Source: Carcharhinus longimanus
Taxonomy: Eukaryota
Reading direction: 5' to 3'
Assembly: GCA_030264375.1 (NCBI GenBank)
Contig: JASCQW010000081.1
Span: forward strand, 92,181,768-92,245,767
DNA length: 64,000 bases
Shown: one piece after another, positions 1-64,000 of the stretch
Layout of the letters: each line of letters starts with the position of its first letter
How positions within the stretch are numbered: the stretch's first letter is position 1
The notes under the pieces: model-generated
The model's database searches: none
Told to the model about the DNA's origin: nothing
Seen by the model: the letters and a program-made list of their open reading frames with translations, nothing else
Program-made: the position numbers and the translations under genes

Positions 1-279
1 GTCTACAAAAGACACAAATCTTTGAGGTATATATTGAGTTAAAGGTTACTATAAAATGCTTGAATGTAGCCAGCATTTTAGGGATCAGAATCATACATTT
101 TGAAATGTTTTTCGCAGATCTTTACTTTCTGTGCAAACTTCAGATTTCAAGTGGGCTCGCCTGGTACAAACCACAATATGTTTTCGCGGTTCTAGTGTAA
201 CAGATTCACACCACGTTAGTGCTCCATTTAATTTCAAAAGAGGAGCATTCGAATAAACGAAGAGCTAAAAATAGCTACG

Positions 280-593
280 TTTTAACCAGTGACTACGCCT
301 TCTTCATTGGAGCCTAACATATTAATAATGGTATTGATACTTAGCGGGCAACTATGGTTCCTCTCATTCCCGAAAGATAACGCAATTAGCCACGCTACTT
401 ATGTAACAAGAGTAAACGGTTCATCAAGCATATCAGATATTCTATTCGTCTATAGAAAATTAATCAACTGATTTCTACTAAACAATGCACTTTTAGTTAC
501 ATTGCCGATTGCTGTTTCCATAGAAGACAATGGAAAATAACATTTAGTTGACGTTAGGAGCGGCGGCAGATACGACACATCAGCTGATGAATA
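280..593 (-). pseudogene. NLR unit A: decayed CARD-like exon (gene continues off the left edge)
   Basis: Acceptor gtgtttttcag at 594-595. Translation ...ALFSRNQLINFL*TNRISDMLD...LSINTIINMLGSNEEGVV resembles CARD helix 1 (FYRDRLEQAI) and the LVMEKGS segment of the recalled shark NLR N-terminal domain. Has in-frame stops. Confidence 0.5.
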
Positions 594-679
594 CTGAAAA
601 ACACTTGACTTAATAGTCCCACTTAATGTGACAGGCCACGGAAAAGTTAAATGTCTAAAGTAAGTGGATTTGATTTGGG

Positions 680-1385
680 AGTTGGGGAATTGGACATCAT
701 AGAGTTGGGTGTCGGACATTAGGGGGATTGCTGGAGTGGAAGTTGGTGCTTGGACATCAGGCAGGGAGACGGACAGCGGCAGGTTGGCCCACCAAGCTGG
801 GTGTGGAGTCAAAGAGTGGCGCATCGGAAATGGGGAATGGATTCGTGTGTACGAATATCAGGGGGATTGTGTATTTTACCACGCATGCTCAGACATCGGG
901 ACACATCGGATATCAAGGGGTTCGTGTTCGGACATCAAACAAGTGAATGGAGGGGTGGCAGATATCTCAAGTTGGGTTGTGTTAGACATTGGGGGTGAAT
1001 GAGGTGTCGAAAATCCTGGGCGGTGGGTTTGCGATAGTGTCCTGGGTCGAGGGAGTAGGGTTTTGGTCAGTTGGATGATTAATTGGTTTGGTCAAAGGCA
1101 ACGGGGACAGTCAGTTCAGGACAGGATGTTGGAACGGGGTCTTTCCATGTGTGGTTGCGCCAGGTTGGTTGTGGAGGTATGTAGTCACTTCAGTCGGGGG
1201 TGCGGCGGTGTGATGCGTTCCAGTAGGTTCGTGTCCGGCCCTGAGTCAGATCGAGGATGTTTTGGGTACATTCATTCCACTGGCGTTTAGAGATGGGGAA
1301 CAAACTGCGGGTGGAAGATTGGTGTAGGTACGATTCAGAGGCGGCAAGGATGTCAGCTTTGGGATCGAGAGAGTTGGCTGGCACT
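680..1385. repeat. G-rich, TCGG/GGT-rich low-complexity repeat body
   Basis: Strong G skew on + with recurring GGACATC/GTCGG/TTGG units. Similar tracts at 43580-43800 and 52990-53330. Confidence 0.55.
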
Positions 1386-2229
1386 GGTCGCTGTGTTAAA
1401 AATATTTACACTGAAGTCAGAAGTCGTTTTATATTCTCTAGTTTTTTCAGCTTATCTCGTAGAATAACAGTTGCAGAACCATGTGAAGCTGCTCATTTTA
1501 ACGGCTTTGTTTGTGGTTCCCTGCGCACAACAGTCGTCCAAGTGATGTTGGATTACTGTAGCGTATACTCCTACCTGTGAACTTCCGAAAAAGCTTACTT
1601 AGTGCACCTTTAGTGTGCCACCCAAAAATGACACGGGGGTGGGNNNNNNNNNNNNNNNNNNNNNNNNNNNNNNNNNNNNNNNNNNNNNNNNNNNNNNNNN
1701 NNNNNNNNNNNNNNNNNNNNNNNNTGGAGTATGGTCATTTGCTGCATTAGAATATCCATTTAGCATGTTAGGAACTGATTAACCTTGTGTCACTCCTTCA
1801 AGTGAGGTTGCTGCTGAGAGAAATATAATGTTTAAAACAAAAGTCATGAATTAGTATATTTTAACATAATGATTGCATTTGCAGGCACAAAATGAGGCAC
1901 AAATCATTGATTGCAATGATTGGTTATGGAAAAATGCATGGATAAGTGGTTCACTGTCCTGCCCGGTTAACATCTCCAAGCTGAAGAGTTGACATTGACC
2001 CAATTTCAGAAATATTTAGACAAGAATAGGAAGTGTTGGATATTCATTACATCAACAATTTCCGTTAAGAAACTGAATACAGCTTCAGCAATTGTTTGCC
2101 TTAAATACTAAAATACAACATATTTGTGAGCAACGTTGGAAAAGCAGCGCGCAAATGGGAATATATGCAACTATAAAGACAAGTACCGAAACAAAGAGAG
2201 TGAGTGAATGAGAATTCTCCGTAAGACAT

Positions 2230-2400
2230 AGCTGCTAAAATATTTCAAGTTTATTGAAAAAAATAATCATCATTAGCACGAAAGACTACCAAAATTGGTA
2301 GCTTGTGAAAGTGAGAAGATGGGGCGCATTTGAGAAGAAACACTTGGAAAAGAGCCTAGAATTACGACTTGGCCCTGATGTGCGTAATGTGTAATATCGG
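2230..2400 (-). pseudogene. NLR unit A: decayed CARD-like exon (C-terminal half)
   Basis: Minus-strand translation GPSRNSRLFSKCFFSNAPHLLTFTSYQFW*SFVLMMIIFFNKLEIF*QL vs recalled consensus GNRTESSRLFLSLVMGKGSRARRAMWESFV...PKLDRILKEI. Confidence 0.6.
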
Positions 2401-2570
2401 CTGACGAAGCCTGAGTTATGTTTTATTGACTTAAACTAAAGGAGCTTTACTACAGGTGAGACTGCATCTGAGTTCTGCTCTCCTTAGTCAAGGAAGGATA
2501 CGATTAACTTCGGAGAACATTCTATTGATGACTGAAATGGGATTATTTCATTCCTATGGTGGGATTATTT

Positions 2571-2857
2571 CATAGAATCATAAAGTCTATAGCGTAGAAG
2601 GAGGCTGTTTCGCACATCGAATCTGCACCATCAATAATCTCACCTAGGTCCCATCCCTGCATCCCTATACATATTTACCCTCCTAATCCCGTGACGCTAA
2701 GGGGCAATTTAGCATGGCCAATCGACCAAACCCGCACATGTTTGGACTGTGGGAGGAAACAGGAGCACCAGGAGGAAGCCCACGCAGACAGGGGAGGCTG
2801 TTCAAATCCGCACAGTTCACCCGAGTCCGGAACAGTGGTTAGCAACAGTGCCGCCCA
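2571..2857 (-). mobile_element. HE1-like (V-SINE) tRNA-derived SINE
   Basis: catagaatcat tail, then ggggcaatttagcatggccaat...tttggactgtgggaggaaac.ggagcacc, the reverse complement of the HE1 core. Confidence 0.85.
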
Positions 2858-2909
2858 TGAGGGAACGCTGGAAAAGTTGTGCAAATATCCATTCGTGCTC
2901 AGAGATGTT

Positions 2910-3085
2910 AGTGGTGACCTTACTGAAAAGATTCATATTCTGAGAGGAATTGACAGACTCGATGCTGAAAGGAGATTCCCTCTTATGGGAGAAGCCAAAA
3001 CTAAGGCTCATTGTTCAAAAATAGGGGGTTTTGCATTTAATGTGAGGATGAGGAAAATTCTCTATCTTTCTCTGAGTGTGGAGTT
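2910..3085 (+). mobile_element. CR1-clade LINE ORF2 3' fragment
   Basis: Translates GDLTEKIHILRGIDRLDAERRFPLMGEAKTKAH, the typical CR1 ORF2 C-terminus. Confidence 0.75.
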
Positions 3086-3224
3086 GGCTTCCTTGGACAG
3101 CAATGTAGCCAGCCATCTTGGACGATGGTGGATCAAACCACTATTGTAGATTAACGTCCTGGGCCATATTTAATCTCAGTTGGGTGAAAAATATAACTCA
3201 GGAGACATGTAAATAGGATTTATT

Positions 3225-4070
3225 CGGGCGTCGCTGGTTAGACCAGCATTTATTGCCCATCGCAAATTTTCTTTGAGAAGGCAGCGTTGAGATACTTTCT
3301 TAAAACTGCAGGCCATATCGTAGAGGACACCAATAATGCAGACAGTAAGACAATTCCGGGATTTGTACATAGAGGCAGTGAAGGAATGGCGATAACGAAT
3401 TCATGTGTACATTGGGCATATGTTGATGCGAGGTCGTCCGTCCATGTTTAGGTGTAGCAATTTGATGCGACGGATGTGTTCAGTTGATTCGGATAACAGT
3501 TAAGAGTCAAATTCATCGCTCTGCGTCTGGGACTCACAAGTAGGGCAGACTAGACCTAGTTGGATGGCAGGTTTCCCTCCTTGAATGTTGTTACTGGGCC
3601 ATATGGGATTTTAGAGCCACCGACAATTGTTTCTAAAGTTTTTAAAGCGAATTTATTCGTGTCGAAAGTAAGCTTATATTAGCGTTGCAATGAAGTTACT
3701 TTGAAAATCCCCTAGTCGCCGTGCTCTTTTGGGTACACTAAGGGAGAATTTAGCCTTGCCAATACATTTAACCAGCATGCTTTTCGAACTGTGGGAGGAA
3801 ACTGGAGCACTTGGAAGAATCCCACACAGACATGGGAAGAACTTGCAGGCTCCATGACTTAAGCTGGGAATTGGTCCAGGGTCTCTAGTTCTGTGAGGCA
3901 GCAGTGCTAACCACTGAGCCACCATGCCACCAAGGTCATGCCGCCAGTTCCACCAGGATTATTAATTCAATTCAAATTCCACTGTACAATTTGCACGCGT
4001 TTTCCCCAATAGTATCTCCAATATTACTATTCCAGTGACATTATCATACGCCACTGCCTCCCCTTACCCC
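3225..4070 (-). mobile_element. DeuSINE/L2-tail-like shark repeat interrupted by an HE1-like SINE (about 3640-3931)
   Basis: gggcgtcgctgg..ccagcatttattgcccatc terminal motif shared with 19090, 35765 and 38810. The inner SINE ends in gcagcagtgctaaccactgagccaccatgcc. Confidence 0.65.
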
Positions 4071-4221
4071 CTGATCCCGGAACTGTGATTTTAATGCAAA
4101 TAAAATGGTTAAATAGAACATTGCAAGTATGTTGCATAATACCCCTATCATATACCGCTAGTTTGAGTCAAGTGCCAGAATTTGAATACATGAGCCAAGG
4201 ATCATGTTTTCATCTTCTTAC

Positions 4222-4245
4222 CAGGAGCCTTTTCTCCTGTTGATT
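4222..4245 (-). CDS. Candidate 24-nt phase 1-1 microexon (E)STGEKAP, unit A
   Basis: catttctctgcag|AATCAACAGGAGAAAAGGCTCCTG|gtaaga: strong acceptor and donor, 3n length, open frame. Confidence 0.45.
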
Positions 4246-4439
4246 CTGCAGAGAAATGCAGATAAACTTTTTTAAGTTACATTTTTAGGAGGCCTGGAAC
4301 TAACTGAATAGCACAAATTCCACCCACCGACATTGATTTGTATATAAAAAAGACTGACTGCGTTTGGTAGTCTTTCATTTATGCGACGTAATGACAGTGG
4401 ATGAATTTATTACAGTGCATTTCATCATGGCAAATTAAC

Positions 4440-4741
4440 TTTAAAGTTATCCACCAGTCACAAATCAGCTTATATTCATATTGCAACGAAGTTACTGTGA
4501 AAGATCCCGAGTCGCTCCACTTCGGCGCGTGTTCGGGTATACAGAAGCAGAATTTAGCATGGCCAATCCAACTAACCAGCACATGTTTGGAACGTGGGAA
4601 GAAACCAGAGCACCCGGAGGAAACTCACGCAGAAAAGGGGAGAAGACACAAATTCCACATAGACAGTGACCCAAGCCGGGAATTGAAGCCAGTTCTTTGG
4701 CGCTGTGAGGCAGCAGGGCTAACCACTGTGCCACCTTGCCG
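4440..4741 (-). mobile_element. HE1-like SINE
   Basis: Ends in gcgctgtgaggcagcagggctaaccactgtgccacc, the reverse complement of the tRNA-derived head. Near-identical family to 42011-42302. Confidence 0.9.
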
Positions 4742-5829
4742 GCTTTACAAATTGGCTGTCTATATTCGAAAATGTTGACTATTTAGTTATGACTGCTGAT
4801 TACCGAATTCAGAATGATATATCGGTCAGCTGAGACGACTGTTTGGCATTCATCGTCCATTACCGGGAATAACGAGGTGAGCATCAGCAAAGAGACTAGT
4901 GAGTTCACACGGAGCCCAAACCAAATTCAAGGTAATAGAATTGCCACAAGGCCACCGCCTTCCCTTAGCACCTGAACCTCGGGCTGTGATTTTAATGCAA
5001 CTAAACTGATTACACAGAATATCACAAGCGTACCTCGTAATTCCCAGCCATAAGCCGCCAGTTTTGGCCAAATACAAAAATTTCAATACATCAACCGATA
5101 CCAGAAATATTTTTTCTTCCACATACCATCAGTCTCTAGTCCTGTTGTGGCTGCAAAGAAAAGGGCGCACTATTTTCAGTTGAACTTTTGGGACGCGTGG
5201 CAATAAATCATCACCACAAATTCCACCCACCGAGCTTGACAGGTATGAAAAACTGGATCTTTCATTCGCACGACGTAACGGTAGCGGATGAATCTATCGC
5301 AGAGCATTTCAGTGTAATCACTGCAAATTAACTTTATAGCTTGGTTACCTACATTCGACAATGTTGACGATTCGGTTGTGACTGCTGGCTAGTGAATTCC
5401 GAACGATATTTTGGCCAGCCGGAATTAATGTAGCATTCGGCATTTCCTCATCCATTAGGGGAACAGCGAGTGGAGAAATAGCAAGGAGACATGTGAGCTA
5501 ACACAGCGCCCAAATAGAATTGAAATGAATAAAGTCGGAAGAGGCATTTGACAGAGGACTGGCCCAGAATCTTTTACATTTTTATATGCAATGGAAATAT
5601 GACATAACGTATGAATGTTGACGGAATTCGGTGTTTCGTGAGGTTCAATCGCAATAGAAAGCGTAATTGCCAATTGTCCGTTGAATGGCTCGGTAACTCG
5701 ATAATCCCATGAACCCTCTCAAGGTGAACAACAGGAAGCATTTTGAGTTTCATTTGAACAAAGAAACAAAAAAAATCGCAAGCTTGAGCGCTAAATGTAA
5801 GATGGGCATTAATAAATGTAAGAAATTCT

Positions 5830-6000
5830 ACATGACCTCTAGGTCATTGAGTGTCTTTCAGACAGAGATAGATAGGTTCTTGATTAATAAGGGGATCAGG
5901 GGCTATGGGGAAAAAGCAGGAGAATGGGGTTGAGAAAAATATCAGCTATGATTGAATGGCCAAGTGGCATAATCCTCCTATGTCTTATGGTCTTATGGTT
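5830..6000 (+). mobile_element. CR1 LINE 3' tail
   Basis: gagatagataggttcttgattaataaggggatcagggg...cctatgtcttatggtcttatg tail. Confidence 0.75.
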
Positions 6001-6149
6001 TTATGCCCTCTTCGTAGTGGAAATTGCAAATTTAAATCCATACTTTTGTTCAGCAGTGACAGGCAATTGTTTTCTTATTTTCACACTCCACATCGTGAGA
6101 CTGGCATGAATTTGGATTAGTTTGCAATGCTTTAATTGTTGATCTACGT

Positions 6150-7130
6150 TAGTTCGTATTGGCCTCGCCATTTCACAGAGAACAACTGATGTAATTTGTA
6201 CGCAAATAACTTTAATTCATGAATCAAAGATGCCTGCCGCATTTGAATGGACGAACCATCACCCTCATTTGTTTTGGAACTCATTGAGGCTCGGGTTTTT
6301 GCCTAAATGAACTCGCAAGAAGAATCCGTGCTATTGCAGTCTTAATAATGGTGAACTCAATACTGTCCTCTATTGGGAAACAGAAATGGAGGCGATTCAC
6401 TGGCAAAACGTGGCTGCATTACAAATCGTTTCCCATCACAAGATGCAGTATTGCAACTCAAATGCTGACCAGCGGTATGTCTGAACGTTCACCTGCTGAC
6501 AAGATCAGCTGCTGCACAAGATCAGCTGCTGCACAAAATCAGCAAGGAAACTACGTTAAGTGTAACCACCAATCTAATCAACGCATCACCGAAATTTCGT
6601 TATTGTCACTCAGTACAAATCTTAGAAGCCTCCATGAAACAGCAACGCGGGTAGTTTCATCGTCATATGCAGCAGTTCACTGCAAAACCTCGCAAACCTT
6701 CACAAAATTGATTAGGAACCTCTGCCCATACATATATATACATACATATACATTACCTATATATAATGTAAAAAAAACAATCATTCCTACTTGTACTTTC
6801 TGCGCCAGGATTTAGTTTTTTCCGTAAATCTGAAAACAAAGATATTTCAACAATTGAACAACATGAGGCAAATTGCGTCTGCTTATCTGTTTAGAACGCG
6901 CTTTTACATTGATTATACTGAATTAAAGGGCACCTATCAGTTAAACATGTTCAATTGTGCAGAAAGTTGAACTAATTGGCGTTTCTTTCATTTGCGGAAG
7001 TGTGTTTCCAGAGAGATGATCATCATTTATATCTAAATATATATGGATTTACGAATATTCAATATTATAATATTAGCTTCCATATGGTCAATGTTTTTGA
7101 GCAATTGCCCAGGCCAGTGTCAGATTGTGG
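6150..7130 (-). pseudogene. NLR unit B: 3' part of the NACHT exon (HD1, winged helix, HD2)
   Basis: Collinear remnants: HMEANIIILNI..NPY (cf. HVEENEILYTMSYNPSY), MIVF, PNQFCEG (cf. PSQFLSG), LHLT...DF.AA (cf. HLTIQEFVAA), DGKRFVMQPRFASESPP (cf. DGRFEVFLRFVAGLSSP), KLHQLFSVKWRG (cf. TLHYLFESQNRG). Confidence 0.65.
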
Positions 7131-7300
7131 TCGTATNNNNNNNNNNNNNNNNNNNNNNNNNNNNNNNNNNNNNNNNNNNNNNNNNNNNNNNNNNNNNNNN
7201 NNNNNNNNNNNNNNNNNNNNNNNNNNNNNNNNNNNNNNNNNNNNNNNNNNNNNNNNNNNNNNNNNNNNNNNNNNNNNNNNNNNNNNNNNNNNNNNNNNNN

Positions 7301-7830
7301 TGATTCAGATTTGATTTCATTGATTATAGTCACATGTATTAGCATAGAGTGAAAAGTGGTTCTGCTTACTATTCCGTTCATAGAGAAGGAAAGGAGAGAG
7401 TGCAGAATGTAGCGTCACAGTCATAACTAGAGTTTAGAGAAAGATCAACTTAATGCGAGGTAGGTCCATTCAAAGCTTTGATGGCAGCAGGTAAGAAGCT
7501 GTTCTGCAGTCGGCTGGTCCGTGACCTCAGACTTTTGTATCTTTCTCTCAACGAATGAAGGTGGAAGCGAGAATGTCCGGGGTGCGTGGTGTCCTTAATT
7601 ATGCTGCTGCTTTTCCAAGGCAGCGTGAAGTATAGATGGAGTCGATGTGTGGGAGCTGGTTTGCATGATAGACTGGACTACATTCAAGACCCTTTGTACT
7701 TTCTTGCGGTCTTGGGCAGAGCAGGTGCTTCACCAAGCTGTGATACAGCCATGTAGAACGTTTTTTTATGGTGCACCTGTAGATGTTAGTGAGAGTTGTA
7801 GCTGACACGCCAAATGTCCTTAGTGTTCTG
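7301..7830 (-). mobile_element. Rex1/Babar-clade LINE 3' end
   Basis: ORF 7599-7808 gives TLTNIYRCTIK (Rex1 LTNFYRCTIES motif). The gatttgattt..ttattatagtcacatgtatt tail is also seen at about 15600 and 51825. Confidence 0.8.
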
Positions 7831-7879
7831 TATTAAAACAGAGACACTAGAAATTGGTAGGTAGTTGGTTGAAAGTAGA

Positions 7880-9830
7880 GGCTGAGAGTGGTTATGGCAC
7901 AGATTTCCAGCCCATCGAAATCTTGTCGTTTCTTGGCAGGTGATCCAATCAGCACCATTTCTCCGCCACAACCCTCGAGAAATGCAAACGTATTTTCCTT
8001 TATTGGACTCCAATTTCATTTTGAGCTCTTCTCCCTCATAGGCAGCGACTTCCAGGTTGCACGGAAGATTTTCTGCGAGCCTCTTGCCCAGAACCACATC
8101 TTTCACCTCGCTCTTGTACGATCGGGTAAAGTAACTGTTTGATTTGTATGCCGTACTGAAACATGGCATAAAGTGTGCCCCCTCACAACCGCTGCCTTCC
8201 CAATCTCATTTTATACTAATAGAATCGCACTAGCTTTTCCAATTGAAATCATGTACCAAAAATCGCGGGTTCCAATTTTATCTGCTTTGAATCTTCCCAT
8301 CATTACCAAAATGTGGTGCCCAGAACTGCTCACGCTACATTAGTTGTGGTTTAATCAGAGCTTTATGCATATTCAGCATCATTTTATAAAGTCAGAATCC
8401 TATTTCATTTCCTAATTGCTCCATTAACATTTTCTGACAGGCTCAAAAATATATACGCACTATCCCTCACTTCTTCTTGATAAATACCAGTGTCTATCAT
8501 TCTCCAGTCTGAAAAGTTAGCCATATACTTTGACTCAATGTTTTCTCTCTTTAAGCCTTTGTTAAAATCGGATCTACATATAGTTTCCTCTTCATAGGTT
8601 TCCTGTTTTCTGACAATAATTATACGTGGAATTTAAATTAAAGCAATTCACACAACATTCATGGCATTCACTTAATCCACTGCCTCCATTATTTCATTAA
8701 GATTACTCAATTATCTCCATTACGATCTGCCTTTACACATCAGCTATCTTTAGCTGAATACTCCCCGAGACTCTGCTAAATCGTCCTGCGCTTATTGCTC
8801 ATGAAGGATTACCCATCATAATGTTAAACTTACTGGTCTGACGGTACTAGGAACCTCCGACTACTCTTTCGAGATTATTCCTATCACATTTACCGTCCTT
8901 CTATTCTCTTGGAACCCACTTCCATCATGCGAGGAAACAATTCTGCCTTCCGCCACCGCACTCCCTCTACCACTGCAGCTCCCCCGCACCACCCTTCCCC
9001 CATTACCCCCCACATTCCATGACACATACAGATCTTCTGGAGCCATGTGCGTTCCAGTTCATCGGACCAGGTGACTTGTCCACCCTCAGCATAGTCAGAA
9101 TTTCTGGTAAAAACTGCATCACACCGTCCACTACCTCACCATTTTGTTACCCTTCCAACGCGCATTTACACAGTTAACGCTCATACAAAGCCTTTAAATG
9201 TTCTAGCCCCGGCCTGCATCTCTGAATATTTAGCATATTGGTCCTAATTGATCCACCCCTCTCCTTCCGAACTGCTGAGATTTACATGCTTGTTTAAGAG
9301 CCTCGGATTGCTTTTATGCTGCATGTCTACTTGAATATGGCTGAACGAATCCACGTGACAGATTATCATGCGCCTCTTCCTCATTCATCAGTTTTCAAAA
9401 TCTTCTCCGTAATCCAAAAACCATTGATACTGTTACCTATTGCCCTTGTCATATTGTACATCGTCTGTTCATGAAACACATCTTACTCAAATGTCTCTCA
9501 CTATTACCATATCTGACAGTGTTCGATTCCATTTCACCCTGGCTGGATCCGCATTCACACCACCGAGGTTTCCCATCCGCCTGATCGAAATTTGACTTCA
9601 GATTGTTAATTATTCTACTTCGATTTAAAAAATATTTTATGGAGCTATGACCAGACGTCCCCAAGTATTGTCCCGTGGCCATTTGATCCAATCGCCCACT
9701 TAATTCCATAGCATCAGATCCAGCAAAACATTCAACTAATTTGACCGAAAGCATACTGGTAAAGAAAGTTCTCTAGAACACATTTCTGCAATACCCCCTT
9801 TCCTTATGCGCTCATCTGATACATTTTTCT
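7880..9830 (-). mobile_element. Old, degenerate CR1 LINE (ORF2 remnants) inserted in the unit B NACHT exon
   Basis: tgtggtgcccagaactg (QFWAP, reversed); catcataatgttaaacttactggtctg (RPVSLT, reversed); endonuclease-like LDQMATGQYLGTSGHSSI in ORF 9449-9754. Confidence 0.6.
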
Positions 9831-9959
9831 CCTATATTTGTGTGCCTTTAGAACCCACAGGATCAGCACTCTAGTTGCTCTTCAACAGCTCTCTGATGCC
9901 CATGTGTGTCTGTCGGCAGGGCGAATGGACAAAAATTGCCATTTGTCAATTTATTGCCT

Positions 9960-10325
9960 TATTTGGCATGGTTTTGATCTTACAGGAGGCATAAACCTTC
10001 CCAGCTCTCTCGCCACATGGTGAAACCATTCACATTTCTTTCAGCGGCTTGCCGGCTACTGCGATGTTAAAGTACTTACATTCGCCACACTACTGGAGAC
10101 ACGGGTAGCAGCAGATCACAGCCATTGGCCTCCGGCCACCTCTTGGAGTGTTTTCCTTTTCTGCGAATGTGGCATTACAGTTCCGGAGAGAGATTATTTT
10201 CTGGATCCAGACGTGCTCCTTTTCAAAATGGAGACGAACGCGTATTGCCTCATCCAACAGCAGAAAACATCCAATTCTGCCGGTTGATTTGTCGGCCAGC
10301 AATATAAAGGAATATTCAAGAAATC
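9960..10325 (-). pseudogene. NLR unit B: 5' part of the NACHT exon (FISNA-like region and Walker A remnant)
   Basis: Acceptor ttctgtgtttcctctag at 10326-10327. KEHVWIQKIISLRNCNATFAEKE (cf. KETLRAQTETLRVNTILIKEK), then IAVAGKPLKEM*MVSPCGERAGKVY at about 9991-10065 (cf. AAVAGVPGIGKTTMVQKIVYDWATGKIY). Confidence 0.7.
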
Positions 10326-10646
10326 CTAGAGGAAACACAGAAGAAATTCTTGAACCAAGTCATTAAAAGAATCTGGAAATTACTCGCACAGGGATGATTC
10401 TTCCGGGCTCAGAATCATCATCAGACTAAAATGAATTTAAAAGAGTCAAGCTTTTTATGAACGCAGTTGGCGCTAATGATACGCTGCCCACCGCCTAACA
10501 CATTTGGTGTGTTTTCTGCCCCTCTTGCTTCCAGCGCAGAAAGAAGTCCATATTATTTCGCCTCAGATGTCAGAAACCAACCTAACACAATTCAGGAAAA
10601 GAAAAGTTTGCCTGCTCATGTGATTGTAGATTTGTGAATATTTTAC

Positions 10647-10670
10647 CTGCCAGTTCCTTTATCCTTTGAA
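10647..10670 (-). CDS. Candidate 24-nt phase 1-1 microexon (V)QRIKELA, unit B
   Basis: ttcttgcatcaacag|TTCAAAGGATAAAGGAACTGGCAG|gtaaaatat; paralogous to 62989-63012. Confidence 0.45.
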
Positions 10671-10989
10671 CTGTTGATGCAAGAAAACATAGAAATTGGA
10701 AAGCAACAGATAATTCCTTTGCCTCCATGAATTCGTTTTCCGTCCGGCATGTACGAGATTTCATCCAGTGTGGAATCGCATATGATTATTACCTCTTTAG
10801 CTGTGCCAAATGATGAGTTAAGCGATATACGTTTACTTGGGCGAACGAGAGAGTAAAGTCGTATCCAATTAGCCGTTGCGTTTTCAAACAGGCTTCGATC
10901 GAATGTATACCTTTATTTGATTACCAATTCGGCTTTGAATAAGGACGGGAGAGATGCCTGCCACTCCTACCTATTAAATTAAGAGTTAC

Positions 10990-11400
10990 AGAGGTCATAG
11001 AGTCATAGAGATTTACAGCATAGAAACAGGCCTTTCGGCACAACTTGTCCATGCCACCCTTTTTTATTTTAAACCCCTAAACTAATCCTAGTTACCTGCA
11101 TTTGGCCCATATGCGTCTATACCCATCTTACCCATGCAACTATCTAAATGCTTTTTAAAAGACAAAATTGTACCAGTCTCTACTACTACTTATGGCAGCT
11201 TGTGCNNNNNNNNNNNNNNNNNNNNNNNNNNNNNNNNNNNNNNNNNNNNNNNNNNNNNNNNNNNNNNNNNNNNNNNNNNNNNNNNNNNNNNNNNNNNNNN
11301 NNNNNCTGATCCACTTCAGATCAGCCATGATCTTGTTGAATGGCGGGGCAGGCTTGAAGAGCTAGATGGCCTACTCCTGCTCTTATTTCTTATGTTCTTA
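10990..11400. mobile_element. Two CR1 3' tails in opposite orientation around a gap
   Basis: gtcatagagtcatagagatttacagcat... (minus tail, 10990-11205) and ...ggcctactcctgctcttatttcttatgttctta (plus tail, 11306-11400). Confidence 0.75.
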
Positions 11401-11402
11401 TA

Positions 11403-12140
11403 ATACAACCAGGAAGAATGCTTTCTATGGTGCATCTGTAAAAGTTGGTGAGAGTAGTAGCAGACATGCCAAATTTCCTTGGCCTCCTGGGAACGTAAAG
11501 GCGTTGGTGGGCTTTCTTAACTGTAGTGTCGGCGTGGAGGAACCAGGACAAGTCACTTTCCGTAGGTTGACTTTTGAGAAGGCTGCTCTGACATCTGCGA
11601 TGGTAAGCTCAGATAGCGGTTTGTCCGAGGCTTCTGGGGTGGAGGGCTTGCTCTTGCTGACCTCTTGCTCAAAATGGATGTAGAATGCATTGAGCTCATC
11701 AGGGAGAGATGCATTGGTGCTGGCGATTTTACATGCCTTCATCTTGTAGCATGTCTTGCAGACATTGCCATAGTTGGTGGGAGTCCATGTGCCTAGCCTG
11801 GGACTCTAGCTTGGTCCGGTACTGTCTTTTGGCATCTTTGATGTATCTTCATGGATCATATTTGGATTCTTGTATAGATCAGGGTCTGACTTGAATGCCT
11901 CAGACCTGGACTTCAGCAAGCAGTCGATATCCCTGTTCATCCATGGTTTCCGTTTGGGAAACACATGGATTTGCTTCTTTGGCACACAGTCTTCTACACA
12001 CTTACTAATGAAGTCAGTTCAGGTTGGCTGCTGAGTTTTTAAAATATTGACCAGTCTACTGACTCGAAGCAGTCCTGTAGGAGATCGTCCGATTCCTCAG
12101 ACTAACATTGCACAACTTTCTTTAAGGGATTCTTCCAGAT
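11403..12140 (-). mobile_element. Rex1/Babar LINE ORF fragment (internally deleted)
   Basis: NASLPDELNAFYIHFEQ...IADVRAAFSKVNLRK in ORF 11425-11742; FPNGNHG/DCFESVDW-like remnants upstream. Confidence 0.8.
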
Positions 12141-12750
12141 CCCACAGTGGAACCCAACTTGGTAGATCCTATCTTGTATTTTTTGGTTAGATACGTGGGA
12201 GGTGGCTACTAAGTAGAGTCACAGGACTCTGAACAAAAGAATAAACATTTACTTGAAAAGATTAACTTGATACACAACTCCTTTGCCCCACTTGACCTTC
12301 ACAGACGTTTACAGATTCCTAAGGATGACACAAGTCACAGAATCTGTCTTGCATGCTCATGTCCTCAGTCAGTACACAGTCCATGTAAACCAATGGGCAA
12401 ACCATGATCAGACACTCCACTTTCTGAAACCAAGTGGCAGATGTCACACAAAACAACTTCCACGGATTTCTCAGCAATTTACCCCAGGCACTTGTGATCA
12501 CCTGGTTTCTCTGGAACTCTGTCTTCCACACAAGGATTTCCTATCTCCACTCTTAAAGTATGCATCTTGGAATCTTCTCTGAAACAATATTTCTTTTGTA
12601 TGTTTTCACCAAGAACCTGCCTCCGGATTTCAACCTCTGCTCTGAGGATTCCTTTGCCCTGGGCTTTGCCTTCCACTCGGACACTGAGCTACCTTATTCC
12701 TAGCACACACATGATATAAATAATTTAATACCATATATATTTCTTAACAT
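12140..12750 (-). mobile_element. Probable solo-LTR-like remnant
   Basis: The minus strand starts TGTTAAG. It is non-coding, with aaatgtttattct and ...gttccactgtgggatctg motifs resembling shark Gypsy-type LTR ends (recalled, unverified). Confidence 0.4.
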
Positions 12751-13914
12751 TAGTAGTGGCGAGGTACTTGCTGTATATTTTGGAGAAATGGAAGTTGTGG
12801 GATCTCCTGAATTTTTTCCAGAAGGCTTTTTTGCCACAATATGAGACTGATAGTCTATTTGTTAGAAGGACTAGTTGCAGTTTGATATTTGCTGTCATGG
12901 CCGGATTAAATAAAATGCTAAAATAATTATATGTTAGCTAGCTTGGTGTGAGAAGAATTAAACATATAATGACCACAATATTCTCCCACGGATTAACAGA
13001 ATGCTTCAGTTGATCTGCATTTTGTTTGCATATAAGCTGCACTTTCAACTTTTGCAGTTAATTTAGAAGGCCGTTTTTGTTCTACATCTTGTTGGTTCCA
13101 TAGCTGAAGCACTTGAATCAATGTGCAATCTCCAGTTTCTCAGTTTTTAGACAGCTGTAGAGGAAGCAGGATTGGATGTTTAATAAGAAGTAGGAAAGGG
13201 GTCAAAGTCTCAATTGGGCATAATTTTTATTTCAACTTATTAATTTTTTGTTTGATGGCTGGGTGACCCAGTGCTCCACCAGCTCCCACATGAAATGCCG
13301 CTTCAGGTAAAAAAAAAAATACTGAACCTTGTACCTAAAACTGCCAGGGAAGCTAATTAAGAGCAAAGTTTTGAAGTTGAGAATCACCATTAAATCTTGA
13401 ATGAGTAATTTGCAGAATCATCATCATTCGCAACCTATCCTGAGGATGATTCTTCCTTGCAGATGGTTTGGTTTAAGTGAAGTGCCAGTTTTTGGCTGTT
13501 GGTTTATGGATGACCTGTGAGCCCAACCATAGCCTTGTAGGGATTCCCGTCAACTGTCAGAGGTGGTGGCAGATTGTCGGCGCTCTTTCTATCTCTCTCA
13601 CCAATTGCAGTGAGAACACATTGTTGGTATCAAGCAGCAAATCAAACCCATTGTGAATGAGATAGTTTCATTTATTGCCCTTTTGCTGATGGCTGAAGAG
13701 ATTACTCTGTGAGAGACACGCTGTGTCACAAATGTGTGTTTAGTGTTGACACCTGTTGCCAATGGTTGCACATGCCAGCACAATAGGTACTGATAACATT
13801 TCCCTCTGTCATTGGCTACTATCTCCCAGGAACAAAACTCAATATTCAGGGCCTTTTATGTCATGCTTGTAAACTAGAAGCTGAGCTTTAGGCTTCCTAC
13901 TAGTCTTCTCTACC

Positions 13915-14041
13915 ATGATGTGGAGGTGCTGACGTTGGACTGGGGTAAGCACAGTAAGAAATCTCACAACATCAGGTTAAAGTCCAACAGGTTAATTTGG
14001 CAGCACGAGCTTTCGGAGTGCTGCTCTTTCATCAGGCTGCC
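13915..14041 (-). mobile_element. Penelope-like pseudo-LTR fragment with a minimal hammerhead motif
   Basis: gatgtggagg..g.cgttggactggggtaagcacagtaagaa.tctcacaac..caggttaaagtccaacag, also at 14548 and 45880. The minus strand contains CTGATGA-N14-GAAAGCTC. Confidence 0.65.
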
Positions 14042-14547
14042 AGCCATGCCATACAGAAAGTCCTTGGCCACACATAGTTTTTCCAACTTGCTAAATGCCC
14101 AAGCTAGCAAAGTCACCTCTGCTTGGTGACATGCCATTAGAGGTCGGAAATTTGACTTGAGAGGACTGCTGCATTCGTGCTTTTGATTTTTCACGAACGC
14201 TCGAAATGAAGTGGCAGCGATGAAGATGAAAGATGCTCAGAAGAAGTGTCAGATGGACTTGAAATATTAAGTCAGTTTCTCTCTTCACAAATGCTACCAG
14301 ACCTGCTGAGTTTATATTTCAGATTTCCAGAAACTGCAGGATTTTGCTTTTATAATGTATAAGTTGTTGAACTTTCTTTCTTGATAGCTGTAAGTTGTCC
14401 TAGTTTCACAGTCACAGAGCAAGGTGCTGAGAACATGCCTTATAAAATGACATTTTGGTCGTAGAATCAGTCTTGATGTTATTCCATGCACATTTCATAA
14501 GTTAGACAAAATAAGCAGCTGCTTTCCCAATGTGTGCATTAAGTTCT

Positions 14548-14662
14548 GATGTGGAGATGCCGGCGTTGAACTGGGGTAAGCACAGTAAGAGGTCTCAGCA
14601 CCAGGTTAAAGTCAAATAAACTGTTTGGACTTTAACCTGGTGTTGTGAGACTTCGTACTATA
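14548..14662. mobile_element. Short palindromic Penelope-derived element
   Basis: caccaggttaaagtc...gactttaacctggtg inverted arms. Confidence 0.7.
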
Positions 14663-14747
14663 TTAAGTTTTGCATTGAGAGAGAGTTTGTCATGTTGGAC
14701 CTGAATTAGCCAATTGGGATGTTGTTTAGCATGATCAAAGGCTCAGA

Positions 14748-15245
14748 TAGAGTCATGGAGGTTTACAGCATGGAATTAGGCCCTTCGGCCCAACTTGTCC
14801 ATGCTGCCCCTTTTGTTCACCCCTAAGCTAGTTCCAATTGCGCACGTTTGGCCCGGATCCCTCTATACCCATTTTACCCATGTAATTGTCTAAACTTTTA
14901 AAAGACAAAAGATAGCCTCTACTACTATCTCTGGCAGCTTGTTCCAGATACTGACCACCCTCTGTGTGAAATAATTGCTCCTCTAGACACTTTTGTATCT
15001 CTCTGCTCTCACCTTAAACCTATGCCCTCTAGTTTTAGACTCCCTTACCTTTTGGAACAGATATTGACTATCAAGTTGATCTGTGCCCCTCATTATTTTA
15101 TCGACCTCGAAAAGTCTTCTATGCCCCAGAGAAAAAAGTCCCAGTCTACCCAGTCTCTTCTTAGAACTCAAACTATCAAGTCTGGGTAGCATTTTAGTAA
15201 ATCTTTTCTGCACCCTTTCTAGTTTAATAGCATGCTTTCTATAAT
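14748..15245 (-). mobile_element. CR1 (HER1-like) LINE 3' end
   Basis: ORF 14983-15297 YRKHAIKLERVQKRFTKMLPRLD...KTRGHRFKV, plus the conserved tail. Confidence 0.92.
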
Positions 15246-15499
15246 CGTTCTGAAATCTTAACTGACCATTTAATAAGATAAGCTGTCTGTTTATCACTTT
15301 TCACCTCTTGCTGGGCATATCAGAACATGCCAAATCACAAGGAAACAAAGGAATTTCACTACTTCCGCCGTCCACTCGGCAACAGCTAAGCAGCCGGGGG
15401 AAACGCATCATTAAGACGAAAATTAAAATGTCAAGAAAATGGATGTAGATGAAGCAGGAGAAGACACTGAGTTAAGGCCATGCCTTCGGACTGAACGCA

Positions 15500-17315
15500 C
15501 ATGACATGACTCTGTCTCGGTGCGATTGCATTCTTCTTCAAATGTGGTGACTACGTATTTTGGAGGAGTTAGTGCCGCTAGTATGCCAGGCTTTTTATGT
15601 GATTTGGTTCAATTCATTATTGTCACATGTATTGGTACACATCGAAAAGCATTGTTTTTTGCGCGCTGTATGAATGGCCCTTCGTGCAAAATAATTTCCA
15701 GGTCTCAGACAGGGGCCCACCGCTAAGGAACGAAGGACATGTGGATCGGCGGACAGTTGAATGGAAGGGCTGGGGTTGGGCCGCAATCCTTGGGACTCTG
15801 GAGTCCCCGGCTAGGTTAACTCCACACCAATTGTTATTGCGGCATGTGCGACTTTAATCAATTGGCATTTATGTTTCATTTCCCAGATTTGGGCTTCTGA
15901 AAACCCGGAACAAGACAGCATGAGATACATGGTGACAAATTGGTCAAATTGATCAGTCTTTTTTTCCTTTGTTAATTACATATTCAACCATGTTTTCGAC
16001 GTTTACTTTGAAACATGAAAAATGTCCCCACGAAGTTCGCAGGAGAAACAGCATCTAAGCTGATTGATTGCACGTCTGACACTGCTAAATTGGGATGTGG
16101 TGCTGTAGTTGAACAAAATAAAATCTCATGTGACATGGCAATCTATACCCTGCTGATCGTTACAATGCAGGAGGAGGTTCTTCGGCCCATTGGGTTTGCA
16201 ATGTCCCCCTGAAAGAGCATCCTACCTAATTCCACTCCCCTGCCTTGTACATTCTTTTTTTGTTTTTAGATAGATTCCCTTTCTAATACCTTCATCGAAC
16301 CTGTCATTGTATATTGTACACTCCAACCATTCGCTGTGTGAGAACAAACATGCCCACGTCACTTCAGACCCTTTTGCCTAATATTTCGAATCTGTGCTGT
16401 TTAGGTCTTGATGCTCTCTCTGGAGGGAACAGTTATTCACTATTTGCCCGGCCCGTTGCCTTTAGGACCCTGAATCCATCTATCAAATCTTCTCTTAGTC
16501 TTTATTTTCTGTAAGGAAAACACATGCAATATCTCTGAACTATCCTCATGGATGCAGCTTTTCCTCTTAGAATCACTAACGGGAATCTCTTCTGTGCCCT
16601 ATCCAATGCTTGCATATCATTCCTTCATTGAGTATTCTATCGATGATAAAGAGGTTAGAGAACGAGTACTGCTGCGAAGTTAGAACGTTTAAGACTTTAT
16701 CAAAATAGCTAGCTACCCATTTTACTATTAATCCTGACCACAGAATCCAATGATGTGTGGAAAAATGATATATGCACGATTAATCACCATGTAGTAAATT
16801 AGTTTTGACATTGAGTGCCAACTCCTTCCCAATAAGTTGTGATTTATATACTCTGAATCGACTTCTATGGGAAAGTTATCTGTCTGGCTCACGTTTCCTT
16901 TGATAGACGGGTGGCGCCGGGGGTTGGTGGGGGTACGGGGAAGGGGGTCGACGAGGGTGGGGGGATCGTGGGGTGGGGAGGAGGGGCGGTTATCAATACA
17001 TATTAATCCAAGCCGCTAATAAACTCCACCAGAGTAAAAATAAGAAAATTACTATGGACGCTGTGACTTGAAAGGAAAAAGTAGAAACCAGGAGCATCTC
17101 AGCGGGTCTGACAGCATTTCTGGAAAGAGAATAGTGCTAACATTGGAGCTAACGTAGGAACTATGCTGATGGATGGAATTGTTCAGGTCTTCGTTGACGG
17201 TGTCGAGTGTTAGAGTGATCGTTGCAGATCCTTAATTAGCGGAAAGATTCAAACATACACCAAGAATTTCGTTCACCACTCTGTGACTAAGGTTGCAGCC
17301 AGAGTCATGGATACT
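15500..17315 (-). pseudogene. NLR unit C: decayed NACHT exon, fragmented by CR1 and Penelope pieces; may continue near 12800-13100
   Basis: IKDLQRSL*HSTPSTKT*TI at about 17177-17236 (cf. LKDVQQKHKETLRAQTETLRV); DSEYINHNLLGRSWH at about 16815-16862 (cf. DRTLVEHELLARGRDH); IKSLAY*RH*LL..YVVTT at about 15545-15598 (cf. VYSLIQHKLLPGCSVLVTT). Confidence 0.6.
16160..16630 (-). mobile_element. Degenerate CR1 3' fragment
   Basis: caatgcaggaggaggttcttcggcccat tail, then tctatcaaatcttctcttagtct (reverse of LRGDLI). Confidence 0.6.
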
Positions 17316-17554
17316 CTGTTAAGTCCCAGATGTAATATTCATCAACATAATTAGTTATAACTGTTTGAATATGACTTGATTCTATGACAATCAAAAAAAT
17401 GAAACGAAATATGAATGATATTTTAAAGAATCGCCATATACAATATAATACTTTACCAAGCTGTAGACGCAATCTCTCGTTCTCTGAAAAAGAAAGTTGA
17501 AAGAATAAGGAAAACCTCAACTTTATTCAGTTCAAATAATTCCTTCGCACTTAC

Positions 17555-17587
17555 CAAGGTTATATTTCCACGAGTAATAGAGGCTTA
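17555..17587 (-). CDS. Candidate 33-nt phase 1-1 microexon (V)SLYYSWKYNL, unit C
   Basis: Strong donor CTTG|gtaagt; the acceptor cactag is weak and an alternative acceptor at 17643-17644 exists. Confidence 0.3.
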
Positions 17588-17714
17588 CTAGTGTTTGGTG
17601 AAAATCTTTCGTGTTCACAGGGTCCTCTTTTAATCTAGGCCTCTGAAAGGAATGTATCAAGAAACAAATAAAACGGAGAGATGGAATTCCACCCTTAGTA
17701 ACTATTCATCTTAC

Positions 17715-17732
17715 CTTTTTTAAGTGCATCAG
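17715..17732 (-). CDS. Candidate 18-nt microexon (A)DALKK, unit C
   Basis: ctgtttcttctcacag|CTGATGCACTTAAAAAAG|gtaaga: very strong splice signals. Confidence 0.45.
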
Positions 17733-17949
17733 CTGTGAGAAGAAACAGAGATGTTATGTTATGACTGCAGATTGAAGTCATGGGGTGAAGATCTGTTTGG
17801 CATTTGTTCAAGAAAAGTGCTTCAGCTTGGCAACATTATAGTTCTCAAACATGCTGGCGTTTGGCAGCCACATAAATCTCACCATTTTCCTTTTCAAAGA
17901 GAGTTATTTTTGTTTACAAAATCTATAATATCATAATGACACGCATTGA

Positions 17950-18430
17950 CAAGGAGGGTTTACCAGGCTGATTCCTGGGATGGCAGGTGTGTCAAATGAG
18001 GGCAGACTAAGTTGACTAGCATTATATTCACTGGAGTTTAGAAAAGTGGAAGGGATCTCATAGAAACTTGTGAAATTCTAAGGGGGTTAGACAAGGGAGA
18101 TTCAGGAAGAATATTCAAAATGGTGGGGGAGTCCAGGACCAGGGGTCATAGTTTGAAGATAATGGGTAAATCTTCTAGAATTGAGGTGAGGAAAAATTTC
18201 TTCACCAGATAGTGTTGAATTCATAGAATTCACTACCACAGAATGTAGTTGAGGCCAAAGCTTTGTCTAATTTCAAAAATAAATTAGATATACCTCTAGG
18301 AGCTAAAAGGATCAAGAGATATGGGGGAAGGAAGGATCAGGGCTTTGAATTAGATGATTAGCCATGATAAAAATGAGTGGCGGAGCAGGCTTGAAGGACC
18401 TAATGGGCACCTCCTTTTTCTTGTTTCTGT
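17950..18430 (+). mobile_element. CR1 LINE ORF2 3' end
   Basis: RRVYQADSWDG/FTRLIPGM-like, tattcactggagtttag, gagtccaggaccaggggtcatagt (TRGHS). Confidence 0.8.
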
Positions 18431-18569
18431 TTTCCTATTTTTTTTTCTCTGAATATGTGGTAAAAATTACACACGTGGACACCTGATGTTGCAATGGTTT
18501 CACTGATTAACGACCATGACAGTTTACAGTTTCACATCATTACAATCGCAACATATAGACCAATGGTGA

Positions 18570-18960
18570 TGTAATCCAGGATTGAATTTGAGTGTCAATC
18601 TTGGAAAGAGCTAACTTGATTTTCTGCCCTGTAGAACACAATTCATAATTCTGAGGTGTGCCAGACCAGCTAGGAAAATTAGAAAGTGCTATCTCTGCAA
18701 GATCTGCTTGAAACATCCAATCAGTCTGAAGTGGCTTCAGCAAATTATCATAGAGAAAGCTATTAATTTACCCAATAGTTCGTGCATAGATTTAATGCTG
18801 CAATCCCGAAAAACAAGGCAAGGCCGGACCTTCCTGACAATTCTCCATGATCAGGTGAATGATGCAAGTACATACAACGAAGAGTGGAATATTGGTTGGA
18901 ATAATCTGCACCATTATGCTCATTGCTCGTAATTTCAAATTGTGTGATCCGTGGCAATGG
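18570..18960 (-). pseudogene. NLR unit C: decayed CARD-like exon
   Basis: RITQFEITSNEH (cf. AITEFL..CDD) and ...LSKIDTQIQS (cf. PKLDKILKEIQE); lies upstream of the microexons and NACHT exon as in other units. Confidence 0.4.
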
Positions 18961-19089
18961 GTGAGCCGCTTTGCTGAATATGTGTGCACAGATACTGTAT
19001 AATCTAACTTAGTATCGATGGTATCTGTATATATAGGCCTTATAAGTTATTGCATCCTTGTAAGGATTGTTATGCTTTAAATTCAGTCA

Positions 19090-19395
19090 TAGGTGTCGCT
19101 GGCTGGCCAACATTTATCGCCCATTCCTATGTGCCGTTGAGAAAGTGGTGGTGAGCTACCTTCTTGAAACGCTGCAGTCCACGTGCTGTGGGTTGATCCA
19201 GAATGTCATTAGGGAGGGAGTTCAAAGATTTTGGCCCAGCGACTGTCAGTATGGTGATTGGCTTGGAGGGAAATTTGCAGGTGGTGGTGTTCCCATGTAT
19301 GTGCCTGCCCTCGTCCTTCTGGCTGGAATTTGTCATGGGGTTGGAAGGTACTGTTTAAGGAGCTTTGGTGAATTTTTGCAGTACCTTTTGTAGAT
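19090..19395 (-). mobile_element. Shark L2/CR1-clade LINE 3' end
   Basis: gtcgctggctggccaacatttatcgcccat...gagctaccttcttgaa..gggagttc motif; copies at 35765-36440 and 38810-39245. Confidence 0.75.
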
Positions 19396-19559
19396 TAGAT
19401 TCAAATCGAAATTGTTAATATCATTTGATGCTCTAACGTCCGTGGGAATGATATCAATTAATTGGAAAATATAAAATGGAAGATGACTACTGCAAGGGAT
19501 GAATTTGATTTGCTACCGATTTGCTTGAAACATAATCAACTAGCATTATCTGCGGGATG

Positions 19560-19850
19560 AAAAATAGGCAGTATTTCCTTTGTGTCGAAGATGATATCAC
19601 AAAGGTCATAGAATCAATTTCATTTTGAAATGTGAGGCCACACAATTCGCAAATTACATTTTTTTCCTTTTGGAAACAGAATTTGTCCCAGAGCGGTTTA
19701 TCGAAGGAAAACTGATGCCAATCTCTTGAAATGGGGCTGCAATCTATTAGATAACACAGAAAAATGAGCAAATTAACTGATGGATTGAGATTATTTAAAA
19801 ATAGATCAGCTCTTAACAGGCGATGTACTCCTTGGCGGGCACTTTGCTGC
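19560..19850 (-). pseudogene. NLR unit D: HD2 end of the NACHT exon
   Basis: ORF 19487-19852: VNLLIFLCYLIDCS (cf. RSLLNTLHYLFESQ) and ELCGLTFQNEIDSMTFVISSS (cf. SFSGMTLTPIDCAVLSHVIGLC). Confidence 0.55.
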
Positions 19851-20366
19851 AAAAGTATTTATTGATCCTTTTCAACGTCTGCTCGAGATATTTTTAGCCT
19901 TGGCTTATTTGGTAGAACACGGGTAATTGATCCAGAAGTTAAGAGTAAAATTTCTACTCCCTTTGTTAGAAGCTACAATTTAGGCCAATGCATCACTGAG
20001 GGAAAACTACACAGATGGTTGCGCCATATCTTGGATACGTCATTAAAATTAGTCCTCGTTTTTACTTTGCGGTGAATGAAAGCTGCAAAGGTACTCGTTA
20101 GACGAAGAGCTGGGGTATTCTTCTGGTGAGATCGACTTACTATTTACCTCGGAACAAATCAGACCAAAAAGATTCACATATCCGTTGTATAATTCCTGTT
20201 TGTTGGAGGTTGATGCTCATGAAATGATTATTAGCCTTTCCACAGTAGCAAGTTTGATTTCGTTCCAAAGTTATTTTGTAATGCATATAACGCTCTCTGA
20301 AGTCGTGAGTTTGTGAAAATTGTTATACCAGCAGTAAACTTCCTTTAATGCCATTCATTGCCATTG

Positions 20367-20530
20367 GGGCGGCACGGTGGCACAAATGGATAACTGCTGA
20401 CTCATAGCACTAGGTCACAGAGTTCGCTTCCACTCTTACGTGCCCCTCTGCATGGAATTAGAGTTGACGATGTTAAAGCTCTCCTTAGCTTCCAAAGATG
20501 TGTAGTTTAGGTGGATTAACCATTAACCCG
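20367..20530 (+). mobile_element. Degenerate HE1-like SINE
   Basis: gggcggcacggtggcaca head; tccaaagatgtgtagtttaggtggatt core. Confidence 0.65.
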
Positions 20531-21065
20531 TCGCTTGCCGCTGAAGGAGATAACAATTTCGATGATTATATCTGCTGGTTTTGACTTACTGATTGAGACA
20601 ACTGCTGGAGTTGCTCCACATGGGAGGAATGTTCCCTTTCCGGAATACAATATTAAGCATATGTTCTGACCTCTGGTACAAATCAGCTGTGTTCCAAACT
20701 ATTCCAAAATCAACACTTTGTTGGCTCAACTTCTTGGTTGTTCTGCCTTCTACTGAATCTAATGGTAATGGTTGACAATGTCAATATTGCAGATATATTA
20801 TTCGGAATAAAAAAAAGAGGGGTTATAAATTACGGGATGGTTTAATATAAAGAGGTAGATAGACCAATTGTTCTGTCCACTCACATTACAAATCGCACAT
20901 AAACGTGAATAGCGAACATAAATTTTACGATTAGCGAATGAGGGTCAATAAATTATTTATGCATTTCTGTAGAATTCCTAACGTTAATGTGTGCTGTTCA
21001 CATCATTCTAATCAATGGAGAACATTCCCCTTTCTCAGAATTGCAGTTATCCATGAAAGTTCAGG

Positions 21066-21126
21066 TAGATAGATAGATAGATAGATAGATAAATATATAG
21101 ATATATAGATAGACAGACAGACAGAC
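21066..21126. repeat. (GATA)n/(GACA)n microsatellite
   Basis: tagatagatagatagatagatagat...agacagacagacagac seen directly. Confidence 0.95.
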
Positions 21127-21249
21127 AAATACAGATGTTGCGAGCTTTGTGAAATCTTCTCTGTTCCTGTTCTATTCAGCCTTCTCCCACAGTGCTTTTT
21201 CCGTTGGGTGATGATTATTTCAGTACCCATTTGTTCGCTTACTTATAGC

Positions 21250-22255
21250 TAGAAAATACATCAAATTTGCTTCAATTTCTACTCTCCGTGTTCTCTCAAC
21301 AGCACCCGGCGCATTTCCGAATCTTCCCCTTCCTTTGTCGACTTCTCTGTCTCACCTCCGGGGATAGTTAGCCTAGCAATATTCCTTGTCCCTCAGACAC
21401 ATCTACAGTCACTTCAAATACAATCTCCCGCACACCTTTGTTCTATGAGCTCCAATCCATTGTTCCAGTTTCCTTGTCTCCAGCGCCGCTTTTCTGGTTT
21501 TTACTGACTTCCACAGTGGCACTTCCGGCATATTTTCCTTTTCCATGAACCGAGTATCCGCTTACACAATATTTGACAGGCGGCAATTTGCCTGTGCTTC
21601 TCTAAGTTTAGTAATTTGTATTCATAGTTCACAATTCGGCCTTCTCTGTACTGAGGAAATTAACGGCAAGTTGGCTGAAAGGTGTTGGAACAGCTTCGCT
21701 CAATGAGTAAGAATGCGATACTTCTCTTGTTGTCATGTTAATCGAATCACCCCTTGCACTCACACTTGCATTTCTGTCCAAGACCGGCTGTAGGGCTCCA
21801 GTGCGTCTCTAAGGAAGTTTAATGACACCATTTTCAAATTACACACTTCTGCAGTCTTGTGCAATTGTCAAAAGCTTCAGACTATGAAATATCGTTTTTT
21901 GTTTGTTTGCTCTCTGCCTTGAAGGGGGATCTTTTCTTCAGACCTAACATATCTTTTGGCCAGCGTTATCAACAATTCTGGGCAAGGGTTGTTTCCTTCC
22001 TATAACTAGTACCACTCCTTCGCTTTTTGTTCCATGCCATTGTTGCTTTTAAATTCGATCTCCAGTTACTCTATCACAGAATTTTCATTTTGTTCTACCT
22101 TCAGTTTCCCGTTTCAACAGGATTAGCGCCAAGACATTTCTACCTTTCTTCAATACTGAAGAAGACTCATTCGATTAGATAGATGACCTGTTTTCCCCCT
22201 CTCCACAGATACAGCCGGATCTGCTGGAGGTTTCGCAATATTTTCTGCTTACACT
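21250..22255 (+). mobile_element. Degenerate Penelope-like element (GIY-YIG endonuclease remnant and 3' end)
   Basis: About 21587-21690 translates FACASLSLVICIHSSQFGLLCTEEINGKLAER (cf. FTCTSSNLVYCIRCSQCGLLYIGETKRRLGDR). The tail is ctgaagaag...ctctccacagat..agcc.gatctgctg. Confidence 0.7.
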
Positions 22256-22399
22256 CAAGTTAGAGAGATAATAGGTAGGAAGACATAAATGCAGATTATA
22301 TGAGACAGAAGGAAAAGCAGGCTAAGGAGTGAACCGTGCATCAGGAAGAGGGTGAGAAACGGGGTGCGGGGGAGGGCCGAGAGAAAAAAAACAAAGCGT

Positions 22400-24036
22400 G
22401 GCCAACTTTATCGTACCGTTATAAGCGAGTAGTATGGATAAAACTGACCTCCAAAATGCCTCTTCAAATTGGCAGCCTATCTCAGGAACTGAATGATTTC
22501 GTGCCAAGCAAACGCTGCAAGGTTTTCCCACATTTATCACAATCATTTTGCATACTCACGATTTGTTAAAACACCTGCAACGGTAATCATTATCAGAGGT
22601 ATTAACACTGTCTTGCTTGTCATGTCAGTGTCCATGAGTCCATTTTGAAATGATTAACTGTATACAATTTTGATAAACTATTTCACCGACATTTCACACT
22701 GCTAATTTATGTTGAGACGTGCGGCATTATGTGTATTTTTGCTCGACTGTTGCTTGGCCTAATTTTATGGGAGACATAGGAATGAAGGCAAGTGACGTAG
22801 ATGAGCATACAGATATATGGATGGCAAATACGTAAATTAAAAACCACTGTCCAATAATAACTGTCTAATAATTACTGCTAATTCATTTAACATGTAGCCA
22901 TTCTCATGATATCGCATCGTTCTGAAAAAAATAACACTTACTGTCCATTCCTAATTAAGCACCCAAACTTGAATGCAATTTAATTGTCCGTTAGGCGAAG
23001 TTTGAAGGAGGTTTAGGGTCAATACGTTGGAACTGAGATCAGGATGAGGTATATGCCGCGTTAGCTGAGAACGCCAACGTTTCTGTTCAGTCGTACATGA
23101 TCGACTTGACTAATATTGATTCCCTTGTCGATGACTTATCATTCACCTGGCACGAGATGCTCATTCACTTTATAGGACACTAAATATCTGAAGCACGGTT
23201 GGGTAAGAGTTAAATAATATAACTAATGAACATAAATATGCTTTCTAGAATTAAAAAAAAAACAATCTTCTACAATGAAAATAAATCCACTGAAATAATT
23301 TGCTGGAAATGCAATGGCAAATGATTAAGTCATAATGTTGGAAGTACAAATGTCTTTCTAAAACACATTTTTATCTTAACAAACTAGAATCCTTCCCTCA
23401 GAGGTGGATGATAACAAAAATGTTGAAATTAAGTATTATAGTCCTTTTACCATCTCATTGATAATGATGCATAAGAATTCATTTACTGTGAAAGACAATG
23501 TCAACATGTCCGATGGTTAGAATACAGTCTTGGTACAATTAGGGTTGGTCTACGATTTTGCCCTGTGCATGCTCGCTGGTTTATCTAATACCTAGATCAG
23601 AAACTTGAGAATATGTCATATTCATTTCAGCATAATGTACAACAACATTTTTTGGACTCCTATTTTCTCTTTCGAAATATGAATTGTAACAACTGTCCAT
23701 ATAGCATATGAACTGATAAACATTGCCTCATTCCTCAATAATCACTTCATTTAAAGTATCCATCTGCATGACGATACTCGTCACATGAAACTAATCAGAA
23801 TCTTCAGTCCTATTTCAATTTTTGTTCCTGGAATGAAGTTTCCGACCATATTTCTGAAATTCTTTCGCCGCTGAATGTAGGTGCAATAATTTCATCGTTG
23901 CTTATTACTTGTCGTCTCTGTCATGGACACCCAAATTCAAACTCTCGATCGGATATAAAGTCTACTCCCTTGGAACGTCAATATGCTTCATCGAATCTTT
24001 CTTAAGAGCCGCATCATTTTCGTTCAGACAGCTTTG
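22400..24036 (-). pseudogene. NLR unit D: decayed FISNA-NACHT exon
   Basis: Acceptor ccattttcttttcag at 24037-24038. ALKKDSMKHIDVPRE*TLY (cf. HLKDVQQKHKETLRAQTET); IVYS..HF (cf. VVYTFPHL); GCQFEEAFWRSV (cf. GRFEVFLRFV). DNA similarity to unit G at 46130-46170. Confidence 0.6.
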
Positions 24037-24279
24037 CTGAAAAGAAAATGGTCTTTAGCTTCGCAAAATTTCATTGGCACACTCCACTTGCCTCGACTAG
24101 CATCACCAGACCTCAATTTACCACCTTCCTATATTTTTAGGCGCTCTTCAGGATGCTACATGAAAATGATATTTTACTACATTCACAAATTTACCAGTGT
24201 TGTCAAGTATATGTGGGTATAAATGGTTATACTACTCCAACTGTAAAACAAAGGCTGCACGGAGACAAGATTCATGACC

Positions 24280-26240
24280 GGCAGCTCACCATTCTGTCCA
24301 AGACTCTGCTCCGCCATTCAACCAGACCATGGCTAGCTGGATATAATCCTCAACTCCACATTTCAGCCTTTTGTACATGATTGATACCTTATCGATATCT
24401 AAACAACATGTCAATTCCAGCCTAGAACTTCCTTAACGAGCCTTGTCTTTGTGGTAAATAATTAGGCAAACTTACCACTTCTGAGGAAAGAAATTCCTCC
24501 TCCTCTGTGTTAAATGGGCGACTCCTTGTTTTAAGATTATGCGCTCTGGTCCTCCACTCTCTCACAATATGAAGCGTCCCCTCAGTTTTTACCCTATCGG
24601 ACCCCCTGAGGACCCGAGATCTCTCAATAAAATCACGACCCTTTTTTTGACCTCCAATGAATAAAGGCACAACCTTCTTAACCTCTTCGAGTAAGAATAT
24701 CCTCCCACACCGGAGCAATCTGGTGAAACCTCTCTGGACTGCCTCCAATGCTAGGACATCTTTCCTTATATAACGGGATCAAAACTGTTCACAGTATTCC
24801 AGATGTCAGCTGACAAGTGATTTGCGTAGGTTTAACAAGTGTTGCCTACGTTTACTCTTCACTTCCATTGCAATAATGGCCAATATTAGATTTCCTTCCC
24901 AATTTTCTGCTAAACGTTTATACTTTTTGTGAACTACGCATGGGGATTCCTAGATCCTGCTCTGCAATCTTTTTCCATAAAAAATAACAGTTCCTTTATA
25001 TTCCTACCAAGGTGCATAAATTTTACATTTTCCGACGACGTTTTCCATTTTTCACGTGTTGTCTATTTAACTCCCTATCTATATCCCTCCTTAGATCCTT
25101 TGTGTCTTCACCACTTGCCTTCCCATCTTTATTTTTGTGTCTGAAGACCAGAAGAAATAGGAGCAGGAGTAGGCCATATCGCCCTTCGAGCCTGCCCCGC
25201 CATTCAATAAGATCACGGCTGATCTGAAGTGGATCAGTTCCACTTTCCTGCTTTCTCCCCATAACCCTTAATTCCCTNNNNNNNNNNNNNNNNNNNNNNN
25301 NNNNNNNNNNNNNNNNNNNNNNNNNNNNNNNNNNNNNNNNNNNNNNNNNNNNNNNNNNNNNNNNNNNNNNNNNNNNNATATAAATGGTAAACAGTTGAGG
25401 CCCCAGCACCGATCCCTGCGGCACTCCACTAGTCACCAACCACCAACCAGAATAGCACCCATTGATACCAACTCTCTGCTTCCTATTAGACAGCCAATCG
25501 TCAATCCACGCTAACACCTTACCCCCAACTCCGTGCACCCCAACCTTCTGTAGCAACCTTTTGTGAGGCACCTTATCAAAAGCCTTATGGAAATCTAAAA
25601 ACACCACATCCACCGGTTCCCCTCTGTCTACCGCACTAGTCATACCATCATAGAAATCCAATAAATTCGTCAAACACAACTTCCCCTTAATGAATCTGTG
25701 CTGTGTCTGCTCGATCAAACCATTCTTTTCTAGGTGCCTCGCTATTTCTTCTATGTGTCTTTGTGTGTTTGTGTCATCCACAAACTTGGCAATAGTACAT
25801 TCACTTCTCTCGTTCAAATCTTTATTATATATTTTACATAATTTTTGGCCCGGAATGGATGCCTGTGCACTCCAGGTGTTACTCACTGCCATCATGAAAA
25901 TGCACGACTTATTCCTAATCTGTCCTGCATCAGATAGATAATCCTCCATCCATGATAAAATACTACTCCTAACATCATGGGCTCTTATCTCATTAGTTTT
26001 TGTGCAGTATCTTGTCAAATGCTTTTAGGAAATCTCGCTATATTAAATCTACTGGTTGCTCTTTGTCCTTCCTGCTCACTGCCACCTCAAAGGACTCTAA
26101 TACATTTGCCAGGCATGATTTCCCCTTTCATAATGTTAAGCTGACTCTGTTTGATTATAATGCATTTCTAATGACTGTGCTATAATGGACTCTAGCATTT
26201 TCCCACTGAGAGATGTTAAGCCAACTGGCCTATAGCTGCT
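24280..26240 (-). mobile_element. Old CR1 LINE ORF2 with a nested younger CR1 fragment (about 25142-25767)
   Basis: RT motifs LTNLLDFY, DVVFLDFHKAFDKVPH and SGVPQGSVLGPQLF in the young insert; EAVQRGFTRL and YRPVGLTS in the old element. Confidence 0.92.
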
Positions 26241-26422
26241 TACTTTCAAGATAGAACCTTGTCTGGTTATGTACCTAGCCCAGAACATTAAAGATACGCT
26301 GAAGAAACTTTCCGAATTGGAACCAGGAGGAGAAATTATTTCTGGAAGACGATATTTCGGCTTGACTTCAAGGCTGCACACAATGTAGCTCTAAATATAG
26401 CTACTTTGGTTAGAGTAATTAC

Positions 26423-26449
26423 TGTTGCGGACTTTTGCGTGACGAACAG
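26423..26449 (-). CDS. Candidate 27-nt phase 1-1 microexon (A)VRHAKVRN, unit D
   Basis: gtttttttctacag|CTGTTCGTCACGCAAAAGTCCGCAACA|gtaatt. Confidence 0.4.
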
Positions 26450-26589
26450 CTGTAGAAAAAAACTCGATCAGGTATACTCAGAAAACAGCCAGGGAAAAGC
26501 ATGCGTTAACGTTTCATTAATTAGGGGGAAAACGATATAAACACTTACGTATTGTTTTGTCTGTCATATCAGCTTCTAATTTTACAAAA

Positions 26590-26750
26590 AGTAGAGAGAA
26601 TTGCACACTAGTTTTCAGAATACAACCACGGTCCAATTTTAGGCACCTGGCACGGGAAGCTGCCAACAGCCATGATATTACAACAAAACAAATTAATAGC
26701 AGAACTAGCAGCCAAAATGTTTTGTAAAAAGAATGTAAACAGATTTCATA
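26590..26750 (-). pseudogene. NLR unit D: CARD-like exon remnant
   Basis: ORF 26517-26777: AASRARCLKLDRGCILKT (cf. KGSRARR...PKLDKILKE). Confidence 0.4.
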
Positions 26751-26759
26751 AAATGCAGC

Positions 26760-28170
26760 AACAACTAACATGTACATAGCACCTTAAATTAGCATTACGT
26801 CTCAAGGCGCTTCACCCAAACATTATCAATCAAACCTTCAGAAAAAGTAACAGGCAAAATCAACAAATCTTTACTTAAAGTGACCAGATTTGTAGATTCC
26901 GTGGTGGAAGAGTAACAGAGAGACAAAGCAGTTTTGACAGTGTATTCCGGAGATTGGGGATTAAATAACTGACGAAGTTTCTGCTAATGATAGAGCAATG
27001 AAAATCGGGAATACTCAGATCAGCAAAACTAACAAGACGCAGCAGGTATCTCAGAGGATTGTCAATTATGCATAATTAGAGGCTTAGGCAGGGACAACGA
27101 AATTGATGGATTAAAAAATAAGACTACAATTTTAAAATCGAGACGTTGCTTGTCAAGGAACCGATGTAAATCAGCGATATCAAGATGGAAGTGTGAATAT
27201 TACCATATGGGAAGCTGAGCTTTGGCCAACCTCAGGTTTGGGGACAGTAAAACCTAGGGTTGCGGACAGGAGCATTTTTGAAAATTCAATTCTGAAGGCA
27301 TACATAATTCAGCAGTTGATGAACTATTGCAGGGTGAAGTTGTCTATCTGGTGGAGGTGAAATAAGCACCTGAGTGGCAGATACATATGTTTGGAAGCTT
27401 ACCCCGGGGTCAAATAATGCACAACGTTTGCTACAAGCCTGATTCAACCTCAGATAGCACCAATTGAATGGGGTGGGTTTGGCAAAAATGTATGGCGTAT
27501 GTGCAGGGGTGAACTAAAGGCACTGGTTTCCGAAATATTTTGTTATATAATCCAGCTTTCCAGTATCGGATGGTAAACAGATAGTCGCACAGTTCAGAGG
27601 CATATGTTGGAATGAAAGTGATTGCGTTCATGTGTAGTTAGTGTCAATATCACGTAGAAAAGTGACATTGTGTTTTCAGATGGTGCCACTGAGGGGCCGG
27701 ATGTAAATGAAAAATAGGAGCTGGCCAAGCCTAAATCCCTGGAGTATACCAGGTATGGTGATAAGGAACTGGAGGAAACAGCAGTGCAACTATTTCATTG
27801 ATTACAATAATGCAGTTAAGTGGAACGCGATGAAAGCAGTCCCAATCAACTGAGCTGCTGTGCAGAAGATGAGACGGACGCAAGTGCAGATAACAGTATG
27901 CATGGTTGTAGGTATGTCGAAAAGTACGAGCAGGAATAGATTGACGTTTCTGCAGTCGCATAAGATGTCATCAGTGTGTTTGACTGCGAGAGCAGTACTG
28001 CACTGTGTCGTAAGTGGATGGAAACAAAGTTAACAGGCAACAATAATTTCTAGAGCTTTTCAGCCGAAAGTGAAATAGAAGATGGGGAAGTAAGTTTCAA
28101 GCATGTTGGAATCTATTTTTCTTCTTGTGGAGATTCATGATGACGGCATGTTACAAGGGGACTGGCACAA
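26760..28170 (-). mobile_element. Ancient L2-like LINE, probably continuing at about 28500-29100 and 30700-31300
   Basis: aacaactaacatgtacatagcacctt...ctcaaggcgcttcac L2/MIR-type 3' tail, followed by a long purine-rich degenerate body. Confidence 0.55.
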
Positions 28171-28179
28171 CTTTGAATA

Positions 28180-28430
28180 GGACCGTAGAATCCCTAGTGC
28201 AGAAGGAGGTCATTAGCTTCAGCGAGCCTGCACCGACAATAATCCCACCCCATCCCATAACCCCACGTGTTATACCATCCTAGTCCCCTTGACACCAAGC
28301 AGTAATGAAGTATGGCCAATCAAAGTAACTTGTGCATCTTTGAATGCTGGGTGAAAACCGGAGCATCGGGAGGAAAACCACGCAGTCACCCATGGACAGA
28401 ATTGAAGGCAGCAGTGCTAAGCAGCGTAGA
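28180..28430 (-). mobile_element. HE1-like SINE
   Basis: tagaatccctagtgcagaaggagg..; aaaccggagcatcgggaggaaaaccacgcag; aggcagcagtgctaa. Confidence 0.8.
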
Positions 28431-29199
28431 GAGCTGTGAGGTGCTTCTCAGGATTGTTTATGGTGATGATGCAAGCTCTGGTTATCTATGACTTTCAGGG
28501 CGTTCAGGGAATAATGAACAGTTGTGGCACGCGAGATCAAGGCCCAAGAGGGCTCTATTTTGTTTAACCAGACTTGATCGTCAGTGTCCAATCCTGTTGT
28601 TCACAGCTGCAATTTTGACTGCAGTTGTGAATTGTAAACGATTTTGAAGATAGCTTTCTCTTGGCAGACACATGATCAGAGTATTGGAATAGAGAACAGG
28701 GATACGGTTGTCGAGTGACAAGGAGACGTTTCATCTCTGATGGGATGGATATCGAGATTTCGTGAAATGATAAGGCATATGAGTGGACGTGTATATGTAT
28801 TGCGGAATTTACTTGCAAGGGGAGATTGAGCGATGATTGGAGGTCAATAAACTCAGTGGAGGGGGAATGACATGATGAATTGATTTACTTTTATGTGATC
28901 GAAGGTGATAAATTGTTCGATGTAGAGGCTGAATGAATATATCAGTGTAGTTATGTGACTGAAAGATTGCAAGGTAGCTTTGGCGGGCTGTAAAGGGAGA
29001 GTGAGGACAGAGAACGGGAAGTGAGAGAAGTGGAACAAGGTGAAATGCCGAGACGAAGTGTAGCTGCTGGGGACTGGCCCCGAAGGGATTCGGTATAAAA
29101 TCAGATTGTTTCCACGGCAACCTGCGAGAAAATGGAGTAAGTCACAACCACACAGTGAGGCAACATTTGGGCAAAACATAGTAGTGCTTAGAAGCCGAA

Positions 29200-29450
29200 T
29201 TTCTGTTCCAACGATGCACAACCACACAAGCATCCGTTGAAACTTCATTAATGACACGAGTGTTCTGGTTACCTGGAAGAAAAAATGGCAAACAGTGCCA
29301 ATGTCCAATTTTCGGCGGGCAGAGTCCACAGACTTAACACGCAATGGGCAGTTCGATTTGAATGAAACTGGCAGAGCTGTACCCCGCAAGTTCATTGGGT
29401 ATGAAGCTCGATGACAGGAAAGGATTAGGCGGTCGAGGCCGTTGCCCATG
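29200..29450 (-). pseudogene. NLR unit E: probable HD2 end of the NACHT exon
   Basis: ORF 28853-29449: KLDIGTVCHFFFQVTRTLV (cf. RSLLNTLHYLFESQNRGLA); position collinear after 31440. Confidence 0.35.
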
Positions 29451-29534
29451 AGGAAGTAGCAACGAGTCCTATGCTCCGTGATTGTGAGTATTGTTACAGA
29501 CGCAGGTGGAAAAACAGTAGGTTCAACAAATACG

Positions 29535-30700
29535 AAATAGAGTCATAGAGTCGTAGAGGTTTACAGCATGGAAACAGGCCCTTCAGCCCAACTNNNNNNN
29601 NNNNNNNNNNNNNNNNNNNNNNNNNNNNNNNNNNNNNNNNNNNNNNNNNNNNNNNNNNNNNNNNNNNNNNNNNNNNNNNNNNNNNNNNNNNNNNNNNNNN
29701 NNNNNNNNNNNNNNNNNNNNNNNNNNNNNNNNNNNNNNNNNNNNNNNNNNNNNNNNNNNNNNNNNNNNNNNNNNNNNNNNNNNNNNNNNNNNNNNNNNNN
29801 NNNNNNNNNNNNNNNNNNNNNNNNNNNNNNNNNNNNNNNNNNNNNNNNNNNNNNNNNNNNNNNNNNNNNNNNNNNNNNNNNNNNNNNNNNNNNNNNNNNN
29901 NNNNNNNNNNNNNNNNNNNNNNNNNNNNNNNNNNNNNNNNNNNNNNNNNNNNNNNNNNNNNNNNNNNNNNNNNNNNNNNNNNNNNNNNNNNNNNNNNNNN
30001 NNNNNNNNNNNNNNNNNNNNNNNNNNNNNNNNNNNNNNNNNNNNNNNNNNNNNNNNNNNNNNNNNNNNNNNNNNNNNNNNNNNNNNNNNNNNNNNNNNNN
30101 NNNNNNNNNNNNNNNNNNNNNNNNNNNNNNNNNNNNNNNNNNNNNNNNNNNNNNNNNNNNNNNNNNNNNNNNNNNNNNNNNNNNNNNNNNNNNNNNNNNN
30201 NNNNNNNNNNNNNNNNNNNNNNNNNNNNNNNNNNNNNNNNNNNNNNNNNNNNNNNNNNNNNNNNNNNNNNNNNNNNNNNNNNNNNNNNNNNNNNNNNNNN
30301 NNNNNNNNNNNNNNNNNNNNNNNNNNNNNNNNNNNNNNNNNNNNNNNNNNNNNNNNNNNNNNGCCGAAGGGCCTGTTCTGCGCTGTAATGTTCTATGTTC
30401 TATGTTCTATAACTTTCTTCACGTCCACTATGCCACCAATCTTGGTGTAATCTGCAAACTTACCAACTATAGCCCCTATATTCTCATCCAAATCATTAAT
30501 ATGAATGACAAATAACAGTGGACCTAGCACTGATCCCCGAGGCACAGCGCTCCTCAGTCACAGGTCTCCAGTTTGAAAAACAACTCTCTACAACCATCAT
30601 TTAGGTACCTCACTCTGGATCCCGTGAGGTTTAACTTTATGCAACAATCTACCATGCGATACCTTGTCAAAGGCCATGCTAAAGTTCATGTAGACAAATG
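29535..30700. mobile_element. CR1 pieces around a 769-N gap
   Basis: Minus tail gagtcatagagtcgtagaggtttacagcatgg; plus tail gccgaagggcctgtt..atgttctatgttct; then a minus RT fragment (gtgtaatctgcaaactt = KFAD., cagcactgatccccgaggcac). Confidence 0.8.
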
Positions 30701-31439
30701 ATGTCTGTGATGGTAGTAAAGGAAAATAGTGAGAAGCACTGAAAAGTTGGGGTAAGCATTTGACTATGCCAGATTGGAGAGATCATAGGACGCGAGAGTC
30801 AGGAGAGAGGTGCATAGGTGTTTGAAGAGACCATACGACGTGGGAGCAGAAATATGTCATTTGGCTCATCTAACCTTGAGAAATAAACGAATTTTGAAAT
30901 GAAAGTGATGGGCACTGTTCCGGAGTGGCAGCCAGAGTGTGAGCATGAATGCACATATGGAGATCCCAAATAATCCAGCTAGGTGGCAGAATATTTTGGA
31001 AATGAACACCGAATAGAGAATGGACCTGGGGAATAATTCCGTTGGGAGATGCAGGAAATCCGATCGCGGATGAAGCTGAAGTGGGCAGTGTGGTGTCAAA
31101 ATGGCGTATCAGCGAATTTCTGCCCAAGTTTTGAGTTGGATGCGGCAGAACAACAAAGTTCTGAGGCGACTTGAAATGTTGAGTATTGGAACGTGCACAC
31201 GTAGAGGCAGCTCAATGGAATTAAGATCTAGGAGGTGTGCATATTCTGTTGTGGAACAGAAAAATAAGTTACACATCACCTTACAAGCCAAAGCCAGTAG
31301 ATAAATATACATTGATAAATATACGACGGTGAATTGCCTTGTGAGGGTCTCCCCCCGCCACTGTCATCACATGAGCCATCTTGAAAATCCTTGCCTAAAG
31401 CTCACGTTTGATGATAGCCATCACAGATGAAGGCAAATC

Positions 31440-32800
31440 TGAGGCCCAGTGAACGAGCAAGTCAATTGAAATTAAGTCTAATCACATTCAAAATGTTTTG
31501 CAAATGTATGGTTGCTAGTTGTGCTCCTCTGCTCAAGACTAATTCTACTTTCGTCGTGGATAGGAGAGCGAATTCGCCACACCAAAATGTTAGCGACACC
31601 AAGTATACTGACATCGAAGTAATTTACCAGGTTTTAGCAATATTTGTATGCTACCATATTCAATGTCAAACAACACAATGTTCTGGTTGTTGATATTCCG
31701 AACGTAACCCGTTTTGATGCTTGCTGCAGTTATTGAGAGATTTGGCCATTGTGCTTAAATCTGGAAGAGAAGGACCAGAAAATTTTCCCATTGCAGGATG
31801 GAAATTGCTTTGCAGCCATTGCAAAGCAGCACATTGATGAGTTCGGTGTAACAATTCAATGATGTACGTTGATATACTTACAATATTGTAAATAGTAACA
31901 GAATAAAACCGCGCCATTAATTGCGGTGAGTTGCATTCTAATGCATAAATTTCATGCATTCAGTGGTTGTCTGCATCATGCTATTGCACAGTTCCTCTTG
32001 TCTATTGCCTTCTTGCTTTCCGGAAAATTTTCTTTCAGGACAGCATAATTTAACAATACTGGAATTTATATTGGCAATGTTATCGGAGGAATATATCTCC
32101 ATTTGGAATGAAGAAATGATTTTCGTAAGGTTAGCAGGTATAATATTGTGCAAAACCATTTGTTTAGACTCATCATCTAAATATATTCATACCATATGGT
32201 TCGCCGGCAGGGACAACATTTTCCAATGGAAGCAGAGCAAACTGCGTTTCAATTCAATTATTTAGGCTTCTGTCAAGTGACCGATAATACTGACGAATTG
32301 TGCATTCTGTGTAATTCAATATTCAGATGATGGCAATAAATTTGCAGTGGTTTGAAGAGCTGTCCCCAGTTACTTTCAAGCTTAATTTCTGCTGTTTGCG
32401 AGGATAGTAATCTAATGTCGTTGAAAGATGTTTAAATGCATTAATTGTTACAATACAAAGTAAAAATACACCCAATATGGAAATTGCTAGAGTGGCCACT
32501 ATTTGTGTCACTTGAAATATAAAAGGGAACAATTAGACAGCCGTGATTTACATTGACTAAAATTTTCGATTTCTATCCTTTCATTTGAAAGGCATTGGAT
32601 TTATCTTTAAATTGCAACTCAGCTTTGGTCATGGAAGATTGCGACATTCTTTCTTTCCCATCCACTTTTCCGGAAGTGCTTATATGCTGAACATGAGGCC
32701 TCTGGCCTGTAGTTGGCGATATTGAGCGCGAACCTGCGTTCTGCGGCCTTGTGCGCAAATAGATGAGCTTTGTTTTTTCAATTTTCCAAGGCAGCGCCAT
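31440..32800 (-). pseudogene. NLR unit E: decayed FISNA-NACHT exon
   Basis: KKQSSSICAQGRRTQV (cf. QKHKETLRAQTETLRV); VTQIVATLA...TLDYYP (cf. VQKIVYDWA...ILDQYP); ARFYSVTIYNIV (cf. TQLYSYYIYNIL); QYTW..GEFA (cf. VYTF..QEFV). Confidence 0.6.
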
Positions 32801-32861
32801 AGTTTAAAATGGGAAAAAATACGTTCGGCAAGATTACCTGCACGAGTTATGATATACTTAC

Positions 32862-32888
32862 CTTGCTCTTTTGAAGAAGTGCCAACGA
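32862..32888 (-). CDS. Candidate 27-nt phase 1-1 microexon (V)VGTSSKEQ, unit E
   Basis: ctattgatttcag|TCGTTGGCACTTCTTCAAAAGAGCAAG|gtaagt; resembles 41772 and 46866. Confidence 0.45.
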
Positions 32889-33449
32889 CTGAAATCAATA
32901 GAGAATCAAGTGTGAGTGAAAATTGATGCTCCATTTGAATACACATTTTTCAGGAATTAGGATTCGCAGCTTGGTGTGAAATGTCGTAATATTAAAATAA
33001 GAATTAACGATGCAAATTAAAATAAGTTTCAGACTTCAACTTAGCTTCTTTCGTATGTTAGCCAACATTATTTCATATATTATAGCCATTAATGTAAACA
33101 TGAACATGTGTGGTAGTCGCGTTTTTTAAAAGAACAAACCAAAATAAATTGATTTCTCCAAACACTGCATTGAGAAAATATTGATGAAAACAATTGAGAT
33201 ATCTGTGAGGACTTTGAAGACCACAATTGCTTTCGTGCTTTATATGGAATCTATACACAGAAACAATTCATATGTAGATGTTTCTAACCAAAATGAATCT
33301 TCTCCAACTTTATTGCCAGTCACCATGCTGGACCCTGTTTCTCTATTTCACTGTCCGGCATCATCTCTGACCATACATTTTTGCTCTATGCTTTAGTGAT
33401 TGTCGTTTCATGCCTCTTTGATCAAACTACACAATCGGTGAAACAGTTT

Positions 33450-33810
33450 TTCCTGTATATTCAAAAGGAAGTTCATAATTTCGGAGATCTCCATGACTTT
33501 ATGCATTGGCATTATGAACAATTTATCCATTCTTAATAGTCATGGCCGTTCAATGATGGTGAAACCTCATGGCAAGAGAAGTCCCCAAGTGGATCTTCAA
33601 ACAATGATAAATATAGAAATTACCGTCGCTCAGTTCAATGAAGTCAAAAATGCAACTGTAATATTTGCATTACATTTAGTCAGCCTACTCATTCTCACAG
33701 CACATATATTTCATCTCCAATCGTGTAAACCAAATTCTTCAGTAAACCAAATATGTTAATACGTGAGGGACACTTCCAGAGACAACTGCATGGCCTGGAA
33801 TTTACAGCAG
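33450..33810 (-). pseudogene. NLR unit E: decayed CARD-like exon (paralog of 50720-51070)
   Basis: NLVYTIGDEIYVL (cf. RLEQAIEEGVEGL) and TIKNG*...HGD/PKL/NFLLNIQEK (cf. VMEKGS...HGVPKLDKILKEIQEL), read across frameshifts. Confidence 0.5.
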
Positions 33811-34519
33811 GTGCTGAAATAGCTACACAGCATGCCAAAATTGGACCTCAATTTGCTAATCAACATCTTTTGTTTATGTTTCCCAGGAAATGAAATGGCT
33901 ATTACCAAAGAGCACAAAATAAATATAATGGATTTAAAGTGGCCAGCAAGTGTTTTTTTTTAACCAAGTATAAGGTATAAACAGAGCTACGCTTCAATTG
34001 ACAAAGCAGTTCGGTATATAATGAATCTTCGGATATTTTGAAACTTGCAATGAAACTTATTATTGTCAAACCACTGACGCAATGAAGTCCAGTCATTGTT
34101 GAATTGCAAACGTAATGAAGTTTTAAAAAAATGTTTTGGGAAGCTCAGGAAATTTGTGGAAGAATACAGAGAAAATGCCCATTCTTACACTTATTTCATG
34201 GAGACCAGCCTGATACCCGCTTTGAAGAGGAATTGGACAGAAAAGAATATGGCAATAGTGAGTGTGAGTGTATATTACACGAAAATGCAGAACGATGCTG
34301 AATTTGAAACACGGGCAAGCAATTACGAAGGACCAGCCACATTACCCCAGCGGCCGAATGAATGCCCTACAATCAGAATTTAAAATGTACAGATATGAGC
34401 AGACCTGCATACAAAACAANNNNNNNNNNNNNNNNNNNNNNNNNNNNNNNNNNNNNNNNNNNNNNNNNNNNNNNNNNNNNNNNNNNNNNNNNNNNNNNNN
34501 NNNNNNNNNNNNNNNNNNN

Positions 34520-35450
34520 AGATGTAGCTGGTCTGATTAGTAAGTTTGCAAATGATACAAAGGTTGCTGGAGTTGCAGATATTGATGAACATTGTCAGAG
34601 ATTACAGCAGGTTATAGATAGGCTGGAAAATTGGACGGAGAAATGGCAGATGGAATTTAATCCAGGTAAATGCGAAGTGATGCATTTTGGTTGATCTAAT
34701 GCGGGGTAGGGGGCGGTTGAGCTATAAAATAAATGGCAGGACCTTCAGGAGTATAGGCACACAGACCCATCTGGGTGTGCAAGTCCACAGATCCTTAAAG
34801 ATGGTAAAACAGGTGGAAAAGGTGGTGAAGAAGGCATATGGCATGCTTGCCTTTATTGGACGGGGCCTTCAGTATAAAAGTTGGCATATGATTTTGCAGT
34901 TATGTAGAACGTTGGTTAGACCACATTTGGAATACTGCATCCAGTTCTGGTCGCCACACTACCAGAAGGACTTGGAGGGTTTGGAGAGAATGCAGAAAAG
35001 GTTTACCAGGATGTTGCCTGGTATGGAGGGTAGTAGTTATCAGGTGAGATTGAGTAAAGTAGGGTTGTTCTCCCTGGAAAGGCGGAGGTTGCGGGACGAC
35101 CTAATAGAATTTTATAAAATTATGAAGGGCATAGATAGGGTGAACAGTTGGAAGATTTTCCCCAGGTCAGAAATGACAAACACAACAGGTCTCAAGTGCA
35201 AGGTACGGGGGTAAGTTTCAATAAAGATGCGGGGGACGTTTTTCACACAGAGCGTGGTGGGGGGCTGGAATACACTATCAAGCAAGGTGGATGAGGCAGA
35301 CACGCTAGGATCATTTATAACTTATCTAGCTAGCCACATGAACAGACTGGGAATAGGAGGATACAAACGGATGGTATAGTTAGGAACACATGTTCGGTGC
35401 AGGCTTAGAGAGCTGAAGGGCCTGTTCCTGTGCTATATTGTTCTTTGTTT
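34520..35450 (+). mobile_element. CR1 LINE ORF2 C-terminal region and tail
   Basis: ISKFANDTKV, WQMEFNPGKCEVMHFG, LVRPHLEYCIQFWSP, LERMQKRFTRMLPG. Confidence 0.95.
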
Positions 35451-35764
35451 AGGATTCGGCCAGCTGGGTAGCAGTTCTGCTGCTGGGGCACTCCTGTTAA
35501 TGGGCATTGAAGTCCCCAGCCAGAATTCATCATGCACACTTGTTTCCCTCAATGTTTCTTACAAATGGTGTCTTACATTTTGGAGTACCAACTCATCGGC
35601 GAAGATAGGATGGTAAGTAGCAAATGATGGATTTCCTCATTTTACTCGAAAACACAAACTTAGCAAATATTCAAATTGCTAAATGTATGTTATTTGCACG
35701 AAGTTTAGATAACAAATATGTAGTATTGGAGAGAAAGTCTTGTCTTTCTTTATTCCTTCTTGCG

Positions 35765-36440
35765 GCATCTGGTTCACTGCCTGCGGCACAATTAATTGTC
35801 TATTCCTAATTGGCTTTGATAAGGTGATGGTGTGCTGCCTTCTTGATCATTCTGCCAATGCTTTGAAAGTGCAGTCACAGTGTTGATAGGGAGAGAGTTA
35901 AAGGATCTTGATCAACAGTGGGATCTTTCCAAGTCAGGTTGGTGAGTGGCTTGGAGGGGAGCGTCCAGTGGGCGTGCTTGCATGAGTAATTTGTTTTTAT
36001 CTTTCTAGATGGCAGCGGTCTTGGGTGCGCAATATACTGTCTGAGGAATCTCGGCGATTTCCAGCAGTGCATCTTCTAAATTGGGCACAGTGCTGCTGCT
36101 GTTCGTCGTTGAAGCTGGGAGCGAATGTTTGCAGATTGAATGTTTGCACCGGAATAAGCGCACTACTTTGTCCCAGAAAGTGTTAAACTCCTTGTTTGTT
36201 TTTGTGCTCCGATCACCCAGAAGTTTGACAGTATTCCTTTAAACATCTGAATTGAGTCATGTAAATGGTGGAGGGGCTTTGGCAAGTCATGCAGTAAAAT
36301 ACTTCACACTGGGTTCTTATCCTCTGACCTGCTTTTGGAGCAAGGGTATGCGTGTGGATAGTCCTGCTTCGTTCCTGGCCATTGATCACACCCATATGTT
36401 GATATAGCAATAGTGTCAGATTGTCTCTCTACTTCTTCAG
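35765..36440 (-). mobile_element. Shark L2/CR1-clade LINE 3' region
   Basis: MHCWKSPRFLRQYIAHPRPLPSRK; same family as 38810-39245. Confidence 0.7.
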
Positions 36441-36624
36441 AGTTTTCAAACTGGAATGGCCATAATGATACAGTAGTTGGCGTGCCAAAGTGCCAAAAAT
36501 ATTCAGAAATCAAATGCTCCGGTGTTCTTCTTTATTCTTGTTTCCTTTCATTATGGCTGAATACAAATGCAACCGCCCATCAGTTGTAACTAGTAAACTC
36601 GACTGTGATTTATTTCATTCACAA

Positions 36625-36896
36625 AGCTAAAGTTAAGGTTTATTCATCATAAGTAGGCTTACATTATCACTGCAATGAAGTTACTGTGAAAACGCCCCAG
36701 CTGCGCGCCTATTTGGGTACAAATGAGGGATAAGTTAGCATGGCCAATGTACTAAATCAGCACGTACCACAGAAGAAGCACACGCAGGCAGTGGGAGTAC
36801 GAGCAAACTTCACAAAGACACGATCACCACAAGCCATGAATCGAACCCCGGTCCTCAGTGCTGTGAGGCAGCAATGCTGTGCCACTGTGCCGCCAA
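36625..36896 (-). mobile_element. HE1-like SINE
   Basis: aagtaggcttacatt.tcactgcaatgaagttactgtgaaa...gctgtgaggcagcaatgct.tgccactgtgcc. Confidence 0.8.
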
Positions 36897-37499
36897 TGGC
36901 GATATTTGCATGGCAGGTATTGCAATTTTGGAGGCCTCTTGATAATATTTCTTGCATGACTACACACAACAGAATATCTATCATGTGTTTCCTGACATCA
37001 TTGCCCACAAAGATCGCCAATGTCCAATGTCTTAACAACTACTGAACAGCAATCAGCAGCAATACTTCGTGATTATATTTGACTCGATATACAATGGGTC
37101 TTACGGCCTCTGTAATACATCTCCCTTATTACAATGCACCAATTTCACCCAAAATGCCGGACTCTGCGCTTCCTGTTAAAATTATCTCAAAAATAATGCG
37201 TGCGCTTTAGTGGTAAGCATAATATCCACCTATTCATTTGCTCATACTTTATTATGAGAGACGATTGTTCAAATAAGTTTGACAGAGAGATGCTATAATT
37301 GCTATTTACGAATGACACAGAGCTCTTTTTTCCATTTTACAATGTGGCATGGTATCCAAACCTACCCAACTGACGTGATTAAACAGACTTCTCATTGCCA
37401 TTCTTCCGCACTTTTACTCTTCGTAAGTACATTTCCTTTAAAATAAATTCGTTGATTTCTTTAGGATTAGGGACCTAGTGACAGTATTTCTTTCGAAAA

Positions 37500-38420
37500 A
37501 TTACGAATGCAAAGACGTAGACGAGCTCAGCAAGATCTGCAGAGAACAGTGAAGTCGGAACTGAAGACAGCAGAAAGGAGTTATTTGCTTCAGAATAGTC
37601 TCTGGCAGCGGTTGATTCTGGCAGCAAAAAGGGCGGTCGTATTTGGAGGCTTGTGTCGCATTCAACTGGAGAATCCGAACCAAATTTCAGAAATTAGAGT
37701 TTAAATCAGCGGCTTATGTGTCATTCTCACTGTGGAGAGCAGGGTGGAGTGCAATTTCTATGGAGCCGCGGTCTTGGAACATATGCCGTGAGAGAAATCG
37801 GTCTAATGAATTTAATGATAATGCTCTGGTCTTCATTTTTTTCAAGGAAAGGTAACCGCCAATAATAAAGCCAGAGACACGCCAGGCCCGAGATCACAGG
37901 ATCAGAGTTGAAACGCAATTCTTTAGGTGATCAGGTATCAAATTAGTTTTCAGTTTCACGCATTCGTTTTCCTTGAAATGGGACAGTAGTTTAACCATGC
38001 TAATTTTAAGGCCTAATTCGTTTAACTAATATGCTTTGCTACAAATAACAGTTGTGGGGTATTCAAAACTTTAAACTGTAATTAGTTAAATGAAAAAATA
38101 AAATTACGCGCAGCAGGCAGATGATAGATTGCAAATGTGACACTTGCGTGTTGGTGGACGCCAGTATGATCCACAGCAATCACATTTGCAGCAATTTGTC
38201 ATCGGCTTGAGGAATGTCAATTCAGGCTTGATGAACTGAAGTCTGAACTGCGGACACTGCCAAGGGAGCAAGTATTTAGGAAGGCAAATTCGAACTTGAG
38301 ATTGGGCGCAAGGAGCTAGAGTATAAAAGTTGCAAAGTACTGCTACAGTTTGACAGAAGATGATTCTGGACAGTAGAAGAATACGCTGAATTGACGAGAA
38401 CCTCGTCGCACAGCCCAAGA
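37500..38420 (+). mobile_element. CR1 5' UTR and ORF1 zinc-finger/coiled-coil remnant
   Basis: 38121-38260 reads, with one frameshift, MIDCKCDTCVLVDASMIHSNHICSN/CHRLEECQFRLDELKSELRTL: the CxxC...CxxC plus coiled-coil layout of CR1 ORF1. The 5' UTR assignment is weaker. Confidence 0.6.
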
Positions 38421-38469
38421 ATCAATAATTTGCTGTGATAAATTCGGTGTCTCTTCAACGATTTCCGAG

Positions 38470-40398
38470 GCAAATTTGGAGAGTGAGCTCCACGTCCTCT
38501 AATCAATTCTTCCTGAAGTTTCAATCAGACGCTTTCATGCCATTATGCTGAGATTTGTTGCTAGAAGGGCATTTCTGCATGAAATTTATGCATGAATGGA
38601 ATATTCTCCAGGTGAGTGCTCCGAAGGTGACCATGGTTCAAATATTGATATTATCAAGTTTGGATAAAAAACGTTATCCTTTGCAGAATTCCTCGACGCG
38701 AATGAAACTCACAGGGACGCAATTAGAGCTACAATGAGTGGCATTGTTATATATTGGTTTGAAGAGGTGGAAACGTTAACTGTTGGTTGATGCAATTTTT
38801 AACAATTGATTTTGTGGGACTGGCGGGCAAGCATTTATTGCCCGTCCTTAGTTGTCCTTGACAAAGTAGTGGGGAGCTGCCTTCTTGAATCGCTGCAGCC
38901 CACATGCGTGGGTTGACTCACAATGCCGATAGGGAGGGGATTCCTGAATTTTGAATTGCGACAGCGATGGAACAGCGATATACTTCCAAGTCAGGAAGGT
39001 GAGTGGCTTGGACGGGAACTTGCAGGCATTGGTGTTCCCATGTTTCTGCTATCCTTGCCTTTCTAGATAGACGTGGTTGTGAGTCTAGAAGGTGCTGTCT
39101 AAGGATTTTTGGTGATTTGTTGCAGTGCATCTTCCAGTTAGTACACCCTGCTGCTAACGAGCGTCGGTAGAGGAGAGATTGAACGTTTGTAGATATGGTG
39201 CCAATCAAGCGGGCTGCTTGTCCTGCATGCTGTTGAGTGTTGTTCATATACTAAAATAAAATGGTTAGACGTATGAATGGGTCAGACTATTTGGTGACTA
39301 TTTGGCAAATGGAGGGAAATGCATTGTTTTCCTGCCCATCTGATTATTTTTGCAACTGTCAACAAATAGAAAAATCCCTTGCTCTTGAAGAATGGGCACC
39401 AGTTGCACTGCAACCCAATTTCTACAGCGATACAAACGAGAAACAAAATGACAAAATGTGAATTAGGTCAGGGCATGACATAATGTACCCAATGTCAATA
39501 TTACAGGCATAGCCGAAATGTAGCAAAATTCTCCTGAAACCATTTTAGTATTATGTTGATGTCCATAAGCTCCTCGATACACCTGCACTTTTTATTTCTG
39601 CGCAAAACGAATCATGTATGATAATGATATAAATAAATGTGTCATAAATATAAATAATGAAAACTAACTTGTGGATGTACGCAGTTCTTTATTTGCTGTG
39701 AATTAAAATAAACATCAGTTAGATACATGATGTCAAACTGAAATCAACAATCAGGAATCAAACACAAAGGTTTGCAATAGATTTGAAATTTTTGAACTCC
39801 TCACCAGCTTTCAATTCGGCGATTCTCTCATCTGATACAAAAACAAAACCATCGACAATGAGTAGCAATCCTTCATATCTCAGAATAGCACTTGAACGAA
39901 AACACAAATTAATATTTCTTTTGCACTGAGCCTTTTCAAGTAATCATAATCTTGGGGGACAGCCATTCTTTATTTCATTCCCCAGAGCAATTATTTGAAA
40001 AATCATAGTCAACTTTCAGCAGAAACTGCATTTTAAATATTCCCTTGGGCAATCCCCATGGCAAAACTTTGACCAATCAGAGTCAGCTCGCTAATGAACT
40101 GATATCATACGTTACAATTACCTCAGAGATACTTGCAATTTTATCCCGAAAAGCTTTGTCTGCTTGTCTTCCTTTCAGCAATTCTCAATATCAATGTTTT
40201 AAGCAGGATATTCATTGACAGAATTGTTAGCTTGCAACTACTTAGGGCAACAGTAACTAAAACAAGACAATCAGACACCATTGAACCATTGGAGGTTGAA
40301 GTCAAGCAGCTGTATGATTCTTTTGACGAATACAATGGAAACCGTGACCTAGCAGCTCGGAACTGTGCCCATGAAGGTCATACCATCGCTCGGAATTC
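38470..40398 (-). pseudogene. NLR unit F: FISNA-NACHT exon, the best-preserved motif set; HD2 end probably near 37270
   Basis: IRQKNH; CKLTILS (cf. AELTVIS); ELLKGRQ (cf. ELLARGRD); KIMIT*KGSVQKKY*FVFSFK at 39891-39950; Walker B EGLLLIVDGF at 39845-39874; ISNLLQ..LLIS; ILKWFQENFATFRLC (cf. VFKHVEENEILYTMS); NSAKDNVFYPNLII (cf. DSARSVVYTFPHLTI); LSNLFEQS near 37270. Confidence 0.78.
38810..39245 (-). mobile_element. Shark L2/CR1-clade LINE 3' end inserted in the unit F NACHT exon
   Basis: QAARLIGTISTNVQSLLYRRSLAAGCTNWKMHC RT C-terminal motif. Confidence 0.8.
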
Positions 40399-40699
40399 CT
40401 GAAACAAGCGACTGACTTTGGGTAATGGTAAATAACTATTTCCACCACAGCACAAAGCTTCACAGTGTTATGATTAAAAAAAATGTTTGGTGAAATGTAA
40501 TTTTCACATCAAACTAAAAACGTGGAAGTGGACATAGAATGTATGGGTGGAAGAAAATGTGGAACAGATTTCCTTTTAGTGTCTCTATAGTTTTAGGCAT
40601 GCATGAGCAATAGTGAATGTTTGAGGATCAGTTGCTGCAAGGACCACTCTCTCAACCTGCTCTATATTTTCCGCCCTTTTATCAATTTGCCACATTGCC

Positions 40700-41000
40700 G
40701 ATCGGCATTGAACTGGATGGGATGTCGGCTCCTACAATACAATGTCTGCAGCTCCTGTACATTTTCCAACATCATCAAGCATAAACTGGCATCAAGCAAG
40801 TATCCCTTGTAATAGATGGAAGAAAAGATGGCCCCATCGAAACAATCACTTTGCACCAAAATCAAATGTTTCATACTTTATGTTGGTCTGTGAATCCACA
40901 TGCCAGAATGAATCGAGTTCTCCTTAAAGACTCGAACCATGGATTTAATTTGATTGTTTATTTCTACTATATTGCTTCTAAATTGGTGCAAAATTAATCT
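40700..41000 (-). pseudogene. NLR unit F: second CARD-like exon remnant
   Basis: ILHQFRSNIVEINNQIKSMVRVFKENSIHSG (cf. LTKFYRDRLEQAIEEGVEGLSLMLTDEGHFSG), then IFSSIYYKG...VQELQTL (cf. LLDLVMEKG...VPKL). Confidence 0.45.
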
Positions 41001-41771
41001 AACACGTGGAGAGAAACATTTTCCTTTCAGTGTTTTGTCAATGTAAGCATCTTCGAAATATTCCCTCAGTGAGGAAAACTCATCGAGTTTCACTTTCTTG
41101 AAATGTATTTCTATAGCGCCAGCATAATTGACTTCAGAATTCGAAAACATCCATTGTTGCTCGTTATTAAAATTGCTGGATGGAATTTTAATTTTAACAT
41201 GATGTTACCCAGAAAATCATGGTGTGCATAAGGGATGGTCAAATAAACAAATTCAGTTTTCAAATCCGTTATACATAACATGCAAGAACAGTGGATGGTT
41301 TGAATATGGAATTTTCCTGTTGTAAAAAAAACTGGTTTGGGGCATTTATTTTGCTTCATATTCTGATGCCATTTCCCACTTACTAATGTCCAATTAACGG
41401 ATTTACCTTACTGCATCCAGGTTATTGGGAAAATTGTATGAATATTTAGAATGGAGAATGACTTTACGTATGAGCATAATTTTATAAGCAATTTCACTGT
41501 TCTGCTAAATTCATTTGTAGATGTTTCTACATTTTTAATCAATTCTGGTATTACGTGTTAACCAAACGAATTGATTGATTATGTAAACTTAGTGCTATTT
41601 CTTAGTAGGCAATACTCACTGTCGGATTTGCACTTCGCATCCAGCTCTAAAGTGAAAGATATGTAAATTTGAATTGGAATATTGTTCATGTAAAGCCATT
41701 CAAACATGCACTGAACGCTCCGAANNNAACAGCATCTATGTAATGGAAGAATATTTTGACAGCGCATTTAC

Positions 41772-41798
41772 CTTTCTCTTTTCGACTCAAAAGTATTT
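41772..41798 (-). CDS. Candidate 27-nt phase 1-1 microexon (E)ILLSRKEK, unit F
   Basis: gtgtttgttgcag|AAATACTTTTGAGTCGAAAAGAGAAAG|gtaaat. Confidence 0.45.
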
Positions 41799-42010
41799 CT
41801 GCAACAAACACAGACACATTACTATTTAAGACATATGATAAAATGTTTTTACTTCCGTATCGTCCAGATAATGTGGAGTGAAGCTGTCAGATAATGCAAA
41901 AAATGCAAAGCCGCATTATGACGTATCCTGATTCTGTCGATTTAATGGAAAAATAAATTGTATACAATGATTGAATTAATATTGTTCCACAATATGCAAA
42001 GTGCTGCATA

Positions 42011-42302
42011 GCGGCGCAGTGGTTAGTACTGCCTCTCACAGCACCAGGGACCCGGGTTCAATTCCTGGCTTGGGTCACTGCCTGTGTGGAGTTTGCACGT
42101 TCTCCTCGCGTCTGTGTGGGTTTCCTCCGGGTGCTCCGGTTTCCTCCCACAGTCCGAAGATGTACTGGTTAGGTGCATTAGCCATGTTAAATTCTCCCTC
42201 AGTGTGCCCGAACAGGCGTCGGTGTTTGGCGACTAGCGGATTTTCACAGTAATTTCATTGCAAGTTAATGTAAGTCTACTTGTGACAATAATAAAATAAA
42301 CG
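42011..42302 (+). mobile_element. Near-complete HE1-like SINE
   Basis: gcggcgcagtggttagtactgcctctcacagcaccagggacccgggttcaattcc (tRNA-like A/B boxes), V-SINE core, aataaaataaa end. Confidence 0.93.
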
Positions 42303-42369
42303 TTAAGTGGCGAATAGGCAGAAGTTAAACTCATTGCTTCGAAACTTCATGTTGTGATCTTTTGAGGTC

Positions 42370-42763
42370 CCCTTTCTTGGATTGTGGCAGGAAGTATGTC
42401 AGCTTCGAAAATTAAGTTCCGTATATGGACCTTCAGTAGTCACTAACCAAAATAATCTCCGAGCGTTGCGTGATCAAGAGTGTGAAAGTCATGCAATCTT
42501 CGTGGAGCTCTTCATGTTTTATGAGGCAAAATCAACTATTGGACCATTGGACTCTATTAAAATATTGTCAAAATTTCATCTTTGCACATACTGCGTAAAT
42601 AACTCAGACATTGCTGAAAATGAAGCATGTCGCCGAATATTGCCATATTTCATTAAGGCCCATTTAATGAAGCCAAATGCTATACGCTGAAGGAAGCTCG
42701 TTTTGTACGAGAAAGGGTATTGATTGTCAAGTCGGCTCTGCTTTGGCAGCCGTCATATCTGAG
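42370..42763 (-). pseudogene. NLR unit F: first CARD-like exon remnant
   Basis: Acceptor aatattttcag; SRNARRLFW (cf. GSRARRVMW) and EADILPATIQERG (cf. KLDKILKEIQELG). Confidence 0.6.
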
Positions 42764-43445
42764 CTGAAAATATTTGGTCTGCCGCAGATATCTTTGGGTN
42801 NNNNNNNNNGGGGGTGTGGAGGGTGTGGGGGGGGGGGGGGCTGGCACAGTACGTCAAAAGAAAATTGAACAATAATTTAAACAAGCTGTTTCACATTTCG
42901 ACCACGAATTTTTTTACGCGAGTGGTATTGTCCATTAGCAGGATGCGCCCGTCAGTCCAAAACGATGTTTTTGAGCAGTATGTTGCACAACCTACAGTTC
43001 CAATGTGGATCCGCGTAGCGAGGCATAGGCCACACAAAATGCTGAATGTAATGTGCAGAGTGCAGGCCCCACTCACCCGACACGTCCTTACATAATCAAA
43101 ATATAGTATCCATTCTTGCATATCCTTGCAATTCACCAGCACATGCGGAAAAAAAATTCTATGTACACTCATAGTTTCACTAACAACTTATTTCAGATTA
43201 TCTGCTTTGTTATCCCCGGACATTTTTTTGTTAAGGATACATTGCACTTAATGTTTTACAGTCACCTGTTGTTTGAAGAATTCTGCTTAACTCCTTTAGT
43301 TCTGGAATGGACATGAATATGGTTTGAGCTGACTAACATGATCAATTTCTATCTGTTGAAAAGATGTATTACCAGTCTTGTCACTCACCTGGAATTTCTG
43401 AAGTTAATGTTTTTGTTTGGCCAGCAGTTATCTTGCTAATCTTAC

Positions 43446-43460
43446 CTTGAGAATCCAGAA
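43446..43460 (-). CDS. Candidate 15-nt phase 1-1 microexon (V)LDSQ
   Basis: cattacag|TTCTGGATTCTCAAG|gtaaga; the acceptor tract is weak. Confidence 0.3.
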
Positions 43461-44414
43461 CTGTAATGTGTCCAAGACGGTTGATCGTAAAGGCGTACAG
43501 TAAGAAGTTTGTTAACAATAGAGAGAGGTATTATTGGGCATGTATTCGATTGTGTACAAATGTAATTGGTGACCGTTCGTCCCGTCAGGCTTCTCGGCTG
43601 TCGGGTGGGAGGAAGGCAGTTTGCCAGAGGTTTGTTGCTGGGAAGGGGGCGCGGTGGAGAATCGGGGTGGAGATAACCGGGCGGAATGGGGTGTGTTGGT
43701 GAGGGACGGTGGTGGATATTATCTTTGCTGGTCAGGTCTGTCGTATTTTGCATGTGGAGGGCTGGAGGGATTGGTCAAAGGGAGAGTTGTCAAGGCCCCT
43801 GCCCGAGTTAATTCGGAAATTGGAGTTCAGTTGAGGTACCCTGGATAATTGCCGAGTTACAGCTGGTGTTATTCAATGTGCCACCACCTGTGTAAAAATC
43901 TGTCAAATCTCGTATTTTTGCCAACGCCGGTGTGTTCTTCAGTTCCTCCAGGGGGTCCCGGCATGGCGTTGTAGCAATCCGTTTACTGGAAAGATTGGGA
44001 GAATTACTCACATCATAGCCGGTTTATAAAAGAATAATTGCATCAGTACCTGTTTGCACAGATATTCTGTGTCATACGCTAATATAATTCTTTTAAATTG
44101 GAACAATGTCGGGAAAAGATGCACCACTGTGGGGAAGGGAAGACGCTCGTCTAGGCTTCAGCCCACACATTTCGTATTCACTTTTGTTCTGCGAACTTTG
44201 CAAAGGACCTACGACTTGGACGAGCTGGAGAAGCAATAGGATGTGTTTATAACAAATCGCTCAGAATAACCCTTACAGAGCAAGACAGACTAAATGCACA
44301 AACGTGTTAGAATATTTAAGATAAAGGTTTAACTACATACCGATGACAGAATTGGACGGCAAACAAGGATTGAATTAAAATATAGGTCTTTTTTAAAAAT
44401 CCTGCGACGGAGTC

Positions 44415-44990
44415 TCAGCATTTTTGGCAAGGCCAAAATTTGTTGCTGATTCGTATCTGTCATTGAATTTATTGACCTGCTAGGCCATTTCAGAGGGCAG
44501 TCAGAAGTGCTGTGTTTCTGGAATCACATGCAGGACAGAGAAGGACGCCAAATTTCCTTCCCCAAGGGGCATCAATGAAATAGGCAAGTCTGTACAACAA
44601 TAGATTATAATTTCGTGGCCATGATTACTCAGCCTAGATTGCAATTCCAGATTTTAGTTATTTAGTAATTGCAGTGGTGGGGCTTGAAGCCATGCTCCTT
44701 GCACATTAAGCTGTCTCTTTGGGAGATTAACGCAGTGACATCTCCACTGCACCATCATCTTTCCAAAATCAAAACAAAGTAAAAATTCAACTTCAAGTCC
44801 AAAGATGTGAGGGTTAGGTTGATTGGTCATGCTAAGAAATTGCCCCTTAGTGCCCAGGGATGTGTAAATTAGAGGGATTAGTGTGTATAATATGTAGGGA
44901 TATAGGGGTAGGGCCTAGGTGGGATTGTGTTCAGTGCAGACTCGATGGACCGAAGGGCCTCTTTCTGCACTATAGGGTTCTATGATGATT
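44415..44990. mobile_element. DeuSINE-like element (minus, about 44415-44760) and HE1 3' part (plus, about 44795-44990)
   Basis: gctaggccatttcagagggcagtcagaag core, reverse-matching 51118-51405; agtccaaagatgtgagggttaggttgattgg...gactcgatggaccgaa HE1 tail. Confidence 0.75.
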
Positions 44991-45879
44991 ATCTTTAATA
45001 TAGCACAATAAAATAATATCTGCTGAATAGGCGTCCAGTCACATGAATATGAATTACTAGTGCCAGAACAGGTCAGATATTTTTCCTACGTACTGTGATT
45101 TTGCAGGACGTTAGTGTCGATACCTGTAGTTGAATGGACATATGCTAACTTACACAGTACTTTTTTGTGTTCATCTTGTTTGTACGAGGTATAAATTAAA
45201 TTTAAGCACGTTGAAGATGGAACAAATCACGTCAGCTTCTTGGTTTCCATACTCAAAGGCACCTTTCGTGATTCAGATTTCTGTGTCAAAGCAATCCAGA
45301 AAGCCATATCCTCATTACCAGCATTGCAGCATAAACTGTTCCAAATTCAGTATTTTGTATTGTAGCAAAACACAACAGCAGGAATTGTCCCAGGGTGTTG
45401 ATGCTACAGGGAATAGAGACGTTTAATTCTTGCCGATAAAAGCGCATCATATTTAAATAGAGGGTAAATACTTCATTAAGTTAACAAAAGCATATGATGA
45501 GATACATTGACTTTCCAAACGGATATTTTACGAATACCTAGAGCTATTTGAATGGATCTAGGCCAGCAGTTTTATGGTCGTTGATCAAAACACTATGAGC
45601 AAACGATCCCTGTTTGAGATTTGCTCTGCAATAGCCTAGTGTCTCTGCTATGGCCAGAACATTAAATTAGGACGTGGTAGAATATTTGCAACACAGCAGC
45701 CATATTTACCACACTTTGGGTTTTCACATAGTGACCCTAAATTAGACTTTACCTTTTTTTCATCTAAACTTACCTTAGCACTTAATATCTGCTCCTCCAG
45801 TATTTTCTCTTTCTCTCCACAAATTCTGTGCACCACTCTATTCCTCTATGATATTGACTCCTGGCTCTCATAATCTTCT

Positions 45880-45997
45880 AAGAAGTCTCACAACACCAGG
45901 TTAAAGTCCAACAGATTTATCTGGTAGCAAAAGCCACCAAAAGCTGATGTGAGACTTTTTACTGTGTCACCCCAGTCCATCGGCATCTGCACATCAT
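45880..45997. mobile_element. Penelope-derived short element
   Basis: aagaagtctcacaacaccaggttaaagtccaacagatttat...gtgagactttttactgtg. Confidence 0.7.
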
Positions 45998-46865
45998 CTC
46001 AGAACGCTGCCCAGTTAGTTGAAAACTTCGCAAAAAATTCTAACAAATCTACCCAGAAATTAATCAACCCTGACTCCGGATAGTTTGAACCCATGCAGTG
46101 GTCCAGGTTCAATCTCATAACTGCATCAGTATCTCCCAATTTTTCTGAAATCCTTTCTCGCGGCTGTTGGCCTTTGCTGCACTACAATAATTAATTCAGA
46201 ACAATTTATCGTGCAAGGCTGGTTGTCTGGATATCGCTCCTCCCTGTGGGTTACTTTGACGTAGATATCTTTATCATAACGCTACCTTCGCATATGGAAA
46301 CCAAAAGGCTGATGTCGTTTGCTCCATTCTTCAATAGGCTTAAATGTAACTTATGTCATCGTCATCCTATAGTCAAAAGCAATCAACTAAACCTGATTTC
46401 ATTTTCTATGAATAACAATGATTCCGATGGAGTCACAATTATGAAATCCCGTTTGTTTAGGATCGAGAGAATCATTTGTCAAAACCGTCACAAATAATAG
46501 CGTGATTAAGCACCCATTTAATCCTAAATTCACATGTTTATGAAGGAAGCCATTCAGTCGTCCAACTTTACACTTTTTGATTTCGGTGCCTGTTCTATTG
46601 GAAAGGATGCAGCGGAGGATCGTGTGGAAAAACAAGCTATGTCTGACCACAACTGATTCTTTCGTGGATGGCAGCAATTGCTGAAGAAGTCATATTGAAC
46701 TCGAAACTTCAGCATTGCTTTTTTCGTCGCAGCTGCTGTCACATCTGCGGAATATCTCCAGCACTTTTTAATCCAGAATTTGCTGTTATATTTGCTGTGT
46801 AATAACTTCAGTTCAGAGAGGTTCACAGCTTTGTTTTAAATAAAAAAAACGAAGAAGATTCCTAC

Positions 46866-46892
46866 CAAATTCTTTCGATTCTAATTCTAATT
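46866..46892 (-). CDS. Candidate 27-nt phase 1-1 microexon (E)LELESKEF, unit G
   Basis: ccttttatttcag|AATTAGAATTAGAATCGAAAGAATTTG|gtagga. Confidence 0.42.
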
Positions 46893-47502
46893 CTGAAATA
46901 AAAGGCGGCAAGAATAGTCATAAGGTATTTTTAAAGCTGATGAATCATCATTTGTACCCCACATTCTAATTGATATATTTATATATTGCCTCTGCATTGC
47001 ATCGAATTTCTACTTTCTTAGTCTTAATGGAAGAGAACGTCAACTCAATTTGTATCTTCGGTGTTGCCAAAGGCATGGTGCTACTGGTAAAGGAATTCCG
47101 TCATTACACGTTTTATTTTTTCCTCGAGTTGTTGCATTAATTTCTCTCTATTCCATTGAGGTTATCCTTACGAACAGCCAATGGATGTCACCGCTGATCG
47201 TAAGAATATTTATTTTGAAGAAGCGTTTCCATTTCTAGACCAAAATACAAACAATACATAATAGGTAGTGGTCGTTTAGTCATCTACTGAGATTAACACT
47301 TGAATGCCTTACATGAAGCAATGTATTAAATGAAAATTGATTAATTTTTAAACTGAAACACCGGAGAGCTATTTGTCTCTCTGCTTTTCAGAAGCTGAAA
47401 CATTGGATAAGTATTGCATCTTCAATTGGAAACAGTCTTTTAAAATCTCAAACATAAGCTAAAATGCTAACAGAACATGTCTTTGAAAATGGGAATACTT
47501 AC

Positions 47503-47511
47503 ATTGGACCA
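47503..47511 (-). CDS. Candidate 9-nt microexon
   Basis: gtttctcccatgttcag|TGGTCCAAT|gtaagt. Joined directly to 46892 it would create TAA. Confidence 0.25.
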
Positions 47512-48517
47512 CTGAACATGGGAGAAACGTATCCTTGTGGAACTAAGTTTCTAAGATGGTCTTTAATGTTCAGATGTGATTTGCTTGCTCCTCCTGCAGA
47601 TTGCGAAACTTATGTTCGCTTTCAACATTGTACTCAATGAAACACATGCATCGTATCAACACAAAAATAATTCTGTCTAGAGTGATGAGATTAATTAAAT
47701 ATCAGACAATCAGTGGAGAATTGCTGAAGTTGAGAAACTCGACTGATGCTTTCTCCGTTTGGAGAAAATAGCATGAAAACCGGATAAGTCCTGGAATATT
47801 TGCACTAAACTACTCCAAGATAATTGAAGCTTCCAATATCACAGTACAGGTTTCACAAACATCCCACCAAACATGTTAACAGATGTCTTCATTAAAATTC
47901 TATCACAGTTCATGCAGTGCCAAACGGTTTGTAAAGATAAACCGGCGATATGATCGTCTGGATGGATATATATATCTGTGATGTGTTGATATATATATAT
48001 ACATACATATGTATATATATAAAAATGACAGGGAAATGCATGCTTTGCATAAAACATACAAAATAGTAGAGAGAAAAAAACCAAAAGAAAACATTGAACA
48101 TAGTAGAGAGGAAAAGTTACTCTTTCCACCATTGGGAACCATGTTAACATTGCAGATATATACTGATTCATAGTATAAACCAATTACTTAAATAGCTAAT
48201 AAGAAAAATAATTTAGAAATGATTTTTAAAAAGATATTATGATCAATGAAGGAAAGTCATATCGCATTAAAATCAATTTAATATGATGACGAGGAACAAA
48301 ACTATTCGATGCAAAAGCAACAAAATGAATCGGGAGGATTGACGCAGCAGGGAACCCTAATAGTAAAGACGGAAGGAATTACATACAAAAGCTAAAAATC
48401 TGTAACAAATTTTGATATATTCTATGTATTCCAATGGCTCCGTAAAAAAGAAATTGGTGTTATTTGAAGTGAAATGATTTGAAGACACATATATGACGTA
48501 TTTGCACTTTTACATAC

Positions 48518-48544
48518 TTGCGTCTCTCATGGCTTTCTGGTATT
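48518..48544 (-). CDS. Candidate 27-nt phase 1-1 microexon (E)YQKAMRDA, unit G
   Basis: aatttatttcag|AATACCAGAAAGCCATGAGAGACGCAA|gtatgt. Confidence 0.42.
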
Positions 48545-48574
48545 CTGAAATAAATTAAGTATATTTGAACCATC

Positions 48575-50012
48575 AATAACCACGGGTGAAGTACCTGAAG
48601 AGTGGAGGGTGGCAAATATTGTGCCTTTGTTTAGAAAGGACTGCAGGGAAGAGCCTGGGAATTACAGGCCAATGAGCCTCACATCTGTGGTGAGCAAGTT
48701 GTTGGAAGGTATTTTGAGAGACAGGATCAACAGGCATTTAGAGACGCAAGGACTGATTAGGGACAGTCAGCANNNNNNNNNNNNNNNNNNNNNNNNNNNN
48801 NNNNNNNNNNNNNNNNNNNNNNNNNNNNNNNNNNNNNNNNNNNNNNNNNNNNNNNNNNNNNNNNNNNNNNNNNNNNNNNNNNNNNNNNNNNNNNNNNNNN
48901 NNNNNNNNNNNNNNNNNNNNNNNNNNNNNNNNNNNNNNNNNNNNNNNNNNNNNNNNNNNNNNNNNNNNNNNNNNNNNNNNNNNNNNNNNNNNNNNNNNNN
49001 NNNNNNNNNNNNNNNNNNNNNNNNNNNNNNNNNNNNNNNNNNNNNNNNNNNNNNNNNNNNNNNNNNNNNNNNNNNNNNNNNNNNNNNNNNNNNNNNNNNN
49101 NNNNNNNNNNNNNNNNNNNNNNNNNNNNNNNNNNNNNNNNNNNNNNNNNNNNNNNNNNNNNNNNNNNNNNNNNNNNNNNNNNNNNNNNNNNNNNNNNNNN
49201 NNNNNNNNNNNNNNNNNNNNNNNNNNNNNNNNNNNNNNNNNNNNNNNNNCAGGACTCACTCAGTTAATGGCAGGACGTTGGGGAGCGCTACAGAACAAAG
49301 AGTTCTAGGGTAGCTCATTGAAAGTGGAGTCACAGTTGGAGAGAATGGTGAAGAAAACATTCAGCATGCTTGGTTTTAACGCTCTGAACATTGAATACAG
49401 GAGTTGGGACTTCTTGTTGAAATTATACAAGACACTGGTAAGGCCACACTTGGAGTACAGTCTAAGGGTCTGGTCACCCGATTATAGAAAGGGTATTATT
49501 AAACTAGAAGGAGTGCAGAAGAGATTTACTAGGATGCTTTCGGGACTTGATGGTATGAGTTATAAGGAGAGGCTGGAAAGATGGGACTTTTTTCTCTGGA
49601 GCATAGAAGGTTAAGGGGTGATCTTATAGAAGTCGATAAAATATTGAGGGGCATAGGTTAGCTATATAGTAAATACATTTTCCCAAAGGTATGGGAGTCT
49701 AAAACTGGAGGGCATAAGTTTAAAGTGAGAAGGAAGAGATACAAAATTATCCAGAGGGGCCAGTTTTTTAATGCAGAGAATGATGAGTGTCTGGAAGAAT
49801 CTGCCAGAGGTAGTAGTAGAGGTGGTTACAATTTTGTCCTTAAAAAAAAATTTAGACAGTTACATGGGTAAGATGGCTTTAGAGGGATATGAGCCAAATG
49901 CGGGCAATTGGGATAAGCCTAGGGGTTTAAAAATGAGATAAAGGGCGGCATGGACAAGTTGAGCCGAAGGGCCTGTTTCCATGCTGTAAATCTGGATGAC
50001 TCTATGGCTCTG
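48575..50012 (+). mobile_element. 5'-truncated CR1 LINE (RT and tail, gap inside)
   Basis: EEWRVANIVPLFRK..PGNYRPMSLTSVVSKLLE; LVRPHLEY; gactctatggctct tail. Confidence 0.95.
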
Positions 50013-50719
50013 ATGCGCCACAATCAAGAAGCAGCAAGCGTGTGTGAAGAAATTTCTATCAATGCTCTGTTGAATTAAAGTCAGTGCTGGAGAGAGGTCT
50101 TTGAAAATATTTCAATCTAAACATATTGTCGAACTATTGATAACTGCAGTGGTTCTATAAAATTTTCTGAATATTTGATCCACTGCATTATCATTTGAAT
50201 TCAATGCGGACTCAGAGATTTCACTCAACAGTGATGAATGATGTCAGTAGAAAAAAGGTAAAATGTTGAACATGTTGTAGGTGAACAAAAAATAACAAAA
50301 TATTTGTTAAAATGGACAGTGGGTCAACATTTGTGGATTGAACAGGTACGTTCATGCGTTTTCTCTATAAATCTTAGTAAAATGCGAATATACGAGAAAT
50401 ATGTAAGATATGAATTGTGATTTTTTAGGTTAAAGCGGAGAACCGTAAATTACAAGATGAACAGATGTCTTCAGCAATTGATAATTTATAAAGTAGAGGC
50501 GATCGCGTTCTTAGATATGACATGCAATATCCACAGGTTCGTAGTTCACGGATACACAAATAGAGCACGGGCACATAGTGATTGCCTTGTTGGCAATTGT
50601 TCCTTGCCCTGGCTGATTGTAATGGGCGAATTTCATTAGGTTTATTTTAATCTGGACTAATAGTAATGACTGTCTTTTTCAAGTTCCCTTGATCTAACTA
50701 TCTTATCGGTGGAACAGAT

Positions 50720-51070
50720 GGTGTTCGTATATATTCGAAAGAAACTTCATAACTTCAAAGATCTCTAATGAGTTTGTGTATTGGCATGTGCATCTATTTA
50801 TCTATTCTTAATTGTTATAGTCACTCAATGATGCCAAACCTCATGACGAGAGAAGATGTCCAAGTGGGCCTTCAAGCAACGATAAAGATAGAAATCACCG
50901 TCTCTCAGTTCAGCGACGTGAAAAATGCAACTGCAATATTTACATTACGATTAGTCAACCTACTCATTCCCGCAGCACATATATCTCTTCACCGTTGCAC
51001 TGTCCAGTAATTCTCTTCTGTTGACCAAGTAGGTTGGTGCTTGAGAGAAGTTTCCAGAAGTAAGTGCATG
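50720..51070 (-). pseudogene. NLR unit G: CARD-like exon remnant, paralog of 33450-33810
   Basis: Clear nucleotide alignment with 33400-33800 over about 400 bp. Confidence 0.5.
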
Positions 51071-51117
51071 GTCCAAGATTGACAGTATGCGTAACAAAAT
51101 GGCTGCAGAGTATGCTA

Positions 51118-51405
51118 TGGTAGCCGATGGCCCGATGGCTTTATCGCTAGATTATTCGTCCAGAAACTGAGCGAATGTTCTGGGGATCCGGGAGATGGTA
51201 GAATTTGAATTCAGTAAGAATATCTGGAATTAAAAATCTACTGATTAAACTATTGTCGATTGTTGAAAAACCCATTTGGTTTACTAGTATCATTTAGGTA
51301 AGGGAATGTGTCAATGTGGTTGACTCTCAACTGCCCTCCAAGGACAACTAGGGATCGGAAATAAATGTTGGCTAGCCAGCTACGCCCATATCCCAAAGAT
51401 GAATT
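51118..51405 (+). mobile_element. DeuSINE/SacSINE1-like element
   Basis: atcgctagatta..cgtccagaaact...gatggtagaatttgaattcagtaa...aataaatgttggctagccagctacgcccat. Confidence 0.7.
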
Positions 51406-52094
51406 TTAAAAAAGTAAATTGGGTAGCGTATTCTGAGGGATAGTTTACATTTTAGCAATATGTGAAATCATCGTCTCTGATGAATTCTTGAAACAGAGTG
51501 AATTTATTTTCACTTTTTTCCGGAATGGAGATCGAATTCGGCCATTGAGTTGGATGCAGAGGAAACAAAATAAAAGTACATGTAATAAAATCCATCCTTA
51601 GAAAAATGCTGAAAGCCCACCGATCCTACGTTATCTTTTAACTAATTTGGTACCTGTCTGGGGGAGGGTTTTGCATGCGTCCCTTTTTTCTATCGCATTC
51701 TTTTCAGCTCCTGTCAGCAATCGAATGCTTGGAAATCGACTAGATATTCACCGCGATGTAAGCAAATATGCGAATACTATTTGGGCTGGCGAATGGTGAC
51801 GGACTTGAAAGATAACTCGACGTTTGATTTGATTTATTACTGTCACATGTATTAACATATAGCGAAAAGTATTGTTCATTGCGCGCTATATAGACAAAGC
51901 ATACCGTTCATATAGACGGAAACAGAGAGTGCAGAATGTAGTGTTACAGCCATNNNNNNNNNNNNNNNNNNNNNNNNNNNNNNNNNNNNNNNNNNNNNNN
52001 NNNNNNNNNNNNNNNNNNNNNNNNNNNNNNNNNNNNNNNNNNNNNNNNNNNNNCAATCGATATGTGCCACCACTTTTTGAATGAGTATTAATCA

Positions 52095-52430
52095 TAGAAT
52101 AATTGAATCATAGAATCCCTACAGCGCAGAAAGAGGCCATTCGGCCCTTCGAGTCAACACCGACTCTATGACAGAGTACCTTACCTATGTTCACCACACC
52201 CTTCCACTCTATCCCCAACCCTACTCATTTACCATGGCTAATCCGTCTGACCTGCACTCTTTGGAACACTAGGGGGCAATTTCATCATAGGTAATTCGCC
52301 TAAACTGCGCATCTTTAGGAGTAAATATGAGCACCTAGAGGAAACCCACTTCGACACTGGAAAAGGTGGAGAATCCACGCAGGCAGTCATCTAATGCCAG
52401 AATTAAATTCGCGTGCCTGAAAGCGTGACC
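52095..52430 (-). mobile_element. HE1-like SINE
   Basis: atcatagaatccctacagcgcagaaagaggccattcggccc tail and ggggcaattt core. Confidence 0.8.
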
Positions 52431-52749
52431 TTCGTAACTCGTAAAAAAGCGGCCAGTGTTGATTTCATGATGAGTGCCCTATAGAGACTGTAGCCATGGG
52501 GTATCCCAGCAGGGTCGTTCGCTCACAATCATTTCCCTTAGCTTCCAGCAAAAACACATTGGTGATGGAATGAACCCCGTTATCCCGTGCTTTCTTTATG
52601 ATACATAGATGTTCTTTAAATCTATTGCTGCACATACGCATTTATTCACACATCTCAATATATCCTAGTCCATGGTCAAATTTTCTGGCCAACCTTCCGA
52701 TAAAGGATCCTACTAAACTAATTTAGCGCAGGGACTGTTGGAGGCGTCA

Positions 52750-52960
52750 GGAAATGTGTGCAGAAGGCACACCATCTCCATCGCCGTCCCATAAGCACGT
52801 TACAGCATTAGCTGCCGTTTCTTGGTAAGTGCGTATTGACTCACTGGAATTCTTTGGGGCATTTAAGCAACTTCTCGTGAATATTTTTTGCAGGTTTGGC
52901 TGCTTGCGCGAGATAAGCCTCTAATGATGTAGCACGATGAATTGATTGGATCAGAGGTAA
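52750..52960 (-). pseudogene. NLR unit H: HD2 end remnant
   Basis: YLAQAAKPAKNI (cf. GLAQAALGSVETL), preceded by SCYII (cf. LHYLF). Confidence 0.4.
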
Positions 52961-53919
52961 ATGTCAACTGACTATGACGGTAGCTAGGCAGGTAGCAACT
53001 CAATAGGGTGGCAGTTTGTTTCAACTGGGGAGAGATGGAGTTTCAGGAATTAAGATGATGGAGTCGGATGGGGCTAGACTCGTGAGTAAATTAAGATTTG
53101 TGCGTAAATTAAGTGTCGGTCAGATGATGGCGTGATGGCGTCTAGTCAGGTTGATCCTGGGGCAGTTTGGGTGTCAGAAGGTGGGCGATTTCTCAGGCAA
53201 GTAATCGAGAGGGGGCAGTCTGTGGGTATCCATTCTCAGGGAGCGGGGCGATCGGTTCTTGTTGCCAGGGAGAGGAGTTATGTCAATATCGTCGTGGGGA
53301 TAACTAGTCAGATTTGAAAGGGAATCGTAGGCTCAGTTTTATAGTTATCCAAGAGTTAATATAGGATTTCACTTTCGATTACATCATGCGCAATTGTTTA
53401 TTCAAGCAGGATTGAACCATCCGACACATTATTATGCATGTTTCCATCGGGTACCATGGAACAAACGAATTGGCCATTAAAATTTAAAAGTTCTAAAGAG
53501 TCAGTGCAGAAAGCAATGGAGTCTGTGCACTTGCACTTCTGAGAGGTCCAGAAGTGCAAGTGTCAGGCTGTTCTTCACAGATTTGGAGACAGGCAGATCT
53601 GAATCAATGATCATGTCCATAATGTGTTATTGCATTGAGAAATCGGCATGCATTTAACACGTTTATGCTTATGAACGGCCCCCCCCAAAAAAAAGCACGT
53701 TGAAAACGATCTACCCCTGTGCATTACAATTATATTCGATAAAGTGTCGCATATCAGACTCGTGAGTAAATTAAGTGGAGCTCATGAATCCAAAGAGGTC
53801 AGAGGCAATAGTGATTCAATGCCGATTGGTTGATAGTCCCAGGGAGTCGCAGTGAATCTTTGTTTGGACATGTTCGAAATAGAGATTTTTTTTATAGTTC
53901 TAGAAACTGTGCTCTTCCA

Positions 53920-54230
53920 GGGATGGCATGATGTACAATGACCAGAATTGCTGCCTCACAACTTCAAGGACTTGCCTCAATTCCGGACTTGGGTACCAAT
54001 CTGTGTGGAGTTTGCGCACTCTCTGCATGTCTGCACCGGTTTCCTCCCAAATTCCAAAGAATTGCAGGTTGAGTGGGTTGTTCGTGCTAAATTGGTCGTT
54101 CGTGTCCCAAGATATGTAGGTTGGAAGGGATTAGAAGGGTAGTGCGGGGGAGAGGGCCTTGGTAAGATAGTCTTCCAAACTCGATGGGCCGAATGGTCTG
54201 TTATGCATTGTATTGATACTATGATTCGAT
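53920..54230 (+). mobile_element. Degenerate HE1-like SINE
   Basis: tgctgcctcaca..tctgtgtggagtttgc..ggtttcctccca..actcgatgggccgaatgg. Confidence 0.8.
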
Positions 54231-54299
54231 GATTATATTATTAATAAGATGTAAACAGCGTAAGTTCCAAATTTGTGCAGAGAATGTAAGTTTTAAGTA

Positions 54300-55210
54300 T
54301 CGTGAAATAAGTGAAGAAAGTGCGGGAAGTCACAATTAAATGGAAATTTTGGCGGAGTGAGCGGAGAAGTAAAAGGTTACATTTAATGACAAGAAATGCG
54401 AAGTGATTTATTTTGGTAGGAACTTCAGAAATACGTTCTTCAATTCCAATGTTAGTGCAGGGGAAATGCAATCTCTGTTGCTCACACCATTCATGACGGC
54501 AGGGCAAGTTGAGGGAGCGGGTAATAAAGCCTTAGGCGTTAATGGCTTTAAAATACCGGCACAGAAAACAAAAGAATGAAAGATAGCTTTATTATGTATC
54601 GTATTGTATTGGATATTGGATTGGCCTTAACCGGAATATTCATCCAATTATGGAAACAGTTTAAAAATGGCATGATGTCGTTAGAGAGAGAGAGAGAGAG
54701 CAAATGCAGTTCACCAGAATGGTTATAGGAACACGTCTCTTTTATTAGATTAATAGGTTTCAAAGTAGGATTACTATCCTTGGCAAATGAATGACTGAGC
54801 GAACACTTCAGAGGAGGATTCAACATCATTATGCATTTTGACAAAATCGGTAAGGAACTCTTTCCATTGTTGGAGAGGCGGGGATAGGGAGGGGTGTGTT
54901 CAGTTGGCAGAAAGAACCATAGTTCACTGATTTAAGTTAATGAATCAATGATGACACGTAAGAAAGATAAATAGATAGGTGGTGTTTGCATCTGCAATCT
55001 ACTGCTGGAGATTGTAATGAAGGCAAATTTATTAGATAAAGAGAAAAATCGAATTGGGTCAGGATCTGAAAGAAAAACAACGTCGTGTAAGTTTAGGCAG
55101 GATGCCGCTGGGAGTTGGGGTGGTGCTTTGTTGGATTGCTTTCTCCGTGCGCTAGCACGAGTAGGACTCTTCCAACTGCCTCACCCTGTTTCAAAAATAC
55201 TTTGATTCTG
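54300..55210 (+). mobile_element. Ancient CR1 ORF2 3' remnant
   Basis: aaatgcgaagtgatttattttggtagg (KCEVIYFGR) and later degenerate 3' motifs. Confidence 0.6.
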
Positions 55211-55434
55211 TGTCGAAAATCTTAGACCTGGCATACAATATTAATTGAACAGAAATTGTTGAAATTTTGGAAGTGACATCAGGTTTATTCCTTTAACTGG
55301 AAAACTCCTCTTAGACGGTTCCAATATCCAGATGAGTTTAAATTTGCTCAATTGAGATCAATATATGTTCCTTACATCACTATATAAGTCAGTACAGACC
55401 AAAGGTGGATAATTAGAATTGTGGAGGATAAAAG

Positions 55435-56760
55435 TTATTGGATTGTATGGTTAAACAGCATATAACACCCCAGTGATCGATTCCTGCTCCAATCTCCCTT
55501 TCGGTATTTCATTGTTCCTTGCAGTTTTTTGACGAAAATTCCAGGCAATTTCTGAGTCCGCTTTCTGGTGACCAATGTATCTACATTAGTCAGATTTGCA
55601 CGAGGCCTCCGAGGCTGATTGACTCTTTGGCCAGTTGAAAATCGTTTACATATTTCGCATGCAATTACAGTAGTACGCATAATACACAGTTATTCCTGGG
55701 TAAGATGCTCTTTCTGTGAGTTGGTGCAGACGCCGTGGACCGAATTGCGGCCTTCTGTACTGTCGGGCACCTATGGCTATATGATTCTACAATGTGAAAC
55801 TATTGAACTTCTGAAACGGGTGTACTCAGCGGAACACTTGGCTAAAGTAACAAATCCTTGCTCCACAAATTTCAATTCTATCCCGAAGGATATTTTATCT
55901 TTTTTAAATATGAAAATCCACACAACGTCTACATTTGTTCATATTACACGCCATCCTGGAACTAATGCTTGCCACAAATCAACCTTCTCTTTGTTAACAG
56001 CAACTTATCCATTCTGCTTGCTATTCTTACCTCAGATCAGTACATATTGCCGTGACATTTCTCAACTCCAGGATATCGAGCTCGAATGGTCGATATTAAT
56101 TTCTTGAGAATCAGGGCACTACGATCATGCCTCCAGGACACGTCTCTCTAGTTATGTTCCGCTGCAATGAAAACGTAACTTAGTTGCTTCTAACTTTGAC
56201 TACTAAATTAATGGCGAAGTCCAACAAAAAACGATGTTGCTCTGCAACTGCTCGTGCATTTACTTAAGCTGTTCCAGAACGACAAAACATATACGAATGT
56301 AAACTCGACATGTTACCCGATTCACGAGCTTTGACTAGTTCTGAAAAGAGAAATCAATTTTATTTTGAGTTTTCCATTCTCATTTTTAAAATTAACGTTT
56401 CATGCTGAAACGGCTTTATTAAAACGGCTTTGGTAAAACAGACATTTCAACTTGCATATCGATTTTCTATGATTGTTCAACGGCAGAATGATTCTTTTCA
56501 AGGAGCGAGTTGGAATAACGTAATTTGTGTGATTTTCACGCCGTTGGTAAAGGCAGCATTTGTTACTCATCTCCAACTGCACTTGAGACAATGGTGGTGG
56601 GCGCTCTGAAAGAACGGTTGCACTCGATCTCGTTTAGCGTATCTTCCGTGCTGGTGGAAAGGAAATCCTCGAATTTTGATCCATCCACAGTAATAGAACA
56701 ACGGCATGGAAAGATAACAGAAATGCAGACTATTAAATGTATCTGCCAAATGCACTTCCT
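55435..56760 (-). pseudogene. NLR unit H: decayed FISNA-NACHT exon
   Basis: GRYAK (cf. DRYAE); LFYQSRF (cf. LFQSSF); LQSNIVFCWTSPLI (cf. VQKIVYDWATGKI); LISTIRARYP (cf. LRELILDQYP); QKLPGIFVK...GCYMLFNHTIQ (cf. QFLSGFLME...VVYTFPHLTIQ). Confidence 0.68.
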
Positions 56761-56874
56761 ATTATACTCATCACAGACTAGCAGCCAAAATTGATTTTTG
56801 TTGGGGACACAAATCGGGCATTAGAAGTTGCGTTTCTATCAGGGGTTTCACTGCGAACCTGCATTTGAAGTACC

Positions 56875-57440
56875 AGGGTTCTACAAATATGTGAAGAGTA
56901 AAAGGATGAGAAGAGAAGGAATAGGACCTATAAAAGGTGAAGGGGGAAAAGTCTGTGTGGAACCGGAAGAAATGACAGGGGTGCTTAATGAGTACTTTGC
57001 CTCGGTATTCACGGTGGAAAGTGATCTGGGAGGTTGTACTACAGGTTTGCGGCAGANNNNNNNNNNNNNNNNNNNNNNNNNNNNNNNNNNNNNNNNNNNN
57101 NNNNNNNNNNNNNNNNNNNNNNNNNNNNNNNNNNNNNNNNNNNNNNNNNNNNNNNNTGGTCGCTACGAGAGGACACAGGTTTAAGGTGCTGGGAAGCAAG
57201 TACAGAAGAGATGTTAGGGGTAAGTTTTTCACTTAGAGGGTGGTAAGTGAGTGGAATCGGCTGACGTCGGTGGTGGTAGAGGCGAACTCGCTGGGGTATT
57301 TTAGAAGGCTTCTGGATGAGTATATGGGATCTAATGGGATTGGAAGTTACAGATAGTTCTAGGGCTTGGCAGGTATAGATGTGATCGGCACAACTTGTGG
57401 GCCGAAGGACCTGTTTGTGCTGTAGTGTTCTATGTTATTA
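56875..57440 (+). mobile_element. CR1 LINE pieces around a gap
   Basis: FYKYVKSKR...EMTGVLNEYFASVFT; TRGHRFKV...GKFFT; tail. Confidence 0.9.
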
Positions 57441-58064
57441 AGTGGACAAAAGCAGTGCAAGGGCAGATGGACATTAAGGGAAACAAAAAACATAAGTGAT
57501 CTTATTCACTTTTTTACCTCTCTCCTTTTCGTTCAATAGTTTTTCTGCCAAACAAAAAAGATAAAAGCAATCGTCATAGAGTCGGAATGCAGCAGATGAC
57601 TTCGTGAGCAACTGATTGCTACAAAAAGTGAGAATAGCTCTATGAACCTGTTTCAAAATTCAAGAGTTGTGTGCCTACGTTCATATTTAAATTAACGTAC
57701 ATTTGATATCCAGGGAAATTTTTAATCGCAGAATATATTATAGTTCTTCGTTCGTATAATTCACATGGAGTTTTCATCTCGGAGTTTTACACTGACAATG
57801 AACTTTCTATAATTTCTTACTTAGTATACGCATGATAGTTTATCTAGCACAAACAAAATCATTTAAAAATAGTTGTGTGGTCAAATGTAAAGTGGAAGAG
57901 CAGATTAAATCCTTTGACACAGCTAAAAAACAATTTGAGATCATGGGATCGTTTTTCAAATTCTAATCACATGCTGCGAAATTGGAAAGTTCATATAACC
58001 AGCATTCAACACAAACCACAAGGCCTTATTTTCAAGTGACAAGTAGGAAGACGAATGGTGGCTT

Positions 58065-58350
58065 CATGCTAATTCCCGGAAGTCCTGATGATTGCTTTGA
58101 AAACATTCACCTATTTGAGATTCTCACTGCGCCGTTATGTGTTCAACATAATTCGATTTTGATCAACACATGTTCATTGTCATGGAGTGAAGTAATTTGC
58201 CATGTAATAGTGACATTAAATAGGTTATACTCAATTTAGCCATACCCAGTTTTTGAAGTTTGCTCTGTAGATCTAAAAGTAAAAAAAATGATTGGACTGC
58301 ACGTTCATTATAAGAGCTATAAGAAGTACAATGAAGAGTCTCAGATGATT
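58065..58350 (-). pseudogene. NLR unit H: possible CARD-like exon remnant
   Basis: YNERAVQSF (cf. YRDRLEQAI); HNGAVRISNR*MFSKQSSGLPGI (cf. KGSRARRVMWESFVKMRHGVPKL). Confidence 0.35.
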
Positions 58351-58624
58351 GACCCACCAGTAAGAAAATGATGTCAACGATAAAACAGTAATAATCACTT
58401 CAATAAAAGGCAAAATATATGTTAATTGAAAGGAATGTCTTTGAAGATCGCAGCTATATGAAAGACGGTCGTATATATTTTATGGACTCCCTGTGAAATC
58501 ACATGCACAAGAATGCTATTTACAGGTTACAACGTTCCTACATTTCTATGTAAGTATTTTCAGTACTGACTTTGCGGTGTTCTTTTCATGAAACCACGTC
58601 AGAAAAATTTAGTTTCTATACACT

Positions 58625-58760
58625 TTAATCGAGTTAAAATTTCTGTCAATGGTGTTTTGTGTGCAGTAACAATGAATTCCCAAAACCTAGCATTTTCATT
58701 GTGCATTTTTTACCTTAATACCTGCGCTGAACAAATTTTGTTCAACAGACGATAGGGAAA
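58625..58760 (-). pseudogene. NLR unit H: CARD-like exon remnant
   Basis: NENARFWEFIVTAHKTPLTEILTRL (cf. GSRARRVMWESFVKMRHGVPKLDKILKEI). Confidence 0.6.
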
Positions 58761-59097
58761 ATCATCATCATACTTATTGACACGGCAAATTCTACGTGCT
58801 TATTCGTTTGTTCCGATAATAGCGAACTTTGCCCTTAGTTCATAACGTTACTCTTTCTTATCTTAGATGAGTGTAATATGTGAATGGCATCCTTTCAACA
58901 CACACATAAAAATACACACACGTACCACAGAAATAAAGTTTCTGGTCGATGGAATAGATTTTTCATATATTGCAAAAGGAATAACATTGTATTGCACATT
59001 TTTCAATATTTAGCGTTCTCAATGGAACATAAGAACATAAGAACTAGGAGCAGGATAATGCCATTTGGCCCCTCGAGCGTGCACAGCATGTGTCAAG

Positions 59098-60088
59098 AAA
59101 ATTCAAGTAGATCACACCAGGTCCATGATTCTCGATTGCATGTATTTCATCCACGAATATTTAGCACCAAAACTGCCCTAATTTATGTAAATTCTCCAGG
59201 CCACAACAACACCAATTTTGTATTCGACACAATGCACATTGACGTGAGTGCACGATTTCGAATTTTTCATTTCTTCCTAACAAGTATACTTTACAACCTT
59301 GCTTCACCCCACCAATTCGTCTGTTTGTCCTCTCACCAGATTTTGTATCTAGCTAGAATGTAAATATAATACAACGTAAATTATTCAGCTACTCGTTGCA
59401 TAGTCTGCTCATTGACATTTACCCTGCAAAGAACTAGCTATCTAGGCGATGAGTTATTGCCATCCACGAATGTTGCTCAGTTAAACTAGTTTGGCTGAAT
59501 GCCCTCCTTTAACACTGAAAATTCTATTAATTTCTACAAGCAGGAATTACTGCAGGATTCATTCTTCAGATTATCAATTCGATTCCAGGAGCTTCAAGAG
59601 ATTCAGAGACTCTTTAGAACAGAGATAGAGTGATGATACAGGAGAGAGGGTGTATAATATCGGGACTATTGGGGTCACTTCTGGAGAAGTTGGTCCCTCT
59701 ACAGTTTGGACTAGTAACATCTAAACAGAGCTCTGACTGTATGTCTGGCGAGGAGCTAGACTAATGCTATTGAAAAAAACTTGGCGAAGATTTAGGAATA
59801 TGAAATGGTGATAGAGTAGAACACCCAGATGTGGAGAAAGCTGGGAGGGACTGGAATAAGTATAGTAACAAATAGTAAAGTTTTGGTAGAACACGTTCGG
59901 AAGAAATGCAACAAATTCGAAATTTAAGTTATCATGCACTCATGTCACTGTGCATAGTGTTGAATACAAAATTGGTGTTGTTGTGGCCTGGAAAATTGTC
60001 TCAAACAAGGGCAGTTTTCGTGCTAAATATCCATGGATGCAAAACATGGAATCGAAGATAATGGACTTGGTTTGAATTACATGAATGT
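59098..60088. repeat. About 200-bp inverted repeats (59098-59298 and 59880-60088) flanking an approximately 580-bp spacer
   Basis: ccaggccacaacaacaccaattttgtattc matches the reverse complement gaatacaaaattggtgttgttgtggcctgg exactly, and alignment extends on both sides. Confidence 0.85.
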
Positions 60089-60369
60089 TGAAAGAAAAGA
60101 ATAATAAAATTTATAAAGCAGACTTGTGACTGGAGTGAGAGCCTTTCGAATAAAAATAGACTGTAGGAATATCGATGGATGCGAAGTTTATCAATTGTCA
60201 GGGGAAAAAGAGGAATGCTGAACAGTTGTTTATTGGACTATTATTAAACCTTTCCTTGCGTCTTAGAGTTCGAAATTAAAACCCTTGTTATTGTTCCATA
60301 TTACTGTCGAAGGCCTTGGTATGCAGGCTACACTGAATGTTCGGAGATGTCACGAGTAGTGGACGAAAT

Positions 60370-62430
60370 CATAGAACTAAAGAGTCTTAGGATCACACAG
60401 TGCAGTAAAGGTCCTTCGTCCCAACGAGTTTGCATCAACAAGACAGAAATATCTGAAATTCTCCCTATTCCCGTTTATCTGCTCTTGGCTAATTAACTTG
60501 AATGTTATAACGTGCCAAGTGCTCATCCAGATACTTTCTAAAGGATTGAGGCAACCGTCCCAGGTAGCGCATGTCAGTCTGCGCAAGCGTCTTCCTCATA
60601 AATGTCCTGTCACTCATCTTGAACACATGTCTCTTTGTGACAGACCCTTCAACTAAGGGAAACAGTTGTTACCTTCCCACACTTTATATGCTCCTCATAA
60701 TCTTGCACATCTTAATCAGATCGCCCCTCAGTTTTCTGTGCTCCAGCGAAAACAAACTATTATCGGACAACAAATTTTATGAAATTGAGCACACAAAATG
60801 GAAGCAAGCTAAAGTTATCCTCAGAGCCTTCCACTAAATTCACAAAGTAACAGACACTTATCAGTAGGCAAAAGCATGCTTTTAGAACGCAAATGAGGGC
60901 TAGCACGTAAGGGAAATTGGACAGGATGGCACCTACAGGAACTTAATCAAAAAACATATCCCCACCCCATCAAAATCAGGACTTCTAAACCCGTCAAACC
61001 ATCCATGGAGACACCTAAAATTAACACAGTTAAGGAAGTGTCCCTGGCCCCTCAAAACTCTTGAGACCAATAACACACCTATGGNNNNNNNNNNNNNNNN
61101 NNNNNNNNNNNNNNNNNNNNNNNNNNNNNNNNNNNNNNNNNNNNNNNNNNNNNNNNNNNNNNNNNNNNNNNNNNNNNNNNNNNNTCAGGTATAACTGTAG
61201 CCCCTTGTGGGGGAGTCTTTAGAGCACTTTCGGGACAGTCCGATTGTATGTCCTGACTGTGTTTCTCCGTTGACGTAAAAAGAAAATAAAGCTGTGCCGT
61301 TATTGAACTTCACCCTGAGTCCGTAGTGGTCGTTTCGCACACTCGCGCTAACAAAACCAAGCCTATCCAAGCTCTGTTCGGAAATCAAATGTTCCTTCCA
61401 AGGCAGCAACCTGGCGAATATCGTCTGCACCCCCTTCAGTGCAATCACATTCTTCCTGTAATGTGGCGACCAGAATTGCACACAGTACTCTAGTTGTGGC
61501 CTCACCAAAGTTCTCTACAACTCCAAGACGACTTCGGTGCTTCTGTAATATATTCCTCGATCGACAAAGGCACGTGTCCCTTATGCGTTGGAAGGACAGT
61601 GAATTGTGAGAACGGCTGCATTACCTTTCAGAAGGAGAACTGATCGATAAAATGGGCAGATAAGCGGCAGGTAACAGTAATTAAGAGGCGTGCAAGGACA
61701 ATAGTACAAGGAATTATATAATTAAGAGTACAATACAAAAGAGGGAACATGAGCTGAGATCGTAGGATCATATCTGCATGAATTATGCAAGTGGCAGAGT
61801 AGGTTGAGAGAGAGAGAAATCAAAAAGCATCCGGAACCCTGTTATTTTTTTTTAAACAGAGGCATAGAGTGCAAACGCAGGGATGTTGCAAAAAACCCGT
61901 GTAAAATGCAATGCACTAAATGGAGGATTGTTTCTAGTTTTTAGAAATCATGTGAAGGCAATTAATTGAGCGCAATAAGTATTTACAACAATGGTTGCAG
62001 GGCCGGCGATCATCAGTTACGTGCGTAGATTGAAGCGGGAGTGGGGCTGTTCGCTATCGAGAAGAGAAGAGTGGGAGGATATTTGGTAGAGGCATTCAAA
62101 TTCCTGAGAGGGTTAAGTAATATATCGTTAAGGTGTCGATGATCAGAGGCAAATGATTAAAGTGACTTGTAATAGAAGCAATGGTATCACGAGAAACGTT
62201 ATCTGTACACTGAATGGAGCTGATATAAAATGCTTTATCTGGGAGATTTGCGGAAACAAATTTGAACCTTTGCTTTCAAGCGCAAGTTAGATCACAATCA
62301 GAATGCTGAAAACAGTGAAATATGTGGAAAGAACGTTGGCAATCACACCGGAGAATTTTTCTTGCAGAAAGCTGTCGCAGCTTTGACGTGTCAAATGCCT
62401 CAGTCAATGCTATGAGTATTTGATTCGATT
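60370..62430. mobile_element. Cluster of CR1 fragments (minus 60370-60760 and 61350-61590; degenerate plus 61600-62430)
   Basis: VRPQLEYCVQFWSPHYRK in ORF 61185-61508; tails and 3' ORF2 motifs. Confidence 0.75.
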
Positions 62431-62559
62431 TGAGGCTTGCTTTAAAATAACGTTTGATTCAGGACCTCTTTCGAAGGCAAAATATTAGATGATGTCAGGC
62501 TAGGACTGACGTCGTAAACTCTGCTTAAATGCCAGACTAGATTTTGCAATTTGCCATAA

Positions 62560-62850
62560 AGTTAATCCTGTTGAAATAGGCTCGTAGTGCTTACAAGATT
62601 TTCCAGGCATAATTACTGCCGAAGTGTTACTGTTACTGTTAGTGCGACCTGCAACTCCACATTAGCTACAGCATGAGCTGTTTTATTTGCCTGTCACGTG
62701 GCAATTTTATTTTGTAGCATCACTGACTCTTTTTGGTAGGCATTAAGACAACTGTACTTTGAAGGCGTTTCACTTTGCTCAACATTTCCGCATGTAAATA
62801 CTGTGAAATACGGTCATACGCGGATGTTACAGAGATGGAATGCAACATGC
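62560..62850 (-). pseudogene. NLR unit H: most 5' CARD-like exon remnant
   Basis: TSAYDRISQYLHAEMLSKVKRLQSTVVLMPTKKSQ* (cf. TKFYRDRLKQAIEEKVERLGWMLTKEGH). Confidence 0.45.
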
Positions 62851-62988
62851 TTTCTGCAGCAAACATTTCCTTTCACGTAATGGATTTCACGAGATTGTCA
62901 GAATTCTCTTCTTGTCTTTTACCTCAATGACCTGTAACATTAAACAAGAAGGTTTCACGTAAAATGATTATCAGTCAAGATATTTTAC

Positions 62989-63012
62989 CTGTCACTTGTT
63001 TCATCTTCTCCA
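62989..63012 (-). CDS. Candidate 24-nt phase 1-1 microexon (V)EKMKQVT, unit H
   Basis: ttcaatttatcag|TGGAGAAGATGAAACAAGTGACAG|gtaaaatat; paralog of 10647-10670. Confidence 0.45.
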
Positions 63013-63139
63013 CTGATAAATTGAAAACAAATATGGACTAGAACGTGGGAATATGGAGTCGTCGGGAGTCATGAGAATTTTGCACATTATTGGGTAAGTT
63101 TAGCTCTGTGCAAATGTGCACAACTGGGAATGTTTAATT

Positions 63140-63425
63140 TCGTCTCATAGCGCCAGAGGCTCAAATTCGATTGCGGCCTCAGGTGTCGTCTCTGCGGAGT
63201 TTGTACATTCTTCCCGTGTCTGCAAAGGTTTCCTCCGGGTGCGCTAGTTTCTTCCTGCAGTCCAAACATCTGGACGTTAGTTGAATTGGTTATGCTAAAT
63301 TGCCCTTTAGTCCTAGGGAGATGAGCAGGCTGAATTATGGGGATAGGGGCTGGGTCGGATGTTGTCGGTGCAGGCTTGACGGGCCCAATGGCCTGTTTCT
63401 GCTCCGTAGGATTCTGTGATTCTAC
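63140..63425 (+). mobile_element. HE1-like SINE
   Basis: ctcatagcgccagagg..tctgcggagtttgtacattcttcccgtgtctg..gacgggcccaatggcct..ggattctgtgattct. Confidence 0.85.
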
Positions 63426-64000
63426 AACCCACCCCAACGATTTTCAGAACCCAAGAAAGATGTGGTGCTGAGTTGCAAGTGTCTCCGACAGAGGCAGCAA
63501 TATTGAGAACGGCACCAGCTGCATGAAAGGCATTACATCTTTCGAAGTCAGTCTCCTTAGAGCCTACAAACTCAATCTTCACGATGTAAACTCAAATTAA
63601 TAACACACCATGTCACCATAAAACAAAATACTACATGGTCATTGGGTACTTTACCGAGTTGTTTTCGATATCTTTCGCTTTCTGAAAAAAAGGGATGTAA
63701 CACACAAGTTATAACGCGCCAAGGAAAGTTATGGGATTATAACTCATAACAGAAATGCAGAGTAAACTTAGCATCTGTGGAGAGAGTAACATAATTAATT
63801 TTTCATTTCCAAGTGACTTCTTCAGAATTGGGGAGTGATACATATTTCTCGTCCTTGCGCCATCAGCTAATAGGAATGTTTTCCTTGTCTAACCACCAAA
63901 TCTGTCGTAAATTTGTACATCACTATATTAAAAAAACTTCTCTCATTCATCTTTGTTCCAACGAGAACAAACCCAGCAACCCCAAGCATATCTTGCAGTT

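Follow-up and report, generated by a model that had tools for sequence, protein, structure and literature searches.

According to the available portions of the papers on chicken BG genes (PMC5938342, PMC4046983), these genes consist of signal, Ig-V and transmembrane exons followed by 13-36 exons of 21 (18-24) nt that encode a heptad-only tail. The same portions describe what BG, or zipper protein, shares with the shark gene analyzed here: a long coiled coil made from numerous tiny exons whose first codon is split, together with tandem copies, an alternatively spliced tail and an adjacent TRIM region (PMC5938342, PMC4046983). The shark gene differs in having at least 108 exons, mostly of 27, 36 or 24 nt, and a B30.2 end, and in that no Ig or transmembrane exon was found. 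Mammalian BTN1A1, BTN2A and BTN3A also carry heptads and then a B30.2 domain, as the accessible part of the source states (PMC4046983). These proteins, however, have two Ig domains, a transmembrane segment and a small number of heptads. TRIM-B30.2 proteins (TRIM21/39/58, "zinc-binding protein A33") share with the shark family a coiled coil, a C-terminal B30.2 domain and the genomic cluster; unlike in TRIM-B30.2, RING and B-box were not found in the shark family members scanned and the coil is built from microexons. The shark coil is also about 10 times longer than a TRIM coil. The guinea pig enterophilins combine many heptad repeats with B30.2 and have no membrane anchor. For enterophilin-1, the available part of the report (PMC13749957) describes sorting nexin 1 as a binding partner and a reduction of surface EGFR. 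The enterophilins are likely an independent butyrophilin derivative. Long chordate proteins ending in SPRY were also met in the ESM Atlas, in clusters of 1277 aa and 1579 aa (feature scores 0.91 and 0.88); taken as leads, they suggest that the rod-plus-B30.2 layout reaches beyond cartilaginous fishes. Our search for literature on microexon or coiled-coil B30.2 genes of cartilaginous fishes, outside of which most subscription journals fell, returned no description of this family.

The window, a stretch of 64,000 nucleotides from Carcharhinus longimanus, falls over its whole length (1..64000, minus strand) in the middle of a single gene that spans about 408 kb. Its parts are a head exon of 132 nt, no fewer than 108 phase-1 microexons, for the most part 27, 36 or 24 nt long, and a B30.2/SPRY exon at the end. 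Both end exons lie outside the window on the minus strand. The head exon (C81:92399484-92399615) has an ATG 14 nt past its acceptor and encodes the conserved peptide PVDEY(I/M)NIGT, and the terminal exon (C81:91991293-91991804) has a phase-1 acceptor and an intact frame. We are confident that the microexons with support are conserved and coding and lie in mid-gene, and that the product is likely a coiled-coil rod, soluble and at least about 1,300 residues long, which in-frame exon skipping would tune in length. From the genomic sequence, we infer that splicing joins the head, the ladder of microexons and the B30.2 exon in a single mRNA of this shark; a search of sequencing runs listed no RNA run holding the sequence, and the runs X1, X2 and X4 behave as genomic contigs, with no joints over 46400-48700, and are silent on expression.

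The ladder exons are collinear with RefSeq proteins of Scyliorhinus, at 63-66% identity. On XP_038671249.1 of S. canicula, a chain of 66 exons scored 1614 with 403 of 636 residues identical, against 121 on the plus strand and 328 with a reversed query; on XP_072329363.1 of S. torazame, 56 exons scored 1479 with 372 of 564 residues identical (controls 93 and 317, respectively). The chains were made by splicing candidate exons, and a few low-scoring rows in each are misplacements. Ladder and SPRY lie within the single S. canicula model, the S. torazame gene is divided between two, and none of the relatives' models is full-length. Relatives were found in sharks, rays and chimaera, under the RefSeq labels A33-like, TRIM39/58/69-like, butyrophilin-like, golgin-like and trichohyalin-like. 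Isoforms from ray, catshark and chimaera differ by in-frame blocks of 6-12 residues, these models and isoforms being predictions.

Within the window, 22 microexons on the minus strand are supported, encoding 196 aa together. The first-pass annotation had listed 15 stretches as minus-strand AG..GT microexons, 3n in length and without a stop in phase 1, and all 15 have these properties. As exons, nine are backed by orthologs or by the tandem paralog (4222, 10647, 17715, 32862, 41772, 46866, 48518, 56317 and 62989) and six are not (17555, 26423, 40384, 43446, 47503 and 48121). A splice site is missing in the tandem paralog for 17555, 40384, 43446 and 48121, the paralog copy of 47503, a possible poison exon, contains a stop, and 26423 has no paralog counterpart. 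None of the six is used in the Scyliorhinus ortholog chains, and three of them have negative acceptor scores in the splice matrix. The other thirteen supported exons had been overlooked. The count of both strands that had been proposed as a null agreed with the ladder: among 9-45 nt candidates scoring at least 7 in a splice matrix of approximate frequencies, 11 of 11 were 3n on the minus strand versus 3 of 6 on the plus strand (binomial p 6e-6), and 10 of 11 versus 1 of 6 were open in phase 1.

All supported exons of the window are on the minus strand and are given here in the order of transcription. The phase-1 exon of 27 nt at 63655..63681 forms a paralog pair and is absent from the S. torazame model. 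The 24-nt exon at 62989..63012 is paired with the paralog at an exon identity of 0.83, both splice sites being kept, and is possibly a cassette exon, since the S. torazame model lacks it. Then come, each with a paralog counterpart, exons at 58246..58272 (27 nt; XP_072329363.1 550-558, 6/9 identical), 57518..57544 (27 nt; 559-567, 7/9) and 56317..56340 (24 nt; 568-575, 5/8). One further exon, which both ortholog and paralog lead us to expect between 48.6 and 56.3 kb, was not found; its place according to paralog anchors is close to the N gap 51954-52053. The ladder goes on, again with paralog support, at 48518..48544 (27 nt; XP_038671249.1 16-24, 5/9), 46866..46892 (27 nt; 25-33, 4/9), 43266..43301 (36 nt; 34-45, 8/12; paralog 0.86), 41772..41798 (27 nt; XP_072329363.1 615-623, 5/9), 41620..41646 (27 nt; 624-632, 9/9), 39805..39831 (27 nt; XP_038671249.1 64-72, 5/9) and 39669..39695 (27 nt; 73-81, 6/9). 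The 27-nt exon at 32862..32888 has a paralog with both splice sites and a weak ortholog match (4/9). Paralog alignment supports the 36-nt exon at 31725..31760, which has a GC donor instead of GT and whose peptide resembles, by inspection, XP_072329363.1 660-671, as well as the 27-nt exon at 26549..26575; the unsupported stretch 26423 sits just downstream of the latter. The 15-nt exon at 22560..22574 forms a paralog pair and fits in position XP_038671249.1 112-116. It is followed by exons at 17715..17732 (18 nt; 117-122, 5/6), 17457..17483 (27 nt; 123-131, 9/9), 10647..10670 (24 nt; 132-139, 6/8) and 6791..6829 (39 nt; 140-152, 6/13), all four with paralog counterparts. The listed stretch 17555 is intronic, with exon 17457 as its supported neighbor. 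Exon 6791 marks the end of a helix and the start of a putative hinge, and is coil in the structure model. Two putative hinge exons of 24 nt complete the series: 5127..5150, which forms a paralog pair, and 4222..4245, which aligns to the same paralog exon and has no clear placement on the ortholog proteins. The two are local duplicates, the segments 4050-4446 and 4951-5339 matching at 67%.

We then compared the ladder with its tandem paralog in a phase-agnostic way, and 64 conserved pairs were obtained on the minus strand versus 7 on the plus strand. Fifty-nine of the 64 pairs are 3n, and in phase 1 both copies are open in 57 of these, compared with 9 in phase 0 and 27 in phase 2; in a shuffled control the mean was 23 and the maximum 35. 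Over 63 exon pairs, all open in both copies by choice of input, dN/dS was 0.52 (bootstrap 0.38-0.69), with 160145, 153651, 128093 and 47503 left out as mis-paired, mis-bounded or stop-bearing. For the 21 window pairs only, the value was 0.69 (0.37-1.27), which is not confidently below 1. None of the 108 exons ends in T and, therefore, no skipping pattern creates a stop; none occurs at the 5778 ordered junction pairs. Ortholog collinearity, phase-1 conservation and dN/dS in the paralog comparison, and a heptad period of 3.4-3.5 in three orthologs essentially bear out the earlier suggestion of microexons under selection that are spliced into one charged, helical, microexon-built peptide.

Heptad repeats on split-codon microexons, a butyrophilin/BG hallmark, are present in the ladder, in units of 27/36 nt and not of 21 nt. 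The 36-nt exons encode a hydrophobic residue at position 2 in 80%, at 5 in 90% and at 9 in 77% of cases. The structure model of XP_038671249.1 consists of long helices with breaks and a beta domain (mean pLDDT 61), its B30.2 part being of low confidence. SPRY was detected in the B30.2 exon (E 8.4e-7 and 6.5e-10), and its 39.6 bits against a Pfam cut-off of 26.3 place it in the B30.2/SPRY superfamily; PRY was not detected with Pfam. By analogy, the shark gene may work like the heptad-microexon tail of chicken BG and butyrophilins, at a larger scale. In-frame skipping of microexons would tune the length of the rod, which may dimerize as proposed for chicken BG tails. Exons rich in Gly, Pro and Thr, e.g. 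6791, 5127 and 4222, could act as hinges, the conserved DEY(I/M)N motif of the head is a putative tyrosine-phosphorylation site, and the end of the rod would present B30.2 domains to a putative partner. Such a protein would serve as a cytosolic scaffold or tether, and not as an E3 ligase or a receptor.

The ladder had originally been placed in an NLR pseudogene array, its microexons being possible linker exons preserved by chance or reused. That 6 of the 15 listed exons are unsupported means that the detection bias admitted at the time was present; however, we find this origin hardly credible, as NACHT is missing from window and contig and the exons align, in the same order, with a protein that is not an NLR. 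None of 46 NACHT matches fell on the contig, three intact NACHT exons used as tblastn queries gave no match in the window at E<=10, and a NACHT profile stayed at noise level (best E 0.87 versus 2.2 in the reversed window). The destroyed large exons reported beside the ladder are absent, those stretches being introns with LINE and SINE pieces, and the microexons are part of a gene that has a head exon and a B30.2 exon of its own. TACC3 was rejected as the host gene: only one TACC3 exon lies here, the rest being on C1, and TACC3 proteins of relatives are without the ladder. A stalk of C-type lectin or TNF type was dropped after the B30.2 end exon emerged. A membrane receptor of butyrophilin/BG type, with the ladder as cytoplasmic tail and its upstream Ig and transmembrane exons missed, would suit the setting among TRIM and butyrophilin B30.2 genes, the phase-1-compatible head with its DEYxN motif, and the combination of split-codon heptad microexons and B30.2, which is a BTN/BG design in the part of the source available (PMC5938342). 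The closest solved structure by sequence is also the B30.2 domain of BTN3A1 (E 2e-14), with TRIM21 narrowly behind. We nevertheless hold a receptor to be quite improbable: no BTN IgC match was found over C81 90.23-99.72 Mb (57/57 candidates scored), tblastn gave no Ig match from +200 to +1184 kb, and no Ig domain was present in the family members scanned. The V-set genome search scored 150 of 928 candidates, and above head C 28 kb were read; the strong candidates include no convincing hydrophobic phase-1 exon for a signal peptide or transmembrane segment, with gaps and an open head leaving room for one. The family members scanned had no RING or B-box either, and no B-box was found nearby, in C81 91.82-94.76 Mb (150/277 candidates scored). 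In a midpoint-rooted tree of 32 rows, 6 of them Ig-bearing, the members from sharks, rays and chimaera group in a B30.2 clade of their own, separated from the sampled BTNs by a 100/100 branch.

A recently disabled copy with undecayed exons would account for the GC donor at 31725, the one exon not found, the window-only dN/dS interval that includes 1 and a short contig of run X1 with a one-base gap that overlaps exon 46866. Such decay is very improbable, since the main X1 contig over this exon shows no difference, each of the 7 gap sites listed for organism B over 46400-48700 falls in an intron, the B30.2 frame is intact at 64% identity to catshark, and all but two of the paired 3n exons are open in both copies. 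The extent of the gene is a separate matter. Two further paralogous ladders lie upstream, so that three tandem ladders, C, A and B, span 1.35 Mb, and they could be one transcription unit with about 250-300 microexons, internal heads and a single B30.2 exon. All three heads are 132 nt long, phase 1-1 and open over the 14 nt before the ATG, no B30.2 exon was detected for ladders A and C, and the ladders share one strand with no other large same-strand coding exon found between them. Protein conservation of the three heads and of S. torazame, however, starts at Met, the DNA upstream of heads B and A matches over about 16 kb/6 kb as in a whole-gene duplication, terminal exons could be concealed in the N gaps of 3.9-6.9 kb that follow A and C, and no relative's model joins two ladders; a single unit is therefore unlikely. 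It is likewise a long shot that this undescribed family, with its stop-proof, freely skippable microexons, makes from such a unit a coiled coil that is several thousand residues long, combinatorially variable in length and equipped with a single recognition domain.

The gene of about 408 kb, read as the source of a coiled-coil rod with a B30.2 end, belongs to a family that occurs in sharks, rays and chimaera and is fragmented and mislabeled by annotation pipelines. A protein encoded almost entirely by over 100 microexons, whose skipping always keeps the frame and never creates a stop, offers an extreme test case both of microexon splicing and of the exon-level tuning of coiled-coil length. Finally, cartilaginous fishes are seen to carry, within a TRIM/butyrophilin cluster, the heptad-microexon design of BG and butyrophilins joined to B30.2 with no Ig head detected, which bears on the origin of that design.

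The 15 microexons proposed in the first-pass annotation were all recovered at their positions as minus-strand AG..GT stretches of 3n length, open in phase 1. Counting 3n against non-3n candidates on both strands as a null revealed an excess of 3n candidates specific to the minus strand. In a splice-site scan using approximate matrices, candidates of 9-45 nt scoring at least 7 were 3n in 11 of 11 cases on the minus strand (10 open in phase 1) and in 3 of 6 on the plus strand (one open); 5 of the 15 listed stretches reached this score, and the acceptor score was negative in 3.

These microexons had been read either as linker exons of a decayed NLR array, left by chance among destroyed large exons, or as exons still under selection. 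The NLR origin did not hold: none of the 46 NACHT matches in the genome falls on contig C81, three intact NACHT exons gave no tblastn match in the window at E<=10, and the best E of a NACHT profile was 0.87 in the window and 2.2 in its reversed sequence. Nor were the destroyed large exons found, the window containing no long host ORF and its recognisable long frames being LINE reverse-transcriptase pieces; its self-matches are mostly dispersed repeats, and repeat identity was judged by eye. Selection is instead supported by paralogs and orthologs. The window (C81:92181768-92245767) belongs to ladder B, a row of minus-strand phase-1 microexons with two tandem paralogs: ladder A starts at +583.6 kb (extended window coordinates, that is contig position minus 92181767) and is collinear with B down to +257 kb, at about 68% in aligned blocks, and ladder C runs from +1156.4 kb to about +639 kb. 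When candidates of 6-130 nt were paired between A and B, phase not being assumed, 64 pairs were found on the minus strand and 7 on the plus strand. Fifty-nine of the 64 were 3n, of which 57 were open in both copies in phase 1, 9 in phase 0 and 27 in phase 2 (shuffled expectation: mean 23, maximum 35). The dN/dS was 0.52 (0.38-0.69) for 63 A-B exon pairs and 0.69 (0.37-1.27) for the 21 window pairs; therefore constraint is moderate, and is not established by the window alone. Identity between A and B was 0.72 in exons versus 0.635 in aligned flanks, with one exon mis-set in this comparison.

The terminal B30.2 exon retrieved Scyliorhinus canicula XP_038671249.1 (P0121), which matches it at 64% in the domain and whose 945 aa comprise a long charged stretch and SPRY. 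A search with the coil of P0121 in turn led to Narcine bancroftii proteins and to a pair of S. torazame models lying side by side. Candidate phase-1 exons were chained collinearly to the relatives' proteins, with the plus strand and the reversed query as respective controls; some low-scoring rows are misplacements. The chain to P0121 comprised 66 exons (score 1614, controls 121 and 328; identity 403/636), that to S. torazame XP_072329363.1 (P0285) 56 exons (1479, 93 and 317; 372/564), that to P0282 46 exons (1219, 93 and 282) and that to the ray protein P0289 39 exons (637, 107 and 308).

Among the listed stretches, 10647, 17715, 41772, 46866, 48518 and 56317 have both ortholog and paralog support. 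For 32862 the paralog agrees and the ortholog match is weak, 62989 is supported by the paralog alone, the S. torazame model being without it, and 4222 is a local duplicate of 5127 with paralog support. No support was found for 17555, 40384, 43446 and 48121, which lack one splice site in paralog A, for 47503, which meets a stop there, or for 26423, whose counterpart was not found in A. Thirteen supported exons had been overlooked, which brings the total for the window to 22 (196 aa); one further exon expected within it was not found. The supported microexons are almost certainly coding exons. At the donor of the minus-strand exon 31725-31760 (36 nt, well conserved), GC stands in place of the GT present in the paralog. 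The final T of the 9-nt candidate at 47503-47511 (minus) would yield TAA with a next exon starting in AA, and its counterpart in A keeps AG and GTAAG around an in-frame TAA; it may be a chance match or a conserved poison microexon. At 46879, run X1 has a short extra contig that overlaps exon 46866 and carries a one-base gap; with a likeness of 80%, it probably matches there by chance. The main X1 contig is identical to the window at this exon.

In the flanks, phase-1 candidates of 27 and 36 nt remain in excess on the minus strand between about +197 and -183 kb. The exon path starts with a 132-nt head exon at +217.8 kb and ends with an intact exon (phase-1 acceptor at -189963) encoding a B30.2/SPRY domain (profile E 8.4e-7 and 6.5e-10). 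A census keeping ortholog scores of at least 22, paralog pairs and 4222 gave 108 microexons and 1045 aa (55 of 27 nt, 30 of 36 and 16 of 24), with a median intron of 2.3 kb; it is likely an undercount, yet may include a few misplaced rows. None of these exons ends in T, and no junction stop arises in 5778 ordered exon pairs. In the three head exons the ATG lies 14 nt past a phase-1 acceptor and the frame before it is open, thus leaving room for coding exons upstream or for read-through between ladders, either of which may occur. No B30.2 exon was found for A or C, each of which is followed by an assembly gap (3.9-6.9 kb), and the genome search revealed no second close copy. In ladder C, at least six similar 27/30-nt candidates (DRDMMDIRS-like; C81:92.99-93.05 Mb, L123-L129, minus) suggest recent exon expansion.

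Between 85 and 102 Mb on C81, SPRY matches number in the dozens, B-boxes are numerous and eight IgC exons are of the butyrophilin type; the region is therefore a TRIM/butyrophilin cluster, which by analogy with other vertebrates would be MHC-linked. A shorter microexon ladder at C81:94.27-94.33 Mb (L101-L108) also has a SPRY of its own, which in the domain reaches 66% to P0147, a 'TRIM39-like' protein of S. canicula, and on contig C119 (6.3-11.3 Mb) five SPRY exons, possibly further members, outrank local TRIMs against both family queries. Downstream of the B30.2 exon, at a distance of 86 kb, a single frame (L051:3363-4031, minus) encodes a RING protein that has a hydrophobic stretch at its C-terminus. 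One ladder intron harbours a lone intact TACC3 central exon (C81:92030813-92031982, L015/L016, minus; 87% to Mustelus asterias TACC3-like), on the same gap-bounded contig as three ladder exons. The remaining TACC3 exons lie at C1:23.66-23.69 Mb, and there a gap of 3752 N occupies the place expected for the lone exon, which is likely a misplacement or a collapsed duplicate. A ladder A intron holds an orphan intact 364-codon cadherin cytoplasmic-tail frame (PF01049; L078:6019-7110, plus), which we take to be desmoglein-like; no identical copy was found elsewhere, and it is possibly an assembly effect of the same kind.

The charged, helical, microexon-built peptide suggested earlier agrees with predicted long helices and, in three orthologs, with a hydrophobic periodicity peak of 3.4-3.5 and with E, K, R, D and Q making up about half of residues. 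The 36-nt exons are hydrophobic at residues 2, 5 and 9 in 80, 90 and 77%, and the 27-nt exons at residue 4 in 60%, with Lys/Arg at residue 7 in 60%; a 36+27 pair would therefore cover three heptads. In the P0121 structure model (pLDDT 61, pTM 0.28), Gly/Pro-rich segments interrupt long helices, and one of these segments corresponds to window exons 6791-4222; a beta domain is modelled with low confidence. The RefSeq isoforms predicted for Narcine, S. canicula and Callorhinchus are set apart by in-frame blocks of 6, 8, 9, 11 and 12 residues, in some cases by longer blocks.

In a midpoint-rooted B30.2 tree of a sparse sample (32 rows), seven coil-linked rows and four unlabelled ones (S. canicula, Callorhinchus, Leucoraja and one further record) share one side of a 100/100 branch, with 9 TRIM and 6 Ig-bearing rows on the other. 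Neither Ig, RING nor B-box was found in the family members scanned, nor as exons of this gene in the surrounding region, where 57 of 57 IgC candidates (C81 90.23-99.72 Mb) and 150 of 277 B-box candidates (91.82-94.76 Mb) were scored; the V-set search of the genome scored 150 of 928 candidates. The literature searched, with thin coverage of subscription journals, yielded no description of such a family. Altogether, it is likely that the supported microexons are live, conserved coding exons of an undescribed coil-B30.2 family. According to PMC5938342 and PMC4046983, the coiled-coil tail of chicken BG is encoded by 13-36 exons of 21 nt whose first codon is split, and in mammalian BTNs a few heptads precede B30.2. 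Compared with these, the shark gene shares the heptad-microexon coiled-coil design, but has about three times the exon number, other unit sizes and a B30.2 domain, with no Ig or membrane part detected. Enterophilin is an analogue of the coil-B30.2 layout. Its role with SNX1/EGFR is described in PMC13749957. Long chordate proteins bearing SPRY form clusters in the ESM Atlas, which suggest that the rod-plus-B30.2 layout may exist in other chordates.
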